Source: a virus
Strand: one strand, 5' to 3'
Virus record (IMG/VR): IMGVR_UViG_3300009514_000021
Coordinates: 3,278-67,277 of that record
DNA length: 64,000 nt
The position numbers and the translations under genes are program-made. The notes under the pieces were generated by a model. The model made no database searches. It was not told the origin of the DNA and saw nothing but the letters and a program-made list of their open reading frames with translations. Shown one piece after another: positions 1 to 64,000 of this stretch (position 1 is the stretch's first letter; every line of letters begins with the position of its first letter).

Positions 1-1
1 C

Positions 2-742
2 CAGACCAAGGGTGGGTGGGTCGAGCAGCACTGGGGAGAGGGCGTCCGGAACCTCACCTTCGACGCAGCCACAGGTGGTTTCAAGCGCCTGTACTCCGGT
101 CTGTCGAACATCACCGGTGGCGGCTACGACGCTGGCGGCACCCGCCGCCAGACCATCGCCTACGACAAGTACCTCAACCTGCTCGCGATGTTCCTCAACA
201 ACGGCGCCATCCGCGGAGACACCGGTCAGATCGCTTTCCAGGGTATGATCAAGGTGACCTTCGACGGCGGGGTGTACTTCGGGTGGTTCGGGAGCTTCAA
301 CGTCGAGGAAGGCGCCGACAACCCCTACCAGTTCACCCTGTCGACCGACTTCACCATCTCCCACGAGATCCTTCGCCTCCGATCTGGCCCGCTTACCGAG
401 GGGGACTTCATCGACCCGCGGTCACCCGAGCTGAGGGCGCGCCAGGCCGAGCAGGCTGCCCTTGCCAAAGACGCTGAGCCCGCGGGCTCCGCCACAGCGG
501 AGAGGCGCGCTGGGGCCACGAAACCGACGATGCGGTTCTCCCAATCGGAGCAGTCGTCCAACGTCCAGCCGCCCAAGACGCCGGCGGCGACCTCACCACC
601 GACGAGCAGTCCGAGTGGCACGGTGACACCCAAGGCCCCACCAGGCACTCGAGCGTTCCTGGAGGGCCTCTCGGCCTTCGGTCCGGATGTTCTGGAGCCA
701 ATCGACATCGAGAGCTTCCGTGGCTCGTCTGTTCCCCCGTAG
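2..742 (+). CDS. Partial (5'-truncated) tail tube initiator / baseplate hub-associated protein, paralogue of 752..2146
   Basis: The frame of ORF 188..742 is open back to base 2 (QTKGGWVEQHWGEGVRNLTF...RRQTIAYDKYLNLLAMFLNNG...YFGWFGSF). It aligns by eye with TRFGYVFQAWGEE...RRDSAAWQNTMALFHFYKNNG...YFGHFESF of the next gene. Pro/Thr-rich tail; sits just upstream of hub and spike genes. Confidence 0.6.
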   Translation, partial: QTKGGWVEQHWGEGVRNLTFDAATGGFKRLYSGLSNITGGGYDAGGTRRQTIAYDKYLNLLAMFLNNGAIRGDTGQIAFQGMIKVTFDGGVYFGWFGSFNVEEGADNPYQFTLSTDFTISHEILRLRSGPLTEGDFIDPRSPELRARQAEQAALAKDAEPAGSATAERRAGATKPTMRFSQSEQSSNVQPPKTPAATSPPTSSPSGTVTPKAPPGTRAFLEGLSAFGPDVLEPIDIESFRGSSVPP

Positions 743-751
743 GAGGTCTGA

Positions 752-2146
752 ATGACAATCAGCATCCCCGAAGGTGGGCGCGCCCGCGCTGGCAACCCTG
801 GCGCTGCGGAAGCCAACGACCTGTCCTTGCAGGTCAGCAGGTTCATCGCAAAGCCGGCCTCGGCGGCCGCGTACAGCCAGTCGGCCGTCGGCCCAGAGAC
901 GACTGTCGAGATCGAACCCTCCCAGCACCCGGGTGTCGACGGGTCCAACAAACTCCTGCGCTCGCTGTCGCCGTTCGTCATCCGTCTCGAGCCGCCCTTG
1001 GTGTACGCCTCACACCCTGCGGCCCTGGATAAGGCCAAGACCAACGTCAATCCCGGCATCTACGACTCGGCGGCCAAGTCCGCGGGACGGGATGGGTTCT
1101 TCAGCGCTCGAGCTGCTCTGGGCAACACGGAGTTCGCGACAGCCAACTTCAACGGCCGCACCCCCGAGGAGTTCGTGGCCTCCAGCTCGGGCCGACGCTT
1201 CACCCGGGACTCCCCGGGCGCGTCCCGGGACAACGAGGGAGCCTCGTCCGGCAACTTCGGCAAGCCGACCATCGCCGACCTGTACCAGGCGATCGACATC
1301 GCGACCCAGCTCAACACCATCCTGAAAACCCCGCCCCTGGTACTGCTCATCAACCCGCAGACGCTGTCGATGAGCCGGGTGAAGATTCAGCAGTTCCAGG
1401 AGCGGACGCGGTTTGGTTACGTGTTCCAGGCCTGGGGTGAGGAGCAGCCCAAACTCAGCATCCAGGTCCGGTGCGGCGCCTTCTACTCTGCCGGGCGTGG
1501 CCTCCAGTTCGCCAGCCGTCGGGACTCAGCTGCCTGGCAGAACACGATGGCGCTGTTCCACTTCTACAAGAACAACGGTTACTTGTACGACACCATAGGC
1601 AAGTCCAACGCGCACCACTTCGTCGGTGCGATCTCCATCCACTACGACGGTTGGTCGTATTTCGGACACTTCGAGTCGTTCACCTTCGGCCTCGACGACA
1701 CCAACGTCCACGGCGGCGTCAACTTCGACATGGAGTTCACGGTGTCTCGGATGGTCGACCACGACGAGCCCGTGGCCCCCGATGGCGAACTGGGTGTGGT
1801 CCGTCCTCTCAACTCGCCCATCCCGAACCCCAACGACCCCCGGTTCCGCGGGCCGAGTTCCCGGGCGGTGAACCCGGCCGGCGAGTTCCGTGTCGGCATC
1901 CAGGAAAGCAGCGTGGTCCTGTTCGAACAAGGCAACGTGGTCGCAGGAGGCGCGGAGGCGTCCCGTATACGCTCTCCAGACCCGGAGGTGAGCCCACCAC
2001 CGCCCCCGATCTTCCAAGGCAGTACAGGGGCGCCAGAGCTGCCCGTGGGAGGCTCTGGGTTCCGCACACCCGACGAACCTGTCGCCGATCCCCAGGCAGC
2101 TGCCGCCGCCGCGGCGACTCCACCACCCTCACCTTTCGGAGTGTGA
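752..2146 (+). CDS. Putative tail tube initiator / baseplate tube-cap protein (gpU / gp48-gp54-like fold), 464 aa
   Basis: AGGAGG at 741-746 precedes the ATG. Core LLINPQTLS...QAWGEE...YFGHFESFTF...VNFDMEFTV resembles tube-fold initiator proteins. Position before the hub fits. Confidence 0.6.
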   Translation: MTISIPEGGRARAGNPGAAEANDLSLQVSRFIAKPASAAAYSQSAVGPETTVEIEPSQHPGVDGSNKLLRSLSPFVIRLEPPLVYASHPAALDKAKTNVNPGIYDSAAKSAGRDGFFSARAALGNTEFATANFNGRTPEEFVASSSGRRFTRDSPGASRDNEGASSGNFGKPTIADLYQAIDIATQLNTILKTPPLVLLINPQTLSMSRVKIQQFQERTRFGYVFQAWGEEQPKLSIQVRCGAFYSAGRGLQFASRRDSAAWQNTMALFHFYKNNGYLYDTIGKSNAHHFVGAISIHYDGWSYFGHFESFTFGLDDTNVHGGVNFDMEFTVSRMVDHDEPVAPDGELGVVRPLNSPIPNPNDPRFRGPSSRAVNPAGEFRVGIQESSVVLFEQGNVVAGGAEASRIRSPDPEVSPPPPPIFQGSTGAPELPVGGSGFRTPDEPVADPQAAAAAAATPPPSPFGV

Positions 2147-2147
2147 C

Positions 2148-5100
2148 TTGGGTCTAGAGCACCGGCCATTCATCGGAACGTTCCAGCTCAACAAGACGCA
2201 GCTGGTGCAGCATACGCCGGACGGCCTCGTCTACGTGAACGGGGACACTTCGCTTCCGGGATGCCCAAAGTGCAACGGCCGGATCGACATCCAGAAGTTC
2301 ATCACGGAAATCAGTGTCGACACCGGCGTCACGGCTGGCGAGGCCTCGGCCTCGATGAGCATCTCCATCCCGCTTCACCACGTTGATTCGTTCGCGCGCG
2401 ACGCCCAGTACATCCTTCGGCCGGGGCTCGAGGTCCACGTCTATCTCCGTGGCTACTTCCCGGTCAACGGTATGTACGGCAACCTCGCGGAGTCCCGGGA
2501 CAGGCAGGTGACCGAGCGGATCGACTCGGAAGCCCTGGTCAGCGAGTTCGACCGCCTCAAGATCGAAAACCCCGCCAAGAGCAACCGGGCCTACAAGAGG
2601 CAGCTCGACGCGCTGTTCAAGGAAAACAAAAGGGATCTGCGGAATCGGTTCACGACCCGACGAATGCTCGCCATCGTTCAAGCGGCCGCGGACTATTACA
2701 AAATCCCGCCGGAGTGGATCTACGGGACCATGCTGCTGGAGGCCAGCGCCGACAACGGGCGCACCTCCATCCCGGTAGGTACCTCGCCCATCTCGAAGTT
2801 CCCGGGCGACACGGGAATAGGCGTTCTCCAGACCATTCGCTCGCGGCACCGCACCAACACCAATCGTTACAACAGGTACGCCCGAAAGCACGGGTTCCCG
2901 AGCGTCTGGTGGGAGCATTCCCAGCTGGCTGACCCTCGGTTGGCCATCTGGTCCAAAGCCGGTGATTTCGCGGTGCTTCAGTCGCGCCGGAAGAACCGCC
3001 TCCTCTACGGGGAGATTGGTGCCTTACAGATGGGCCGCATCCAGTACGCCGATCCCAGCCGTCTAGGGGTTGAGGATGGCGGCAAGGTGAAAGGTCTGAC
3101 TGCGGCGCAGCGCGCTCGGAGGCGGAAAACCCTAAAGCGGGTCGATAGCCGCGCAGGGTTCATGGCGCGGGCGCGGAAGCTCTTCAGGAAGGACCGATCT
3201 GGAGATCTCGAGGAAGGCGACAACGAGTTCCCCTCCGATCCGGCGCTGGCTCAGGACGACTTTGGGTTGCCCGAGGCTCCCCCGACAGCCCCTGACGTCC
3301 GTCTGGAGGACTTCGGGCTCGGGGAGTCAGGCCTTGAAGATGTCATGGCCTACCCGTACTACCACGTCTTCCACGGGGTGATGACCCAGGTCGACCACAG
3401 CTGGAGCGGCGGGTTCTTCAGCATCAGCGTGTCGGTCGCCTCGATGCTGCACTTCTGGCAGTACCACACGATGAGCACGAACGCGTCCCTGTTCGGCGCG
3501 CGAGCGGTCAACTCGGGGCTCAGGACCTCCCTGGTGGGCCACAACTTCACCGGGATGCACCCGTACGAGATTATCTACACGCTCCATCACGACATGGTCG
3601 GTGCCGCAGGCGGTGTGGGCGGCTACCTCAGTCAGAAAACCAACCAGACGGCCAAGACCGAGGTCCTGGGGGAGAGCCTGTTCTCCCTGAACGTCCGCTA
3701 CTGGAAACGACGGTTCCAGACCCGCATGACCAAGCTCCGAATGCACGGGGCCACAGGAGAGCTGTTCAGCACGGTCCAGGCCGCGTTCCTGGGGCGCACC
3801 GGGAGCAGCAAGCTCACCCGCCTGGTCAGGCAACGGTTCGCCGACCCCAGCGCCTCGAAGAACCTCAACAAGAAGATACTCCGTACGGCCCAGTTCATCG
3901 GCCTGTTCAAGAGGGAGCGCCTCTGCGCCCTACAGAAGCGCGGGGACGCCAGAGAGGCTACAGGACAGGAAGGCGCGACTCTCGACTCCTTGGTCCAGTC
4001 GATCAGGTCGAGGCCGGCACGCAGTGGCCGCCCACGGTTCGAAATCAACATCGTGGCGATGCAGGCTTTCGTGGCCAACATCGGCAACTTCGGCCAGGTG
4101 AACCTGTTCGAGTCGACCTACGAGTCCAAGCTCGACATCGCGCTAAAGGTCTGTGAGGTCACGGGATTCGAGTTTTACCAGGATGTCGACGGCGACTTCG
4201 TGTTCAAGCCGCCGATGTACAACCTCGACACCAGCTCGAGCCGCGTCTACCGCATCGAGGACATCGACATCATCTCGATCAGCTTCTCCGAAAAGGAGCC
4301 CGAGGTGACGTACATGACCGTCAAGAACGGTCACTTCAAGAACATGATCACCGGCGGCACCGAAAACGAGTGGGGCCACCGAGGTCAGTACATCGACTAT
4401 CGCCTGGTGGCCCAGTTCGGGTGGCGTCCTGGCAGCTACGAGACCAGCTATTTCAACGACCCCAAGAGCCTGTTCTTCTCTGCGGTCAACCGGATGGACG
4501 TCCTCAACGCCCCGGTCAACTCGGCCAACGTGGTCATCCCCCTGCGGCCAGAGCTGAGGCCTGGGTACCCCGTCTACATCCGGTACCTCGATTGCTTCTA
4601 TTACCTGCCGACTTTCTCGCACCAGTACAACGCCGGCGGGTCGTGCACGACGACGCTCCAGCTCACCGGGAAGCGGGCCAAGTTCTACGCGCCCGGTGAC
4701 CCGTCCAAGAACGGCATCGAGGCCATCGACCTGGCCAGTACCTTGCTCCCGCGACGTCCGTTGGAGGTCCTCGACGAGCTGGGGCGCCCTCGCCTGTCGG
4801 GTTTCCCCAACGTGGTCATGGCGCTCGACCCCACACGGGTCAACCCGCTGTTCTACATCGTGGGCTCCGATCTCGACAAAATCGACGACCCGCAAGTGCT
4901 CAACTCCATCGTTCAGCAGGCCGCCGACTTCGGCATCCTCAACCCGGTGGAGTTCAAAGGTAAAAAGGCCGTCGTCTACTCTTTCACCGCCACTGCGGGC
5001 ACCACCCCGGAGGGGCAGCCCAAGAAGGTCGAGTACCGTTTCTGGTTCGACCGTGTCGACATCGGGTCCGAGCCCATCGAAGCCGTCATGGCGCGTAACC

Positions 5101-7355
5101 GAGGGAACACCAAGACCAAGGGTGTCGGGATCGACCTGCGCAAGGCTTCCAAGCAGTACGCGAAAAGGGTCGCCAAGCTGTCAAAGACGTTCGCCGAGAA
5201 ACGGGCGGAGGCCAAAGAGGCGCAGGCGGAAATCAACACCGGGTTCTCGACTATTCGAGGCCTCAACGAGGCGGAGACCCCGACAGGCAAAGACGCGGCG
5301 ACCGCGATCAAGGAGGCCAAGAAGCAGAGAGAGGAGGCCAACAAATCGATCACGGCGGCGCGTAACAAGCAGCGCGCGCTGGAGAAACGGTTGGCCGGGG
5401 CCCAGCGAGACATCGACCGGAAGATTCGGGAGGGCAACCCCGGCATCGCCATCCTCCTGGAGCTGATCGAGGAGGTGGGGGAGCACTTCCGGAAGAAGCA
5501 CCCGGAGATCACCGACATCCAGAGCACCGCCAACCTGCTGGACATGCTCGCGGACAAGAAGGCCTCGTTCAGCAATGGTCAGCAGCCGGGAGCGTATCGC
5601 TATTACTCGGCTTCCCACCCCGACCCAGACCAGCAGGGACAGCCTCTCATCAACTATTTCAAGGCCCAGAGCACGGACCCCCAGGCGAAGAAGGGCAGCA
5701 AGTTCGTACGCACGACCAAGCCCTCTCTGGACGCAAGGTGGCGGGGGATCCGGGTGCCAGGGTACCTGCCGTCGCGGCAGGTGTCGTCGACAGATCCCAG
5801 CTCCATTCCCCCGGAAGCTCAGTTCGGCGAGGTCGAGGTCATCAATGGGATCCGGGTAGCGGTATCGAACCCGGGGACCCCTGACGGTGAGGTGCGCCCG
5901 ACCAGCGAGATCCGCGAGCTGATGTTCTCAGTCCAGACCTCCGACTTCCGCAAGAAGCGGACCTCGGTGCAAGACAAGGCCCAGATCGTCGGGCTCGATC
6001 AAGGTACTTTCGAGGCTCTCGCCCGGTTCTTCGTGGTCAGCGTCGGCTCGGATGTCGGGGATGAAACCCCTTCGGCGCTATACGAGGGTCCTCGATGGGA
6101 CAAGCTCAACGCCGCCATCACAGAGGCCAAGAAGGCTGCGGACGCCAAAGCTGGTGACACAACGCCGAAGTTCACCCTCCCGAAGTTCCCCAGTGTCATC
6201 GCCGTGAAAAAGGACAAGGTACGGAGTTCACGAAAGATTTCGACCATCAAGTCGAAGACTCCAGGCATCACCGCGCAGGCGATGGCGACAGCCATCGGGG
6301 CGGCAGTGTCTCGGGTGTACGGTAACCTGCTCGCCCGGTCGCTGAAGAGCTGGTACGACCGGATGAAAGCCAAGGCTGCGTTCATCGAGAAGTCCCGGGA
6401 CATTCTCCACACGTTTCTCACGACCTTCGGCGCGGAAGTGGGTGTCCCGCTTTCGGCTTTGTCAGGGGAGCGGACGACCAGGCAGACCCGACGGAAGGTC
6501 AAGTTCTACAGTCCCGTGTTCCCGGTATCCGACGCCCGGGGGTACGAGGTCATCGGCTCCTACCGCTACGGCCGCGACGTGGACATCGAGCCCGACGGAG
6601 TGTTCGACGTCCTGCTCAAGCAGGACCCCTTTACGGTGCTCGACAGTTACACGGCCGATCAGCTCGTGGACAACATCGTTTCGGGTCGAGGCGTGTCCAA
6701 CAAGGTAGAGGTCAAGAAGATCACCAAGAAGGGCAACGTCATCACGGACGAAGTCTCAGCCGTCAATCCCACGGCCCGGGCGGAGAGCGAGAAAAGGGTC
6801 TTGGGGATGCTCAAGCGGAACTTCACCGACGAGCAAATCATCAACCTCAAGGACGGAGGGCTGGTCCGCAACACCTCCGATCCCAACCAGCTCGAGTTCG
6901 GGCTCCGCAACTGGTTCGCCGAGGACTCCAAAGAGGGGGTTCACAAGCTCCCCATCAACAACGCGGCCTTCGCCTTGTCCGACCTCCAGCACCACACCCT
7001 GAAACGGGTGTGCGACTGCAAGGCGGCCGAGGCGGACCTGATTCTGGAAGCCTTCGGTCAGCAGGAGTTCGTCCAGTTCTCCACCCCGCGCAACCGTGAA
7101 CTGGGGAGCGAGAACGACAAGGCGACGCAATGGTTGGGAGCGGTCACGGCCCGCGCAGGGGTATCGTGGCAGAGGAACGAGGAGGCGCTTCGGGGTCAGG
7201 TCCTCGACCGCGCGGGCAGCGCTCTGGTGGAGTCGTTCAGCGACCCCATCGAGAAGTTCGGGTTCAGTCAGGTCGCGCGCCGCCAAGACCAGGCCCTCGA
7301 ACGTGTCGACCGGACCACACAACGCCTGGACGAGATCCTGGACGACGAGGAGTAG
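2148..7355 (+). CDS. Baseplate hub protein (T4 gp27 / Mu gp44-like) with inserted lytic transglycosylase-like domain, 1735 aa
   Basis: TTG start. Hub-type motifs VFHGVMTQV, GFEFYQDVDGDFVFKPPMYN, QFGWRP, LRPELRPGYPVY, TTTLQLT. SLT-like stretch AAADYYKIPPEWIYGTMLLEAS...GIGVLQ. Lys/Arg-rich coiled coil near 5130-5430. Directly precedes a gp5-like spike. Confidence 0.7.
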   Translation: MGLEHRPFIGTFQLNKTQLVQHTPDGLVYVNGDTSLPGCPKCNGRIDIQKFITEISVDTGVTAGEASASMSISIPLHHVDSFARDAQYILRPGLEVHVYLRGYFPVNGMYGNLAESRDRQVTERIDSEALVSEFDRLKIENPAKSNRAYKRQLDALFKENKRDLRNRFTTRRMLAIVQAAADYYKIPPEWIYGTMLLEASADNGRTSIPVGTSPISKFPGDTGIGVLQTIRSRHRTNTNRYNRYARKHGFPSVWWEHSQLADPRLAIWSKAGDFAVLQSRRKNRLLYGEIGALQMGRIQYADPSRLGVEDGGKVKGLTAAQRARRRKTLKRVDSRAGFMARARKLFRKDRSGDLEEGDNEFPSDPALAQDDFGLPEAPPTAPDVRLEDFGLGESGLEDVMAYPYYHVFHGVMTQVDHSWSGGFFSISVSVASMLHFWQYHTMSTNASLFGARAVNSGLRTSLVGHNFTGMHPYEIIYTLHHDMVGAAGGVGGYLSQKTNQTAKTEVLGESLFSLNVRYWKRRFQTRMTKLRMHGATGELFSTVQAAFLGRTGSSKLTRLVRQRFADPSASKNLNKKILRTAQFIGLFKRERLCALQKRGDAREATGQEGATLDSLVQSIRSRPARSGRPRFEINIVAMQAFVANIGNFGQVNLFESTYESKLDIALKVCEVTGFEFYQDVDGDFVFKPPMYNLDTSSSRVYRIEDIDIISISFSEKEPEVTYMTVKNGHFKNMITGGTENEWGHRGQYIDYRLVAQFGWRPGSYETSYFNDPKSLFFSAVNRMDVLNAPVNSANVVIPLRPELRPGYPVYIRYLDCFYYLPTFSHQYNAGGSCTTTLQLTGKRAKFYAPGDPSKNGIEAIDLASTLLPRRPLEVLDELGRPRLSGFPNVVMALDPTRVNPLFYIVGSDLDKIDDPQVLNSIVQQAADFGILNPVEFKGKKAVVYSFTATAGTTPEGQPKKVEYRFWFDRVDIGSEPIEAVMARNRGNTKTKGVGIDLRKASKQYAKRVAKLSKTFAEKRAEAKEAQAEINTGFSTIRGLNEAETPTGKDAATAIKEAKKQREEANKSITAARNKQRALEKRLAGAQRDIDRKIREGNPGIAILLELIEEVGEHFRKKHPEITDIQSTANLLDMLADKKASFSNGQQPGAYRYYSASHPDPDQQGQPLINYFKAQSTDPQAKKGSKFVRTTKPSLDARWRGIRVPGYLPSRQVSSTDPSSIPPEAQFGEVEVINGIRVAVSNPGTPDGEVRPTSEIRELMFSVQTSDFRKKRTSVQDKAQIVGLDQGTFEALARFFVVSVGSDVGDETPSALYEGPRWDKLNAAITEAKKAADAKAGDTTPKFTLPKFPSVIAVKKDKVRSSRKISTIKSKTPGITAQAMATAIGAAVSRVYGNLLARSLKSWYDRMKAKAAFIEKSRDILHTFLTTFGAEVGVPLSALSGERTTRQTRRKVKFYSPVFPVSDARGYEVIGSYRYGRDVDIEPDGVFDVLLKQDPFTVLDSYTADQLVDNIVSGRGVSNKVEVKKITKKGNVITDEVSAVNPTARAESEKRVLGMLKRNFTDEQIINLKDGGLVRNTSDPNQLEFGLRNWFAEDSKEGVHKLPINNAAFALSDLQHHTLKRVCDCKAAEADLILEAFGQQEFVQFSTPRNRELGSENDKATQWLGAVTARAGVSWQRNEEALRGQVLDRAGSALVESFSDPIEKFGFSQVARRQDQALERVDRTTQRLDEILDDEE

Positions 7356-9779
7356 ATGAAGTCTCCCTACCCACGCAAAGGGCTCGAGTGGTCAAGCCTC
7401 ATCGCCAAGGCTGGGCTCGCCAAGATGCACCCCGACCGCGGTGGGTACGTCGGCGTGGCTCGGGTGACACAAATCAACTACGTCGACTTCTTCGTGAAGC
7501 TCCGCGTGGTCATCGGCTCCCAGGACATCTTCGACCGCGTCCCTGTCCCCCTGGTGTTCCCGGGGGCCGGCACCCGGCACTTCCTCGGCTCGATGCCCGA
7601 GGTGGGCGACTACTGTGTGGTGACCTGGCAGCCCCAGGAGAGCGGTGCCGACAACAAGGGCACCAAGACGCCAGTCATTATCGGCTGGCTCCTCCCAGGC
7701 GTGTGGGCCGGCAAAGAGTGGATGACCACCCAGGGATACCCCGTCGACGAACACGACATGGGGAGCCAACACGACCGCGAGATCGTCCGTGGGGTGTACG
7801 ACCGCATCAGGCACAAGCTCCGCCACATGGAGCCCGGCAACATCGTCGCTTCGTCGGGGCAGGGCTCAGACCTGGTGTTGGACGAGGGTGTCCTGTTGGC
7901 CAACCGACGCTGCAACGAGCTGCGTCTGCGGGACCAGGACCAGGCCCTCGTTGTCCGCAGCCTCCAGCAGTTTCACGCGATGGCGGGTGCCCGCATCTAC
8001 AGTGGGATGGTTCAACGGGATGCGGCGACGCTCGCGACGACCATGGTCTCCGACGGGTTCGAGTGGGACGACGACCTCCAGACGGTCTTCAACGAGCCCG
8101 TGCCCGAGGGCGACCTCCTCCCGAGCGAAGAGCCCGAGGGGTTCCTCACCCCTGCGGATCCGCTCATGCGCGGCGAGAAGGAGTCCGTCGAGGGGTTCCT
8201 GGGCACTCCGCTGTTTGGTCTGCCGCCGAACCTCGACCCGTATGTGTTCCTTCGTCGAGGCGGGTTCATCGACGAGACCGGCTACGTCGTCGACGAGCGC
8301 CACAGGTCCAATGCTGTCTACGGTGGCAAGTCGATCTTCCGCGTTGCGAGCCAGAGCGCGGACAACACGACCATCAAGGCCGACGCGGACACGCTGACCG
8401 AGTGGCGTCTCGAGATGACCCACACGGCGGACGGTAGGTTACCGGTCACGGAACAAACGGACATGTTCGACGCCGAGCGCCTCCCCGCGGGCGATCCCGA
8501 CGTCAGCAGTCCGGTCAGCGGCAACCCCAACCGGCCGTTCCTCCAGTTCGTCTTGGGCAGCGTCGTCGGCAACGACCCTTTCTCGCAGGTCGGGAGAACC
8601 CAGTACGGGTTCCCCCTGGTCCCCATCATCTTCGATGGCAACCAGGCGTCGCCGCGTCTGGCCCCCGCGCGTCTCATCCAGGACCCGTCTTCGGCGGAGG
8701 CGCCGACGCCCATCGGAGAGCACGCGGCCAGCCTGTTCCAGATGTCCCCGCCGATCTCCGGCGGCGGTCCGGACACCTTCTGGTCGGTCAACAAGAAGGG
8801 GCAGCTCCGTATCTCGATCGGTGGGCCGGCGGCCGAGAACTCGGTGGAGGCTGCGCTCACAGGAGGTCTCAAGCTGTCGGTGGCGGGGTCGTTCGACTTC
8901 CTCCTCCGCGACAGCGTCCGGTTGGGGTCGGAGGCCGGCAACAGCTTCGACAACGTCGGCGCAGAAATCTTCAGCCGTCGGGGCGCCGTCCGCATCTTCG
9001 GCGGTGGGTCGGTCACTGGCGCCGAAGGTGTCCTCCAGCGTATCTCCGGTTCCGAGGAGGGGGAGAGCGACCTCCCCAGCGTGGATGTGCAGGCCCAGAC
9101 CAACCTGCGGCTCCAGGCTCAGAGGAAGGCCTTGATCAAGGGCTCCTCGGCCGAAATCAACGCGGCGCGAGTCGAGGTCAAGGGCCTCCAGGATGTCGTC
9201 ATCGGGTCGGCTGACCATGTCGGGATCCAGGGCAAGAAAATCGACATCTCTTCGGGCGGCAAGTGCACCTCCAGCTTCGGTGGGCCCGAGGACAACCTCC
9301 CGACCAACGCGCCGCTACACGAGGAGACCTACTCCCCGTCCATCCCGGGGCCGACGATCACGGTCCACAAGGTTTCCTACAACGGGGGCAGCAGGGAGGA
9401 GAAGTTCACCTCCGGCAACCACACGACCGAGATCACCGTCGGCAACATGACCTACAAGACGGCGGCGGGCACTTGGGAGGCTCAGGCGGGTGGGAACAAG
9501 CTGACCATGGGGGTGTCGTCTCTGGAGGCGCGTATCGTGGGTTCCGGCGGTATCCAGCTCAACGCGGACGCCGGCGCAGCGACCCTCAAAGGCCAGCTCT
9601 CAGTCCGGGTGGAGTCCAGCGCAGGCCCGGCGACCGTCGCCGGCACCTCGGTTATCCTCCAGGCCCCGGTGGACAACAACGCGGGCGGGATCGTCTGTGG
9701 TGGCTCCATCGACCCGCTCACAGGGAACCCGTTCAGCACCTTCGGCATCGGCGCGAAGAATCACATCGTGAGTGGATGA
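7356..9779 (+). CDS. Baseplate central spike (T4 gp5 / P2 gpV / VgrG C-terminal-like), 807 aa
   Basis: N-terminal OB-fold-type signature ARVTQINY...GSMPEVGDYCVVTW. C-terminal short Gly-punctuated beta-strand repeats typical of a trimeric beta-helix, ending IVCGGSIDPLTGNP. Confidence 0.75.
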   Translation: MKSPYPRKGLEWSSLIAKAGLAKMHPDRGGYVGVARVTQINYVDFFVKLRVVIGSQDIFDRVPVPLVFPGAGTRHFLGSMPEVGDYCVVTWQPQESGADNKGTKTPVIIGWLLPGVWAGKEWMTTQGYPVDEHDMGSQHDREIVRGVYDRIRHKLRHMEPGNIVASSGQGSDLVLDEGVLLANRRCNELRLRDQDQALVVRSLQQFHAMAGARIYSGMVQRDAATLATTMVSDGFEWDDDLQTVFNEPVPEGDLLPSEEPEGFLTPADPLMRGEKESVEGFLGTPLFGLPPNLDPYVFLRRGGFIDETGYVVDERHRSNAVYGGKSIFRVASQSADNTTIKADADTLTEWRLEMTHTADGRLPVTEQTDMFDAERLPAGDPDVSSPVSGNPNRPFLQFVLGSVVGNDPFSQVGRTQYGFPLVPIIFDGNQASPRLAPARLIQDPSSAEAPTPIGEHAASLFQMSPPISGGGPDTFWSVNKKGQLRISIGGPAAENSVEAALTGGLKLSVAGSFDFLLRDSVRLGSEAGNSFDNVGAEIFSRRGAVRIFGGGSVTGAEGVLQRISGSEEGESDLPSVDVQAQTNLRLQAQRKALIKGSSAEINAARVEVKGLQDVVIGSADHVGIQGKKIDISSGGKCTSSFGGPEDNLPTNAPLHEETYSPSIPGPTITVHKVSYNGGSREEKFTSGNHTTEITVGNMTYKTAAGTWEAQAGGNKLTMGVSSLEARIVGSGGIQLNADAGAATLKGQLSVRVESSAGPATVAGTSVILQAPVDNNAGGIVCGGSIDPLTGNPFSTFGIGAKNHIVSG

Positions 9780-10376
9780 GTGGCTTTGACCACGGCGACC
9801 ATACAGGCCCAGCTGGAGCTGAGTAAGCTCGTTGGACCTTTCGCGTTCAACGGGGTGACGTTCCCCTCGTTAGCTCTGGCGATCTCCCAGGCTGTCTCCC
9901 TCTGGGGCGCCAACCAGCCCAACAACCTGGCCCTGACGGGGGCCTCGTCAGGTACCGCAGGGGCTGGCCCGGTTCAGGGACTCAGCCTCACAGTGGCACC
10001 CAACAGCACCTTGATCGAATCATCGCTGCGGTCTAACGGTGTGTCGGGCCAGTTGGTTCCGAGCTTGGCTTTGACGGTAGCCAACGGCATCGCGACCGCG
10101 TTCAGCCTCTCGGCTTTGTACTCGGGGACTTCCGCGGGTGTCGGGGTGGGCTCGGACGTGTCCGTCATCACCATCTCGAACCCGGGCACGTTGGTCACCG
10201 AGCTGATTACCCAGCTCAGGGCGATTGTAGGCAGCGGCAAGGCCGTCGAGTCTCTATGCCTTGGATTGGGCTTGGGTATCGCCTCCATGCTCCTGGGATC
10301 CGCTGGGTTCGGTACTGTTACGGGTTCCCCGAGTCCTATCAGCAGCGTCGGTACGACCTTCTCGGTGGTGATCTGA
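9780..10376 (+). CDS. Gly/Ser/Ala-rich protein with three internal repeats, candidate spike tip, 198 aa
   Basis: GTG start abutting the spike stop codon. Repeats GVTFPSLALAISQAV / GQLVPSLALTVANGI / GKAVESLCLGLGLGI at residues 25, 90 and 153; only 9 charged residues. Function inferred from position. Confidence 0.55.
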   Translation: MALTTATIQAQLELSKLVGPFAFNGVTFPSLALAISQAVSLWGANQPNNLALTGASSGTAGAGPVQGLSLTVAPNSTLIESSLRSNGVSGQLVPSLALTVANGIATAFSLSALYSGTSAGVGVGSDVSVITISNPGTLVTELITQLRAIVGSGKAVESLCLGLGLGIASMLLGSAGFGTVTGSPSPISSVGTTFSVVI

Positions 10377-13300
10377 GTGAGCTTTGATTTCAGCGGCTAT
10401 GTCCTTCGTGGTGTTCGGATCTCTCCGACGAACGCGGTGGTCTCTGCCGAGCCCTCCAACGGTGTCGTCCGTGACATCCGTGCCGTCCCTGGAGCCTACG
10501 CGCTCTCCGGGGAAGCTCCCGACCTTGTGGAAGCCGCCGCTGACCAGTACCGCGCGTCCATCCTCAACAACGCCGTCGAGAGCACCACCGAGTACCTGCT
10601 CTGGGCTGCCAACAGCGCTCAGCTCGCGGTGGTCGACGACCCCACCTGGCTCCTTTCCGAAGGCTCTGGGCGCATCCCGTTGGGCACCCTGACCGTCACC
10701 GACCTGACTCCCGACAACCTGCCGGCGGGCGAGCCCCCGCCCAAAAAATACGGGACGTTCCCCGACGGCTCAGCCCGGGTCGTCGTGACCGACAACGGGC
10801 TGAGGTCCATCGCCAACATCGCAGCCGTGGTCGTGGCTCGAGGAGACGTCGACGACTATGACGACGACGGTTGGGTGGATCCCGACGATGTCGGTCTTGG
10901 GCGCTTAGGCTCGAACCCCTACTACGTCATCGAGTCAGCCGCGATAGACCAGGACGCCGACGCCGGCATCGTCCGCCTCACCGATGCCCAGCTCACCACC
11001 CTCGACGGTGGGTTGTCGAACCAGCGCGGCGACGAGGTCATCGAGGTGCGCTACACCTTGTCGGCTGCCCGATTCTGGTGGTCGAGGAACGACCGCCACA
11101 AGACGCGGTTCGGATGGGACGGCCGGACCCAGAAGTGGGCGCCGCTCAAGGGCGGCGCCCCCAAAGACCTGGGCGCACTGGACTTCGAGTCGACCCACCG
11201 GGTCACCCCTGTCCCAACAGGCCTCCCCGTAGGGACGACCCTGCCCGGCTCCGAGGCCGATCCCGACTCCTTCGCGATGATTCGCCTGGGCACTTCCCCC
11301 GGCGCCAGCAGCTTCCCCGTCGCCGCCGACGGCGCCTTCACCGGCATCAAGGTGAAGTTCGATTCCGACCTCGAAGGCGGGTTCGACTTCACCAAGGACC
11401 CCCTCATCGCTGGAGTCCTGGGCCGCACCAACGGCATCCTCCAGTTCAACCCGAACTTCATCGCGACGCAAGCTGGACAGACCGTCTGGTACAGCTACCT
11501 GAGCTTCGAGGAGGACTCCGATGGGCGAGTGGGTCTCCTCCTAGACGCCAAAGAGGAGCCGCTGTTCATCGCCCCTATCCCTGGGCCGACTGATCACCCC
11601 TTCATCCACATCGGGTCGCGACGCCACCTCACTGTCCAGCTGGCGGATACCGATGCCGAGCTGGCGGGGGCAACCATCCAGGAGGGGGAGGTCGGAGTGT
11701 CCCTGTCCACGGGGCAGCTGAAGTTCAGCTCGGTGGACCTGGACAAGGCAGATCCCTCGACCACCGGTTTCAGTCCCCAGTACCTCGGCACCGGCGTCAA
11801 CTACGCCGGCGTCGCGCTCAACCGGGTGCCACAACCGACCAGGAAAGCTGTCCAGCTAGTAGACGACACCGGGACGCCGGTGGATGTCACCGTCGACAAC
11901 GACCTGTACGTGCCGGACTTGGTGTACCTCCCCGAGGAGTTCGCTCTGGACGACCCCGTGCGAGGTCTCGGGATCTCCGGGGTCTTGGATGTCCCCGACG
12001 GGACGGGTTCCATCCCGATCCTCCCGGGAACCCCCGCCCCGGTGCGCCCAGGCGGGGAGAGCGACACCGACCCTCAGCGCGGGCGAATCCGACAGGTCGA
12101 GGACGGGGTGTCAGACACCATCCTGTTCGCGCGCCCCAAGGTCATCGAGACCCTCAACATCGTGGATCGGGAGGTCGACCTCCCGACCCTGCCGTTCAAA
12201 GTCCCCCAGGGAACAGCGTACATCGCCAAAGAGAGGGGTCCAGGCGGCTCTCGGGTGGTCTTCAGCTCCAAGGATCGCGGCGAGTTCGTGGGTGGGCCGG
12301 CCTTCTTCCTCCAGGCCAACCTGACCCCGTCGACCTACACGACCCGGGCTCGGCTGCTGTCCCGGGTGCGCGACATCTTCATCTTCGAGGGCGGGGAGAA
12401 GCTCCGGTTCCACATCGACGGCACCAGCTACACCTGGGAGGCTGACACCCTCCTGACAGCCATCCCCGGACGCAACGCTTACCTCGTAGAGGAGGTGGCC
12501 GACAGCATCGACGACGCCATCACCGGGACGGGCAGTGCTCGGGTATTCAACGGCCACATCGCGCTCGAAGCAGGGGACCTCGACACCGGCGAGGTCGAGA
12601 TCGGGTTCGCCACGACCGCCGGCGAGAAGGACCTGACTGGAGCTTCCGCGCTCGGGTTTCCCCCTGGCTGGAGAGCTGTAGGAGGCGTGGTCAACTGGCT
12701 CCCTGACGCCGGCATGTCCTGGGGGCTCTACCGCAGCCCGGCGAACCTCAATGGCGAGTTCGAGCTGTCGGACTACAACTCGAGGGCGCGCATCGAGGAG
12801 CTGCCTCTGGGCACGGTTCAGGGCGTGCCGTTCGTGTTCCTCAACCCGGTGCCGCTCCAGGATGTCGCGGGGCTCGACGAGGACATCTTCTTCCAGCTGA
12901 CCAACGTCATCCAGGAGGGAGAGACGATCGAGATCGTCAACCAGGTGTTGAGGCATTTCCAGGACATCAAACACGAGTTCGACATCGGTCGGTTCGCCTG
13001 GCTCGAGGATGGTCTCATCACGCAGACGGTGGAACGTCCGGTCCTCTCGTTGGGTCTGGGCAACCAGGGGGTCGTGGCCGAGTCCTTGCTCGGGGCGCCT
13101 GGCATCGGAGGTGGCCTGGCCATCGCCGAGACAGGGGGCTCGTTCGAGTTGCAGACCTTTGGCGACGATTTCTTGCTCCCCGACGACGGCGCCCAAGGAG
13201 TCGCCCTGCTGGTAGACCGCGTCGGCCGGCGACACACCTTGGGAGCGCGCGGGTTCTTCAGCGAGGGGTCTGATGAGTTCACCGACGCCACCGCTGACTT

Positions 13301-16300
13301 CTCCGAGGCCGAGCCAGGGTACCGGCTCAAGATCACCCGTGGGGACGCGGCGGGCTCGTATGTGCTGACCGAGGTTGTGAGCGCTACCGAGCTGCGGGTA
13401 TCGCCGGCCTTCGTCGCCGACGCCGCCGACAACCCAGTGACCTGGGAGCTGTTCGAGGGGTTCACGACCGACGTCTTCGACCCGGCCATCGTCGCCGACA
13501 TCACCTTCGATCTGTTCAACCACCTGCCCAACGAGCCTTTCGTCATCCGGACGCTCACCCCGCTGGGCACCGTGGACGAGGCCCTTGTGGCGGATCCGGG
13601 CGATGCGCTGGAGAACGGACGGTTCATCCAGGTGCGGTTCGGGCTCGAAGCCCCGACCGACGACAACACGGCCTCGGTGAGCGTGCTCGGCAAGACCGAG
13701 TTGGCTACCATCGCCAACGACCTCATCGTCATCCCGACCGATGAGCCTCGGTTCTCTGAGGCCGCCTTCACTATCCGTCTCGGCCCTGCCACGCTCGTTC
13801 CTGTCGGCGTCACCTCTTTCAGCGCCGACCCTGCGGGGGTCGAGTACCTGTTGGCTGACGGGGTCGACGGGGAGAAAGGGTTGCTCAAGTTCGGGTCCGC
13901 GATTCTGTCAGGCTTCGCCAACACCAAGGTGTACTTCGCCGAGGAGTTCCTGCCCAGCAGTGTCCTGGCCGCCGGCGCGACGGAGCTGAACCCCGACACC
14001 GGAGACCTGTCCCTCTCCGATGCGGACGTCGCCACCCACGCAGGCAAGACGGCTTACTTTGTCCAACGGATGATCACGGAGAACCGCCTGGACGTGGCGG
14101 CCAGTCCCATCGTCGGGACCTTCTATTTCAACCACCCGATCCAGGTGGACCAGTCGGTCGAGGTCGAATACTTCGAGGCCGACTTGGAGGGCAAGAAAGT
14201 CGGCGACCAGATCGTCGAGTTCCTCTCGGTGTTCATCACCAAGGAAACCGCCGAGCGGGAGTCGGCCACGAGCTACCTGTTCAACGCGTCGCTCAAGACC
14301 GTAGACACCCGCATCGAGACCTTGGTCTACGTCGGGATCTTCCAGCAAAACTTCGGGTCCCAAGATTTCGAGATCGAGTACCTGCCTGACGGCCGCGGCC
14401 GCATCAGCTTTTCCAAGAGCTTGGCCGACTCCGCCGCGGTCACCGTCAGCTACGCCGTTTTCGAGGCCAACGGCGGCGAGCGCGTCTACGAGTCGTCGAC
14501 CAAGCCCGTGTACCGCCCTCCCTTCTTCATCAAAGCCGGACTCGACCAGTTCGGTGTCCGCGGGGACCGCCAGGATGAGTTCCAGGTTGGTCAAATGCTC
14601 CGCATCGGCGAGAGCTGCTTCTACATCCGGAAGATCACCTATTTCACCGACGAGGACATCACCGCCCTGGGCATCTTCCCCTCGACCTCGGGCGAGGAGG
14701 GCAGTAGGGCTCCGGCCAATGACATCCTGAGCCTCATCACCACGACCCCGATCACCTCGACTGTGGATCCCGACGGGGCTCTCCCCGTCGACGTCCCCGA
14801 GGCCCCCGCAGGGTTCATGCAGACGGTGCCCATCGCCGACGCTCCCTTCGAGCCAGTCGTGCGAGGTCAGACCAGCATCACCTTCTTGGCGGATCTGACT
14901 GGGGTCGCCGTGCCGGGCCACATCCTCGAGGTGGGCGGGCGCCCCTTCACCATCGCCGACCTCGCGCTGTCCGAGGACGGCACGCGCACCAAGGTCTCGT
15001 TGACGGCGCCGTTCAAGGAGGGCATCAACGTCAACACCGACCCCACCGTGAAGGTGTCCATCCGTCCGGTCTACCCGCCGGGCACGCGGACGTTCCTCGG
15101 GGTGGGTCCGGTGGTCGCTTCAGAGCCTTTGGAGCTGGTGCGGTACACCGATGGCCAGCCCGGGCGAACCCTGATTCGAGGTGTCGAGTACGACCTCGAA
15201 CCTGACACCGGCATCGTGACGCTCCTCGACCCCGGGGCTGAGCCGTTGGCCGCCGGGGAGCAGCTGTACCTGGCCTACACCAAGCTGCGGACACTCGAGC
15301 CTTTCGTGCAGCAGGGGATCCTGACGTTCCCCAGGTACACCGCCACGTACCTCTACAACACCATCCCGTCGGACGACAACGGGCTCCTGGGCGGCCTCCT
15401 CACGACGACCTATACGTTCTCGACCCCCGACGCCTTCTATTTCAGGACGGTGCCGTTGAGGAGTTTCCTGGGTGAGGTGGTAGAGAGGGCCCAGCAGGAC
15501 CTGCAAGCCAGCAACCCGGCGGCCGGTCCTCTGACGACAGCTGTGCCGGCGACCGACAACTGGGACCAGGGCAGGTTGGCCATCCAGTCTGAGCGACGGA
15601 ACCTGGTGGACTTCGACCGCGCTGCGCGCGTGTTCGTCGACTTCTACAACCAGGTCATCAACGGTTTCGAGCAGATGCTCGAGACCATGTCCGGAGGTCT
15701 CATCGGGGACCGGGATGGGAAGTTTCGGTTCGAGGTTGGTCGGGGCCTCGAGTACCCGCCACCAGGCTACGAGGACGCCATCACCGGGGAGCTGAACCCG
15801 CGCAACGTTTTCGCCGATGTCTTCACGTCCAAGAACACCCGAATCGACGTCTTCTTGACGACCGACCCGATCGTGCGCCCGCCAGGTGCCCGCCTCATCG
15901 GTGGTGAAATTGACGGGGTCTTCCCAGGGTCACCGGAGATCGCCGACCTCATCGAGGAGCAGAGCGCCTTCGTCCGCAACGACGTCGATGACCTCGTGAT
16001 GACCAGCCTCAAAGCTCTCAAGGGGAAGATCGACCCGGACACCCTGACGCGCGGCCTCATCGCTTCTGGGCTCTACCAGCGTCTTGCTGAGCCCTCGTTC
16101 CTGAGTCGGCTCTTCCCGCTCATCGCTCGTGTCTTCTTTCAGACCTATCCCGGCATCGGGGCCGACCTTCTCGGCGGCGACCCCGGTCGCTACAGCTACC
16201 AGACGTCTGACCCGATCACGGGTCAGACCGTGTCGACCTACAACACGGTCATCGCCAAGCTCGGCAACCCGGTCCTCGGCGAGTTGGACAACGTCATCGA

Positions 16301-19300
16301 GGGCTCCCTCGAGAAGCGCTTCCCCCGCGCTCGTATCTGGAAGTACGAGCCCCTGGGGTTCCCGGAGATGGACGACCTCCTGACGGCGGCCGGCCTCCCG
16401 ACGTTCAGCGCGACACCGCGTCCAGCTGTCATCGCCACTCCACTGCTCCTACGGGACTTCCCTATTGACCCTGAAAGGGGAGGGCCCGACGTCGACCAGC
16501 TCGTGAGTCAAGGAGGCCTATTCTCGGACCTCGAGCTGGGCGACGTCACTTTCGTCATGCCGCCTTGGGAACCTGGTCAGCAGATCGCCTGGGGAGTCCC
16601 GACGGGCGAGATCCATGCAGCTTTCCACCTGGAGTCCGATGACACCCTGACGGGCGTATTCATCGACGAGGTGTTGCTCGGCTGCATTCTCACCTTCCGT
16701 ACTGAGGACCCCGCAGCTTCGCCGGATCCAGGGTTCCCCATCACCGACGGTGACCGCCTCCTCGTCGACATCGGCAACGAACTGGCGAACCCATCGGCCG
16801 AGGACTTCCCCCTCGAGCAGGGAGCCACCATCTTTGGTGTCCCTACGATCGACGCCAAGGTCACCCCTTCAGACCCGCCGACCAAGGACGACCTGGTCGC
16901 AGCCACCAAGGGCATCCAGAACTTCCGGACTGGGTTCGACCTCTCCATCAAAGGCGACGGGACTGTGGTGGATCTGTCGTGGCCGGCCGAAGAGGACCCG
17001 GCTTACCCCGTCCAGGAGCTGCGAGGACAGAACCCACCTGACCCGCTCGAGTCCCTCCAAGGGGTTGCGCAGTTTCTGCGCGGGGACCTCAGCCCTCTGC
17101 GGATCCCCGCGCTCACTGGTGACGAGCGCGACGACTCGGGCGACCAGCAGATCCCGTTCTTGGCTACTCAGAACACCGAGCTGGACCGCTTTGGCGAGGC
17201 AGCGGTGGGTCTCGCCAAACCCATGGAGGTCACCGACGACCTCGGCAACTATGTGTACCCCGACGAGTTCATCGGCAACGACGGCGAGATCCGCGGGGAC
17301 TTCGTAGCCAACGGGGCCACGTACAAGGAGCCAGCGGCTCTGAACACATCCCTCGACGTGCACCCCGTCGCCAACAGCGGGTTGTCCCCTGGTGTGGGCG
17401 ATCTCGAGTCTTACGACCTCCTGCTTGTCGAAGTCGATGATGCTGAGGACCGTATCGTGGTCGGCAGCCAGGGGCTTCTGTCTGTGGGGCGCGCCGAGAC
17501 CTCTCTGGTCAGCGGGTCGGATTACCAGAGCGTCATCGAGCCGCCGCGGTTCGTCACGCAAAGCAACGCGGGCACGCCCATCCGGTATCGGTTCAACAAC
17601 GCCATCGTGTTCACCACGCCGGGCGCCGCATACCCACCGGATCCCCAGGTCGGACCGACCCCTGCGGGAGTCCGCATCATCGAGGACACCGTCACCGGCG
17701 TCACTGCGCTTGAGTTCGATGACCTCTCTGGGTCGCTGGCCCTCAACGACGGCGTCACGGCCGGAGGTGGTGTAGGCAACCTCAACCACCTGTGGTCCGC
17801 GGTCGGGGCCAAGTTCTACAACAAGATCACCATCGAGCTGTTCGCCCGTACCGACCCCAACATCACCACGGCTCTCGCCCCTGGTGCTCTCCCCACACCT
17901 GGGCTCCCTGTTCTGACCATCGTCATCCAGGGGACCACGGTCACGGCAACCGAGCACCAAGGCAACCCTCTGCCGCCGCCGGGGCCTGTGACCAGCGTGG
18001 TTTTCGGCACCGACTCCCCCTTCACGCCGCTGCCGGTCGACAACAACCAGATCCGCATCACCCACGGTCCGGGGTCATGGCTCTTCGCCGGCGCGGTGCC
18101 TCCGGAGACCGACTGGTTCCTGCCGCACACGGTCGGGGTGACCAACGACAGCATCTACGGCTACGAGTTCTCCATCTCGATCGACACGTACAACTTCGAC
18201 GTGCCGGTCCTTCCTGGACCCTCGTTCAAGGGCGAGTCTACCACCGCGTACATCGACCCCGACCGGCTCACCTTCCACGAGCTGTTCGACATGCGACACA
18301 TCAAGGCGCGGGGATACACCCATCCGCTTTCGGCGCACGTACTCGAGGGCCAGCTGTCCGTCTTCGAAGTCACCGTGGCGGACCCCAGCGGCGCCGGTGG
18401 GTTCGAATCCAACGTCAACCGGTTCACCAACGGTTTCTCCGGTCTGCACCCAGATGGCTCTCCCGACCCCGACCCTTACACCTTCCTGACCCGGTCGATC
18501 ACCGCATCCGACCCCGGGTCCTACCTGGCCAACTCCCCCGCCGGTGGCACCTGGGCACCTGAACCCACAGGCGGAACCATCCGGGTCATGGGTTGGGAGG
18601 GGTACCTCAACACTCCGGTTCTGACCGGTGGCGCGGCTGTGCCGGACGCAGTCAAGTTCACCGCCATCCCGTCGTCGCTCCGAGGGCCCGACGCGACCGA
18701 CCCTATCTGCACAGGCAGAGGCCTCACCGAGTCTATCGACAACACCTCGGTCACGGCAGCTGTTGCTGCTCTGGGCTCGACCGATGCGGACAACAGGCTG
18801 CTTGACATCTCGATCATCGACGGGGCCATCAGCGACATCGAGAAGGGCGACATCCTCATCATCCGGGAATCGGATGACGCGGGGTTTGCCGCCACGACCA
18901 AGGCCGGCACCTACCTGGTGAGACTCCCCGTCGAGCCCGATGCCTTGGGTGGCCTTTGGCGCACAACGAGTGGCTTGACTGCTGCTGACCAGATCGGCGC
19001 GTGGGACGGCTGGATCCCCTCCCCGGGGTACCCCAGGCTCCTCAGCCTGACCCTCGGCGGCCCCGGCGCGTTTGAGGTCACCGACCTGGCGGGCTTCCCT
19101 CTGGCGCCAACTGTCGGAGCCCCCGCGACACCTTCGGGGTTCCCGGCGTCGGGCCGGGTCTACGTGGTCAGGGATGTCCTGGACCTGCACTCGACCGACC
19201 TCGAGGAGTTCCGTACTGCTGTCGTCAGCGTGGCCTACACCAGCATCGACACCAGCGGCGCCAACCCGGTCTTCACAGGCCTGTCCGATTACAAGGACGC

Positions 19301-21818
19301 GACCGACAGTGTCATCAGTGCTCTCGAGTTCGAGGACCTGGTCGTAGGCCCCAGCGCGCCGAGCAATGGATATCAGGTTGCGGGGATGCACTACTTCCCC
19401 ATCGCCATCCCGCCTACCACCGTCACCGGGTTCGAAGCCGACATCGGGGCTGGCGTTGTGCCACCGCTGGGGATGCGGTGGGTCACCCTTTCGGGCCAAG
19501 GCGATAGTGAAGTGTTCGAGGGCGACGGTGGCGCCGGCTCCGGCAAAATCGTCAACAGCGGCTCCCCAGGTGCCGGAGAGATGGGGGTCATCGAGGACCC
19601 ACCGCTCCCGTCTACGGATTTCCAGGCAGAGGATGCGACCGTGTTCTCGGGAGTCCCAGGACGGCTCGACACGTCGGCTCTGACAGACGCCCAGTGGGAC
19701 CTCATCAACAACCCGTCGACCTCACCTTCCCCGGGCACCTCAGACCTCCGCGCGATGCTCCCCCGCGGCTACTTCTTCCTCACCAACTCGAAGTCCGGAC
19801 ACCCCATGGAGGGTGAGCTGGGGTTCTACGCTCAGGCGGGCATCTTCCTCGAGCCGAGCTTCCCCCGTCCGGTTCTCGACCTCGACCCATCTGCGGCGCC
19901 CCTGAACCACCCCCGCGTCGTGGACAGCGACCACAGCCTGTTGGCCAGCATCGAGATCGGGATGCGCAACATGGAAACGCTCCTGGGCATCGACCTCGAC
20001 GGCGCGGGGGCGAACACGGTCACCGCACCTACGGATCCGGAGCGGGTCAATTTCGAGGTGCGCCGCATCCGACGGTTTCACGACGTCCAGGAGATCGTCG
20101 GTCAGCAGATCGAACCTCTCCGGTACGCCTACGAGATCCGCCGGGGACGCATTACCGGCTACGACGCGTCAGCCCGTACGCTCGAGGCCGTCGGCTTCAG
20201 CATGACCTACAACGCTGACGTCCCTTCCGCTCCTTTGGCGGCCGATGTATGGAACGACGGGCAGACCTACACAGGGACCAACCTGGGGGACTTCTCCGAC
20301 GAGGACGTCAACGTCAAGCCGGGAGACCTGGTCCGAGTCCTCGACGAGAACGGAGACGTGGTCGACCAGGCGACCATCCTCCGGTACGAGCTGAGTCTCT
20401 TCGGTCCCCCGGATCCCGGCCTCATCCAGCTGGCGCCTCCAGGTCTCATCGCACTGCCGCCTGGGGACTACACCGCCGACGGGGGTATGCGTTTCGAGGT
20501 GTACCTGCGCCAGCCTGTTGTGCCTCTGGAGCAGTCGCACGAGCAGCTCCTGGGCCTCATGACCGACCGGGTCGTCCATCAGACCCGGGCCGACTACACG
20601 GCTTTGGAGGGCGGGTACGTGCCGTCCATCGCGGCGCCGGCGGAGTACCCCGACAACGTCAACAAGCTGCACGACGACCTCAACGCCTCGGGGGCCACGG
20701 CGGCGGAGACCTTTGCGGGCCTGGGGGTTCGTGAAGGCGACATCGTCATCGTCGACCCGGCGCCCACGCTTCCGCAGTCGGGCGGCCTCCCGGTTGTGCC
20801 CGAGAAGGGTGCGCGTCCTCGAGGAGACGCCGGCATCTCCGATCGCCCTGCCTCCCACATCACCGGCGAGCCGAACCCGCTCGACGACAATCGCGGTTGG
20901 TACCGCGTTCTGTCCGTGGAGACCGATCCCCTTCCACACCTGGTGGTCTCGGGCTCGACCTCGCTCACCGGCGACCTCACCATCGACGTGGTGTTCCCCG
21001 AGGCAGTGTCGGAGCGTGCCACCCGAGGGTACACGGTCTACCCGACTGTGGGCGCCTCAACCCTCAGCGGAGGCAACGAGGGTCAGATGGACCTGCGGCC
21101 GACGGACGTCCCAGACGGGGCAACCAACTCGTATCAGGTGGGGTCGACGCGCGAACACTCCATCCGGCCTTTCTCTTACAAGGTCATCCGCCCCTCGAGT
21201 CTGTTCGAGGATGAGACCGTCGACCTCCTCCTGTCGAGTCGGGAACGCCTCCTGTCGATGCTCGAGCAGCTCAAGGGCCTGCTCCTGGGCACCAAGAGAG
21301 GTACCTACTTCGTCTTCCAGAGGGACAACCACGCCCACGATGTCGGTTCACCCACCGATGAGAGCGTGGGTCTCGGGGTGTTGTCGAACGCGGTCATCGA
21401 GGGTTTGGTCGGTCGGGTCAACTACTCCCCGTTCGTCAGCGACAGCGACGGCACCTCACTGCTCGACAGGCGGTTCTGGATCCTCGACAACCGCCTGGAC
21501 ACCCTGTCGCCCACCGACCCCGACCCTGGCCTGGCGAGCACGATTTCGAGCAAGGTCGCTGGGGTAGGTGACACCCCCTACACGGCCTACAACGACCTGG
21601 CGGGATCGCTGGTGAGGCCTGTCCTTCCGGACCGCATCGACATCGTCCTCGACATCGTCGACCGGTTCCGTCAGCTCCGATTCACCTGGCTGACCTACCG
21701 CACCCACCGCGTGCTGGGAACCCTGGCTGGGATAGAGAGGTTTGATGCAGAAATAGAAGCACGCCTCGAGGCTCAGAGGCAGCAGCTGTTGCAGAATGAG
21801 TCCGCAGGAGATGTCTGA
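10377..21818 (+). CDS. Giant multidomain virion structural (baseplate/tail-associated) protein, 3813 aa
   Basis: 11.4-kb open frame with GC-rich third positions. Acidic, beta-rich modules and a C-terminal coiled coil. Embedded between spike and wedge genes; no family recognised. Confidence 0.75.
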   Translation: MSFDFSGYVLRGVRISPTNAVVSAEPSNGVVRDIRAVPGAYALSGEAPDLVEAAADQYRASILNNAVESTTEYLLWAANSAQLAVVDDPTWLLSEGSGRIPLGTLTVTDLTPDNLPAGEPPPKKYGTFPDGSARVVVTDNGLRSIANIAAVVVARGDVDDYDDDGWVDPDDVGLGRLGSNPYYVIESAAIDQDADAGIVRLTDAQLTTLDGGLSNQRGDEVIEVRYTLSAARFWWSRNDRHKTRFGWDGRTQKWAPLKGGAPKDLGALDFESTHRVTPVPTGLPVGTTLPGSEADPDSFAMIRLGTSPGASSFPVAADGAFTGIKVKFDSDLEGGFDFTKDPLIAGVLGRTNGILQFNPNFIATQAGQTVWYSYLSFEEDSDGRVGLLLDAKEEPLFIAPIPGPTDHPFIHIGSRRHLTVQLADTDAELAGATIQEGEVGVSLSTGQLKFSSVDLDKADPSTTGFSPQYLGTGVNYAGVALNRVPQPTRKAVQLVDDTGTPVDVTVDNDLYVPDLVYLPEEFALDDPVRGLGISGVLDVPDGTGSIPILPGTPAPVRPGGESDTDPQRGRIRQVEDGVSDTILFARPKVIETLNIVDREVDLPTLPFKVPQGTAYIAKERGPGGSRVVFSSKDRGEFVGGPAFFLQANLTPSTYTTRARLLSRVRDIFIFEGGEKLRFHIDGTSYTWEADTLLTAIPGRNAYLVEEVADSIDDAITGTGSARVFNGHIALEAGDLDTGEVEIGFATTAGEKDLTGASALGFPPGWRAVGGVVNWLPDAGMSWGLYRSPANLNGEFELSDYNSRARIEELPLGTVQGVPFVFLNPVPLQDVAGLDEDIFFQLTNVIQEGETIEIVNQVLRHFQDIKHEFDIGRFAWLEDGLITQTVERPVLSLGLGNQGVVAESLLGAPGIGGGLAIAETGGSFELQTFGDDFLLPDDGAQGVALLVDRVGRRHTLGARGFFSEGSDEFTDATADFSEAEPGYRLKITRGDAAGSYVLTEVVSATELRVSPAFVADAADNPVTWELFEGFTTDVFDPAIVADITFDLFNHLPNEPFVIRTLTPLGTVDEALVADPGDALENGRFIQVRFGLEAPTDDNTASVSVLGKTELATIANDLIVIPTDEPRFSEAAFTIRLGPATLVPVGVTSFSADPAGVEYLLADGVDGEKGLLKFGSAILSGFANTKVYFAEEFLPSSVLAAGATELNPDTGDLSLSDADVATHAGKTAYFVQRMITENRLDVAASPIVGTFYFNHPIQVDQSVEVEYFEADLEGKKVGDQIVEFLSVFITKETAERESATSYLFNASLKTVDTRIETLVYVGIFQQNFGSQDFEIEYLPDGRGRISFSKSLADSAAVTVSYAVFEANGGERVYESSTKPVYRPPFFIKAGLDQFGVRGDRQDEFQVGQMLRIGESCFYIRKITYFTDEDITALGIFPSTSGEEGSRAPANDILSLITTTPITSTVDPDGALPVDVPEAPAGFMQTVPIADAPFEPVVRGQTSITFLADLTGVAVPGHILEVGGRPFTIADLALSEDGTRTKVSLTAPFKEGINVNTDPTVKVSIRPVYPPGTRTFLGVGPVVASEPLELVRYTDGQPGRTLIRGVEYDLEPDTGIVTLLDPGAEPLAAGEQLYLAYTKLRTLEPFVQQGILTFPRYTATYLYNTIPSDDNGLLGGLLTTTYTFSTPDAFYFRTVPLRSFLGEVVERAQQDLQASNPAAGPLTTAVPATDNWDQGRLAIQSERRNLVDFDRAARVFVDFYNQVINGFEQMLETMSGGLIGDRDGKFRFEVGRGLEYPPPGYEDAITGELNPRNVFADVFTSKNTRIDVFLTTDPIVRPPGARLIGGEIDGVFPGSPEIADLIEEQSAFVRNDVDDLVMTSLKALKGKIDPDTLTRGLIASGLYQRLAEPSFLSRLFPLIARVFFQTYPGIGADLLGGDPGRYSYQTSDPITGQTVSTYNTVIAKLGNPVLGELDNVIEGSLEKRFPRARIWKYEPLGFPEMDDLLTAAGLPTFSATPRPAVIATPLLLRDFPIDPERGGPDVDQLVSQGGLFSDLELGDVTFVMPPWEPGQQIAWGVPTGEIHAAFHLESDDTLTGVFIDEVLLGCILTFRTEDPAASPDPGFPITDGDRLLVDIGNELANPSAEDFPLEQGATIFGVPTIDAKVTPSDPPTKDDLVAATKGIQNFRTGFDLSIKGDGTVVDLSWPAEEDPAYPVQELRGQNPPDPLESLQGVAQFLRGDLSPLRIPALTGDERDDSGDQQIPFLATQNTELDRFGEAAVGLAKPMEVTDDLGNYVYPDEFIGNDGEIRGDFVANGATYKEPAALNTSLDVHPVANSGLSPGVGDLESYDLLLVEVDDAEDRIVVGSQGLLSVGRAETSLVSGSDYQSVIEPPRFVTQSNAGTPIRYRFNNAIVFTTPGAAYPPDPQVGPTPAGVRIIEDTVTGVTALEFDDLSGSLALNDGVTAGGGVGNLNHLWSAVGAKFYNKITIELFARTDPNITTALAPGALPTPGLPVLTIVIQGTTVTATEHQGNPLPPPGPVTSVVFGTDSPFTPLPVDNNQIRITHGPGSWLFAGAVPPETDWFLPHTVGVTNDSIYGYEFSISIDTYNFDVPVLPGPSFKGESTTAYIDPDRLTFHELFDMRHIKARGYTHPLSAHVLEGQLSVFEVTVADPSGAGGFESNVNRFTNGFSGLHPDGSPDPDPYTFLTRSITASDPGSYLANSPAGGTWAPEPTGGTIRVMGWEGYLNTPVLTGGAAVPDAVKFTAIPSSLRGPDATDPICTGRGLTESIDNTSVTAAVAALGSTDADNRLLDISIIDGAISDIEKGDILIIRESDDAGFAATTKAGTYLVRLPVEPDALGGLWRTTSGLTAADQIGAWDGWIPSPGYPRLLSLTLGGPGAFEVTDLAGFPLAPTVGAPATPSGFPASGRVYVVRDVLDLHSTDLEEFRTAVVSVAYTSIDTSGANPVFTGLSDYKDATDSVISALEFEDLVVGPSAPSNGYQVAGMHYFPIAIPPTTVTGFEADIGAGVVPPLGMRWVTLSGQGDSEVFEGDGGAGSGKIVNSGSPGAGEMGVIEDPPLPSTDFQAEDATVFSGVPGRLDTSALTDAQWDLINNPSTSPSPGTSDLRAMLPRGYFFLTNSKSGHPMEGELGFYAQAGIFLEPSFPRPVLDLDPSAAPLNHPRVVDSDHSLLASIEIGMRNMETLLGIDLDGAGANTVTAPTDPERVNFEVRRIRRFHDVQEIVGQQIEPLRYAYEIRRGRITGYDASARTLEAVGFSMTYNADVPSAPLAADVWNDGQTYTGTNLGDFSDEDVNVKPGDLVRVLDENGDVVDQATILRYELSLFGPPDPGLIQLAPPGLIALPPGDYTADGGMRFEVYLRQPVVPLEQSHEQLLGLMTDRVVHQTRADYTALEGGYVPSIAAPAEYPDNVNKLHDDLNASGATAAETFAGLGVREGDIVIVDPAPTLPQSGGLPVVPEKGARPRGDAGISDRPASHITGEPNPLDDNRGWYRVLSVETDPLPHLVVSGSTSLTGDLTIDVVFPEAVSERATRGYTVYPTVGASTLSGGNEGQMDLRPTDVPDGATNSYQVGSTREHSIRPFSYKVIRPSSLFEDETVDLLLSSRERLLSMLEQLKGLLLGTKRGTYFVFQRDNHAHDVGSPTDESVGLGVLSNAVIEGLVGRVNYSPFVSDSDGTSLLDRRFWILDNRLDTLSPTDPDPGLASTISSKVAGVGDTPYTAYNDLAGSLVRPVLPDRIDIVLDIVDRFRQLRFTWLTYRTHRVLGTLAGIERFDAEIEARLEAQRQQLLQNESAGDV

Positions 21819-22051
21819 TGACAACGCGAACCCCTGAAGACCTTCTGAAGGCCCTCAAAGCCATGGGCATCGACCCCGGCGATTGGGTCGAGGCCGGCGG
21901 CAAGGTGATGGAGCCACCGTTCATTCAGCGGCAGAAGGGGCACCTGTTGAAGTTCAAGGAGATCCTCGAACAGCAGGTGGCCGACGACCAGGAGGCTCTC
22001 GCCAAGCTCCACCAGAAGAAGAGCCGACTCCTTCACGGCGGAGGTAGCTGA
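21818..22051 (+). CDS. Small coiled-coil hypothetical protein, 77 aa
   Basis: TGATG overlaps on both sides, AGGAG upstream, helical C-terminal half. Confidence 0.7.
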   Translation: MTTRTPEDLLKALKAMGIDPGDWVEAGGKVMEPPFIQRQKGHLLKFKEILEQQVADDQEALAKLHQKKSRLLHGGGS

Positions 22052-25000
22052 TGGCCGACCTTCCGCGCGAGTTCAACCAGTGGGGAACGCTCACCCTCGA
22101 GCTGCCGGACTTCCTCAAGGTCATCCGAGACGGGGTCAACACGGCTGTCGATTTCCTCATCACGGTCATGGACCTCCTTCTGTCGGCTTTGGAGATCGTC
22201 AAGGCGTTCACGGTCGCGTACATCAACCCCATCGAGGCCATCGTCAAGCTGATCGTCGACGAGGTCAACGCGATCCTCAAGGACTTGTCTGAGCTGGGGC
22301 TCTACATCACGGGTGACTGGGCCCTTCTTGAGACGCCGTTCGATGACCTCAAGGGCGGGTTCACCGCGTACGAGCGGCGCATGATCGCCCGTCTGACCGA
22401 TAGCACCGACCCCACTCGCCCGAGCACTACCGGCAAGACCAAGGTGTTCGCGGCCTTCTTCTACCAGTCGGTCAACTTCAGTCAGATCACCCAGCTGGTC
22501 TCCTACGTCAACCGGCTGGCCACGTTCTTCAACGTCGACACTCCAACCAATCCTGCCCTGCCTACGCCGCTCATCACCGGGGTCAAGTACGGCCTGGAGT
22601 CCATCGGGGCCGCGGGTTTCAGCGCTCTTCCCGAGGCCTTCAACACCAACCCCAATCCGCCGCGGGTTGCCAGGGTCGACTGGCAACTGTCGACCTCAAG
22701 TGCGAAGAACCCGCTCGACTCGTTCGGGTTCCCTTCTCCTCCTGGTTTCCTGGTCACCATCTCGACACGTCGCGACGGCATTCGGATCGGGTACGACCGG
22801 GCACGCAAGACCGACGGCAAGGACGACAAGAAGGGACAGGACAAGAAAGTCCAACCGCGTGAGTCCGGCCTCATGTTCGACAACACCGGGCGGCCCTTGG
22901 TGCTCCACGGCGGCGCGGACATGCTCCGGCTCAGCTCCCAGGTGGAGTACAACGCCAACACCACCACAGACGGACCCAAGGACGGGGTCTTCCGCTCCTT
23001 CGGTGTGCTCGACCCAGGCAAAAACGTTCTCGTCCCCCTGGAGACGCTCAAACAGGGAGAGGGCGAGGACGAGACCTACTATTACCAACGGGCCTTCTAC
23101 GTCTCGTCCGCGGCCACGGCCGCCTGGCTCACCCAGACGTACTCGTTCGAGATCACCTTCGACATGCTCCCGGAGGACCCCGAAATCGAGCCCGACGGAT
23201 TGGGTGGCCTAATTCCTGGGGATGATGCGGCGACACCCAACGCAGCTTACGTGCGTATCGCTGCGGTATCCGAGAAGGTCATTGATGCTGGTGACGGCCA
23301 CCAGCGGTTCCAGTACGACATCGCCGGCTCCCCGTTCCTGAAAGCCTCCGGTGTGCCGTTGGTCATGATGGGGGCTACCCCCGACGGCAAGGAAGTCCTC
23401 CTGGTTGGTCAGGACATCGGACCGTTCAGCGAGCCCGTCGAGGTAACTTTCGCCTCGGCGAACACCAACGCGTACCTCCTTGCCCTCTACACAGCCCTGG
23501 CCGTCCTGGTGTTGAGCCGGGTGGATCTCCCCACCCTCCGAGAGCTGGAAGCCCGCACCGACGCCGAGGACGATACCAACACTCTCGGCGCCGACGCCGC
23601 CAAAGAGACGGTCATCAGCGCGCTGGAAGGCAAAATCAACAAGCAGGCCTTCGCCCGCCAGCTCACCGGTCTCGAGGACTTCCGGGACATCCTCAAGCTG
23701 TTGTACCCGGACATCAAGCAGCTTGAGCGCAAGGACCTCACCGCCCCAGCGTTCCGCAAGGACCTCCGACAACGAGTCCTTCGTGTAGCGGGGGAGATGT
23801 ACCGGAAGTCAGGGCCTCGGCCCGACCTTGAAGGCTCGATCGTGGCGGCCACTGAAGACCTGCGCACGATCACCTGGCGCGAGCTGTTCGAGCAGAACGA
23901 CGATGCGCTGGTGAAGCGCCTGGGGGAGATCTACCTCATCCCAGATGTCGTCGAGGAAGACCCCGCCAAAATAGTTTCCGAGACCATCTGGACGTCCATT
24001 GATGACTCCGAGGAGAAGGGTGGGTTGGCCGCGAACCCTTGGGGCATTGGCCTCCCGGAGCGCGCCGCGGAGTCCTTGTTTTACGCCAAAGACGCCATCT
24101 TGGCGCGGCAGCCCCAGTTCATCGAGGCGGGTTCTTTGGAGGGCGATGAACCTTGGGACCGCATCGTCGAGGCTGCCGGGCAAGACATCGCTGATGTCCG
24201 GTTGGCTATCCCCACCCGGGCCGAGCGTAAGGTGGTCCAACGCCAGGTGGACGACGAAGGCAAAGTCACGCTCCTGCATGGGTGTCGCCCGCAGAACAGG
24301 GCCCAGTATTTCCAGACGCTTCGGGACGCCAAGCGTCTCGATGGCTCCGCGGACTCCGCGCCGGTCTTCTACCTCAACAAGGTGGCCCTGACGACGCTGT
24401 CCCCGAACGACCCGGGGGGTGAGAACGCCCTGGTCAAGCGCGGGGGCGTCGTGTTCGTACGGTCCATCTTGGGCGGGGCCTTGGACAACGTCATCTTCCG
24501 TCAGGCGCGACTGGTTCTTGGGTTCGCCTCTGCGGCCATCGGACGGCCCTCCAAGGACACCAAGTGGTTCGCTCTCCGGCCTTTCGCGTTCCTGCCCCCG
24601 CTGGGAGACGTCATGGACGTCATCTCCAAGTGGCTCGACGCCATCCTGGCCGCGGTCAAAGGCGCCGCCAACATCATCGTCCAGTTCATCGATTTCATTG
24701 AAGCTCGGATCGTCAAACTCCAGCAGATGATTCGGGAAATCAACGCCCTCATCCAGTCGGTGTTCTCTTTCGCCTTGCCCAAGTCGTCTGGCCTCATCTT
24801 GTTGTCCAACGGCACCGATGGAGTTCTGTCGGACCTGGTCGCGGCCGAGAACAAGCCCTCGGATAGCCCGTTGGACTACGGGGGCGGGATCGCAGTCGTC
24901 ATCCCCTTCATTCCAGGGGCGTTGTTCGACCTCATCGGGATGATCATCGAGATGTTCAAGGCCGAGGGAGGCGTAGACCCCGCCGACTCGACGTTGCCCG

Positions 25001-25089
25001 ACGCCGCGGGACCCCCGGCCTTGTTCGAAGAGGTTCCTGAAGAGCTGGAGGCGCCAGATCCCGGCAACGGTGTCCCGGAGGTGTTGTAA
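22051..25089 (+). CDS. Virion-associated protein with amphipathic/hydrophobic helical N- and C-terminal domains, 1012 aa
   Basis: GGAGG upstream and TGATG coupling. Termini such as AVDFLITVMDLLLSALEIVKAF and GGGIAVVIPFIPGALFDLIGMIIEMF. Confidence 0.7.
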   Translation: MADLPREFNQWGTLTLELPDFLKVIRDGVNTAVDFLITVMDLLLSALEIVKAFTVAYINPIEAIVKLIVDEVNAILKDLSELGLYITGDWALLETPFDDLKGGFTAYERRMIARLTDSTDPTRPSTTGKTKVFAAFFYQSVNFSQITQLVSYVNRLATFFNVDTPTNPALPTPLITGVKYGLESIGAAGFSALPEAFNTNPNPPRVARVDWQLSTSSAKNPLDSFGFPSPPGFLVTISTRRDGIRIGYDRARKTDGKDDKKGQDKKVQPRESGLMFDNTGRPLVLHGGADMLRLSSQVEYNANTTTDGPKDGVFRSFGVLDPGKNVLVPLETLKQGEGEDETYYYQRAFYVSSAATAAWLTQTYSFEITFDMLPEDPEIEPDGLGGLIPGDDAATPNAAYVRIAAVSEKVIDAGDGHQRFQYDIAGSPFLKASGVPLVMMGATPDGKEVLLVGQDIGPFSEPVEVTFASANTNAYLLALYTALAVLVLSRVDLPTLRELEARTDAEDDTNTLGADAAKETVISALEGKINKQAFARQLTGLEDFRDILKLLYPDIKQLERKDLTAPAFRKDLRQRVLRVAGEMYRKSGPRPDLEGSIVAATEDLRTITWRELFEQNDDALVKRLGEIYLIPDVVEEDPAKIVSETIWTSIDDSEEKGGLAANPWGIGLPERAAESLFYAKDAILARQPQFIEAGSLEGDEPWDRIVEAAGQDIADVRLAIPTRAERKVVQRQVDDEGKVTLLHGCRPQNRAQYFQTLRDAKRLDGSADSAPVFYLNKVALTTLSPNDPGGENALVKRGGVVFVRSILGGALDNVIFRQARLVLGFASAAIGRPSKDTKWFALRPFAFLPPLGDVMDVISKWLDAILAAVKGAANIIVQFIDFIEARIVKLQQMIREINALIQSVFSFALPKSSGLILLSNGTDGVLSDLVAAENKPSDSPLDYGGGIAVVIPFIPGALFDLIGMIIEMFKAEGGVDPADSTLPDAAGPPALFEEVPEELEAPDPGNGVPEVL

Positions 25090-25979
25090 TGCCCTCGTTT
25101 TCCAAGATGAGCATCTGGCCTGTCGGCTACTTCCGGCGGATTTGCAGTTGGCTGCTGCGGAACCGGCGAGACGTGTCTGCCAGGGTCGCCGTCATCAACG
25201 CCGAGCTGCGCCGCATCGGGTTTGTCACGGTCTTCTACGCACAGGAAGAGCAGGAAGACGGGACGGTGCGGGCGACTGAGCGGCGTACCGGGTTCGCGGT
25301 GACACGCGGATCGTCGCTCGAGCGTCTGGTCCAGGCCTACATTGCGGGCGGTGGCAACCCGCTGGACATCTCCATGTTCCTGCACCCGGACACCGACTTC
25401 ATCACCGAGCTGTCGGAGGAGTTCGACGCCCGCACCACCTCGTTCTATCCCCACGGTGGTGTGGCGGCCCCGCAGTCGGTGGAAATCAACGACCCTGTGG
25501 GGGATCCCAGCTCGTCGGGATTCGAGTCTTACCGGGGAGGGCAGATCCCATTCGACGGCAACCCTCAATTCCGTCTGGGAGCCTGGGTCGACCGAGGAGC
25601 CTGGGACGACGAGACCATCGTGAGAACGATGCACCTCATCCGGCGCTGGTCCAACCAGGGCATCCGAGAGAAGGTCAAAGACATCGAGTGGCGAGTCATC
25701 AAGCTCAGCGATCTGTACGAGCAACTACGGCGTGAGCGCGACGAGGTGTTGGTCGAGGCCTTCGGAGATGCCCTGAACGCGCTCACGGGTTACGACAACC
25801 CGGAGGTGTTCCTGAACGCCCAACGTATTCAGGGTCTGATGACCGAGATGTGGAAGCTGATCTATCAGCCGACCGGTGACGGACCCCTCGATAGCACCCA
25901 GGCGAACGTGGAAAACGTGGGGCTGCTGGGGTTCACGTACGAGGATCGACAGTCGGAGGAACTGCTCACCCTGTCTTGA
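25089..25979 (+). CDS. Hypothetical protein, 296 aa
   Basis: GGAGG upstream, TAATG coupling, normal codon pattern; no family recognised. Confidence 0.7.
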   Translation: MPSFSKMSIWPVGYFRRICSWLLRNRRDVSARVAVINAELRRIGFVTVFYAQEEQEDGTVRATERRTGFAVTRGSSLERLVQAYIAGGGNPLDISMFLHPDTDFITELSEEFDARTTSFYPHGGVAAPQSVEINDPVGDPSSSGFESYRGGQIPFDGNPQFRLGAWVDRGAWDDETIVRTMHLIRRWSNQGIREKVKDIEWRVIKLSDLYEQLRRERDEVLVEAFGDALNALTGYDNPEVFLNAQRIQGLMTEMWKLIYQPTGDGPLDSTQANVENVGLLGFTYEDRQSEELLTLS

Positions 25980-25982
25980 GGC

Positions 25983-26013
25983 GTTGCCTCGCCTATAGCT
26001 TGCCGTCTGTGAG
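25983..26013 (+). promoter_or_regulatory. Conserved intergenic motif copy 1 (GTT-N7-CTAT-N14-GAG), candidate late promoter
   Basis: GTTgcctcgcCTATagcttgccgtctgtGAG; identical spacing in three other gaps. Confidence 0.55.
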
Positions 26014-26024
26014 CAAGGAGCGCG

Positions 26025-27203
26025 ATGAGTACAGACTTCCGACTGACCTGGCGATGCACCCACCTGACCGTGGAGGAGCGGGTCTTTCTCGAGCCCGACC
26101 GACGCACCCTCAAAGGGCAACAAGCCGTGGCTTCCGGAAACACCTGCCGCATCATGGTCAACAACGAGCTGTACATCCCCCAGGGCGGTCTCTCGACCGT
26201 GGCTCAGCTTTTCAGTACAGCGTCGGGCCCCTACGACCTGACGCCGGACACCGACGGGCTGACCATCGAGACGTCGACCGAAATCATCAACGTCTCTTTC
26301 GGGGTTACCAGTCCTACGCGGTTCCGCACCGACGAGGTGGTCAGCATCATCCGTCGCCTGGGCGCCACCAGTCTGCACGTCGAGAACGCCAATGGGCACC
26401 TTGTACTCACCGAGACAGCCAACGTGGCCGACAAGTCGTTCCTCAAGGTCAGCGGCACCTCGGTTTTGGCGCTCGGGTACGGGGATCCCACCCGACTCAG
26501 CAACCGTCAGTACGCGGCTCGGGGGAAAAGGCTCTACCCTTCGTGGCAGCTCAAGTACGCCGACGAGGACCTTCAGTCCATCGCGGTGCTGAGTCGAACC
26601 CAGGAAGGTCTCCTCGAGGACGTCTTCGGTCGCGTCCCTGTCTTCGATGCGCCCATTCGAGGCAACCCCGTCTTCAAGCTCACGTATGGCGCGCCGCCGG
26701 ACCGATGCCTTCGATGCCGCCGGATGGGGGCAGAGAACGACATCCGGTACGACCTGGGAGGCGAGGCCATCCTTCTGGAGAACGAGGACCTGCTTCAGCA
26801 GGGGGCCCTCAAGATTCTCCTTACCCGACGCGGGTCCAACCCCTACCACCCCTTCTACGGAACCCGCATCCAGGACCGCATCGGGCTCAAGGCCCTCAGC
26901 GGCATCACCTCCATCATCGGGGAGGACGTTCGGAGGGGCCTGGCCAATTTCCAGAACATGCAGCGGCAGCAGGGGCAGTACCAGCGCGTGACGGCGCGGG
27001 AGCGTCTCTACCGCGTCCTCTCTGTGCGCTCCAGTGACGTCGATGGGGACCCGACCATGGTCGTGGTCGAGGTGACCGTCCAGAACGGATCCTCGGAGCC
27101 CGTCTCGCTGTCGTCCCTCTTCACGACGCCGGATGTCATCGCGTTTTTACGCGCGTCGAATGGGACACTGTCCTCGCCTAACGCGGCACAGGTGGGTCTG
27201 TAA
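26025..27203 (+). CDS. Baseplate wedge / sheath initiator (gp25/gpW-like domain) with long N-terminal extension, 392 aa
   Basis: AAGGAG RBS. C-terminal KILLTRRGSNPYHPFYGT is the gp25/GPW-type signature. Immediately upstream of baseplate J. Confidence 0.75.
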   Translation: MSTDFRLTWRCTHLTVEERVFLEPDRRTLKGQQAVASGNTCRIMVNNELYIPQGGLSTVAQLFSTASGPYDLTPDTDGLTIETSTEIINVSFGVTSPTRFRTDEVVSIIRRLGATSLHVENANGHLVLTETANVADKSFLKVSGTSVLALGYGDPTRLSNRQYAARGKRLYPSWQLKYADEDLQSIAVLSRTQEGLLEDVFGRVPVFDAPIRGNPVFKLTYGAPPDRCLRCRRMGAENDIRYDLGGEAILLENEDLLQQGALKILLTRRGSNPYHPFYGTRIQDRIGLKALSGITSIIGEDVRRGLANFQNMQRQQGQYQRVTARERLYRVLSVRSSDVDGDPTMVVVEVTVQNGSSEPVSLSSLFTTPDVIAFLRASNGTLSSPNAAQVGL

Positions 27204-30200
27204 TGGCGTCTGCACCGCAATTCCTGGGCCCTGACGGGGTGCTACGCGAGACCTTTGTCTTCTCCACGACCCTCCAGAACCGCTTCTTCACCGGTGTGGC
27301 CGACCCCGCCACCGTGGACATGCAGGTGCAAATCCGTGGGGGCGGGTTCAGCTCCGACCCCGACCTCATCTTTTTCGAGGGGACCTCGTTCACCATCCCC
27401 AACCCGGCAGCGTTTCCCGACGGCCTCCAGCTGTTCCCCGGATCCAACCTCATCGAGGTCCTCTCGGTCCTGACCAACGGGGACTCGACTGCGGTCTCCA
27501 CGATCGACGCCAACCTGTCCTTGGAGCGCGACCTGGGCGCCCAAGAGGACTCACCCACCGGCATTTTCATCGAGCGTCTCGACCGGACCGTGCAGATTTC
27601 GGTGGACGACATCGAAGACGAGAACTTGCAGGGGTTCCACTTCTACGCGTCCACGGAAGCGGGTGGAGGTGTGGTCGGGTACAACCGCGTCAACCCCAGC
27701 TTGGTCATTGCCGGCGAGACCCTCGAGATCCCGTCGACCATCGGCGAACTCGAGGTCGACGCGATCGTCGCCAAGAACGCGGACGGGACCCCCCAGGCGG
27801 ACCCGCTTTTCGTTGCGGTGCAGGGCACCCAGCAGGATTTCGCAGAGGAGGTCCTCCAGACCGACTTCAACGAGCGCGTCGAGGTGCCCGAGACGGCTGA
27901 CCGAGTTCGTACGACGGTGACCGTTGAGACCATCGAGACCACCCGTCGGTTCTCCTTCATCCACAACCGCAACGCCACGTTCAACGACGCGGTCAACCCC
28001 GCCATCCCCAACGCGTCCTTCAACACCATCCTGTCTGAGGACCCGCTCTACTACGTCGCCACCGCGGTCTACCTCATCAACGGCGTGGAGGTGGAGTCCG
28101 AGCTTTCCCCTGAAGTCGCAGGGGCGCCGCTGATTGTGACAACCAACATCGGGGTGTTCCCCACCGTGGGCCGCCAACAGATCGTCCGGGACTTCACTCT
28201 GGCGATCCACCGGTCACAGCCGCAAATCCAGATCCACCCGGGTACAACGTTGCGGGACACGGTCGTGGACCCGTTCTCGTCGGAGGCGGCGCGAATCCGG
28301 TTCATTCTGGACTTCGCCCACATCGCGCAGTCGTTCACGACGCTGTTGCAGATCGACGACCCAGGGTTCACCGGCGAGTCCATCCCGGTGGCTCAGTCGA
28401 GTTTCAAGCTCGCGCTCAAAAACGCGTTCTTCCTCGAGTCCTTCGAGGCAACCCAGAACGTCATCGACAACGCTTTCGAGCGCCTTGCTTCCAACTACGG
28501 CATCACCCGCAGGGGTGGGCTGCGTGCCCGCGGCGAGGTCATCTTCTTCCTCGACTCGGCACCAGACACCTCGGTGCTCCTCGCCATCGGTCAGGAGCTG
28601 GCGGCGGGGTCGATCTCGTTCCGGACAACCTCGCCAGCCAACATCGACGCTGGCGGAGCAGGGGCTTTCTTCAACCCGGCCACCGGCCGGTACTCGACTA
28701 CCGCTTTCGTCCAGGCTTCGTCGCCGGGGTCGGACGGCAACGTCGCGCCTGGTCAGATCCAGGTGGTCGTGGGTGGCATCGCCGGCCTATCGGTCACCAA
28801 CGCATCCAGAACCTTCGGCGGTACCGACGAGGAGTCCAACCGCGACTTAGCTGTCCGAGCCATGACCGCCATCGCCTCGGTGGATTCCGGTACTGCCCAG
28901 GGCTACACCAAGACATCCACGGGTGTCCCGGCCGTTCAGCAGGTCAGCATCGTCGACGCTGGTCATGTGCTCATGGCGCGGGACTACGAGCCCCTCCTGG
29001 ACCGCCACCTGGGCGGGATGGTCGACATCTGGATCCGCGGGACTCAGGAAGCTCGCGTCACTGACAACTTCGTTTTCGCGTTCGAGATCGCTCGAGACGT
29101 CCAGTTCGAGCCTGTGGGTGCTCCCGAGGACCTGGTGTTCCGGGTCATCGACGACCGGGTAACCGATGACAGCCCCATCATCGAGATGATCGACCTGCCT
29201 GACCAAGGCCTCGGGCTGGAGAACGCGACCAAGGGATATTTCTTCGACCTCACCGACGTAGAGATCCAGCAGCCCGACGTCATCCGGCTATCGACAGCAG
29301 CCAACGACCCGGTTGACATCGCCATCACCGATGTCATCTCGGGCTCTTTCCGGTTCCGGACCACCAACCGGTACGTGTTCACCCGCCAGCCGGTGAGCAG
29401 CGTCTCTCGACTCGAGGGCGCCGTCAGCGGTGTCATCGACTCAGGCAGCTACAGCCTGTTTCACCCCAGCTCGCCGCTCATCCAGGGTCGGTCGGCCGAA
29501 GCTGGCGACTACATCCAGATCGAGCAGCCGCTCGACGATACCAGCATCCCCAGCGGAGACCCCATCGAGGTCACCGACGAGGAGCATGTCCTCCTCGACG
29601 GCATCGAGTATGTCGACAACCTGGGCGCCAATCAGCTGACCGTGCGGGTCTGGAACCTGCTCCGGACCATCGAGTACCGGGGCCCGTTCCACCCGGATGT
29701 CGGCACGGGCTCCTCGGTGCAGTTCACCATCATCGAGGGGGACGCTCACACACCTCTGGGGATCCAGGTCGTGCCGGTGGCGAGCCCCACCGACGACGAC
29801 CTCAAGGTCGGCGATAGCGTGCTCGTCGACTACTTCCACGACGAGAACTTCGTCGTCGAGTACAACACCAACGGCCTCGTCCGCGTCGTCCAAGACGAGG
29901 TCAACCGGATGCGGCACATCACGGCGGATGTTCTGGTCAAGGACGCCATCCCTGTCGCCGTCGACATCTCAGCCACGATTATCCTGCTGCCCGGATACAA
30001 CGTCTCCGATGTCGACTCCAACGTACGCACCGACCTGACCAACCTCTTCGACGCCCAGGTGCTCGGCGAGCCCATGCGGCAGTCCGACATCGTGCGGGTC
30101 ATCGAGGAGGCCCTTGGAGTCTCGTACCTGATCGTGCCGTTGACCAAGATGGTCAAATCCGACGGAGCACAGGTGGTGCGGGAGCCCATTCCGACCAACC

Positions 30201-30748
30201 AGGCGACCGACTGGGTTCTGCTTACCGAGTGGTCTACCTCCTCGGTGGACACCTACCTACTGACGACACCCCTGGAGTCTGCGACCACCGATGGGGGTGG
30301 CCCGGTCAACGAGTTCCGAGCTGTCTTCGACGAGCAGGACCAACTGGGCTTGCAGGTGCAGGCCCCGAGTTTCAACGGGACCCCGCTGCGCAACTCGGTG
30401 GGCAACGCCTTCATCATCGGCAACCAGGGCCTCAACATCCCTGGCTACAGCGACGACGACACCCTCAAGGACCCCGACACCGGGCAGCCTTTTGCCACGG
30501 ATGAGCAGATCGAGGAGGAGAGGCGGAACATCACGGCCGACCGAATCCTCATCACGGTCACCAAGGGAACGACTCCAGAGGCCGCGACCATCACGGTGAC
30601 CTACATCGTCGGCGGCGACACCGGCACCAAGAACATCGAGGTCGGGCCCATCGAGTACCTCATCCTCGGCGACCTGGAGACGGTGTACGACGAGGACGAG
30701 GACTTCGCCACCCGACTCTCGAGCCGCGCGGCAGGTAGAGCGAAGTGA
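27203..30748 (+). CDS. Baseplate J-like wedge protein (P2 gpJ / Mu gp47 / T4 gp6), extended, 1181 aa
   Basis: Motifs LASNYGITRRGGLRARGEVIFF, ASSPGSDGNVAPGQI, GGTDEESNRDLAVRA, GMVDIWI and LGEPMRQSDIVRVIEEALGVSY are characteristic of baseplate J. Confidence 0.85.
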   Translation: MASAPQFLGPDGVLRETFVFSTTLQNRFFTGVADPATVDMQVQIRGGGFSSDPDLIFFEGTSFTIPNPAAFPDGLQLFPGSNLIEVLSVLTNGDSTAVSTIDANLSLERDLGAQEDSPTGIFIERLDRTVQISVDDIEDENLQGFHFYASTEAGGGVVGYNRVNPSLVIAGETLEIPSTIGELEVDAIVAKNADGTPQADPLFVAVQGTQQDFAEEVLQTDFNERVEVPETADRVRTTVTVETIETTRRFSFIHNRNATFNDAVNPAIPNASFNTILSEDPLYYVATAVYLINGVEVESELSPEVAGAPLIVTTNIGVFPTVGRQQIVRDFTLAIHRSQPQIQIHPGTTLRDTVVDPFSSEAARIRFILDFAHIAQSFTTLLQIDDPGFTGESIPVAQSSFKLALKNAFFLESFEATQNVIDNAFERLASNYGITRRGGLRARGEVIFFLDSAPDTSVLLAIGQELAAGSISFRTTSPANIDAGGAGAFFNPATGRYSTTAFVQASSPGSDGNVAPGQIQVVVGGIAGLSVTNASRTFGGTDEESNRDLAVRAMTAIASVDSGTAQGYTKTSTGVPAVQQVSIVDAGHVLMARDYEPLLDRHLGGMVDIWIRGTQEARVTDNFVFAFEIARDVQFEPVGAPEDLVFRVIDDRVTDDSPIIEMIDLPDQGLGLENATKGYFFDLTDVEIQQPDVIRLSTAANDPVDIAITDVISGSFRFRTTNRYVFTRQPVSSVSRLEGAVSGVIDSGSYSLFHPSSPLIQGRSAEAGDYIQIEQPLDDTSIPSGDPIEVTDEEHVLLDGIEYVDNLGANQLTVRVWNLLRTIEYRGPFHPDVGTGSSVQFTIIEGDAHTPLGIQVVPVASPTDDDLKVGDSVLVDYFHDENFVVEYNTNGLVRVVQDEVNRMRHITADVLVKDAIPVAVDISATIILLPGYNVSDVDSNVRTDLTNLFDAQVLGEPMRQSDIVRVIEEALGVSYLIVPLTKMVKSDGAQVVREPIPTNQATDWVLLTEWSTSSVDTYLLTTPLESATTDGGGPVNEFRAVFDEQDQLGLQVQAPSFNGTPLRNSVGNAFIIGNQGLNIPGYSDDDTLKDPDTGQPFATDEQIEEERRNITADRILITVTKGTTPEAATITVTYIVGGDTGTKNIEVGPIEYLILGDLETVYDEDEDFATRLSSRAAGRAK

Positions 30749-32142
30749 CGGACAAGCCGGAAACCAAAGACACTTTCCCGTCTTCTCTGACGCAGAACCC
30801 GTCTCTGGTAGAGCTGCCGTCCCAGGACCGGTACCAGCAGGTGCGGTCCCAGGTCGACCAGATCCTCGAGGTGTTCCTCGAGGCCCTGCCGAGCAACTAC
30901 GTCAGCCAGGTCTCCGGCCCCAACTACATCCTCCATTTCCAGGCCATCGCCGAGCAACTGGCGGAGTTCCAGATCGGCATCCAGGAGGTGTTCTCTGACA
31001 ACATCTTCGCTTACACGCGCCCCGAGTTCCTCTTCCAGATACTCGGCCTGCTGGTGTTCCCCGACGGCGCCACCGACGGGATCCCTACCCTCGAAGGTGA
31101 CCTGACCTACCGGGATTTCCTCCGCAAGATGGTGCGGCTGCTTCTCCAGGGGGCCACCAAGGCCACCATCGAGGAGGGCATCGGGTGCCTGACCACAGCA
31201 GACATCGAGGTCATTGAGCGAGGCCTCTTGCGGCGCATCCTGGGCGACGATTCGGCCTGGGGTCCTGGGGATCAGTTCGCCTTCGAAATCAACCTGAGCC
31301 GGATCGTCGGCACAACCGAGGTGGACGGCGAAGAGGTAGATCTTTACGGCTTCCCCGCGGAGGACCCGTTCACGTTCCAGCGGAACCTCGAGCTGGTGCT
31401 CAAGGCCCTCAAGCCGGCGCATACGCTCTACGACCTCCGGTTCGTGTTCAAGGACAGCTTCGGGGGTGACGACGGCGAAGGTGGAGAGCTGTTCGAGGAC
31501 TCCGTCAGCTGGGACCTGCGGAGCTACTACTACGGCGACTTCCGCAAGTATTGCCTCGGGGCCCAGTGCATCGCCAGCGACAACGGGGAGACCTTGACGG
31601 ACCGGTCGTTGTTCTCGGACCCCACGGTGAGCTTCGCCCTCATCGAGCCGGGCGCTGAGCTGGTCGTGTTGACCGGCGAGAACTCGATCAACGCGGAAAC
31701 CGACGACAGGGGGGACATCGGCCGGTATCGGGTCGCCGAGATTCTGGTGTTCCCTGTCGGCGACGACTCGACTGCTCGAGCTTACACCACTAGCCCCACA
31801 GGTCTGACGGGCACGGCAACTGTGTCCGGCAAGATTTTCGAGGACACCGCCCAGGATTTCGGGCTCGCGGTCGAGGGAGAGATCCTCACGCTGAGCGAGG
31901 GCCCGAATGCTGGGAGCTACCGTCTTCAGGACCTCGCTGGCCTGAGCGGTGGTCCACTGGGTCATGTGTCCGGCGGCGAGCCTTATACCCGGGTGATCGC
32001 CTCCCCCAGTCTACTGCGCATCGAGCGGAGAATGCCTATCGCTACCACCGGCCAGTCGTACACCCTTACGGTAGACCGCCTCGGTATCCAGAAGCCCAAC
32101 GTGGTGACCGGCGAGGACGTCTCCCAGTTCTTCTACCTGTGA
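30745..32142 (+). CDS. Baseplate wedge partner (P2 gpI / T4 gp7-like), 465 aa
   Basis: GTGA overlap with the baseplate J gene; YRDFLRKMVRLLLQGATKATIEEGI and LKALKPAHT motifs. Confidence 0.7.
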   Translation: MTDKPETKDTFPSSLTQNPSLVELPSQDRYQQVRSQVDQILEVFLEALPSNYVSQVSGPNYILHFQAIAEQLAEFQIGIQEVFSDNIFAYTRPEFLFQILGLLVFPDGATDGIPTLEGDLTYRDFLRKMVRLLLQGATKATIEEGIGCLTTADIEVIERGLLRRILGDDSAWGPGDQFAFEINLSRIVGTTEVDGEEVDLYGFPAEDPFTFQRNLELVLKALKPAHTLYDLRFVFKDSFGGDDGEGGELFEDSVSWDLRSYYYGDFRKYCLGAQCIASDNGETLTDRSLFSDPTVSFALIEPGAELVVLTGENSINAETDDRGDIGRYRVAEILVFPVGDDSTARAYTTSPTGLTGTATVSGKIFEDTAQDFGLAVEGEILTLSEGPNAGSYRLQDLAGLSGGPLGHVSGGEPYTRVIASPSLLRIERRMPIATTGQSYTLTVDRLGIQKPNVVTGEDVSQFFYL

Positions 32143-32151
32143 GGCCTCGGG

Positions 32152-32182
32152 GTTAGTTCCTCTATACCTCTCCCCAGGTGAG
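32152..32182 (+). promoter_or_regulatory. Conserved intergenic motif copy 2
   Basis: GTTagttcctCTATacctctccccaggtGAG, followed by a small hairpin GGGTT-cggc-AACCC and GGAGG. Confidence 0.55.
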
Positions 32183-32210
32183 GGTTCGGCAACCCCGGAG
32201 GACATGAGAC

Positions 32211-34361
32211 ATGCCGGCCGTTATCAGATCTACGCTACATGAATTTCCCGCGGGGCCAGTTGTTGGTCCTGTGTTGGTAGGGGTGAGCCGTAACGATCTG
32301 CGCAAAGGCTACCAGGTCGTCGTCGACTCCGTAGATGTCCACACGACCTACAGCTGGGAGCTGGCGTTCATCCCGACGTCCACGGGCGGCGGTGTAGATC
32401 CCCTCTACGGCATCCAGTCGGCCGCCACGTTCTTGGCCCCCGAGGGGAGCACCAGCTCGTCGGCGAAGTTCGACATCGACTACGAGGGATCCTATCTTGT
32501 CCGGCTGACCGTCGATGACGGGATGCCCGGCGAAGACACGCAGTACATTCGACTGCGATACTTGTCGGTCTTCGGCGACATCTTTCTCGTGGCCGCCGGC
32601 GAGCGCAGAGACTCCAGTGGCACCATTCCCGTTGATGTCGACCCGGAAGGCTGGGCCAACGAGCAGAACGCCAACCTCCAGCGGATTCTGGGGCTCGTTC
32701 GACGCAACGCAACGTCGGGGCGCGTTCTCCATGTCGACGCCAACCGTGGTCGGGACAGCACCGCCACGCCCAACGACCCCGACAACTTGGTCGATTTCCC
32801 TGGTCACGACCTTACCGACCTGGTCTCCACCGGATTCCAGGTCGGTGCCGAGGGGTTCGGCGATTTCGCGACCATCCAGGACGCCATCGACTACGCGGCT
32901 GATGCCGTCAGCCGAGGCGAGCCTGCCCTCAGCTACGCCGACCCTTATGTGATCTACATCCAGCCAGGGTTCTACGAGGAGGATCTGACCCTCGAGTCCC
33001 ACGTCCACTTGATCGGTCTCGGCCCCGACCCGCTCATGGAGGTGCTGACCCAAGACGTCATCGTGGCTCCGGATGAGGCCGTAGGGACCGTGATCGTTCA
33101 GACCACAAACTCGGGTGGGGGGACATCACATTCCTATGCGCCAGGAGACGGCCCGGACGCCGAGGCTGTCCTCCTGATGAACCTGGTTCTCCAGAACACC
33201 GACTCGGTAGTCACTACCCCAGTCTTGAGCCACACGGGCGGGCTCCTGGTGGCCCGCAACATGGCGGTTCTTCAGAAGGGCACAGGGGCCTCCCAGGGAC
33301 CGGCCTACAGCTGCGTGACGGCGGATACCGCGTTCGAGCCCTACTTCGACGGACTCCGCTGCACCCTTCGGACTTTGGCTACCGACACGGGCACGTGGGC
33401 GGCCATCGTGGATGCGCCCAACTCACGGTTCTCCATCCGGGACGGGGTCATCCGGGGTGGTGGCAGTGCGCTCCGGATGAACGAGAGCCTCTACCACGAT
33501 GGGGGCACAATCAACACGTTCCTGAACCTCGACCGGGTCCTGGTTCTGGGCGCAGCCGGGTACGGCTATTGGGGCTACACAGGCACCTGGTTCCTCGAGA
33601 GGTGTAGGTTCTCAGGGTCGCTGGGCTCCTGGGTCATGGATGCGTTCGGTGCTGGCCCGGCGTCCTACGGCAGTTCCATTGCCGGCGGGATGTTCCAGTC
33701 CTCGTTCACGACCTCGCCGATCATCGACAGTGCGCCGGCGACAGGGACGTTCATTCTCCAGACGGACACCCTGGTCACTCCGGCCGGGGCGGTCGTTTTC
33801 TCTTTCCCGGGCGGCGCTCCGGCGATCTACACCCCGGGATCCCAGGCCTACACTCTTCGTTACGCTAGAGCGTTCGCAGATCCGGTGACCTTGGCGCCGG
33901 TGGTACCTCCGGCGCAGCAGCTGACGGTGGACACCGTCCAGGAGGCCATCGACGCGCTGATTCTTGCGGACGTCGGCGGTATCGGCCTGCTCGTGACTGT
34001 CGATGTCGACTCAGGGGCCGGCGCTGGAGTTCGGTACGTGGCCGACGCCAACGACGGCTACATCGGTGTGGACACCACGACCCCGACGCCGGGGCTGGTC
34101 ACCATCGAGCTGCCCAACACTGTGGCCGCAGGGGCGGTAGACGGTCGGCAAATCATCATCAAAGACCAGGGCGGCGGCATAGGTACACCTGGCCAGGAGA
34201 TCCTGATCGAAGTGGGGCCGCCCCCTGGGCCGCCGCAGGGTGAGATCGACAACGTGGTCCGAGGTACGGGCACCGAGTTGACGCTCTCCAACAACGACCA
34301 GTCGGTCAGCTTGGTCTGCCGCGGCGTCTCCGGTGGTATCGCTAAATGGTACCTCGTCTAG
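32211..34361 (+). CDS. Tail fibre/spike-like protein with pectin-lyase-like beta-helix and gp9/gp10/gp34-like C-terminal domain, 716 aa
   Basis: PKD-like N-terminus (YEGSYLVRLTVDDG), beta-helix cap FATIQDAIDYA...YIQPGFYEEDL, TVQEAIDAL helix, and C-terminal IGVDT...TIELP...GRQIIIKD...KWYLV. Confidence 0.6.
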   Translation: MPAVIRSTLHEFPAGPVVGPVLVGVSRNDLRKGYQVVVDSVDVHTTYSWELAFIPTSTGGGVDPLYGIQSAATFLAPEGSTSSSAKFDIDYEGSYLVRLTVDDGMPGEDTQYIRLRYLSVFGDIFLVAAGERRDSSGTIPVDVDPEGWANEQNANLQRILGLVRRNATSGRVLHVDANRGRDSTATPNDPDNLVDFPGHDLTDLVSTGFQVGAEGFGDFATIQDAIDYAADAVSRGEPALSYADPYVIYIQPGFYEEDLTLESHVHLIGLGPDPLMEVLTQDVIVAPDEAVGTVIVQTTNSGGGTSHSYAPGDGPDAEAVLLMNLVLQNTDSVVTTPVLSHTGGLLVARNMAVLQKGTGASQGPAYSCVTADTAFEPYFDGLRCTLRTLATDTGTWAAIVDAPNSRFSIRDGVIRGGGSALRMNESLYHDGGTINTFLNLDRVLVLGAAGYGYWGYTGTWFLERCRFSGSLGSWVMDAFGAGPASYGSSIAGGMFQSSFTTSPIIDSAPATGTFILQTDTLVTPAGAVVFSFPGGAPAIYTPGSQAYTLRYARAFADPVTLAPVVPPAQQLTVDTVQEAIDALILADVGGIGLLVTVDVDSGAGAGVRYVADANDGYIGVDTTTPTPGLVTIELPNTVAAGAVDGRQIIIKDQGGGIGTPGQEILIEVGPPPGPPQGEIDNVVRGTGTELTLSNNDQSVSLVCRGVSGGIAKWYLV

Positions 34362-34374
34362 ACCAGGAGTAACG

Positions 34375-37300
34375 TTGGCTGGTGGCTATGGACAGGACCA
34401 GTATGGATTGGGGCCTTACGGCTCCGTGGACATCACTGCGCCTGAACTCCTCTCGGCGATCAGCCTCGATGGTTTCCGCATCGAGATGTTCTTCTCGGAA
34501 GAGGTCGCGGACGACGCCGCACTTGTAGATACGGCTTCCTACAGCCTCTCTGATGTCGACGGGGCACCCACTACCCTGCTGTCCGTGGCTGCCGAGTCCT
34601 TCGGCCCGGATGGCGTCCTCTCGGTCATCCTGACCCACACCGGAACGACCCTGGGCGGTACCTATTCGGTAGGCGTTGTGGGCGGGATTACGGACGTCAG
34701 CGGCAATCCGATCATTCCAGCCTCGGTCAACATCTTTACCTTGGGTGACCCAACTCCGTTCACGGTAACTCCCATCTCCGGGACCGAGCTGCTCGTTGTC
34801 TTCCAGGACACCATGCTGACCCCGGGAGCTGGGAGCACTATCGACCTGCTCTCTTCGTACGGCCTCACCCAGCCGGCGCACCCGGTTGTGGCGAGCCTGA
34901 CGGGGATCACCCACCCGTACCTGGCGGACAATTCCCAGGTTCTTCTGACCATTGAGGATCAGACCAACCTCGAGTACACCCTTTCGGTCAGCCCGGCGCT
35001 GGCATTCGAGTACGACGGAAGCGTCCTTCCTGACGCGGCCACAGGATTCACCGGCGTCGAGGTCAACCCAACCGGCGGTACCTCGACCATCGTGTCTAAC
35101 AAGTTGTCGATGGACCGACCCAAAGACGACTTCTACGGGTGGGCCTTCCAAGACACCAGCGGCATCATTACCCCGCTCACCTCGACCCTTCGTTTCGATT
35201 TCTCTTTCGACGCGGCTGCCGTCTACACCCCTGCGCTGTCGACCTTCATTGAGCCCATCGTAGGAACACTCACTGTCGAGGACGGCCCTATCGGCGTCGG
35301 GGTGATGGCGCAGATCACCCTGAAACACAACGCCTCGGGTAACGACGCCATCCTGGTCGAGAGCGACGACTTCAGCGACGAGGTTGAGGTCGCCTGGTCG
35401 ACTCCGGGAACCAACGTCCTTTCAGCCATCAGGAACCGTAAAGCGGGCTTCTGGACCTTCTTGTTCAACGGTCGTCCTTTCTTGACTACGATCGAGGCCA
35501 ACATCGACGAGTTGGCCTCGATCGTAGGAGGTAACGGAGGCGCTTCTTGGGTCTTCTCTGACGAGAGCTTCGACATCGAGGGGTTCAAGGTCTGCGAGTG
35601 CAAGTTCACAGCCACGGACACCGTGTTCTCAGGCTCCTGGAACTTCCTGCACGATGAGCTGACCTTGTTCACCGGCTCCGGTGAGCTGGGGCGCAAGAGC
35701 TTCTTCACCAAGCGTGGGCCGCTGGTCAAAGGGTGGGGTGACGCGACCCCTGCGACCAACCAAGACGTGGTCGTACGTGTGGATGGCACGCCTGTTGAGG
35801 TCGAAGAGGTCAACCCGTACATCGGCAAGGTCACCCTGGCTGTAGCCCTCCCCCTCAAACCACCGGCGACTGCTTTCGCCGTCGAGGTGGACTACAAGTG
35901 GTTCCAGAACCCGATTTTCGAGGTGGGGGCACTCAACGTCGACGGGTGTGTGCTCAACCAGTGGGACCGAGACCGGGATTTCACCGAGCGAGAATTCACC
36001 CCCACATATCACCCTCGAGGTGCGCACGCGGTGTCGCGGTTCCCGATGAGCTTGGTCCTGGGACCCCTGGCGCGGCCGGAACCGCGGCTCATTGGTCACC
36101 GGTACCTGGGCTTCGAGAAGGAGTACAGCGCACTCCTCAACGATGCGACGACACTGCTCCTCAATGTCGACCCCCACCGATCAGCGTTACCGACATTTGA
36201 GCGCTCCCTCAAAGGCGTATCGGAAGCCTATGAGGGCCTCCAGGCTCCTCCGAGCGCGACGCCTTCCTGGACCCTGGTAGGCACAGACACAGGCACCACC
36301 AACGTCGGAGAGGGCGAAGGAGGTCTAGGCACCTACACCCTCATCGACGCCCAGAGCGGCGCCTACGACCCCGACAATCCTACGACGGCGTACTACTACC
36401 GAGACGCCGATCTGACTTTCCCATCCTCACTGTTCGCGGTGGCCAGGTTGTCGATCGACGCCTCTGCGGTCGTGGCCGACGGGGTGTTCACCGGCGTCAG
36501 CTTCGGTGTCCACAACAACCTGCACCTGTACCTGGTGGGTGCCCTGCTCATCAACGACGTCCACCACGTCGGGCTCCTTCTGGACGCCACCAGGCCTCAC
36601 GAGCAGGCCTCTTGGTCTATCGGCCCGACGACCATGGCGACGGCTGAGAGCCAGACGACGCTGACGGTAGATACGGTCGACATCCCGCCCACCCTCTCTC
36701 CTGGGGATCGCTTCCAGGTCCTGACCGGCAACCAGGCGGGCGCCTACACCATCTCGGCGATCTCGGCGCCGATCACCGAGACCCGAGCGACCTTGACCAT
36801 CGAGGATCCAGGGTTTGTTGCCGACGTGAACCTCTACGGCAACAAGTACCCCGACATCACGTTCGAGATGCGGTGGGACGACCTGGTGACCTACCGACTC
36901 GAGGTCGACCCGGATACCCAGACGGGGCAGCTCACAGTCAGCGGCGCCAACACAGGTACGGTAGTGACCCTGGACGGCACCACCGGGATGCCCCAGCCGG
37001 CCCAGACGTCACTGCTCTTGACGTTTTCCGAGAAGGGACAGGTGTTCTGGGGCTCCTTGAGTCGGGAGGCGACCAACGCGTCCACCTGGTCGTTCTTCCG
37101 TTACGGGGTCGTGCCCGACCAAGCCACCGAGACAGCCTCGGCGATCAGGGTCGAGTCCGAGATGTCGGTCTTGCCTCAGCTGGACCCCGGCAACGAGTGG
37201 TTCACGACCCAGACGTTCGGGACGTCGTTCATCGACACCACCGGCGACGTCATGGTCCTCAAGTCGGACTCAGCCAGCGAGACCCTCAAGTTCCTGTTCG

Positions 37301-39552
37301 GGTATTCTCGTGTCGAGCCCTTCCTGACCGACGTCGTCTCGACGGAGCTGCTGACGACCTTCCGGCTCGACAGCGGCAACCTCGGGGCGGGCGACGCCCA
37401 GGTGGTCATCAACAACAGCAACCATCACATCGTGGTGGCGACCCTCATCTACCGGGAGTCAGCGGGGCCCATCGAGTACCGCCGATTCATCGAGATGCCT
37501 TCCATCAGCATGGCCGGCATCCTCGACCCCGCAGAGCAGGGGTGGTCCGCGTCGGCTCCTCTTACCCTCGGCGTGGATGTCCAGAACGACGTCTTGGTCC
37601 TGACCCAAGAGAGCAGCGGCACCGGCGGCTACTTCGGGAGCCTCGATCTCTCAGGCATCGACTTCACCGACACCGGTGACCGCATCATCGAGGCTCGGTT
37701 CGCGGTCAAGGAGCACACCCCAGGTGTTGATGACTACCTGGGGGTCATGTTCGGCGCCGATGTCGGCATCGGGACGTTCCGGTTCGTGGGTATGGCCTTG
37801 CGGGCGGACCCAGCGGATCCAGGTGTCCACCTGATCACCACATCCAGCACGGTCGTCACCTCGTACGATTTCGACTGGACCGACGGCGAGCAGCACACCT
37901 ACCGCATCGTCGTGTCCGGTGGCGCCACCGTCACCCTGTTCATCGACGACGTCATCCAGCTACCCACGGTGAGCCTGGCCCTGTTCTCCGGTGGGGCCGG
38001 AAACACCGCGTCCTTCTTTGGGGCCTTGAACACCGACGGCACGGGGACTGTCGACGACACCAAGCGCAGCGTCGTCGAGTGGAGCGCGGTCTCGATCGTG
38101 ACGGCCCCACCGGCAGATGCCAAGAGGACCATCGGCGTCTGGAAGGGAGGGGACTTCGACCACATCAACTCCTGGGAGATCCCCAGGACCGACTCCTCAA
38201 CGGCGCCCAACTCGGCCGAGGTCGGCCCGGCCGTTGAGGAGATGGACTGGCGCACCGACATGGAGGTCCGTGTTCTCTACGACCCCGAGTGGGGCGCCAC
38301 CGTCTTCCGGCCGGACTTACCGCTGCCTCCCTACTACGTCCCGGAGGACCCCAACACCCCAGGTACGGGTCACGCGACCGTGCTGACCGAGCCCTCGGCC
38401 GGATGGATAAACGTCGAGAGCCCGAACCTGCCCAAGCTGGCCAGTACCTGCGGATTCGTCTCCTTCGGCGCCCTCGACGCTCGGGCCATCACTCAGCAGC
38501 GTTGGGACTCGATGCGCTACCGGATTTTCCGGCACCCGCTCGAGGACGTCATCACGCCGCGGCACATGGTGCTGAACCAGGCCAACGTTATCTCGAGCGG
38601 GGAGCTGACCCAAGACAAGGTCGCCGAGACGGTTATCGTCCAGACCACGTCCGCGACGACGCTCTCACTACGACCCACGCACCTGAACGCCTCGTACGTG
38701 ATCAAGGTCGTCGACGAGGGTAAGCCGGTCGGGGAACAGATCCTGACGCCCGACTTGTGGGTCTTCAACAAGACCTACCAGACCATCACGCTGGGAGAAG
38801 ACAGCGAAGGCGTCCAGGCCACGTTCTCGGGGGACAAAGTCCCGGTCACGGTGGTGTTCAAGCCCGGCAAACCGATCACCTCGACGTATCTCCAGATCCA
38901 GCCGCTTCTCGACAGCACAACGTTGCTGAACGAGGGGACCCCGCCCATCCCAAAGAGCCAGATTCTCCCCGAGACGCGCGGCCTCTTCCGCGGCTCCGAC
39001 CTGGTTCCTGGAGAACCGCTGGGCGAGGAGGTCACAGGGAGTACCGGCGCTGAGGACTTCCGGTTCGTCGAGTTCGACGCCGAGTTCAACGACCTCTACG
39101 AAAGCATGTCGTTTTACCAAGTGGACAACGATGGGGAGACAGGCCTCATCACGAGCATTTGCGAGGGTCTGATCCCCGAGGGGTTCTCCGGGTTCCAGCC
39201 GGGTGAGGGCGGCGACACCATCTACGAGCAGGGCGGGGGCGGCGCTCCCCTCGGAGCGGCCGGTTGGAGTGCCGGCCTGACCGACACCGGGACGACCGTT
39301 GGGTCGGTCACCGGTGGGCACGTGCTCGAGTTGTCGGGGCCGCCGTTCGTCGAGGAGCGTGCCGGCCTCCAGGCTGGGGCCGACGTTTATGACGGCCCCT
39401 TCTCCGGCGCCTGCTTTGTCCCCTCGGGGTCAGGGTTCTTGGGTCCGGTTCTCCCTGCCGCAGGTACCATCAACAACGGGTCCGTGCTGTTCGCCGTCCA
39501 AGACCCGGTTCCTGGGCCAACAACCTTCTTCGTCGTGAAATCCGCCAACTGA
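34375..39552 (+). CDS. Large virion structural protein with Ig-like and lectin-like beta domains (~1725 aa)
   Basis: The ORF track starts at 34333, but AGGAG at 34365-34369 followed by an in-frame TTG at 34375 is the better start. GYGQDQYGLGPYG N-terminus, Ig-like APELLSA...MFFSEEV, and DWTDGEQHTYRIVV...VTLFIDD beta-sandwich stretch. Confidence 0.7.
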   Translation: MAGGYGQDQYGLGPYGSVDITAPELLSAISLDGFRIEMFFSEEVADDAALVDTASYSLSDVDGAPTTLLSVAAESFGPDGVLSVILTHTGTTLGGTYSVGVVGGITDVSGNPIIPASVNIFTLGDPTPFTVTPISGTELLVVFQDTMLTPGAGSTIDLLSSYGLTQPAHPVVASLTGITHPYLADNSQVLLTIEDQTNLEYTLSVSPALAFEYDGSVLPDAATGFTGVEVNPTGGTSTIVSNKLSMDRPKDDFYGWAFQDTSGIITPLTSTLRFDFSFDAAAVYTPALSTFIEPIVGTLTVEDGPIGVGVMAQITLKHNASGNDAILVESDDFSDEVEVAWSTPGTNVLSAIRNRKAGFWTFLFNGRPFLTTIEANIDELASIVGGNGGASWVFSDESFDIEGFKVCECKFTATDTVFSGSWNFLHDELTLFTGSGELGRKSFFTKRGPLVKGWGDATPATNQDVVVRVDGTPVEVEEVNPYIGKVTLAVALPLKPPATAFAVEVDYKWFQNPIFEVGALNVDGCVLNQWDRDRDFTEREFTPTYHPRGAHAVSRFPMSLVLGPLARPEPRLIGHRYLGFEKEYSALLNDATTLLLNVDPHRSALPTFERSLKGVSEAYEGLQAPPSATPSWTLVGTDTGTTNVGEGEGGLGTYTLIDAQSGAYDPDNPTTAYYYRDADLTFPSSLFAVARLSIDASAVVADGVFTGVSFGVHNNLHLYLVGALLINDVHHVGLLLDATRPHEQASWSIGPTTMATAESQTTLTVDTVDIPPTLSPGDRFQVLTGNQAGAYTISAISAPITETRATLTIEDPGFVADVNLYGNKYPDITFEMRWDDLVTYRLEVDPDTQTGQLTVSGANTGTVVTLDGTTGMPQPAQTSLLLTFSEKGQVFWGSLSREATNASTWSFFRYGVVPDQATETASAIRVESEMSVLPQLDPGNEWFTTQTFGTSFIDTTGDVMVLKSDSASETLKFLFGYSRVEPFLTDVVSTELLTTFRLDSGNLGAGDAQVVINNSNHHIVVATLIYRESAGPIEYRRFIEMPSISMAGILDPAEQGWSASAPLTLGVDVQNDVLVLTQESSGTGGYFGSLDLSGIDFTDTGDRIIEARFAVKEHTPGVDDYLGVMFGADVGIGTFRFVGMALRADPADPGVHLITTSSTVVTSYDFDWTDGEQHTYRIVVSGGATVTLFIDDVIQLPTVSLALFSGGAGNTASFFGALNTDGTGTVDDTKRSVVEWSAVSIVTAPPADAKRTIGVWKGGDFDHINSWEIPRTDSSTAPNSAEVGPAVEEMDWRTDMEVRVLYDPEWGATVFRPDLPLPPYYVPEDPNTPGTGHATVLTEPSAGWINVESPNLPKLASTCGFVSFGALDARAITQQRWDSMRYRIFRHPLEDVITPRHMVLNQANVISSGELTQDKVAETVIVQTTSATTLSLRPTHLNASYVIKVVDEGKPVGEQILTPDLWVFNKTYQTITLGEDSEGVQATFSGDKVPVTVVFKPGKPITSTYLQIQPLLDSTTLLNEGTPPIPKSQILPETRGLFRGSDLVPGEPLGEEVTGSTGAEDFRFVEFDAEFNDLYESMSFYQVDNDGETGLITSICEGLIPEGFSGFQPGEGGDTIYEQGGGGAPLGAAGWSAGLTDTGTTVGSVTGGHVLELSGPPFVEERAGLQAGADVYDGPFSGACFVPSGSGFLGPVLPAAGTINNGSVLFAVQDPVPGPTTFFVVKSAN

Positions 39553-39561
39553 GCCCTATCC

Positions 39562-39592
39562 GTTAGATCGCCTATCCCTACCGAGGATAGAG
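39562..39592 (+). promoter_or_regulatory. Conserved intergenic motif copy 3
   Basis: GTTagatcgcCTATccctaccgaggataGAG; also contains inverted repeat CTATCC/GGATAG. Confidence 0.55.
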
Positions 39593-39613
39593 GGCAGAAC
39601 ATGCGAGGTCCTG

Positions 39614-40273
39614 ATGCCCCGGATATTTGCAGAGAAAGTATGGCGGGCCCGAACCGCGGTGAAGTTCGGCATGGGGATGCGGTTTGGCGAGCCTGGGCTG
39701 CTGTTCCAGGATGCGCATGGGCGGTTCATCTTCGATATGCGGGATGCGGCCACAGGCAAGCAGCTGGCCTATTTCGAAGAGGACAACGTCATCACCAAGG
39801 ACGCAGGAATCTTGGGGGCCCGCCTCTACCGGGATTCGACCGAACCGGCGGTCAGCGCCCACAACGGGCTGAAGATGCTCGCGGTAGGGACTGGCGCCAC
39901 GGGGGCCATCTTGTCCCCGGACGCCCCCACCAACACCCAGCGCTCCCTCAACAACGAGATCGAACGTAAGACCTTCTCTTCGGCCCAGTTCCGCGACGCC
40001 AACGGGTTCGCGGTCACCTACCCCACCAACATCGTCGACTTCACGACGACGTACGGAGAGAGCGAGGCAGTGGGCCCTCTCAACGAGATGGGCCTGATGT
40101 TCACGGTGTCGGACAACCCCACCATCAAGAACCCTCTTCCTGCGGGACCGGGAGGCTACGACCCCACCATCGACGTGACGACCTACGACATCATGGTGAA
40201 CTACCTGACCTTTTCCGTGATCTCGAAACCGGCGACGGCCATCGTCAGCCTCACCTGGCGCCTGACGTTTTGA
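39614..40273 (+). CDS. Baseplate / tail fibre attachment protein, 219 aa
   Basis: LAVGTG...SLNNEIERK...FTTTYGESEAVGPLNEMGL...ISKP...LTWRLTF resembles myovirus fibre-anchoring baseplate subunits. GAGG upstream. Confidence 0.6.
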   Translation: MPRIFAEKVWRARTAVKFGMGMRFGEPGLLFQDAHGRFIFDMRDAATGKQLAYFEEDNVITKDAGILGARLYRDSTEPAVSAHNGLKMLAVGTGATGAILSPDAPTNTQRSLNNEIERKTFSSAQFRDANGFAVTYPTNIVDFTTTYGESEAVGPLNEMGLMFTVSDNPTIKNPLPAGPGGYDPTIDVTTYDIMVNYLTFSVISKPATAIVSLTWRLTF

Positions 40274-40309
40274 GCTGGGCTAACCGCACACGGACTTGGT
40301 GAGGCTTGA

Positions 40310-43300
40310 ATGGCGGTCAAAGACCAAGAAAAGCACTTCGATGACCTGAGCGTTTCGGGCGATCCCGTCGTTGCAGTCCCGAACACCGTCTCCCGGCACC
40401 TCCAGCCGGGGGACCGGTCGTTCCAGCAGGTCGTGTTCCAGGTCAACAAGCCTGTCACCGACGCCGACCTGAACCTGGCCCAGGACGCCGCGGCCTTCGC
40501 CCGTCGGCTCCTGCTGTCCAAGCAGACCCCCTCGGGGTGGCTCCGCGGCGCGGGCCACCACAACGCCCTCAACGACTACGGGTTCGACGGCGTGACCCCC
40601 AACGTGTTCACCCTCCCGCGACTCGAGGCGATCGTCGGTGGGTATCCGGTCGTCATCGAGTTCACCGACACCACGACCGACGACGAGAACGTCGTCACCC
40701 TCGACATCCCGACAATCTACGACGGGACCCCCACGACGGTGAAACGCTCGGACTTCGTCTTCCTCGAGGTCTGGCTGTCTCTTGTCGCTCCGGCCACCAA
40801 GGCCTCGGCCGTCGTGACCGTGGTCGACTCTACCTCGATTACCGCTGGCGACCTGGTCACTATCGGAGGTACTCCGCTCACTGCGGTGGCCGGGGCCCCC
40901 GCGGTCGACGAGTACACCTTTGTCTCCGGTGACGACGGGACCACTGCGACCAACATGGCGGCGGCCATCAACGACGGCGCCAACTCGTTCTCTGGGACGG
41001 TCGCGGCCCTGGCCATCGGCAACACAGTCGTCATCAGCGCGGTCGCCAACGGCACCGCCGGCAACGGCATCACCCTGACGGTCACCAACTTCATCGTCGG
41101 GGCCACAACAGCTTCGGGCGCTCTCGGTGGTGGTGTGGACCGCATCAACGCGCCGGACCAGGACAACCTCTACCGGCACGGCAACGTGCTGTCACCTCTC
41201 GGGGTCGCCCTCCCGGACGACCTGATCGACCCGACGCTGTCGATGGAGTCCACCCAGCGCGTCCAGGTCCAGTACCGCATCCGTGCCACCGGCGCGGCCG
41301 AGGCTGTCAACCGCAAGGCCCATCCAGACGGGTTCTCGAACCCCCTGGGTGGTGGTCCCCCAGCAGCCATCTTGGCTCAAGGTGGTTACACGGGCCCTGT
41401 GGCCGACTACCCCTTTGTCCCCGCCGACGGGGCTTCGACATGGTTCAGCTCCGACGCCTCTGCCTACGGCATCGTCGACGACGGGCTCTGGATTGCCGGT
41501 GATGGCACGGGGACAGCTGCTGAAGACCTGGGCGCCCTCGACGGGTTCGTGTACGCCATCCCCATCGCGTTCGTGTTCCGGCGCAATGACGCCTCCGACG
41601 CGGGGGCCGCGGTCCAGGGTTTTGACCCGGTCCTCAACACCAACGGGGCCCCCGTTTTTGGGCATGGTGGCTTCGCCGGAGTTCTGGGTGCCATCCCCGC
41701 AGGACTCTCAGACCGACCCGACGGCTACTTCGCGGACATCATCGAGGCCACGGACATCCTGGACCTGCGCCGGCATGTTTCGCTGACCAGCTTCGACCTC
41801 CGAAGCGAGTTGCAGTATCAGATCCAGTCGCTCCTGGATGGGTCGCTGCGGACTTGGGCTATCGACACCGAGGACAAGCAGACCTTGGGAACAGGTTCGG
41901 GCGACGTATCGACCCAGTTCCTCGTCTGCAACGAGATCGGGCGGCGCGCCACCGAGGGCGGAACCGCGCCGCCGACGGGGGACTCCACGGGACGAGGCGT
42001 CGCCATCCGGAACTTCGACCACATCTGCCGCCGGTTCGCCGGCCAGCCGGTCGTCGAGCGGGTCGTGTTCGCCTTCTACCCTGGTGACAAGCCCGACCTG
42101 GTGACTCAAGGTGGGCCCGCGGCTCCGGGCATCGAGAACCCCGGCAAGTACGTCATCAAGGCCGAGGACGGTGGGGTCCCCATCGACACCCTGCTCTGGT
42201 ACGAGAACGACGTCCTGCACCTCGACCTCGACATGTGGGACGCCACGACGCTGGGAGGAACCTTCCACGGCTTGACCGGCGGCGGCATCTCGGGTGTGGG
42301 CTTGCCCTCGGTGTTCTTCACGACGTTCGCGCCTCCAGGGACCACGATCACCGACGTCCTGGGCATGTGGCACGACGATGGGGACTACACCACCCCGGTC
42401 GACCAGACAGTCAAGGCCAAGCTCATCCAGGGGCTCGGGACGCCGCACCTGGAGATCACCCTGGACGCCAACGACAACTCCGCGACGGGCGGCATCGTGG
42501 CCGCCGCGTACCGGATGGTCGGCTCGGATGTCGGCGGGGTCATCACCTCGGACGGCTCTCCCCGCCGCATCTTCGTCGAGGTGGAGATTACCTACCCCCT
42601 CGGCGTTGGCACGACCGACACCCCCGACCTCGAAGTCGATCCCGACGCGGTCTTCTACGACGGCACCATCGGCGCCGGTCCCGGGCCGATGATCGAGAAC
42701 GACCTGACCTTCCGGCCCAGCGACCTCGACGTACTTCTCGAGCCGCGGTTCCGGAGCGGGTTCCGGGAGATCCGTCTCGAGTACGTGACCAACGACACCC
42801 AGGCCCATGGTCCGCCGAGCATCGGGTCCCCCATCGGGAGCATCGTTACCGAGGAGATCGTCAGCCGCAACACGCTCGACCTGTATTTCCCCCACAGGGT
42901 GTACGGGGACGGCGGTGCGTACACGGCCGGCATCACGGTCACCGACGTGCCCGCCGCAGCCGGCGTCACGGTGGACACGGCGGTCTCGGAGTTCGGGAGC
43001 AGTTCCCGCAAGGTCACCCTGATTCCAGGGACGCCGCTGTCAGGTGCTGGGCACACCCTGGCGGCCATCGAATACTTCGGCCAGGACCCGATCCCTAACT
43101 ACGGCCCCTCTGGTGCGGCTGGGTACCAGCTCAGCGTGTACTTCCGGAGCAACGCCCCACAGACGGCCGGCGTGAAGGAAGGCAACATCTTGACCACGGG
43201 GGACGGCGTCATCCCCACGACGCTCCACGTGGAGCCCTTGATGGTGTCGGCCAATCTCTGGACGGGCCAGGTAGGCATGGGATCGGTCGACCAGGCCTTC

Positions 43301-43822
43301 CCGTATGGTGCTCCGTTGGACCAGATTCCGACCAACGACGGACCCGCACCTTCGACGATGGAGTGGTACTTCACCGCGACGGCCTCAACCACGGTCGACG
43401 ATTTCAACGCCGACACAGGCCTTATGGCCCTCCACAGCTTCGTCCAGATCGACGGCCAGGACATCCTCGAGCTGGGGGGTGTCGGAGGCGACGAGCCTCC
43501 GCGCAAGGACGCCGAGTTCCGGGCCTATTACCCGTTCTCGGACGACGACGCCTACCGGCCGACCGCGATGTCCCAGCCGTTGTCGGGGGCTGTGCGTCAC
43601 AAGGTGTTCGCGCCTGTCCTCTGCCGAGCCACCGAGGATGTCCCCGGTGTGACCGGAGGCCTCCTGTATCGGAAGAACGAGCTGCTCCTGGTGGTCTTCA
43701 GTCGGTTCGCCGAGCTGGACGAGGAGAACACGGTCCGCTTCATCGACCCCAAGGCCGACAACCGAACCGGCGCTGGGGTGTACCGAACCCGCAACATGCT
43801 GCTGGTCGTAGGAGATAGCTAG
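40310..43822 (+). CDS. Tail fibre/baseplate protein with DUF6519-like N-terminus, 1170 aa (paralogue of 54609..60899)
   Basis: VSRHLQP...FQQVVFQVNKPVTDADLN, DFVFLEVW, ESTQRVQVQYRIR, LDGFVYAIPIAFVFRRN, RPDGYFAD...DILDLRR. Confidence 0.65.
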   Translation: MAVKDQEKHFDDLSVSGDPVVAVPNTVSRHLQPGDRSFQQVVFQVNKPVTDADLNLAQDAAAFARRLLLSKQTPSGWLRGAGHHNALNDYGFDGVTPNVFTLPRLEAIVGGYPVVIEFTDTTTDDENVVTLDIPTIYDGTPTTVKRSDFVFLEVWLSLVAPATKASAVVTVVDSTSITAGDLVTIGGTPLTAVAGAPAVDEYTFVSGDDGTTATNMAAAINDGANSFSGTVAALAIGNTVVISAVANGTAGNGITLTVTNFIVGATTASGALGGGVDRINAPDQDNLYRHGNVLSPLGVALPDDLIDPTLSMESTQRVQVQYRIRATGAAEAVNRKAHPDGFSNPLGGGPPAAILAQGGYTGPVADYPFVPADGASTWFSSDASAYGIVDDGLWIAGDGTGTAAEDLGALDGFVYAIPIAFVFRRNDASDAGAAVQGFDPVLNTNGAPVFGHGGFAGVLGAIPAGLSDRPDGYFADIIEATDILDLRRHVSLTSFDLRSELQYQIQSLLDGSLRTWAIDTEDKQTLGTGSGDVSTQFLVCNEIGRRATEGGTAPPTGDSTGRGVAIRNFDHICRRFAGQPVVERVVFAFYPGDKPDLVTQGGPAAPGIENPGKYVIKAEDGGVPIDTLLWYENDVLHLDLDMWDATTLGGTFHGLTGGGISGVGLPSVFFTTFAPPGTTITDVLGMWHDDGDYTTPVDQTVKAKLIQGLGTPHLEITLDANDNSATGGIVAAAYRMVGSDVGGVITSDGSPRRIFVEVEITYPLGVGTTDTPDLEVDPDAVFYDGTIGAGPGPMIENDLTFRPSDLDVLLEPRFRSGFREIRLEYVTNDTQAHGPPSIGSPIGSIVTEEIVSRNTLDLYFPHRVYGDGGAYTAGITVTDVPAAAGVTVDTAVSEFGSSSRKVTLIPGTPLSGAGHTLAAIEYFGQDPIPNYGPSGAAGYQLSVYFRSNAPQTAGVKEGNILTTGDGVIPTTLHVEPLMVSANLWTGQVGMGSVDQAFPYGAPLDQIPTNDGPAPSTMEWYFTATASTTVDDFNADTGLMALHSFVQIDGQDILELGGVGGDEPPRKDAEFRAYYPFSDDDAYRPTAMSQPLSGAVRHKVFAPVLCRATEDVPGVTGGLLYRKNELLLVVFSRFAELDEENTVRFIDPKADNRTGAGVYRTRNMLLVVGDS

Positions 43823-46800
43823 TGCCGCGCCCTGTAGACCCAGGAACCATTCGCGTTGGTCCTGGCCGGCGTTCCCCCGACGGCCAGGAAGAAGCCGTCC
43901 TGACCGGACCGGGCATGGCTGGCGCGGGCCCCAACATCGGAACCGAGGACATCACAACGTCAACGCCACCCACAGGAGGTGGCGGCGGCGCCGGCCTGGA
44001 GTCCCACACCGAATCTGGCTCGGCCCACCCGGCCTCGGCGATCACCACGGACGGACACCCAGAAACGGTGCCCGTCTCCAATGTCGAGGACGCCATCGAC
44101 GCCCTTGCAGGAGCCTTGCCGCCGGAGCCGCCCAAGCTCGGGTTTCAGCATAGCCACCTGGAGTTCACCGGAATCCCCGACTGGGGCTCGCTGAAGCTCC
44201 TCGACAGCAGCCTACTGGACCGCGGGGTTGTCACGTCGGCCAACGCCGCCGCTGACATGTTCCCCTACTACTACGTGGCGCCCTCGCCGGCGCTCGACAC
44301 CCCCGAGTTCCCAGTTCTGGGTGCCGACCCCCAGACGGATGTCCTGTTCAACTCCGGTCTGGCCATCACTGGTGGGTTCGGGCCCGGCAACGCCTTCGCC
44401 GGCGGCTACACTCGGCCGCCGGGCGGGCCGGATCCGGTGCCGGTCATTCCGACCTCAACTATCATCGACCGCGAGGGGTCGGCCAAACCTGTCGTGGTCT
44501 CCGGGGCCTTGTATCCAGCCGACAGGGGTGTGCTGGCTGTTCTGCATTGGCCCGCCGGTGGAGACACCGCGGCTTTCCTTGCGCAGCCACTGCTCGACCG
44601 TTGCCCCTTTGCCATCCTCTTGGGTCGCGGCATCCTGGATGCGGACGCCGCGGGGGTTCCCTGCGACGGGGATGCAGGGGGTATTTTCACCCTGGGTACG
44701 GACCCAGACGGTAACTACGACCCCTTTGTGTTCCCGGGGCAGGCCACAGGTCAGTACGACCTTCTCGAGTTGTACTTGGGGACCTCTCTCCTGGATGGGT
44801 CGACCCTCCCCGCACCGTTCGACGACTACGACCAGGACACGGTTGCCGGCGCCAAGCGCGTCCCTGACGCGCCTCTTCCCAGCCCGGGGCAGGTTCGGTT
44901 GGGCACAGATCCCAACGCAGGTGAGACCCCCCTCACTTACGGCATCCCGATCTTGGGGAGCCATCCGGACATGTACGATCCGCCGCCAGGAGCCACGATC
45001 GGCGACGCAGCACTCGATACGGGCAACTTCTTCCGGTACCGGCTGCCCTACCTGGACGACTACTCCCAGGCGACCGGACTCAAGTACACCCCCAGCGGGC
45101 AACCGGGAACCGAGCTGACCACCAAGGAGAAGTTCCGGTTCTTCTCGGTCCCGACAGATCCACTGGCCTTCCCGCCCAACACCGGTGTCCCCAAAGATGT
45201 GACGGGAGCGGTGACCGAGATCGACCAGGCGGGCAACTTCCCCGACTTCCCCAAGGACCACTACCCGTGGCAAATCGCCCGGTTCCGTCAAGCCTTCTTC
45301 CTCAAGCACACAGGGGGTGGAGCGGTCTTCGAGGAGCACGGGACCTACTTCCTGGTGCACTTCAAGAAAGAGAAGGACTTCGAGGCCTTCGTGCGCGACG
45401 GTGTCGAGCCCGACGACCCGACCGACGGGTACGAGGTTTACTCGGCGTACTTCATTCCAGGTTCCACGGGGATCGACGAGCTGGACCGCAAGGTCAACGA
45501 CGAGACTTCGACCGCAGTGCCGGCTCCGGCAGGGCCGGCACCTGACTACGGTTACTCGGCGCTGACGTACCACAACATCCGGGCCAACATCTTCGAGGAT
45601 CCCGACGATCACCTGCTCGCCTCGGGCGATTTCACGACCACCGACTCGACCTTCATCTCGGCGTCGACTCCTGGTGTCGGATTCGAGTGGGTGGTTTGGG
45701 TTTCGGGCGTCTCGTACTTCACTCCACGGGACCACACTACGGGACTGTCAGGGACCAACCTCACGGTCGAGTTCACCGCTTCCGGGTTCTGGACCAACAG
45801 CTTCCGCACAGACGACCGGCAGCTCTCGGGCGCCCTGGCCGACACCGCTCCGGCTCTACTCTCGAGTCCGTGTCCCGCTTTCCTGGGACTGGCGCCTTTT
45901 TCCTTCGGTGATGTCCCTGGGGCCGTGTCGTATCTCCACACGACAGGAGCTGCGCCTGGCGCGTACGCGCCTTCCGATGCTTTCTTGCGGCAGCAGCGGC
46001 TGGAGATCCCCTACACCCACCTCGGGTCCAACGGCACTGGCGTGTTCTCTTCGACCAACGGCCCGCTCGCGGGTGACTCGATGGACATCCCCTCGGGCCC
46101 GCTCATCGAGTTCGCCGGCGACGACCGCCGCCCCTCATTCTCAGCCGATGCGAAGGTACGGGCCTACTTCCGCCGCCCCTTCAATCACTACGGGCTGACC
46201 CCGACCGACACCATCCGACCGTACACCGCGACGGACGGCCACGGCATCGTGGGTGTCGATACCGGCGGCGACATCATCCTCTTCCACTCGACCAACTTCA
46301 ACCTCGTGGCCCCGTTGTCCAACTTCGGCAACTTCCGGACGGGTGGCGCGGCTCCGACCGTCGCCTATGCCACGCTGGCCTTCCCCATCAAGGACTACCA
46401 CGACCAGTTCCTAGACGAGGTCTACCGATACGGGACGGTGGCCGACGACATCGCACCCGCGGGTCCCTTGGACGCCCTGTACGGCGCGGGAGCCGAAGCC
46501 GCTATCGAAGGCCCCGGAATCGGTGGTTGGGTCTCCGGTCCGATCGAGACCCCCATCCGCATCGGCCACGTTCCTGGCGCGAGTGTCTGGCAGGCCGTCT
46601 CGTTCGTCCAGAACGATGAGCACCTCACCGACCTCGGAGGGACTTCATTCCTCCAGGTGGCTGGTCTCCCGGATAGGAACCCGCCGATCACCGACGGGAA
46701 CCTTTTCCCATTCCCGTCAGCGGGCGTCCTCCTGTACCCCCACAAGGACTACTCTTCGGGGTACATCCCGGGCGCCGGCGTTCATATCGCGTCCGTGCAG

Positions 46801-47409
46801 CCTGACTACTCGGCCGCCGCTGGCCGGCGGTCGTACACCCGTGTCCTCGACATGACCGTGTTCACCGCGGTCGCCGCAGCGGGGGATCGGACCGCTATCC
46901 TCCGCATCGACGGCCTCCAGCTCCAGGACTACGCGTACAGCGCTCCCGGGCCGGGCGACATCACCGGAACCTCCGGTATCGCCATCTTGGTCAAGATCCC
47001 CGGGCTGACGACCTGGATGGACATCGGCCGAACCGACGGCGACGGGCCCAGCAAACAGGATCCGGCGTTGGATGGTGCGGGATGTCAGGTCGTTGGTCCG
47101 GACACCTACGACGCTGTCGACTCCGAGACGGGCATGGTCTACTCGCACGTCAAGATTCATGTGGGGCCAACGGCCGCACTCTTCGCCATGACAGGTCTGC
47201 ACGGAGCCTCGGGTATCGACGCGGCGGATGTCGGCAAGGTTCCTCTGATGGTCCAGGTACGCATGGACCCAGCGGCCGCGGCGTTCAATCTCGAGGACGA
47301 GTACGACCCCGGCAGCAAGACTTTCGCAGGTTCGCCTGGTCCCGGCATCGAGTCCGCCAAGGTTCGTGGGCTGGTCGGTATCCGAGCTATCGACCCCGCC
47401 GCGCTCTAG
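43822..47409 (+). CDS. Large virion structural protein, 1195 aa
   Basis: TAGTG coupling, AGGAG upstream. Fibre-type motif H...AHPASAI...NVEDAIDAL near the N-terminus; Pro/Gly/Asp-rich. Confidence 0.7.
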   Translation: MPRPVDPGTIRVGPGRRSPDGQEEAVLTGPGMAGAGPNIGTEDITTSTPPTGGGGGAGLESHTESGSAHPASAITTDGHPETVPVSNVEDAIDALAGALPPEPPKLGFQHSHLEFTGIPDWGSLKLLDSSLLDRGVVTSANAAADMFPYYYVAPSPALDTPEFPVLGADPQTDVLFNSGLAITGGFGPGNAFAGGYTRPPGGPDPVPVIPTSTIIDREGSAKPVVVSGALYPADRGVLAVLHWPAGGDTAAFLAQPLLDRCPFAILLGRGILDADAAGVPCDGDAGGIFTLGTDPDGNYDPFVFPGQATGQYDLLELYLGTSLLDGSTLPAPFDDYDQDTVAGAKRVPDAPLPSPGQVRLGTDPNAGETPLTYGIPILGSHPDMYDPPPGATIGDAALDTGNFFRYRLPYLDDYSQATGLKYTPSGQPGTELTTKEKFRFFSVPTDPLAFPPNTGVPKDVTGAVTEIDQAGNFPDFPKDHYPWQIARFRQAFFLKHTGGGAVFEEHGTYFLVHFKKEKDFEAFVRDGVEPDDPTDGYEVYSAYFIPGSTGIDELDRKVNDETSTAVPAPAGPAPDYGYSALTYHNIRANIFEDPDDHLLASGDFTTTDSTFISASTPGVGFEWVVWVSGVSYFTPRDHTTGLSGTNLTVEFTASGFWTNSFRTDDRQLSGALADTAPALLSSPCPAFLGLAPFSFGDVPGAVSYLHTTGAAPGAYAPSDAFLRQQRLEIPYTHLGSNGTGVFSSTNGPLAGDSMDIPSGPLIEFAGDDRRPSFSADAKVRAYFRRPFNHYGLTPTDTIRPYTATDGHGIVGVDTGGDIILFHSTNFNLVAPLSNFGNFRTGGAAPTVAYATLAFPIKDYHDQFLDEVYRYGTVADDIAPAGPLDALYGAGAEAAIEGPGIGGWVSGPIETPIRIGHVPGASVWQAVSFVQNDEHLTDLGGTSFLQVAGLPDRNPPITDGNLFPFPSAGVLLYPHKDYSSGYIPGAGVHIASVQPDYSAAAGRRSYTRVLDMTVFTAVAAAGDRTAILRIDGLQLQDYAYSAPGPGDITGTSGIAILVKIPGLTTWMDIGRTDGDGPSKQDPALDGAGCQVVGPDTYDAVDSETGMVYSHVKIHVGPTAALFAMTGLHGASGIDAADVGKVPLMVQVRMDPAAAAFNLEDEYDPGSKTFAGSPGPGIESAKVRGLVGIRAIDPAAL

Positions 47410-47412
47410 CCC

Positions 47413-47443
47413 GGTGGGGGGGCTATAGCCTCGGTAGGTTAAG
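47413..47443 (+). promoter_or_regulatory. Conserved intergenic motif copy 4
   Basis: GGTgggggggCTATagcctcggtaggttAAG running into the AAGGAG RBS; contains palindrome GGCTATAGCC. Confidence 0.5.
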
Positions 47444-47451
47444 GAGAGCGC

Positions 47452-50400
47452 ATGGCGACCGATCCTCTCGACAAAGAACGCATTGACCGGCTGGAGAAGC
47501 TGGCGGACCAGCGGTCTGCCACCAGCACGAGCCTGGAGCCCTGGCAGGAGCAGCTGTCCCGACAGACGACTGTGGCTGGCTCCAAAGCTCTTCAGGCAGC
47601 GGAGGTCATCGCGGGTCTCTCGGGCGGGTGGGCGGCGTTCTACGACTTGGGGACCAGCAGTTCGACCGAGGGCGGCATCATCGGTACGCCGACGCCCCAG
47701 GCCAAGAACACCAAGCTGGGTCAACCGGGACTCCCTGAGATCAATTTCGTGCCGTACAACTGGGGCACGAACAAGTTCGGATCCAAGGGTCCGAGTCTTC
47801 TGGGTCACCCCATCGCCATGAGCATCGTGGGCCCCACCGTCAAGTCACCTATCAACGACTGGCAGTGGATTGTCACCGACAACAGCTCTTCCCCGGGCGT
47901 TGGGGACGATCTAACACTCGACTCAGCTGCGGGTATCTACTCCTCCATCGGCGTCGATGTGGCCCCGGTATGCGGCACTGTCGTAGAGGCTTTCAACGCT
48001 GCCGACCCCGCCGACTTCAACGGTGGGCTCTACCTGGTCATCTCCCAGTCGGGCGAAAACGGCGCCGCTCCGACTCCCGACAGCGGGTTGGGGGACGGTT
48101 TCGTAGCCACCGGGACCGTGACGGCCGAGGCCATCACTCCGCTCAACAAGACGTCCAACTTCGAGATCTTCCGAGTCGAAAGTATCGCCGGCGACACCAT
48201 TACGCTGGACCCCAACAAGAGGCTGGCCACCTACTTCTCCATCACCGCCGGACCCAACACCCCGTACGCTCGCGCGATCACGTTGTTCCAGCCTCACGCC
48301 ACCCGCTTGGTGGCGGTCCCTGGATCCGGTGGCGTAGGGGCCGAGCGGGCCTTTGTCGTGGTTCCCCCGGAGCGCGCCGCGGTTGGCGAGCACCTCCCAC
48401 CCTATGACGGGTTGTCGGCCTCGGACGGTACCTGGATCCGCGGCGGGTACGACCCCCTATCGCCCACCCAGGGCGGCCACCCCACGCTGTACCTCGATGG
48501 TCCTCTTCTGCCCGTCCCACGACCTCGGGCTCGTCTGCGAGGCCGGGCCCAGCGGGTCAGCACAGGCATCTCGTCGACGACGTTCATCGGTGGCACCTGG
48601 TGGCTCGAGGCCGACGGCCACACCCCCAGCACCAGCGACATCGGCAGTATCGTCCGCATCTACCGGACTGAGCGTGAAGGCGACGCCGACTTCCTCCTGC
48701 CTGGCGCAGCCAGCGGTAAGCCCGCCGCCCCCGAGAGCGCCATGCTCGGGTGGTTCGAGATCCTCGATGTCGACCTGGGCGCCCCAGGAGACCGCTACCA
48801 GCTCCGCCGCATCATCGAGGTCGACCCCTTGACGGGTGTCCCGTACTTCGGTTCTGGAGGGACGCTTCAGCTCCAGGACACGCTCGGGCCCGTGGGTGAC
48901 GTCCGCGTCGAGTTCACCCTCCACGATAGCGTCTCGGGTTTCCACGCGAGCATCTTCAGCGACCCTGACAAGCTCGCGTCGATGCGGTTGACCAACCTCA
49001 TCGACCCGCTTTGGGTGCAACGGTCGGCCAAGAACCTGGGTCTGACCGAGGGGTCACTCCCGCACGCCCCGGATCGAGCCATCTGGGATACCAGCAAAGA
49101 CGGCACCGAAGCCGCGGACCCTGGCAGCCTTCTCGACCTCGGGTTCCGGATGGTGTTGTTCGCCGCCAAAGAGGGTGTGGGGTCTTTCGCAGGCCAGATC
49201 GTCCCGGACTGGGACAACCCCATCACCTCCAGAGAAGTCGTGCTCGACCCGAGCAACACGACCGAGGTCCAGCACCTCAACATCGACTACTCGTCCGGTG
49301 TCGTGACGCTGTCCCACACGCCGGTCCCCGGAGCCGGCTGTGACATCGCTCCGAACGGCATCATCAGCAGCGACAACCCCCGGGGCGAGATCGTTCTCTT
49401 TGCGGCCTGTGTCCCCTACAGCATGGAGAAAGGCCAGCTGGGCCCCAGTGTCCGGGCTACTGCCGCGCTGCCGGTGGACTCTGACGCTGCCACCGCCGGG
49501 GTCGTGCCTCCACAAACCGACGTCTACGGAAGCCGCACCAGTCGAAGCGTCTCCCCAACGGTCAACACTTCGGGCGCGGCCCAGATAATCGACAGCGGAG
49601 TCGGACTGGTCATCGACCTCTTCGACATTGCCTCAGACTTCCCGGACTCCGGCTTCTTCGAGCTGCGCGTGGACAACGTCTACGGGGCACCAGCTCACGT
49701 GGGTCCCGCCTCCGAACCCCTTGGCCTGTACGGCTACTACAAGAAGACCGAGCTGGTTGACCCTGCTCGAGGTGGGGTCACGCACACCAGACTCGAAGGT
49801 GTCTACGGGGGTGGGTCTTACGGCGTTGATTCCATTGACGCCTCCCTCACCGGTCTTGTGGCTGTACTGCGGCGGGATATCCAGACGCCGGTGAGCCCTG
49901 ACGGTATCGCGGGCACGTTCTACGAACACGACATCAGCTACGGGTTCGCCAAGAGAGCGGAGTCCTTCCGGTTCGCCAACGCTTCTCTCCAGCCGCAGCC
50001 TGACGGCTCGGTTGTTGTCCAGCCGGAGGTCGGATTCGCGACCTCGATCGGGGACAAGATTCACGAGTGGGCGTTCTCGTCGAAGGTGCTCGACGGCGCC
50101 GTGATGTCGGTGGGCGTCGGTACGACGATCGACCTGACCGCGGTCACGGTCCTCATCACCGGCGTCTGTACGATCCTGCCGGCCGACTCTATCGTCCTGC
50201 CGGGTGTCGACGACTTCTACTACATCTACCTCGACGGCACGGTGCCCGCCTTGCCCGTGTACGCTCACACGACGTCGCTACCTCTCCCCTCGGTAGAGGA
50301 CGCCCTTGTAGGGCTCGTGGAGGTCACTGGCGGGGGCACCGCGGTCTCGGTCATCACCGATCTCCGGTACCCGCTCAACGACATCAACCTGCGGGACCCC

Positions 50401-53400
50401 ATCCTTGTCGGCGTCGTGGAGCACGGCGGGATGATGCCGCACTTCACCAACCTCGCCGACGCGGTCGCCTACCTTGGCGAGACGATGGACCCGACAGACG
50501 GGGACAACGGTCAGTCCCGGCGGATCCTGGTGGTCGGCCATACCGACGAGGACAGCTCCAAGCTGCCCATCGTGATGCCGGCTGACGGCATCGTCATCGA
50601 GGGCGCATCCAGGCGCATGGATGGAGGGGCCGCGCCGCCCAACTCGCCGACTCAGATTCGATGGGACAGCGACGGCCCCCTGTTCGACCTCAACGGCAAG
50701 AACGACCTGGTCTTCCGGAACCTCCCCATCCTGTACAAAGCAGGCGCGGGCGTCCTGGACGCTTTCCCTGGCCGCATCGTCTTCGACAACACTGGCGGTG
50801 ACATCTGTCGTCGATGCGTGATCGAGAACCTCCACGTGACTACCGCGGATCTTCGGCTCCACGGGTTCATGCACATGGTGGGCGCCTCCAATGGGATGGA
50901 GGACTCGGTCATCCGTGACAACAACATCGTCACGACCGACTTCGGCATCTTCGTCAACACCACGGCATCCGAGTTCGACAACAACATCATTCAGGGCAAC
51001 CGGCTCACCAACGTGGGGGCCCAGCAAGGAGTGACGTTCGGGCTGTTCGACGGCATCTCTGTCCTGGGCGCAGGTACCGACGACAACAACCAGTACGTCG
51101 ACAACCTGTCGACCGGTTTCGAGCGGGCCTTCTACTTGACGGGGTCGTACCCCCAGCTGGTCCGCAACCGCATCTCCGCGACTCGAGAAGTGGCCATCCA
51201 GATCGCCGGAACCGGGGTGAGCGCGGCCGTTATCCGCGACAACGTCCTGACCTCTGTCCACACGGCCGCTCCGTCTCTCCCGGAGCGGCGAGCCATCTGG
51301 ATCGAGACGGGTACCGGGAACGTGGTAGCGGACAACCACATCGACATGGACATCGGCCTGGCCGCAGACCGAGCGATCTTCACGTCGACTGCCGACAACA
51401 TCGTCCGCGGCAACCGCGTAGAGAACTCCATCGAGGTCTCCTCGACCAACCAGGTCAGCGAGAACCAAGTCTCCGAAAATGTCGTGACTGCTGCCAACAG
51501 CCGGGTCCACGGCAACAAAATCGACGGGACCTTGGCCACGGGCTCAGACTGCGAGGTGACCGGCAACGTGGTCACCGGCGCGGTGACCTTCCAGGCTGAC
51601 ACCATCGTCTCCGACAACGATTTCAGCTCCGACGCGACCGGCCTTTCCGCGCGGGTGCACTGGCACAACAACCGCATTGGTGGGGACCTCGATTCTTCCG
51701 CGGACAGCGAGATCACCGGCAACAACGTCATTGGTGCCTACCTGGGTGCGGGCGCGACGGGCTGCATCATCGCCGACAACCGCATCGGCGGGGCCGCGAC
51801 GTTGGACGACAACTGTGAGGTCACAGGCAACAAGATCGCCGGCGTATTGACGGGCTCCGCCGCGTGCGTCATCACCAGCAACGAGGTCGATTCGATTACG
51901 GCGACGCTTCAGGACAACGCCATCGTCTCCGACAACCTTCTGACCTTCAGCGGGGCCGGCAACGCGTTGTTGTGGACGGGAGTCGACTGCACCTTCGTCA
52001 ACAACCGTGTGACGGGGACGACGTCGGATTACGACTTCACCGGTACTAACCTCCAGGTCACCGGTAACGCCGGCCGCCACATGGTCGTCTCCGCCTCAGA
52101 CGCCATCGTCATGGGCAACAGGCTCTCCGGCGGGTTGGGTGTTGCCGGTGACCGGATGCGGGTCACCAACAACATCTTGCGCGGTGTCCAGACGATCTTC
52201 ACCGGGACGGGGGCCCTGGTGGTGGATTCCGGCACCTACATGACGATCAGCGAGAATGTGATCGTCACGAGCCCCGCGGCCGATGGGGATTTCCTCTTGG
52301 GCCTGGGGGGTGACCACACCTACCTGACGGTGGCCAATAACTACATCTCGGGCGACCTTCTCTGCAACACAGGTAACTGGGTCGCCTCGTCTTCGTTCAC
52401 CGGTAACACCATCAGCGGCGAACTGGACTTCTCCGGAATCATCCTGTTCCACGCCAACGCCTTCACCGGCAACAGCATCAGCGGCGACTTCGAGGTTCAA
52501 GGCAACGACAACACCATCGACGGTAACAACGTTGACGGGATGATGGATTTCCGCGGAGACGACAACATCATCAGCGACAACAGCGAAGCGGCCACCATTA
52601 CTTTGGGCGTCGGGGCCGCAAACTGCATTTTGACCGGCAACCGTGGTGGAGCCATCGACACCAGCCTTTCCGACGGTGGCCACAACATCTCCGACAACCA
52701 ATTGCGAGTACCCGGGACCGGGTTCATCAACGCGGGCTCAACCCATGACAACGTCATCGCCGACAACATCTTGGTAGGCGGGATTACGGTCCTGGCTGGG
52801 GGTCTGCGTAACCATGTTACGGGCAACACCTGTGCGCAGCTGTTCGGGGGTGGGGGCACGGACGGTGTCATCGCCGACAACCGGTTCACGAGCACTACAG
52901 ACCCGCACCTTTTCCCCAACGACCGCAACGTGGTCACGGGCAACTATTTCCCAGCAACCACGGACGGTTCCGGCATCGTCTGGGGTGGAGATGAGTGCCG
53001 CTACACCGGCAACGTCATCCAGGATCCCTCCACCGCGGTGCTTCTGGTCTCCTGGGAGGGCAACGAGAACACGTTCAGCGGCAACGCTTTCAACAACGGG
53101 TCGCCTACGTCCACCACCATTGACCTTACCGGGTTCAACCACTCCATCACCGGCAACCGGGTCACTGGGTTCACGGGCGTCGACGTCAACCAGGCGACCA
53201 TCACCGGCAACGTGTTCGAGCAGGACTGTACTTTCGACGAAGACTGCGTCGGCCTGACCATCACCGGCAACCAGTTCTCTTCGAGCGGCGACCTGGTTTT
53301 CAGCACCGGCGGATCTCCCGGTGGCAACCATGTCGTCTCCGACAACTTCTTCGCCACGGGGTTCCTCGACTTGGGGGACCACGACAACTGCGTGGTCAAG

Positions 53401-53784
53401 GGCAACAACGTGGCCCCGGACGCAGGCACGGGGGCCATCAAGGGCACCGGCAGCAATCACGTGGTCTCCGACAACAAGATCGTCGACGGTGGCGGGGCTC
53501 CTGCTCTCATCAACAGCATCGATTTGCGCGGCGGGTCTTTCCACACCATCAGCGGCAACAACATCCCCGACGGATGGCTGTTGGTCGACGCGGCCTCTGA
53601 GTCCATCCTCATCGGCAACCGGACCCGAGGCATCGGTACCAGCGCCGTAGGTGCGGGTGCAGTCGCTGGCGCGGGTATTGTTGGCGTGGGCAACAAGGTT
53701 GGCGTTGCCGGTACAGCTCCGACGGGCTTGTACTTCACCATCAACAAGGGTACCGGCCCCGTCGACACCGGAAACGTGGAGTAG
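47452..53784 (+). CDS. Tailspike-like protein with very long C-terminal right-handed parallel beta-helix, 2110 aa
   Basis: AAGGAG RBS. The C-terminal half carries dozens of I/V-x-G/D-N-x-I/V repeats (IRDNNI, IQGNRL, VTGNVV, ITGNQF) after the cap HFTNLADAVAYL. Confidence 0.75.
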   Translation: MATDPLDKERIDRLEKLADQRSATSTSLEPWQEQLSRQTTVAGSKALQAAEVIAGLSGGWAAFYDLGTSSSTEGGIIGTPTPQAKNTKLGQPGLPEINFVPYNWGTNKFGSKGPSLLGHPIAMSIVGPTVKSPINDWQWIVTDNSSSPGVGDDLTLDSAAGIYSSIGVDVAPVCGTVVEAFNAADPADFNGGLYLVISQSGENGAAPTPDSGLGDGFVATGTVTAEAITPLNKTSNFEIFRVESIAGDTITLDPNKRLATYFSITAGPNTPYARAITLFQPHATRLVAVPGSGGVGAERAFVVVPPERAAVGEHLPPYDGLSASDGTWIRGGYDPLSPTQGGHPTLYLDGPLLPVPRPRARLRGRAQRVSTGISSTTFIGGTWWLEADGHTPSTSDIGSIVRIYRTEREGDADFLLPGAASGKPAAPESAMLGWFEILDVDLGAPGDRYQLRRIIEVDPLTGVPYFGSGGTLQLQDTLGPVGDVRVEFTLHDSVSGFHASIFSDPDKLASMRLTNLIDPLWVQRSAKNLGLTEGSLPHAPDRAIWDTSKDGTEAADPGSLLDLGFRMVLFAAKEGVGSFAGQIVPDWDNPITSREVVLDPSNTTEVQHLNIDYSSGVVTLSHTPVPGAGCDIAPNGIISSDNPRGEIVLFAACVPYSMEKGQLGPSVRATAALPVDSDAATAGVVPPQTDVYGSRTSRSVSPTVNTSGAAQIIDSGVGLVIDLFDIASDFPDSGFFELRVDNVYGAPAHVGPASEPLGLYGYYKKTELVDPARGGVTHTRLEGVYGGGSYGVDSIDASLTGLVAVLRRDIQTPVSPDGIAGTFYEHDISYGFAKRAESFRFANASLQPQPDGSVVVQPEVGFATSIGDKIHEWAFSSKVLDGAVMSVGVGTTIDLTAVTVLITGVCTILPADSIVLPGVDDFYYIYLDGTVPALPVYAHTTSLPLPSVEDALVGLVEVTGGGTAVSVITDLRYPLNDINLRDPILVGVVEHGGMMPHFTNLADAVAYLGETMDPTDGDNGQSRRILVVGHTDEDSSKLPIVMPADGIVIEGASRRMDGGAAPPNSPTQIRWDSDGPLFDLNGKNDLVFRNLPILYKAGAGVLDAFPGRIVFDNTGGDICRRCVIENLHVTTADLRLHGFMHMVGASNGMEDSVIRDNNIVTTDFGIFVNTTASEFDNNIIQGNRLTNVGAQQGVTFGLFDGISVLGAGTDDNNQYVDNLSTGFERAFYLTGSYPQLVRNRISATREVAIQIAGTGVSAAVIRDNVLTSVHTAAPSLPERRAIWIETGTGNVVADNHIDMDIGLAADRAIFTSTADNIVRGNRVENSIEVSSTNQVSENQVSENVVTAANSRVHGNKIDGTLATGSDCEVTGNVVTGAVTFQADTIVSDNDFSSDATGLSARVHWHNNRIGGDLDSSADSEITGNNVIGAYLGAGATGCIIADNRIGGAATLDDNCEVTGNKIAGVLTGSAACVITSNEVDSITATLQDNAIVSDNLLTFSGAGNALLWTGVDCTFVNNRVTGTTSDYDFTGTNLQVTGNAGRHMVVSASDAIVMGNRLSGGLGVAGDRMRVTNNILRGVQTIFTGTGALVVDSGTYMTISENVIVTSPAADGDFLLGLGGDHTYLTVANNYISGDLLCNTGNWVASSSFTGNTISGELDFSGIILFHANAFTGNSISGDFEVQGNDNTIDGNNVDGMMDFRGDDNIISDNSEAATITLGVGAANCILTGNRGGAIDTSLSDGGHNISDNQLRVPGTGFINAGSTHDNVIADNILVGGITVLAGGLRNHVTGNTCAQLFGGGGTDGVIADNRFTSTTDPHLFPNDRNVVTGNYFPATTDGSGIVWGGDECRYTGNVIQDPSTAVLLVSWEGNENTFSGNAFNNGSPTSTTIDLTGFNHSITGNRVTGFTGVDVNQATITGNVFEQDCTFDEDCVGLTITGNQFSSSGDLVFSTGGSPGGNHVVSDNFFATGFLDLGDHDNCVVKGNNVAPDAGTGAIKGTGSNHVVSDNKIVDGGGAPALINSIDLRGGSFHTISGNNIPDGWLLVDAASESILIGNRTRGIGTSAVGAGAVAGAGIVGVGNKVGVAGTAPTGLYFTINKGTGPVDTGNVE

Positions 53785-53787
53785 TAG

Positions 53788-54597
53788 ATGCGCATTCTGG
53801 TCGACCTGGGCAGCCACATCACTGGGGATCCGCAGATCACCCAGGTCGAGCGCGTGCCGCCTATCGGGGTCGAAGGCCAGACAGCCATCAACGGCAAGTA
53901 CCTGATCCCCGTCACCCCCGGCGCCAATGTCAAGGTGGACACCTCCTCGTACGTCCTTGACGGAGGCGGGGAGATCGACGGGGGCGACGTCGCCAGCCAG
54001 TCCTACGCCTGGCTTCTGGCCATGTTTCCGCAGTTCGAGAACATCTACTTCAATCCGTTGCTGACTGAGGACCACGTCCTCGAGCTGGACTTCACGCAGG
54101 GCTGGAACACTTTCCCCACACGGGCTCAAACAGGCCGGGAGACGGGCGCACCTTCAGGGTTCGTCGAAGGGCAAGCGCCCAACATGACCGCCATCTTGCC
54201 GGTCAACGACTCGATGACACCTTCGCGACCAGGGGTCTTGGTCACCGACCTGATCGACATCGGGCCGTTCACCCTCGATGCCGGGGGCGACCCGGTCGGG
54301 ACCGACGAGTTCCTCATCTACTGGAAACTCTACGACTTTACCACCACGCACGACGTCTACGCTGAGGACGGCGCGCTGGTCGGGTCGAATACCCCGGCTA
54401 TCAAATACGCATTGGAGGTGGACCAAGAGCCTGCGGATTTCGAGGTCTACTTCTCACCCGACGACGGGGTCCATTGGATCCAGGTAGGACTGCTCGAACC
54501 TGTGGCTTTCTGCGAAAAGACAACGAGTTTCCGGCTCGCTTTCGTGAACCACTCGTCCACGAAGGTCTACTTGGCCACCTTTGGCGTCCTGTTCTGA
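53788..54597 (+). CDS. Hypothetical virion-associated protein, 269 aa
   Basis: Follows TAG-TAG in frame; GGAG upstream; beta-rich C-terminus VYFSPDDGVHW...FRLAF. Confidence 0.7.
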   Translation: MRILVDLGSHITGDPQITQVERVPPIGVEGQTAINGKYLIPVTPGANVKVDTSSYVLDGGGEIDGGDVASQSYAWLLAMFPQFENIYFNPLLTEDHVLELDFTQGWNTFPTRAQTGRETGAPSGFVEGQAPNMTAILPVNDSMTPSRPGVLVTDLIDIGPFTLDAGGDPVGTDEFLIYWKLYDFTTTHDVYAEDGALVGSNTPAIKYALEVDQEPADFEVYFSPDDGVHWIQVGLLEPVAFCEKTTSFRLAFVNHSSTKVYLATFGVLF

Positions 54598-54608
54598 GAG
54601 GCTGATTC

Positions 54609-57600
54609 ATGGCTGAAGACTTCGGACCCAATGTTTCCCGCACACTCGACGCCCAGTGGCGTCAGTTCGGTGGCATCATCTGGCAGAAGCAGCGTCCGCC
54701 GCTCGACGCCGAGGCCAACCTCCGGGACCAGGTCAACACCGAGAAGAATCGGCTCGCCTCCAAGGTCATGATGCCCTCGGGGTTCGTCCTCGACCCCACC
54801 CGCGCTCAGGCTGACTACCAGTTCGACAAAAACTGGTCGAACTTCTTCGTGCTGGCCAACCCCCGCGTCGACGACGCCGTTTGGACCTACGAGAAGGACC
54901 CGGCCATGTGGGCCGTGGTCAACGGCTGGGTCCTGCCGATCATCGGCACCAACATCACCAGCGACGACGACACCCGCAACATCATCAAGCTCTTCCCGTC
55001 ACCGGAGTCCGACAGTCGGGTGGACTTCATCTTCCTGGAGGTCTGGCAGGCGCTGATCAACCCGAACCCCTCGGAGGTCAACAAGCCGACGGCCGACACG
55101 CTCTACAAGTACGGTAACGTCAAGTACACCGGCACGCAGCTGGTCGACGACCTCGAGGACCCCGCAAAGGGCTACGAGACCGCCAAGCGCACCCAAGTCC
55201 AGTACCGCATCCGGGTCTTCGGTGAGGGCTCGGGCCTGGGATCGGGCGTCGCCCTGGATGTGTACCCGGACGGCCTCGACGACCCCAACGTGTTCGGCCA
55301 GGGGACCTCGACGACGCCCCTGACGGGCGGCGGTGCGGTCATGAACTTCGCCAACATGCGCGAAGAGATGGGGGATCCCTCTCTGTGGCGCGCCGGCGAC
55401 GGAGACCCCGACAACGACCTCGGCACCATCGACGGCTACAGCTACGCCATCCCCATCTGCGCGGTCTTCCGCCGCAACTCCAACGTGTTCGTCGCGGTCG
55501 AGAGCGCGGGCAACGCCAACCAGAACGGTGCGTTCAGCCGCAACCCGGGCGCAGGGGTCCTGCCTAACCCCTTGGACGGTGCCAAGACCCTTCTGACGGC
55601 CACCCTGACGGACTTCCTCCCGTACGACGGGACGGGAACCATCGACATCACGAACATGAACGGGTCGGGCCTCGAGGACACCGCCTTGGTGCTCGACAGC
55701 ACCTTCCTGGTCATCGAGAACGAAATCATCGGCATCTCGGCTGTCGACGCAATCAACGAGACCATCACGATCAGCTCCCGAGGCCGCTACGGCACCGACG
55801 CGGTGGGCCATGCTGAGGGATGCGAGGTCCTGTTCTTCAACAGCCGACCCGACAACCTCTTCGCCGACGAGGTCGCCCAGGCCGATGTGTTGGACCTGCG
55901 CCGCGGCATCAACCCCGGCGACTGGGACTTCAAGCGCATCCTGCTCCACAACGTCGGCGCGCTCGTCAAAGGCGACCTACGCACTGCTTGGAAGCAGTCG
56001 AGCCCAGGCGACACCGAGGGACCGGTCGTCACCGAGGTCGACTACCTCCTGTCCGATGGTGGCACAGCGGTGCCGAACCAGACGGAAGCGCTTGACGGCG
56101 CCGACGGGATCCGCACCGTCTGGTCGGACGCGTCGGTGTACCACCCCGACGTGACCCTGCTGCTCGACAACGAGACCGCGGTCGACTCCGACAACATCAC
56201 GACCGTGCCCCTGGACAGCGGCGCCGAGTGGGACGTCGGCGCCGATTTCAAGCCGGGAGCTTTCTTCAACACGGGCCCGGGCAACCCTGCCGAATCATGG
56301 ACCAACGGTTCCATGGTGTTCCTGCACATCGGTGGTGATGACGGATCGGGGGGTGCCCGGACCACTTTCCGCGACGGCGGGGAGCGTGCTGTCCGTTTCG
56401 TGACGCCCAAGGAGTATTGGAAGGCGGGGTTCCCCCAGATCGACCCGGCAGGCGGCAACCAGTACCCGGTGACGCTCCGGTTCCTCGACCAGCGCTCCCA
56501 TGAGCCGGTGGAGCCCATCGTGACTCCGGCGACGCTTGATGCCGAGCTGCCCAAACACCCGGGCCCGATGTACCCGTGGCGCGAGCTGAACTTCGAGTCG
56601 CCGTTCATCGTCCTGGGCGGCCTTCTCCGCTCGGACCTCAAGACCAGCATCGCCGCGACGGACCTGAGCAGCGCGATCCCGTTCGTCATCATCGACACCG
56701 GCATCGACTTCGACTTGGCTGGGAGCTTCTACACCAAGGACGCCAACGGCGAGTTCGTCAACGACCCCACTGTGGTCTCCTCGCCTCTGCTGCGTGGCCA
56801 GCGGACCCTCTACGACATGCTCACCGACGGTGGCCGGGACCGCACGGGCAACTCCTCCGAGGTCTACGTCATCCTGTACGGTGACGCCGACTCTTCGGAG
56901 AACAACGGCTGTTTCCGGGTCGTCGCCGCAGGTACCACCGGGTACACCTATACCAACGCGCCCGACGCGACCTCGATCATCACCGTCCCGCTGTCGGCCG
57001 ACGCGACCAGCATCGTGAGCCCAGGCACCGGCAACACTCTGACGCTCGAGTTCCGCTCCCAGTTCACCAACGCCGAAGACGGCACGGGCGCCTCGGCGTC
57101 CGACCCTGCCATGGTGGTCGTCCTGACCGACATCGGTGGCGAGGACGCGAGCATCCCCTGGGCCCGCGTAACTCTGGATACCCTCGGCATTCCCACTTCC
57201 GGGGTCGGCGAGGACAAGGTCGCGGTCGCCAGTAAAATGGTTCTGTCCACAGCCCTGCTGTACCACCCAGGGCGTGGCGGGACGGCCCGTGTGGCCGATC
57301 AGATTACCCGGGTGGCGCTGCGTCAGGCGGCTACCAGCACGTACCTGCGCCAGGCTCCTGGTGCCCTGGACACGGACTTCCCGGCGTTCTCGGGTATGCC
57401 GGCCGACGAGATCTTCTTCGACCCCTCGCACGTGCAGACCTGGAACCGCCTCGAGAGCCTGGGATGGCACGCTCCTGACGCTCCGGGGTACGGCGGCAAG
57501 GTCATCGGGTTCACCGAGCAGGATCGCGAGTCGGAGCTGTTTGTCGACAAGGGCTCCAAGACCGTCATCTTCCGTCCCCTGCGGGACAGGCAGATGACGC

Positions 57601-60600
57601 TCCAGGGTCAGACCACGATCGCAGACCCGAGCCTCATCGGCGAGCTGGAGTATCCGAGCACGGTCGCCAAGGACAGCCTGGCTCTGTGGACCGGAGGTGC
57701 CGGCGCCGGCAAGCTGATGGGCTTCCCGGTGCCTCGGGAGTACATGCCTCGGTTCGGTCGTCAGGACATCCCCTTCTATCCTGTCGCCGATGCCTCGGGG
57801 ACCTTCCTGTTCGGCATCAACCACCTGTTCCTCGACAGCACTGACGGAACGCGTCCGGTCTTCAGCGTCGTTGGCGGCGAAAGCAACACGATCGGCGGAG
57901 GCGTCAACGTCAGGCCTCTGTTCTTCATGACCGACGACGCAGCCGGCACAGTGGACTACGGCGAGAGCACGACCATCGTGTCGCCGTCCGGGACGGTTCC
58001 GGCCTACGTCGCACGGAAGAGCACCAACATCGCCGGCACGTTTGCTGCCCAGGCGGACGACATCATCGCACGTCTCAACGCGGTCCAGAGTTCCGACCTG
58101 GGCGCCGGCCTCAAAGGCATCATGCTGCCGCCGTATCACGGCGTCGCACGCGTCTATGGCGTCTATGACAAGCGCGACTACGACGCCAAGGGTGGTCGGA
58201 CGTTCAAGGCCGACCGTGTGACCCCCGAAGACGACCCGGCCACCAACCTGCTCCGGCAGGATGTGGACAAGCAGTCGCTGTTCATCTTCCAAGGCGGAGC
58301 AGCGGACTTCACCGACAACGTCGACGACCACACCTACATCATTCCGCTCGACGCGATCGACTTCACCAAGGCCCCCGACTGGGTCGACACCGAGGTTTTC
58401 GAAGACTTCGAGTTCATCGTGGAGATGGTCGGGTTCGGGTTCGCCCAGGGCTTCATCAACAAGAACAACTTCGTCTTGGTCCGTCGCGTCGACGGCGAAG
58501 GCGTGGAGCAGACCTCCGGGTCGGATCCTGAGCTGGAAGGGATCCACATGATTCTCCCCGCACCTGCGGGCGTCTCAGACGGCCTCTACACGGCTTACAA
58601 CCGCACGGTCTACCAGGGTGACCCCTTCATGACCCGCGCGGGAGAAACGCGTACGGTGACCGATTACGAGCACCGCTACGGTCAGATCCCGACGGCCTCG
58701 GCCCACGAGGTCGGCACCCCCATCCAGCAGTTCGACATCAACACGGTGCTGGATGAAGACTGCAACATCATCAGCAACATCGGCGGCATCGCTGTCGAGG
58801 CACCCAACGGCCGGGCCTTCCAGGTCCTCGCCGCGCTGGACTTCTACACGACCCTGGGCACCGGCAACATCGGCGGCCGTTCCTTCCCTGGAACGCCCCT
58901 GGATGTCGGGTTCACCGAGAACACCCCCGAGGGCTCGACCCGCATACCGGACGGCCCAACAGACCCCGCCTGGCGTGTCCTTACCCGGACGTTCAGCGAG
59001 GGCCAGAAGACCAGCGACAGTAGGGCTATGGCGGTCCTCGAGATCGTCGACAACGACCTCCTGAACCCAGCGTCCCTCGACCACGCGATCGTGCGCCTGG
59101 GCTTGCTCGACGGCACAGTTCTCGACCTGTTCGCCTCGACTGCGGCGAACGAGTCAGTGCTGACCACTGCGGGGGCCAGCACTGACGACATCTTCACCGT
59201 CGACGTGGACTCGGCCGCGGTCTCCAAGACCGAAACGATCGCCGACGGGTCACTGCTGTTCCCGACACCATTCACAGCAGGTGGCGCGGACCAGACCCAG
59301 ACAGCGGCTATCGCCTCTGGCATCATCGCCGATGCTGAGGTGGGCGATGCCCTTAGCGTCGTTCCGTCCGCCGACATCAGCAACACCTACGGGTCGTTGT
59401 CGTTCCACGCCTGGATGTCAGGTGCGGGCGTCGCCACCGTGGTCGGCACCTACACGTTGAGCCCGCACGCTTTCGAGGACCTGGTCCCAGCTGGAGGCAC
59501 CAATGTCCTGACGATCGCAGGAGCGCTGCCAGGTATCCTCCCGGCTCACGGTGGCGCGGGTGTCATCAACATCGCGTTCCCAGGGACAGCCTTGGGAGAC
59601 GTCATCTTGGTCGGTCAGACGGGTGGTGCCGCGCCGTGGCCCAGTGTCTCGGTGACTGGGCGGGTGTCTGCGGCCGGGTTCGTCGACTTCACTTTCACGA
59701 ACCAGCTCGGTGTAGCCAACGACCAATCGGTCGGACCCGGGGTCGATTTCACAGCTGTCGCGCTCCGAGACGGCACGCTGCCCGACCTCTCCGTGCCGGC
59801 TGTCCCCTTCGTTGTCTCGACGCACACGACGAGGTCCGACCCAGAGGTCACGGCGCAGAACCTGGTCACCCTCATCAACGGTCACGACCGGCTCAAGCGC
59901 TCGGTCACAGCGTACAGCCCGGCGACGACACAGGTTGTCCTCGAGGCGGTGCCCACTGGCGAAGAGGGCAACAATCTCTCGCTGTCCATACGTCACAGAG
60001 AGATTGACCCCGGAGCGCCCCTGAGCGAGGTCGGACCTTCTGGCACGGCGATCGAAACCGCGCTGCGGATCCGGGTGCCGACCAACAACGACACCGCCTT
60101 CGTGGGGACGCACCCGAGTTTCGGGGCGCACAACATCACGTTCACCCAGTTCCGTGGCGGGGTGAACAGCGCCGTCAACGCGGGCAACGGGACCACCCAG
60201 CTCCGCCTGACAGGTATGACCGAGCGTCTCCCCTTGGGGATCCTTCTCCAGGATTCCGACTTCCTGGGGGAGAATCCCCTCGGGGACGACGCCACGGCTC
60301 TGAAGACGAGCCCTGCCGGTATCCGACCCGTACAGACCCTTCTCCCGCTGACCAGCGGCGGGGAAGAGTTCACGAGGTTCCTGGGTGAGCCTGGGGCCCT
60401 GGTTGCGATGGCCGACGGCAAGATCCTCGGGTACGTGGCCTTCACCGACGCCACCCCGACGGGCTCGAGACGGTTCCGTCTCTACCGGGGTGGTGGCTCC
60501 GCGTTCGTCCTCAGCGGCATCAACCCCGGTGGTCCTATCGACTGGGTCTCCGAGAGCTTCCCCGAGACGCTGGATCCGGTGCTCAAGGGTGGGGTGCTGG

Positions 60601-60899
60601 CGTGCAAGGCCCTCTTGGTCCGCAACTTCCCCGAGGCGCCGTTCTCGACGCCTGTCGTGGTCTCGGAGGGTGACGAGATTCAGATGATCGTCATCACCCA
60701 TGGGCTGTTCGGCAACGGCCGGACCCAGGAGGAGGGCATCACGCTCAGCGGCATCATCTCGCCGACAGGGTACGGGGAGGGCTACGCGGCTTCGGATCGG
60801 TACCGCTGCACGGGCCGGCCGATGTACCGTGCGTTCACCAGGTCGGTACCTGACGTGGACAAGGTGACCCTGGCCGTGTTCTCCGGCGAGGAGGACTGA
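54609..60899 (+). CDS. Large tail fibre/baseplate protein with DUF6519-like N-terminus, 2096 aa (paralogue of 40310..43822)
   Basis: VSRTLD...WQKQRPPLDAEAN, DFIFLEVW, ETAKRTQVQYRIR, IDGYSYAIPICAVFRRN, RPDNLFAD...DVLDLRR. GAGG upstream. Confidence 0.7.
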   Translation: MAEDFGPNVSRTLDAQWRQFGGIIWQKQRPPLDAEANLRDQVNTEKNRLASKVMMPSGFVLDPTRAQADYQFDKNWSNFFVLANPRVDDAVWTYEKDPAMWAVVNGWVLPIIGTNITSDDDTRNIIKLFPSPESDSRVDFIFLEVWQALINPNPSEVNKPTADTLYKYGNVKYTGTQLVDDLEDPAKGYETAKRTQVQYRIRVFGEGSGLGSGVALDVYPDGLDDPNVFGQGTSTTPLTGGGAVMNFANMREEMGDPSLWRAGDGDPDNDLGTIDGYSYAIPICAVFRRNSNVFVAVESAGNANQNGAFSRNPGAGVLPNPLDGAKTLLTATLTDFLPYDGTGTIDITNMNGSGLEDTALVLDSTFLVIENEIIGISAVDAINETITISSRGRYGTDAVGHAEGCEVLFFNSRPDNLFADEVAQADVLDLRRGINPGDWDFKRILLHNVGALVKGDLRTAWKQSSPGDTEGPVVTEVDYLLSDGGTAVPNQTEALDGADGIRTVWSDASVYHPDVTLLLDNETAVDSDNITTVPLDSGAEWDVGADFKPGAFFNTGPGNPAESWTNGSMVFLHIGGDDGSGGARTTFRDGGERAVRFVTPKEYWKAGFPQIDPAGGNQYPVTLRFLDQRSHEPVEPIVTPATLDAELPKHPGPMYPWRELNFESPFIVLGGLLRSDLKTSIAATDLSSAIPFVIIDTGIDFDLAGSFYTKDANGEFVNDPTVVSSPLLRGQRTLYDMLTDGGRDRTGNSSEVYVILYGDADSSENNGCFRVVAAGTTGYTYTNAPDATSIITVPLSADATSIVSPGTGNTLTLEFRSQFTNAEDGTGASASDPAMVVVLTDIGGEDASIPWARVTLDTLGIPTSGVGEDKVAVASKMVLSTALLYHPGRGGTARVADQITRVALRQAATSTYLRQAPGALDTDFPAFSGMPADEIFFDPSHVQTWNRLESLGWHAPDAPGYGGKVIGFTEQDRESELFVDKGSKTVIFRPLRDRQMTLQGQTTIADPSLIGELEYPSTVAKDSLALWTGGAGAGKLMGFPVPREYMPRFGRQDIPFYPVADASGTFLFGINHLFLDSTDGTRPVFSVVGGESNTIGGGVNVRPLFFMTDDAAGTVDYGESTTIVSPSGTVPAYVARKSTNIAGTFAAQADDIIARLNAVQSSDLGAGLKGIMLPPYHGVARVYGVYDKRDYDAKGGRTFKADRVTPEDDPATNLLRQDVDKQSLFIFQGGAADFTDNVDDHTYIIPLDAIDFTKAPDWVDTEVFEDFEFIVEMVGFGFAQGFINKNNFVLVRRVDGEGVEQTSGSDPELEGIHMILPAPAGVSDGLYTAYNRTVYQGDPFMTRAGETRTVTDYEHRYGQIPTASAHEVGTPIQQFDINTVLDEDCNIISNIGGIAVEAPNGRAFQVLAALDFYTTLGTGNIGGRSFPGTPLDVGFTENTPEGSTRIPDGPTDPAWRVLTRTFSEGQKTSDSRAMAVLEIVDNDLLNPASLDHAIVRLGLLDGTVLDLFASTAANESVLTTAGASTDDIFTVDVDSAAVSKTETIADGSLLFPTPFTAGGADQTQTAAIASGIIADAEVGDALSVVPSADISNTYGSLSFHAWMSGAGVATVVGTYTLSPHAFEDLVPAGGTNVLTIAGALPGILPAHGGAGVINIAFPGTALGDVILVGQTGGAAPWPSVSVTGRVSAAGFVDFTFTNQLGVANDQSVGPGVDFTAVALRDGTLPDLSVPAVPFVVSTHTTRSDPEVTAQNLVTLINGHDRLKRSVTAYSPATTQVVLEAVPTGEEGNNLSLSIRHREIDPGAPLSEVGPSGTAIETALRIRVPTNNDTAFVGTHPSFGAHNITFTQFRGGVNSAVNAGNGTTQLRLTGMTERLPLGILLQDSDFLGENPLGDDATALKTSPAGIRPVQTLLPLTSGGEEFTRFLGEPGALVAMADGKILGYVAFTDATPTGSRRFRLYRGGGSAFVLSGINPGGPIDWVSESFPETLDPVLKGGVLACKALLVRNFPEAPFSTPVVVSEGDEIQMIVITHGLFGNGRTQEEGITLSGIISPTGYGEGYAASDRYRCTGRPMYRAFTRSVPDVDKVTLAVFSGEED

Positions 60900-61108
60900 T
60901 GCCCTTCGTACGTCGGATTGAGGTCGACCCCAAGACCCTCAAGAAGTTCGAACGCCGCACCAAGGCCGAGCTTCGTCAAGCCCTGCACAACCCTGCTCTT
61001 ACGGCGGAGCAGAAGGAAGAGATCCGGCGACGGATCAAGCAGGTCAGCCGTCCGAAAGTCTACTCGAAAGATTCCCCGCCTCCAGCGGGGGCCATCGCGT
61101 TCGAGTAG
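60899..61108 (+). CDS. Small basic hypothetical protein, 69 aa
   Basis: TGATG coupling, GAGGAGG upstream, Lys/Arg-rich helices. Confidence 0.65.
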   Translation: MPFVRRIEVDPKTLKKFERRTKAELRQALHNPALTAEQKEEIRRRIKQVSRPKVYSKDSPPPAGAIAFE

Positions 61109-61128
61109 CCACTCCAAGGAGGTTTCCA

Positions 61129-61677
61129 ATGCGACGCATCGCATTCATTCTCTGCTGCTCGGTCTTTCTCGCTGCCCCTGCTCTCGCTGCCCCTGATGCT
61201 GGACCGACGGCCAAGGACGTCAAGGAGATGCCCGCGGCATCGCCGGCCCCGGCCGATGCTGGTCCGACGCCTGCGAAGGCCGAGCCTGCCAAGAAAGCCA
61301 CTGCGGAGGAAGCCAAGCCGGTCCCACCGCGTGCGCAGCCCGAGACCATGACCGAGGCCATCAAGGAGGTCGGCGCTCTGGTCGAGGCGGCGCGCAACGG
61401 CAACTGGGTGCTGTTCACCGGCATCTTGATCATGCTGCTCATCTACATCCTGGACAAGCTGGTCAAGCTCAAGGAACGGATCCCCGCCAAAGCCGTGCCC
61501 TGGGTGTCCGCGGCGCTCGGCATCGTCGGGTCGATCGCGGCGCAGCTCACGACAGGCATTCCCTGGGGTCAGGCCTTGCTCCAAGGGTTCACCGCTGGAC
61601 TTGCAGCGGTCGGGCTCTGGGAGCTGATCTTCAAGCACCTGGTGAAGAAGAAGCCCGACCCTGCCCCGGCCAGTTAG
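61129..61677 (+). CDS. Holin-like membrane protein with N-terminal signal peptide, 182 aa
   Basis: AAGGAGG RBS. Signal peptide MRRIAFILCCSVFLAAPALA, Pro/Ala linker, three hydrophobic segments, basic C-terminal tail KHLVKKKP. Last gene of the structural cluster. Confidence 0.55.
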   Translation: MRRIAFILCCSVFLAAPALAAPDAGPTAKDVKEMPAASPAPADAGPTPAKAEPAKKATAEEAKPVPPRAQPETMTEAIKEVGALVEAARNGNWVLFTGILIMLLIYILDKLVKLKERIPAKAVPWVSAALGIVGSIAAQLTTGIPWGQALLQGFTAGLAAVGLWELIFKHLVKKKPDPAPAS

Positions 61678-61696
61678 TCTTCCCTGATAGCTGGTC

Positions 61697-61740
61697 AGAA
61701 GCCCCGGCGGAGCGTGTGGCTGCCGGGGCTTCTTTTGTTT
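61697..61740 (+). terminator. Rho-independent terminator between convergent gene blocks
   Basis: Perfect 12-bp stem AGAAGCCCCGGC (61697-61708) / GCCGGGGCTTCT (61722-61733) followed by TTTGTTT. Confidence 0.85.
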
Positions 61741-62207
61741 CAGGCCGCCTTCGAAACCCGGCCAGCACAGATGGGGCCGATGCCAGACTCGATGCTCTCG
61801 GGGACGGTCAGCTTGCGGCCACAGCGGCAGCAGCGACCCTCGTGCCAGAACTCGACGTTGGTCGGCATGTGCTTGTGCATGAGGCGCGGGAAGAGCCAGC
61901 TGAAGGCCTGGGCGCTCGCGGCGTCCGACCCGATGCGGCTCTTGCTACCGTGGCGGTAGTAGGGGCGCTGGCTACCCTGGAAGATGGTGCCCAGGTAGCC
62001 GTAGTTGGTCTCGTTGCAGGGGCCCTGCATGAGCTTGACGAACAGGCGGTCGTCGTTGTCCTTCTTGGACGCCGTGACCTTGTAGGTGAACCGCTTGCCG
62101 GTCGCGACGGAGACGATCGTGAAGGTCGCGTTGCCGCCGAGCACGAAGGTGCTGATGGCGTCGGCGTCGGTCATCTGGTGGCGCTTGCTCAAGGTGTCCT
62201 CCTTCAT
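61740..62207 (-). CDS. DUF6011-like zinc-finger phage protein
   Basis: C-terminal CCRCGRKLTVPESIESGIGPIC signature and N-terminal GNATFTIVS...RFTYKV. True start may be TTG at 62192 (AAGGAGG upstream). Confidence 0.75.
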   Translation of the reverse strand: MKEDTLSKRHQMTDADAISTFVLGGNATFTIVSVATGKRFTYKVTASKKDNDDRLFVKLMQGPCNETNYGYLGTIFQGSQRPYYRHGSKSRIGSDAASAQAFSWLFPRLMHKHMPTNVEFWHEGRCCRCGRKLTVPESIESGIGPICAGRVSKAA

Positions 62208-62220
62208 CAGTTCGCACTGA

Positions 62221-62240
62221 CTACGAGGAGGCGCCGGGAA
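62221..62240 (-). promoter_or_regulatory. Motif TTC-N10-CTCGTAG copy 1, candidate promoter of - strand genes
   Basis: Minus strand TTCccggcgcctcCTCGTAG in the gap upstream of the DUF6011-like gene; same spacing at 63379-63398. Confidence 0.35.
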
Positions 62241-62603
62241 CTAAGCATCCAATCCCGACAAATGCTTCTCGAGGTGGAAGGGGTCGAGGAACTCGAACTC
62301 GACGGGGTACTCGTCATCGAGCCGGAAGAACACCACTTTGGCGCGGGCTCTTTCGTCGTCGGAGTACAGGATCTTTTGGGTCTCCGGCCACTGCTCGAGG
62401 AACCTGTCGAACATCGTCCTGAAAGACTCGGAAGCCTTGACCGCGTACACGTCGACTGCCTCGGCGACGTCCTCGTCCTGGATGTGGGAGTTGCCCGTGA
62501 ACAGGACGACCTTGTGGCCTTTGGCTTGGAGGGATCGGACGAAGCCGGCGGGGTCCTCGACAGTGTCGAGGGTTCCGTTCCAGTCGAGGATGTAGATGTT
62601 CAC
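62241..62603 (-). CDS. Small HAD-superfamily-like protein, 120 aa
   Basis: GTG start at 62603 overlapping the upstream stop (GTGA), AAGG upstream. IYILDWNGTL (motif I), VVLFTGN (motif II), Lys, and ILYSDDE (motif IV). Confidence 0.65.
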   Translation of the reverse strand: MNIYILDWNGTLDTVEDPAGFVRSLQAKGHKVVLFTGNSHIQDEDVAEAVDVYAVKASESFRTMFDRFLEQWPETQKILYSDDERARAKVVFFRLDDEYPVEFEFLDPFHLEKHLSGLDA

Positions 62604-62833
62604 GTAGTTTCCTTGGGTACTGCGTGGAAGAGTTGCATCGGTCCCTCGCCGAGGTCGCTGACACAGGGGGACCCGGGGGTGTTCGGGCCGGTGTAATGGA
62701 ACTCGGCGGCGAAGCTCGAGTCGTCGTCGAGGCCGTAATAAAACGGGCCCGCTTGATGGATGATGTAGGCCCCGTTGATGCGGTACTTGGTCGGGCCCCC
62801 GTACTGGTTGTCGGCGTACTCGAAATAGGTCAC
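62600..62833 (-). CDS. Hypothetical protein, 77 aa
   Basis: Tiles between neighbours with 4-bp overlaps; Tyr/Gly-rich. Confidence 0.55.
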   Translation of the reverse strand: MTYFEYADNQYGGPTKYRINGAYIIHQAGPFYYGLDDDSSFAAEFHYTGPNTPGSPCVSDLGEGPMQLFHAVPKETT

Positions 62834-63030
62834 CCAGACGACGGCGACCTTGGCTTCCTCGCCGTAGACCCTCCCTCGATGCCGGGCATCGCACGCAGCT
62901 CGTCGATGGTCAGCGGGTTGCCCCTGGTGAACTTGGTCAGGAACCCATCGGGCTCGAAGGGGTCCTCGAAGCCGAGGTCCGCGGCCATGTCTTGGATGAC
63001 CGACTTCATCTGTTCGATTTCGGTAGACAT
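62830..63030 (-). CDS. Hypothetical protein, 66 aa
   Basis: GAGGA before ATG at 63030 (MSTEIEQMKSVIQDMAADLGF...). The longer ORF-track start overlaps the neighbouring gene. Confidence 0.55.
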   Translation of the reverse strand: MSTEIEQMKSVIQDMAADLGFEDPFEPDGFLTKFTRGNPLTIDELRAMPGIEGGSTARKPRSPSSG

Positions 63031-63037
63031 AGGGTCC

Positions 63038-63346
63038 TCAGCAGCAGCGGAACCAGCCGCCGGTTCCGCACGGGCAGCTGTTGGGGTTGCACATGGACGA
63101 GCAGTTGCCGTCGGTATGGCAGCGGCTGCTTCCGCCGTAGCGGCTGTAGGAGCGCTGCGGCTTTTCCTGGATGTACCCGTAGCAGTGGGGCACACCGTTG
63201 ACGTCGAAAGACTTGCCGACCGTGTCGACGACCTCGGTCTTGGTGCTGCCGTTCTTCTTGGTGACGGTCACGCGACCGGGCTTCACTTCGCTGGTGGGGC
63301 CGAAAACGACCCAGTCGCCCTTCTTCGTCTTTCGGTATTGAGCCAT
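63038..63346 (-). CDS. Small protein with Cys-rich C-terminus, 102 aa
   Basis: AAGGAG before ATG at 63346; ends CHTDGNCSSMCNPNSCPCGTGGWFRCC. Confidence 0.7.
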   Translation of the reverse strand: MAQYRKTKKGDWVVFGPTSEVKPGRVTVTKKNGSTKTEVVDTVGKSFDVNGVPHCYGYIQEKPQRSYSRYGGSSRCHTDGNCSSMCNPNSCPCGTGGWFRCC

Positions 63347-63378
63347 GCCGGTACTCCTTGGAACTGGTCTCACCCTAT

Positions 63379-63398
63379 CTACGAGAGCCCAGCCCGAA
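63379..63398 (-). promoter_or_regulatory. Motif TTC-N10-CTCGTAG copy 2
   Basis: Minus strand TTCgggctgggctCTCGTAG in the gap upstream of the Cys-rich gene. Confidence 0.35.
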
Positions 63399-63410
63399 AT
63401 CAGCAACCGA

Positions 63411-63662
63411 TCAGCCCATTCCGTTGTAGATGCGGACGGCTTCCATCAGCTCGTCGCCCTCCCATACGGTCTTGCCCTGGGTGATGTGCGGCTCGGCGAA
63501 GTAGCGGCGTGTCACCCGAAAAACGGCCCGTCCGACCCCGGCCTCGAGGACCTTGCGTTGGGTCTTGTCGACCGTGGTCGCGCTGGCGAGCTGCTGCCAC
63601 ATTTTCTGGGCGTGCCCCCACATTTCCTCGGTGGTGACCTTGCGGTACTCGGGGTCGATCAT
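63411..63662 (-). CDS. Hypothetical protein, 83 aa
   Basis: ATGA overlap with the upstream gene at 63659-63662 (MIDPEYRKVTTEEMW...). Confidence 0.6.
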   Translation of the reverse strand: MIDPEYRKVTTEEMWGHAQKMWQQLASATTVDKTQRKVLEAGVGRAVFRVTRRYFAEPHITQGKTVWEGDELMEAVRIYNGMG

Positions 63663-63919
63663 CGTTTCAGGAACGCCTTGCCTGTCGACCATCCGCCGGA
63701 GATGACCTTGGTCCCGTCGACCGACAGCCACTTCTTTGTCCGGGCGTGGGCGATGTACGGACCCATGTCCCCGGTCTTGGGGTTGATGCCGGCCTCAGCC
63801 CTCTGTTGCCCGGTGAGCCCCGCGAAAGGGTCGCCGTGCATCACCTGGGAGTGGCAGAGGAGGACCATCAGCTTGCGCGTGTACTGGTCGATGAATTCGA
63901 GCTGTGGTTTGCTTGCCAT
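63659..63919 (-). CDS. Hypothetical protein, 86 aa
   Basis: ATG start, plausible composition, tiles with the downstream gene. Confidence 0.6.
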   Translation of the reverse strand: MASKPQLEFIDQYTRKLMVLLCHSQVMHGDPFAGLTGQQRAEAGINPKTGDMGPYIAHARTKKWLSVDGTKVISGGWSTGKAFLKR

Positions 63920-64000
63920 GCAGGGATCTACCCTTTTCGAGGGGATCAGTTCGAAGTGGCGTAGAGTCCGGGCGTGAAGGATCGCGTCATCTTCGATCGA

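Follow-up and report, generated by a model that had tools for sequence, protein, structure and literature searches.

The window analysed here, a 64,000-nt stretch of the virus record IMGVR_UViG_3300009514_000021 in IMG/VR (whole contig 67,277 bp), very probably holds the operon for the distal tail of an uncultivated phage with a contractile tail, from a large clade in which complete or nearly complete genomes are about 400-540 kb long. Such a block, as far as genes alone can tell, is common to hundreds of related uncultured viruses, in which its order is kept. It encodes baseplate J and gp25-like domains, and an ORF with a tail-sheath domain is found in a collinear relative of 536 kb; the earlier reading of this DNA as a contractile-tail distal module is supported. 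The parts are large because clade-specific domains have been added onto conserved cores.

Gene inventory of the block

The ORF listing and its coordinates give 21 genes at positions 2-61677, all on the plus strand and close-packed. Neighbours are spaced from a 29-nt overlap to a 68-nt gap, and the sole larger gap, of 232 nt, lies 3' of the gene for the 3813-aa protein. The initial annotation had counted 22 co-oriented, packed genes; orientation and packing hold, while the count is 21. Its nine proteins of more than 1000 aa correspond to exactly nine ORFs of 1012-3813 aa. The genes are as follows:

g01, 2-742, +: cut at its 5' end by the window; adaptor-position protein, paralogue of g02
g02, 752-2146, +: 464 aa; second adaptor-position protein, paralogue of g01
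g03, 2148-7355, +: 1735 aa; putative baseplate hub
g04, 7356-9779, +: 807 aa; putative central spike
g05, 9780-10376, +: 198 aa; possible spike-tip or cap protein
g06, 10377-21818, +: 3813 aa (about 415 kDa by arithmetic); clade-specific giant protein
g07, 22051-25089, +: 1012 aa; constant partner of g06
g08, 25089-25979, +: 296 aa; conserved, directly 5' of the gp25-like gene
g09, 26025-27203, +: 392 aa; predicted gp25-like sheath initiator domain
g10, 27203-30748, +: 1181 aa; baseplate J / gp6-like wedge subunit with extra domains
g11, 30745-32142, +: 465 aa; gpI position, after J
g12, 32211-34361, +: 716 aa; variable, tailspike-like
g13, 34333-39552, +: 1739 aa; conserved large peripheral/fibre-block protein
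g14, 39614-40273, +: 219 aa; small conserved virion-type protein, 5' of fibre gene g15
g15, 40310-43822, +: 1170 aa; fibre-type, paralogue of g19 at its N-terminus
g16, 43822-47409, +: 1195 aa; conserved G/A/P/D-rich fibre-block protein
g17, 47452-53784, +: 2110 aa; tailspike-like, C-terminal right-handed beta-helix
g18, 53788-54597, +: 269 aa; small conserved protein, 5' of fibre gene g19
g19, 54609-60899, +: 2096 aa; second fibre-type protein
ORF, 60899-61108, +: 69 aa
g20, 61129-61677, +: 182 aa; holin-like, final plus-strand gene of the block

Since the base composition of the window is 61-67% G+C, long ORFs arise by chance on the opposite strand too, for example one of 750 aa at 56295-58547. 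Conservation marks the plus-strand frames as genuine: 19 of the 21 genes are supported by relatives of very different GC content, with tblastn matches to g01-g19 at 25-70% amino acid identity in contigs of 42-61% G+C, and also in the ENA phage LR745208 and in the 536-kb IMG/VR genome. In those relative loci, tblastn found no match to the 69-aa ORF or to the holin-like gene. Beyond 61.7 kb, the genes switch to the minus strand. Just upstream of the window, the same contig carries a tape-measure-like ORF, for which a PHROG search returned no match. No sheath, capsid, or terminase genes were found in the 67-kb contig, nor was an endolysin found beside g20 in the window.

Relatives and the nature of the virus

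The genome of 536,053 bp (IMG/VR, here G002), rated 100% complete by CheckV, contains the tape-measure-like ORF, g01-g11, and g13-g19 in full collinearity with our contig; it lacks g12, and identity is only moderate (34-66% at the amino acid level across the block, 26% for the tape-measure-like ORF). Upstream of its tape-measure-like gene, a 1770-aa ORF has a domain matching the tail-sheath family phrog_2839 (2.2e-30). In IMG/VR, 18 spike loci and six J loci, on contigs of up to 402 and 536 kb, repeat the gene order of the block. Homologues of g01-g03, g06-g11, g13-g16, g18, and g19 are also present in LR745208.1, an uncultured phage of 485,034 bp deposited in ENA, which differs in that the block is broken up into three parts and g06-g07 are encoded by the opposite strand, again at only moderate identity. 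Neither record is annotated or characterised; a full-text literature search for LR745208 found no paper, and literature searches turned up no published account of the present baseplate. The earlier suggestion of a possibly undescribed lineage goes too far: the lineage is uncultured and has no close cultured relative, but it is already represented in sequence data by 984 clusters of the hub family at 50% identity, 90 clusters of g06, and the 485-kb ENA genome. No close synteny with a characterised phage emerged, the sole cultured relative, Tunturi_5, being distant.

As the contig of 67,277 bp contains no capsid, terminase, or sheath gene, both the genome size and the contractile tail of this phage are judged from its relatives. 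In five of these, packaging and head genes were sought. TerL_ATPase was matched at E<=0.01 in three of the five and above the cut-off in two of the five, with TerL-like ORFs of 639-696 aa in G002, G004, and LR745208. Weak, below-cut-off matches to the HK97 capsid appeared in two (G004 and LR745208), and in two relatives the TerL-like ORFs and HK97-like matches lie about 14 kb apart. None of the five matched the Pfam families Phage_sheath_1, Terminase_6N, Terminase_6C, or Terminase_3, and none matched the Tunturi_5 portal used as a query.

These data bear on two other origins of the block. A giant locus for an extracellular contractile injection system or tailocin, devoid of a capsid and residing in a bacterium or mobile element, would agree with a window that contains only tail, baseplate, fibre, and holin-like genes, and IMG/VR does class one relative, G004, as a provirus. 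We nevertheless regard this origin, raised in the initial annotation as a giant injection system, as hardly credible and do not retain it: the block is collinear both with the complete 536-kb virus genome and with a 402-kb genome (G001) that has direct terminal repeats, the relatives are virus genomes of 402-536 kb in which the searches (run on relatives only) gave TerL-like and HK97-like matches, genes for nucleases and homing endonucleases are found close to the tail genes, and the contig itself comes from a virus collection. It is also improbable, though less so, that the contig derives from a much smaller phage (<200 kb) or a prophage that acquired the tail module. The available sequence is limited to 67 kb, many of the related contigs are short, and the provirus class of G004 points the same way; however, every relative known from a long contig is large (222,939, 255,478, 402,383, 485,034, and 536,053 bp), contigs with g06-family genes reach 517,846 bp, and the tail module by itself occupies 61 kb.

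Proposed baseplate parts from the tube end to the fibres

The open frame of g01 extends over 324 codons in the contig, from a start at about contig position 3045, and lies directly 3' of the tape-measure-like ORF. It is paralogous to g02 (30% over 124 aa, E 6e-10) and is kept in relatives at 51-70% identity; Pfam and PHROG searches with g01 gave no match, and a g02 family profile of 16 members found nothing in the PDB. Its position suggests that g01 is a tube initiator or a tube-to-hub adaptor. In the protein encoded by g03, the N-terminus (1-117), a core (392-960), and the C-terminal part are conserved. The region from about 117 to 390 is an insertion that varies and is missing in 7 of 18 relatives, and the stretch at about 990-1135 resembles a coiled coil. 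When the core (386-960) was compared by language-model Atlas features, the best ten named matches all belonged to the Mu gp44/gpP hub clan, with scores of 0.95-0.96 and 144-152 of 256 features common to the five best-ranked rows. The core family comprises 984 clusters at 50% identity (E<=1e-3), and Phage_lysozyme2 is matched in 2 of 16 g03 members (best E 1e-4). None of the 16 members matched hub families in Pfam, the g03 profile retrieved coiled coils and no hub from the PDB, and hhalign against P2 gpD gave a probability below 0.1. The earlier hub call is putative for g03, on the language-model lead and gene order; HMM, PDB-profile, and hhalign comparisons gave it no support.

The next gene, g04, directly follows the hub gene and shows a series of weak matches: DUF2345 (VgrG C-terminus) at E 0.05, found in 2 of 15 members with a best value of 0.007, and the VgrG structure 6sjl at E 0.13 in the PDB. 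In its AF2 model, which is poor (pLDDT 44), residues 33-112 contain strands and residues 655-769 a strand ladder; Foldseek returned no match for it at E<=1e-3, and the weak rows include five phage baseplate or puncturing-protein entries (E 0.05-0.12). Together with the position after the hub, these matches may point to a putative spike with an N-terminal beta-barrel and a C-terminal beta-helix, the part named in the initial annotation. The place between the spike and g06 is always taken by g05, an S/L/G/A-rich protein with only 9 charged residues out of 198 and a weak internal repeat signal (z 2.2-2.5 between neighbouring thirds). It is kept at 37-44% in 13 loci, gave no match in Pfam and PHROG family searches, and is possibly a spike-tip or cap protein.

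In the wedge region, g08 is conserved in LR745208, the IMG/VR loci, and the 536-kb genome, and had no match in Pfam and PHROG family searches. The g09 protein carries a gp25-like domain at about 230-300, preceded by an N-terminal extension of 230 aa and by a CxxC pair. Taken singly, its matches are weak: Pfam Sheath_initiator PF10934 at 1.1e-3 (19.4 bits, under the 32.9 cut-off; matched in five of six family members, best 2.3e-4), phrog_975 (baseplate protein) at 5e-4, and, for the profile against the PDB, gp25, sheath-initiator, or tail-lysozyme-like chains as the nine best matches (E 0.016-1.3). Jointly they support a gp25-like sheath initiator, in agreement with the initial gp25 call. The baseplate J call is firmer, since g10 passes Pfam Baseplate_J PF04865 at 2.4e-22 (79.9 bits against a cut-off of 21.1) and matches phrog_6 (4.8e-25) and phrog_1608 (2.4e-7). 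The same protein is 39.5% identical over 98% of its length to its counterpart in LR745208 and also matches Tunturi_5 gp241 and phage G gp188. For g11, which is conserved at 31-53% among relatives, the proposed identity with gpI finds nothing beyond its position after J: none of six family members matched Pfam at E<=0.5, and the profile had no relevant match in the PDB.

Between the spike and the wedge genes lies the pair g06/g07. The g06 family comprises 90 clusters, mostly of 3400-3950 aa and 32-48% identical over 100% of their length, with just three shorter matches found; no Pfam domain was detected in any of the 90, and BLAST found no internal repeats. Residues 1-1200 are modelled by AF2 as a confident fold (pLDDT 78.8, pTM 0.72), for which Foldseek found no match at E<=1e-3 in the PDB and no global counterpart among solved structures. 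At the domain level, VIA matched residues 658-771 to the XM1 baseplate-complex chain 7kh1_A6 (Z 8.2) and 949-1035 to beta-barrel domains of tail and tailspike proteins (Z 7-7.6); matching domains in the N-terminus also include FliD D2-D3 and tail-tip beta-barrels. In BFVD, the N-terminal model has 30 matches at E<=1e-3, with TM <=0.08 in most, and these are mostly J-like, gp7-like, and sheath proteins. The g07 protein has hydrophobic, helix-prone N- and C-termini; its family counts 48 clusters in addition to that of the window, all of them lacking a Pfam domain, and a profile of 38 members found nothing in the PDB. The two genes stay neighbours in LR745208 as well, although there they are encoded by the other strand.

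As judged from sequence, g06 is most likely a structural part of the baseplate. It is possible, although we consider it doubtful, that within a genuine tail operon g06 and g07 lie outside the baseplate, as a central or lateral fibre, a decoration of the tail surface, or ejected proteins, as neither a family nor a global fold match fixes their role. In LR745208 the pair stands apart from the wedge genes, so its linkage to the baseplate genes is not absolute; the domains matched in the g06 N-terminus are of the kind that decorates exposed tail proteins, and the least conserved stretch, residues 2300-3300, is variable in a manner that resembles host-contact regions. Against this, of the 13 IMG/VR spike loci that reach past g05, 12 have g06 directly after the spike gene and g05, and g06 is directly followed by g07, g08, and the gp25-like gene wherever loci reach that far. 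Its length is tightly kept (most of the 90 clusters fall at about 3400-3950 aa), the pTM across the 1200 modelled residues speaks for a defined body and against a thin fibre, and the BFVD matches are mainly to J-like, gp7-like, and sheath proteins.

Downstream of the wedge, g12 gave a Pfam Pectinesterase match at 5.4e-3, under the cut-off, and may be tailspike-like with a beta-helix inside; absent from the 536-kb relative, it occurs in two copies in locus L005 and measures 1135 aa in L006-L008. Three of the large proteins align with the 536-kb genome over much of their length: g13 (41% over residues 28-1720), g16 (38% over 1-1195), and g17 (34% over 18-1587). Neither g13 nor g16 had a family match in Pfam or PHROG, and g17 matches Pfam Beta_helix at 1229-1391 (1.9e-12). 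The small g14 matches phrog_5417 (3.2e-20) and is 31% identical to Tunturi_5 gp222, annotated 'virion structural protein', and 58% to its homologue in the 536-kb genome; g18 is 52% identical in the latter and has a homologue in LR745208 as well. The N-terminal 550 aa or so of g15 are paralogous to g19 in three segments (E 8e-20, 1.5e-12, and 1.6e-7) and match Tunturi_5 gp247, annotated 'tail fiber protein', while g19 is 48-49% identical to its homologue in the 536-kb relative and has one in LR745208 as well. In g20, the N-terminus is signal-like, the linker is rich in A/P, and the C-terminal segments are hydrophobic; it matches phrog_1129 (holin, 1.9e-9) and phrog_1299 (1.1e-8), and Pfam Phage_holin_5_2 PF16079 at 3.8e-4 (21.1 bits, under the 29.2 cut-off).

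Known systems and a possible assembly

In P2, Mu, and T4, the equivalent parts are the hub gpD/gp44/gp27, the spike gpV/gp45/gp5, and the wedge proteins gpW/gp46/gp25, gpJ/gp47/gp6, and gpI/gp48/gp7. The order hub, spike, gp25, J, and next gene in the window equals V-W-J-I and T-U-D of P2, with the difference that about 5,100 codons (g05-g08) separate the spike from gp25. For g03, g04, and g11 these are counterparts by position, and the comparisons run did not demonstrate homology. Sizes in the window exceed those in P2 throughout: g03 has 1735 aa (D, 387), g04 807 (V, 211), g09 392 (W, 115), g10 1181 (J, 302), and g11 465 (I, 176). The core is thus enlarged 2.6-4.5 times, and its genes alternate with giant proteins that match no known family, much as the initial annotation had described.

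Tunturiibacter phage Tunturi_5 (PP885688, 308,711 bp) is a cultured, distant relative of the phage in the window. Its order is the same, with a tape measure, two proteins, a lysin-bearing tail protein, and a spike-position protein, then large structural proteins, a gp25-position protein, a 1239-aa J, and the next baseplate protein. Homologues were found of the g03 core (23%, E 4e-10, in the lysin-bearing tail protein), g10, g14, and the N-termini of g15/g19; the hub-position protein has 883 aa, whereas that of the window has 1735. A search of 50,697 records with g06 matched LR745208 solely, with no homologue in Tunturi_5. Its description presents it as a myovirus, with extended and contracted tails in electron micrographs, and as a singleton in vConTACT2 (PMC11924767).

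Phage G also has a huge genome (497,513 bp); its baseplate genes are ordinary-sized (J 619 aa), and its tape measure has 2893 aa. To our knowledge, this phage of Bacillus (Lysinibacillus) is the only cultured megaphage. Its J-like gp188 weakly matches g10 (24.7% over 25% of the query), and no match to the g03 hub core or g06 was found in it.

The best functional analogy for the proposed extra layers is the baseplate of the jumbo phage phiKZ. There, the centre comprises a tube initiator, spacer, hub, spike, spike tip, and pin, with an inner wedge layer that includes a sheath initiator and a large outer periphery, which spans about 107 nm and acts as the platform for the fibres (PMC13250141). 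That periphery is built from many copies of several moderate-sized proteins, in contrast to the few giant chains of the window. No sequence match between phiKZ and the window was found, and phiKZ chains are absent among the matches listed for the g06 N-terminal model, although the two may still be alike.

Gene order and the identified parts suggest how the baseplate could be assembled. The tape-measure-like protein encoded upstream would be followed by the two paralogous adaptors g01 and g02, the 1735-aa hub g03, with a tail-lysozyme insertion in some relatives, and the spike g04 (807 aa), whose foot would be OB-like and whose needle a beta-helix, and then by the small uncharged g05. The wedge would form around gp25-like g09 and J/gp6-like g10 with their neighbours g08 and g11, and g06 with its partner g07 would most likely add an extra, clade-specific structural layer. 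Peripheral, fibre, and tailspike proteins for host binding would come from g12-g19, among them a pair of paralogous fibres and one or two proteins with a beta-helix, with the holin-like gene closing the block. In the sheath, too, size and domain number rise with genome size (PMC9230969).

The gene block and the phages that share it

The window covers bases 3278-67277 of a single contig of 67,277 bp, a virus record. The block occupies window positions 2-61677 and consists of 21 co-directional ORFs on the plus strand (g01 to g20 denote genes of this block). The tightly co-oriented module with nine proteins above 1000 aa described in the initial annotation stands, with the gene count given here as 21. 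The nine measure 1735, 3813, 1012, 1181, 1739, 1170, 1195, 2110, and 2096 aa (range 1012-3813 aa), and the spacing between genes runs from an overlap of up to 29 nt to a gap of up to 68 nt, the sole exception being 232 nt after the 3813-aa gene. The G+C content is 61-67% across the whole window; because the DNA is G+C-rich, long chance frames occur on the opposite strand, such as one of 750 aa at 56295-58547. The plus-strand frames are real, since tblastn detected counterparts of g01-g19 on contigs with 42-61% G+C, on the uncultured phage LR745208, and on a 536-kb genome. The conserved giants are confirmed as real; their roles we infer.

Pfam and PHROGs searches of 24 candidate ORFs matched only a Baseplate J protein, a gp25-like protein (weakly), a beta-helix, a holin, phrog_5417, and, weakly, a pectinesterase, and a tRNA scan of the window returned no genes. 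Within the 3.2 kb of contig that precede the window lies the 3' part (1022 codons) of a K/E/A-rich ORF, which occupies the tape-measure position and has no PHROG match. Beyond 61.7 kb, the gene direction changes to the minus strand, beginning with the following feature.

61740-62207, minus strand: 155-aa ORF, first gene of the divergent minus-strand block, matching phrog_20259 (function unknown) at 2.5e-40

The cysteine-rich C-terminal ~30 residues of this protein are common to five other PHROGs. The plus-strand ORFs at 61716-62696, 62624-63484, and 63345-63977 lie opposite minus-strand genes and resemble chance frames.

In GenBank/ENA, the closest record is LR745208.1, an unannotated sequence of 485,034 bp, whose J homologue aligns with 98% of g10 at 39.5% identity. 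It carries homologues of 15 of the 19 proteins, rearranged into three blocks: g01-g03 with g18-g19 (L001), g08-g16 (L003), and g06-g07, which lie on the other strand and converge towards g16 (L004). Homologues of g04, g05, g12, and g17 were not seen in the 125 kb of LR745208 examined. In IMG/VR, 18 spike loci and 6 J loci were found, on contigs of up to 402,383 and 536,053 bp, and these loci keep the gene orders g01-g06 and g06-g13. The 536,053-bp record (G002), with a CheckV completeness of 100%, is collinear with the window: a tape-measure-like ORF in the same place (26% identity) is accompanied by g01-g11 and g13-g19 at 34-66% identity.

Tail and packaging genes were sought in the relatives. 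Upstream in G002, a 1770-aa protein (L030:6402-11714, minus strand) matches a tail-sheath PHROG at 2.2e-30 in its C-terminal part; as only the last ~380 of its 1770 residues match, the sheath also appears greatly enlarged in this clade. TerL_ATPase matches occur in three of five relatives (ORFs of 639-696 aa), in two of the five above the cut-off once neighbouring matches are added, and weak HK97 capsid matches occur in two of the five, with a capsid-to-terminase distance of ~14 kb in LR745208 and in another IMG/VR relative, G004. On the negative side, Pfam Phage_sheath_1, Terminase_6N, Terminase_6C, and Terminase_3 were each found in none of the five relatives, nor was the portal protein of Tunturi_5, a cultured Tunturiibacter phage. 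The initial annotation had left two interpretations side by side, an elaborate baseplate of a jumbo phage and a giant contractile injection system (CIS). That the block belongs to a CIS rather than a phage is very unlikely, given that a 536-kb virus rated complete is collinear with it, and the jumbo- or huge-phage interpretation is retained. We conclude that the contig is a fragment of a contractile-tailed phage from a huge-phage clade; the genome size of the window's own phage is one that we infer. Genes of the homing-endonuclease and HNH/endonuclease VII types (phrog_3339, 9e-29; phrog_1035, 5e-22) and a nuclease gene (phrog_13933, 3e-49) were also seen in L031 (G002:C1:110001-130000), all within 30 kb upstream of the G002 tail genes.

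The contig adds a new member to a large metagenomic clade, with at most about 50-57% identity and one 80%-identical fragment. A profile of the hub core (g03) finds 984 clusters (50% identity) at E<=1e-3, 409 of them at E<=1e-30, so the clade is very large and diverse; the lineage, suggested earlier to be possibly undescribed, is uncultured but not unseen. Among isolates, homology was detectable in Tunturi_5 alone, and close cultured relatives are lacking. To our knowledge, what is known of huge phages comes almost entirely from sequences, and tail construction for their very large particles has been worked out only for phiKZ-like phages and phage G.

A description of the baseplate module or of LR745208 was not found in the literature searched. 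Al-Shayeb et al. (PMC7162821) reported proteins of up to 7,694 aa from huge phages and tentatively called some of them structural, but did not analyse them further. Larger genomes go with larger sheaths that have more domains (PMC9230969), the phiKZ atlas illustrates the degree of elaboration that the baseplate of a jumbo phage can reach (PMC13250141), a jumbo-phage review mentions baseplates once (PMC13282480), and Tunturi_5, a 309-kb Acidobacteriota myovirus, forms a singleton in networks of shared genes (PMC11924767). As sheath enlargement with genome size and elaborate jumbo-phage baseplates are already known, the advance is an incremental and not a surprising one: a single, very large uncultured clade maintains a fixed 60-kb baseplate/fibre operon, in which conserved J and gp25 cores lie within proteins enlarged three- to fourfold over the usual. 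Once a member is cultured, this operon would offer targets for virion proteomics, structure prediction, and cryo-EM.

Core, putative hub and putative spike proteins of the baseplate

The identity of g10 as the baseplate J protein, proposed from the start, is secure by profile comparison (Pfam Baseplate_J, 2.4e-22; phrog_6, 4.8e-25). The gp25 call for g09 was also upheld, with the C-terminal domain supported as gp25-like by three weak but concordant profile tests: Pfam Sheath_initiator at 1.1e-3 (five of six family members match, best 2.3e-4), phrog_975 at 5e-4, and a family profile whose nine best PDB matches are gp25, sheath-initiator or tail-lysozyme-like chains, with T4 gp25 at 0.046. Directly before this domain, at residues ~228-231 of g09 (26025-27203), lies a CxxC pair that is invariant in all six aligned members, and one family member has a weak zinc-ribbon match (0.055). 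The pair may form a metal site in an extension of the sheath initiator. Gene g11 is a candidate gpI by position; Pfam yielded no match and the family profile against PDB nothing relevant. Genes g01 and g02 are paralogues (E 6e-10) without a detectable family, and the g02 profile had no match in PDB. The core parts are 2.6-4.5 times larger than their P2 counterparts.

The proposal that g03 is the baseplate hub received mixed results. By Atlas features (residues 386-960), each of the ten best named clusters belongs to the Mu gp44/gpP clan (0.95-0.96), and the Tunturi_5 homologue (E 4e-10), whose annotation reads tail protein with lysin activity, occupies the same slot after the tape measure; Pfam, the PDB profile (coiled coils only), and hhalign gave no hub signal. 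The hhalign comparison set the g03 and g04 family alignments against single P2 gpD and gpV sequences and gave no signal in either case, a single-sequence target being insensitive. Pfam detected no hub family among the Tunturi_5 proteins of corresponding positions, with Gp5_C at 1.7e-3 for the spike-position protein. The best 150 of the 984 hub-core matches are close family members (568-2152 aa, all E<1e-160), and none of these 150 bridges to an annotated distant hub family. Taken together, g03 is likely a putative baseplate hub.

Residues ~117-390 of g03 (window 2496-3317) represent an optional insertion that 7 of 18 relatives lack; the proteins of these seven are ~1370-1465 aa long. The window's own insertion has no Pfam match and, alone against PDB, returned nothing relevant. 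In the g03 family, Pfam Phage_lysozyme2 was found in 2 of 16 scanned members (best 1e-4). A lysozyme or transglycosylase in the window's own g03 is not supported by the PDB profile, which gave nothing relevant, and motifs spotted by eye are not evidence.

For g04, the leads to a spike are weak, and the call is carried forward as putative. DUF2345 was matched at 0.05 (in 2 of 15 members, best 0.007) and the profile against PDB reached VgrG only, at 0.13. The AlphaFold2 model from 15 sequences is poor (pLDDT 44), with an OB-like strand pattern and a strand ladder, and Foldseek returned phage puncturing proteins at E 0.05-0.12, with no match at E<=1e-3. In the adjacent g05, 9 of 198 residues are charged, and a three-repeat structure is weakly visible.

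The giant protein g06 and its partner g07

The 3813-aa protein g06 has homologues in 90 clusters, nearly all of 3400-3950 aa, which align over the full length at 32-48% identity. All 90 lack Pfam domains and informative names; their contigs reach 517,846 bp. Three shorter matches were found, two of them fragment-like and one a 1999-aa remote relative. Among 50,697 phage records, the family occurs in LR745208 only; Tunturi_5, the closest cultured phage for the conserved order, lacks it. Conservation is high at residues 1-2300 and 3350-3813 and lowest at ~2500-3150, and BLAST revealed no internal repeats. Across the clade, the ~3,700-aa family sits between the spike and wedge genes, and g07 (1012 aa) adjoins g06 even in LR745208, where the pair has moved. 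This partner is represented in 48 clusters besides the window's own, without a Pfam domain, and its profile against PDB gave nothing relevant.

AlphaFold2 modelling of g06 residues 1-1200 from 30 sequences gave a mainly beta model (pLDDT 78.8, pTM 0.72), with residues 30-800 mostly above 85. Foldseek found no PDB match to this region at E<=1e-3. With VIA-align, residues 658-771 matched chain A6 of the XM1 baseplate complex (Z 8.2, 103 residues, rmsd 3.1), as well as FliD D2-D3 and chains from sheath/baseplate entries (Z 5.8-6.9), and residues 949-1035 matched beta-barrel domains of tailspikes, Dit, and tail-tip proteins (Z 7.0-7.6); the wide VIA comparison covered these two stretches well and the remaining domains barely. 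Matches at such Z values may reflect common domain types only. In BFVD, the N-terminus had 30 matches with E<=1e-3, the top ones being J-like proteins, gp7-like proteins ("wedge initiator"), and sheath proteins from cyanophage and uncultured myoviruses; as most TM-scores were 0.05-0.08, the likeness is one of domain vocabulary, not of architecture. For residues 2300-3813, the best Atlas match (0.79) was uninformative.

Position, length conservation, the compact and confidently modelled fold, and the tail-type domains suggest that g06 and g07 would be clade-specific structural parts of the baseplate. They may alternatively be fibre, decoration or ejected proteins. A bolder version of the structural interpretation, which we regard as rather unlikely, is that the g06 family and g07 form a new outer baseplate layer of a few giant chains, with the fixed length of g06 setting its diameter. 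In phiKZ, by contrast, this outer-layer job is assigned to hundreds of copies of small subunits, whereas a few giant single chains are proposed here. If true, this would be a mechanism not described before for building a contractile tail's host-contact platform and fixing its size, common to hundreds of uncultured huge phages.

Fibre-type, tailspike-like and holin-like proteins in the distal half

The DGY motif is not enriched in g12-g19, with four occurrences (g12, g15, g16, and g19) against ~2.4 expected, and is absent from g01-g11 (~1.8 expected). The proteins g15 and g19 have ~550 N-terminal residues in common, and the same region matches Tunturi_5 gp247, a "tail fiber protein"; the small conserved proteins g14 and g18 directly precede g15 and g19, respectively. 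A right-handed beta-helix was identified in g17 (1.9e-12), and g12 (32211-34361) has a pectinesterase-type match below threshold. The latter is the only variable gene of the block: G002 lacks it, one relative (L005) has a tandem pair, and in three others (L006-L008) it encodes 1135 aa, a pattern typical of exchangeable receptor-binding or depolymerase modules. These features fit a predicted host-recognition set of two fibres and one or two enzymatic tailspikes, which are candidates for host-range prediction. The distal gene g20 matches holin PHROGs at 1.9e-9.
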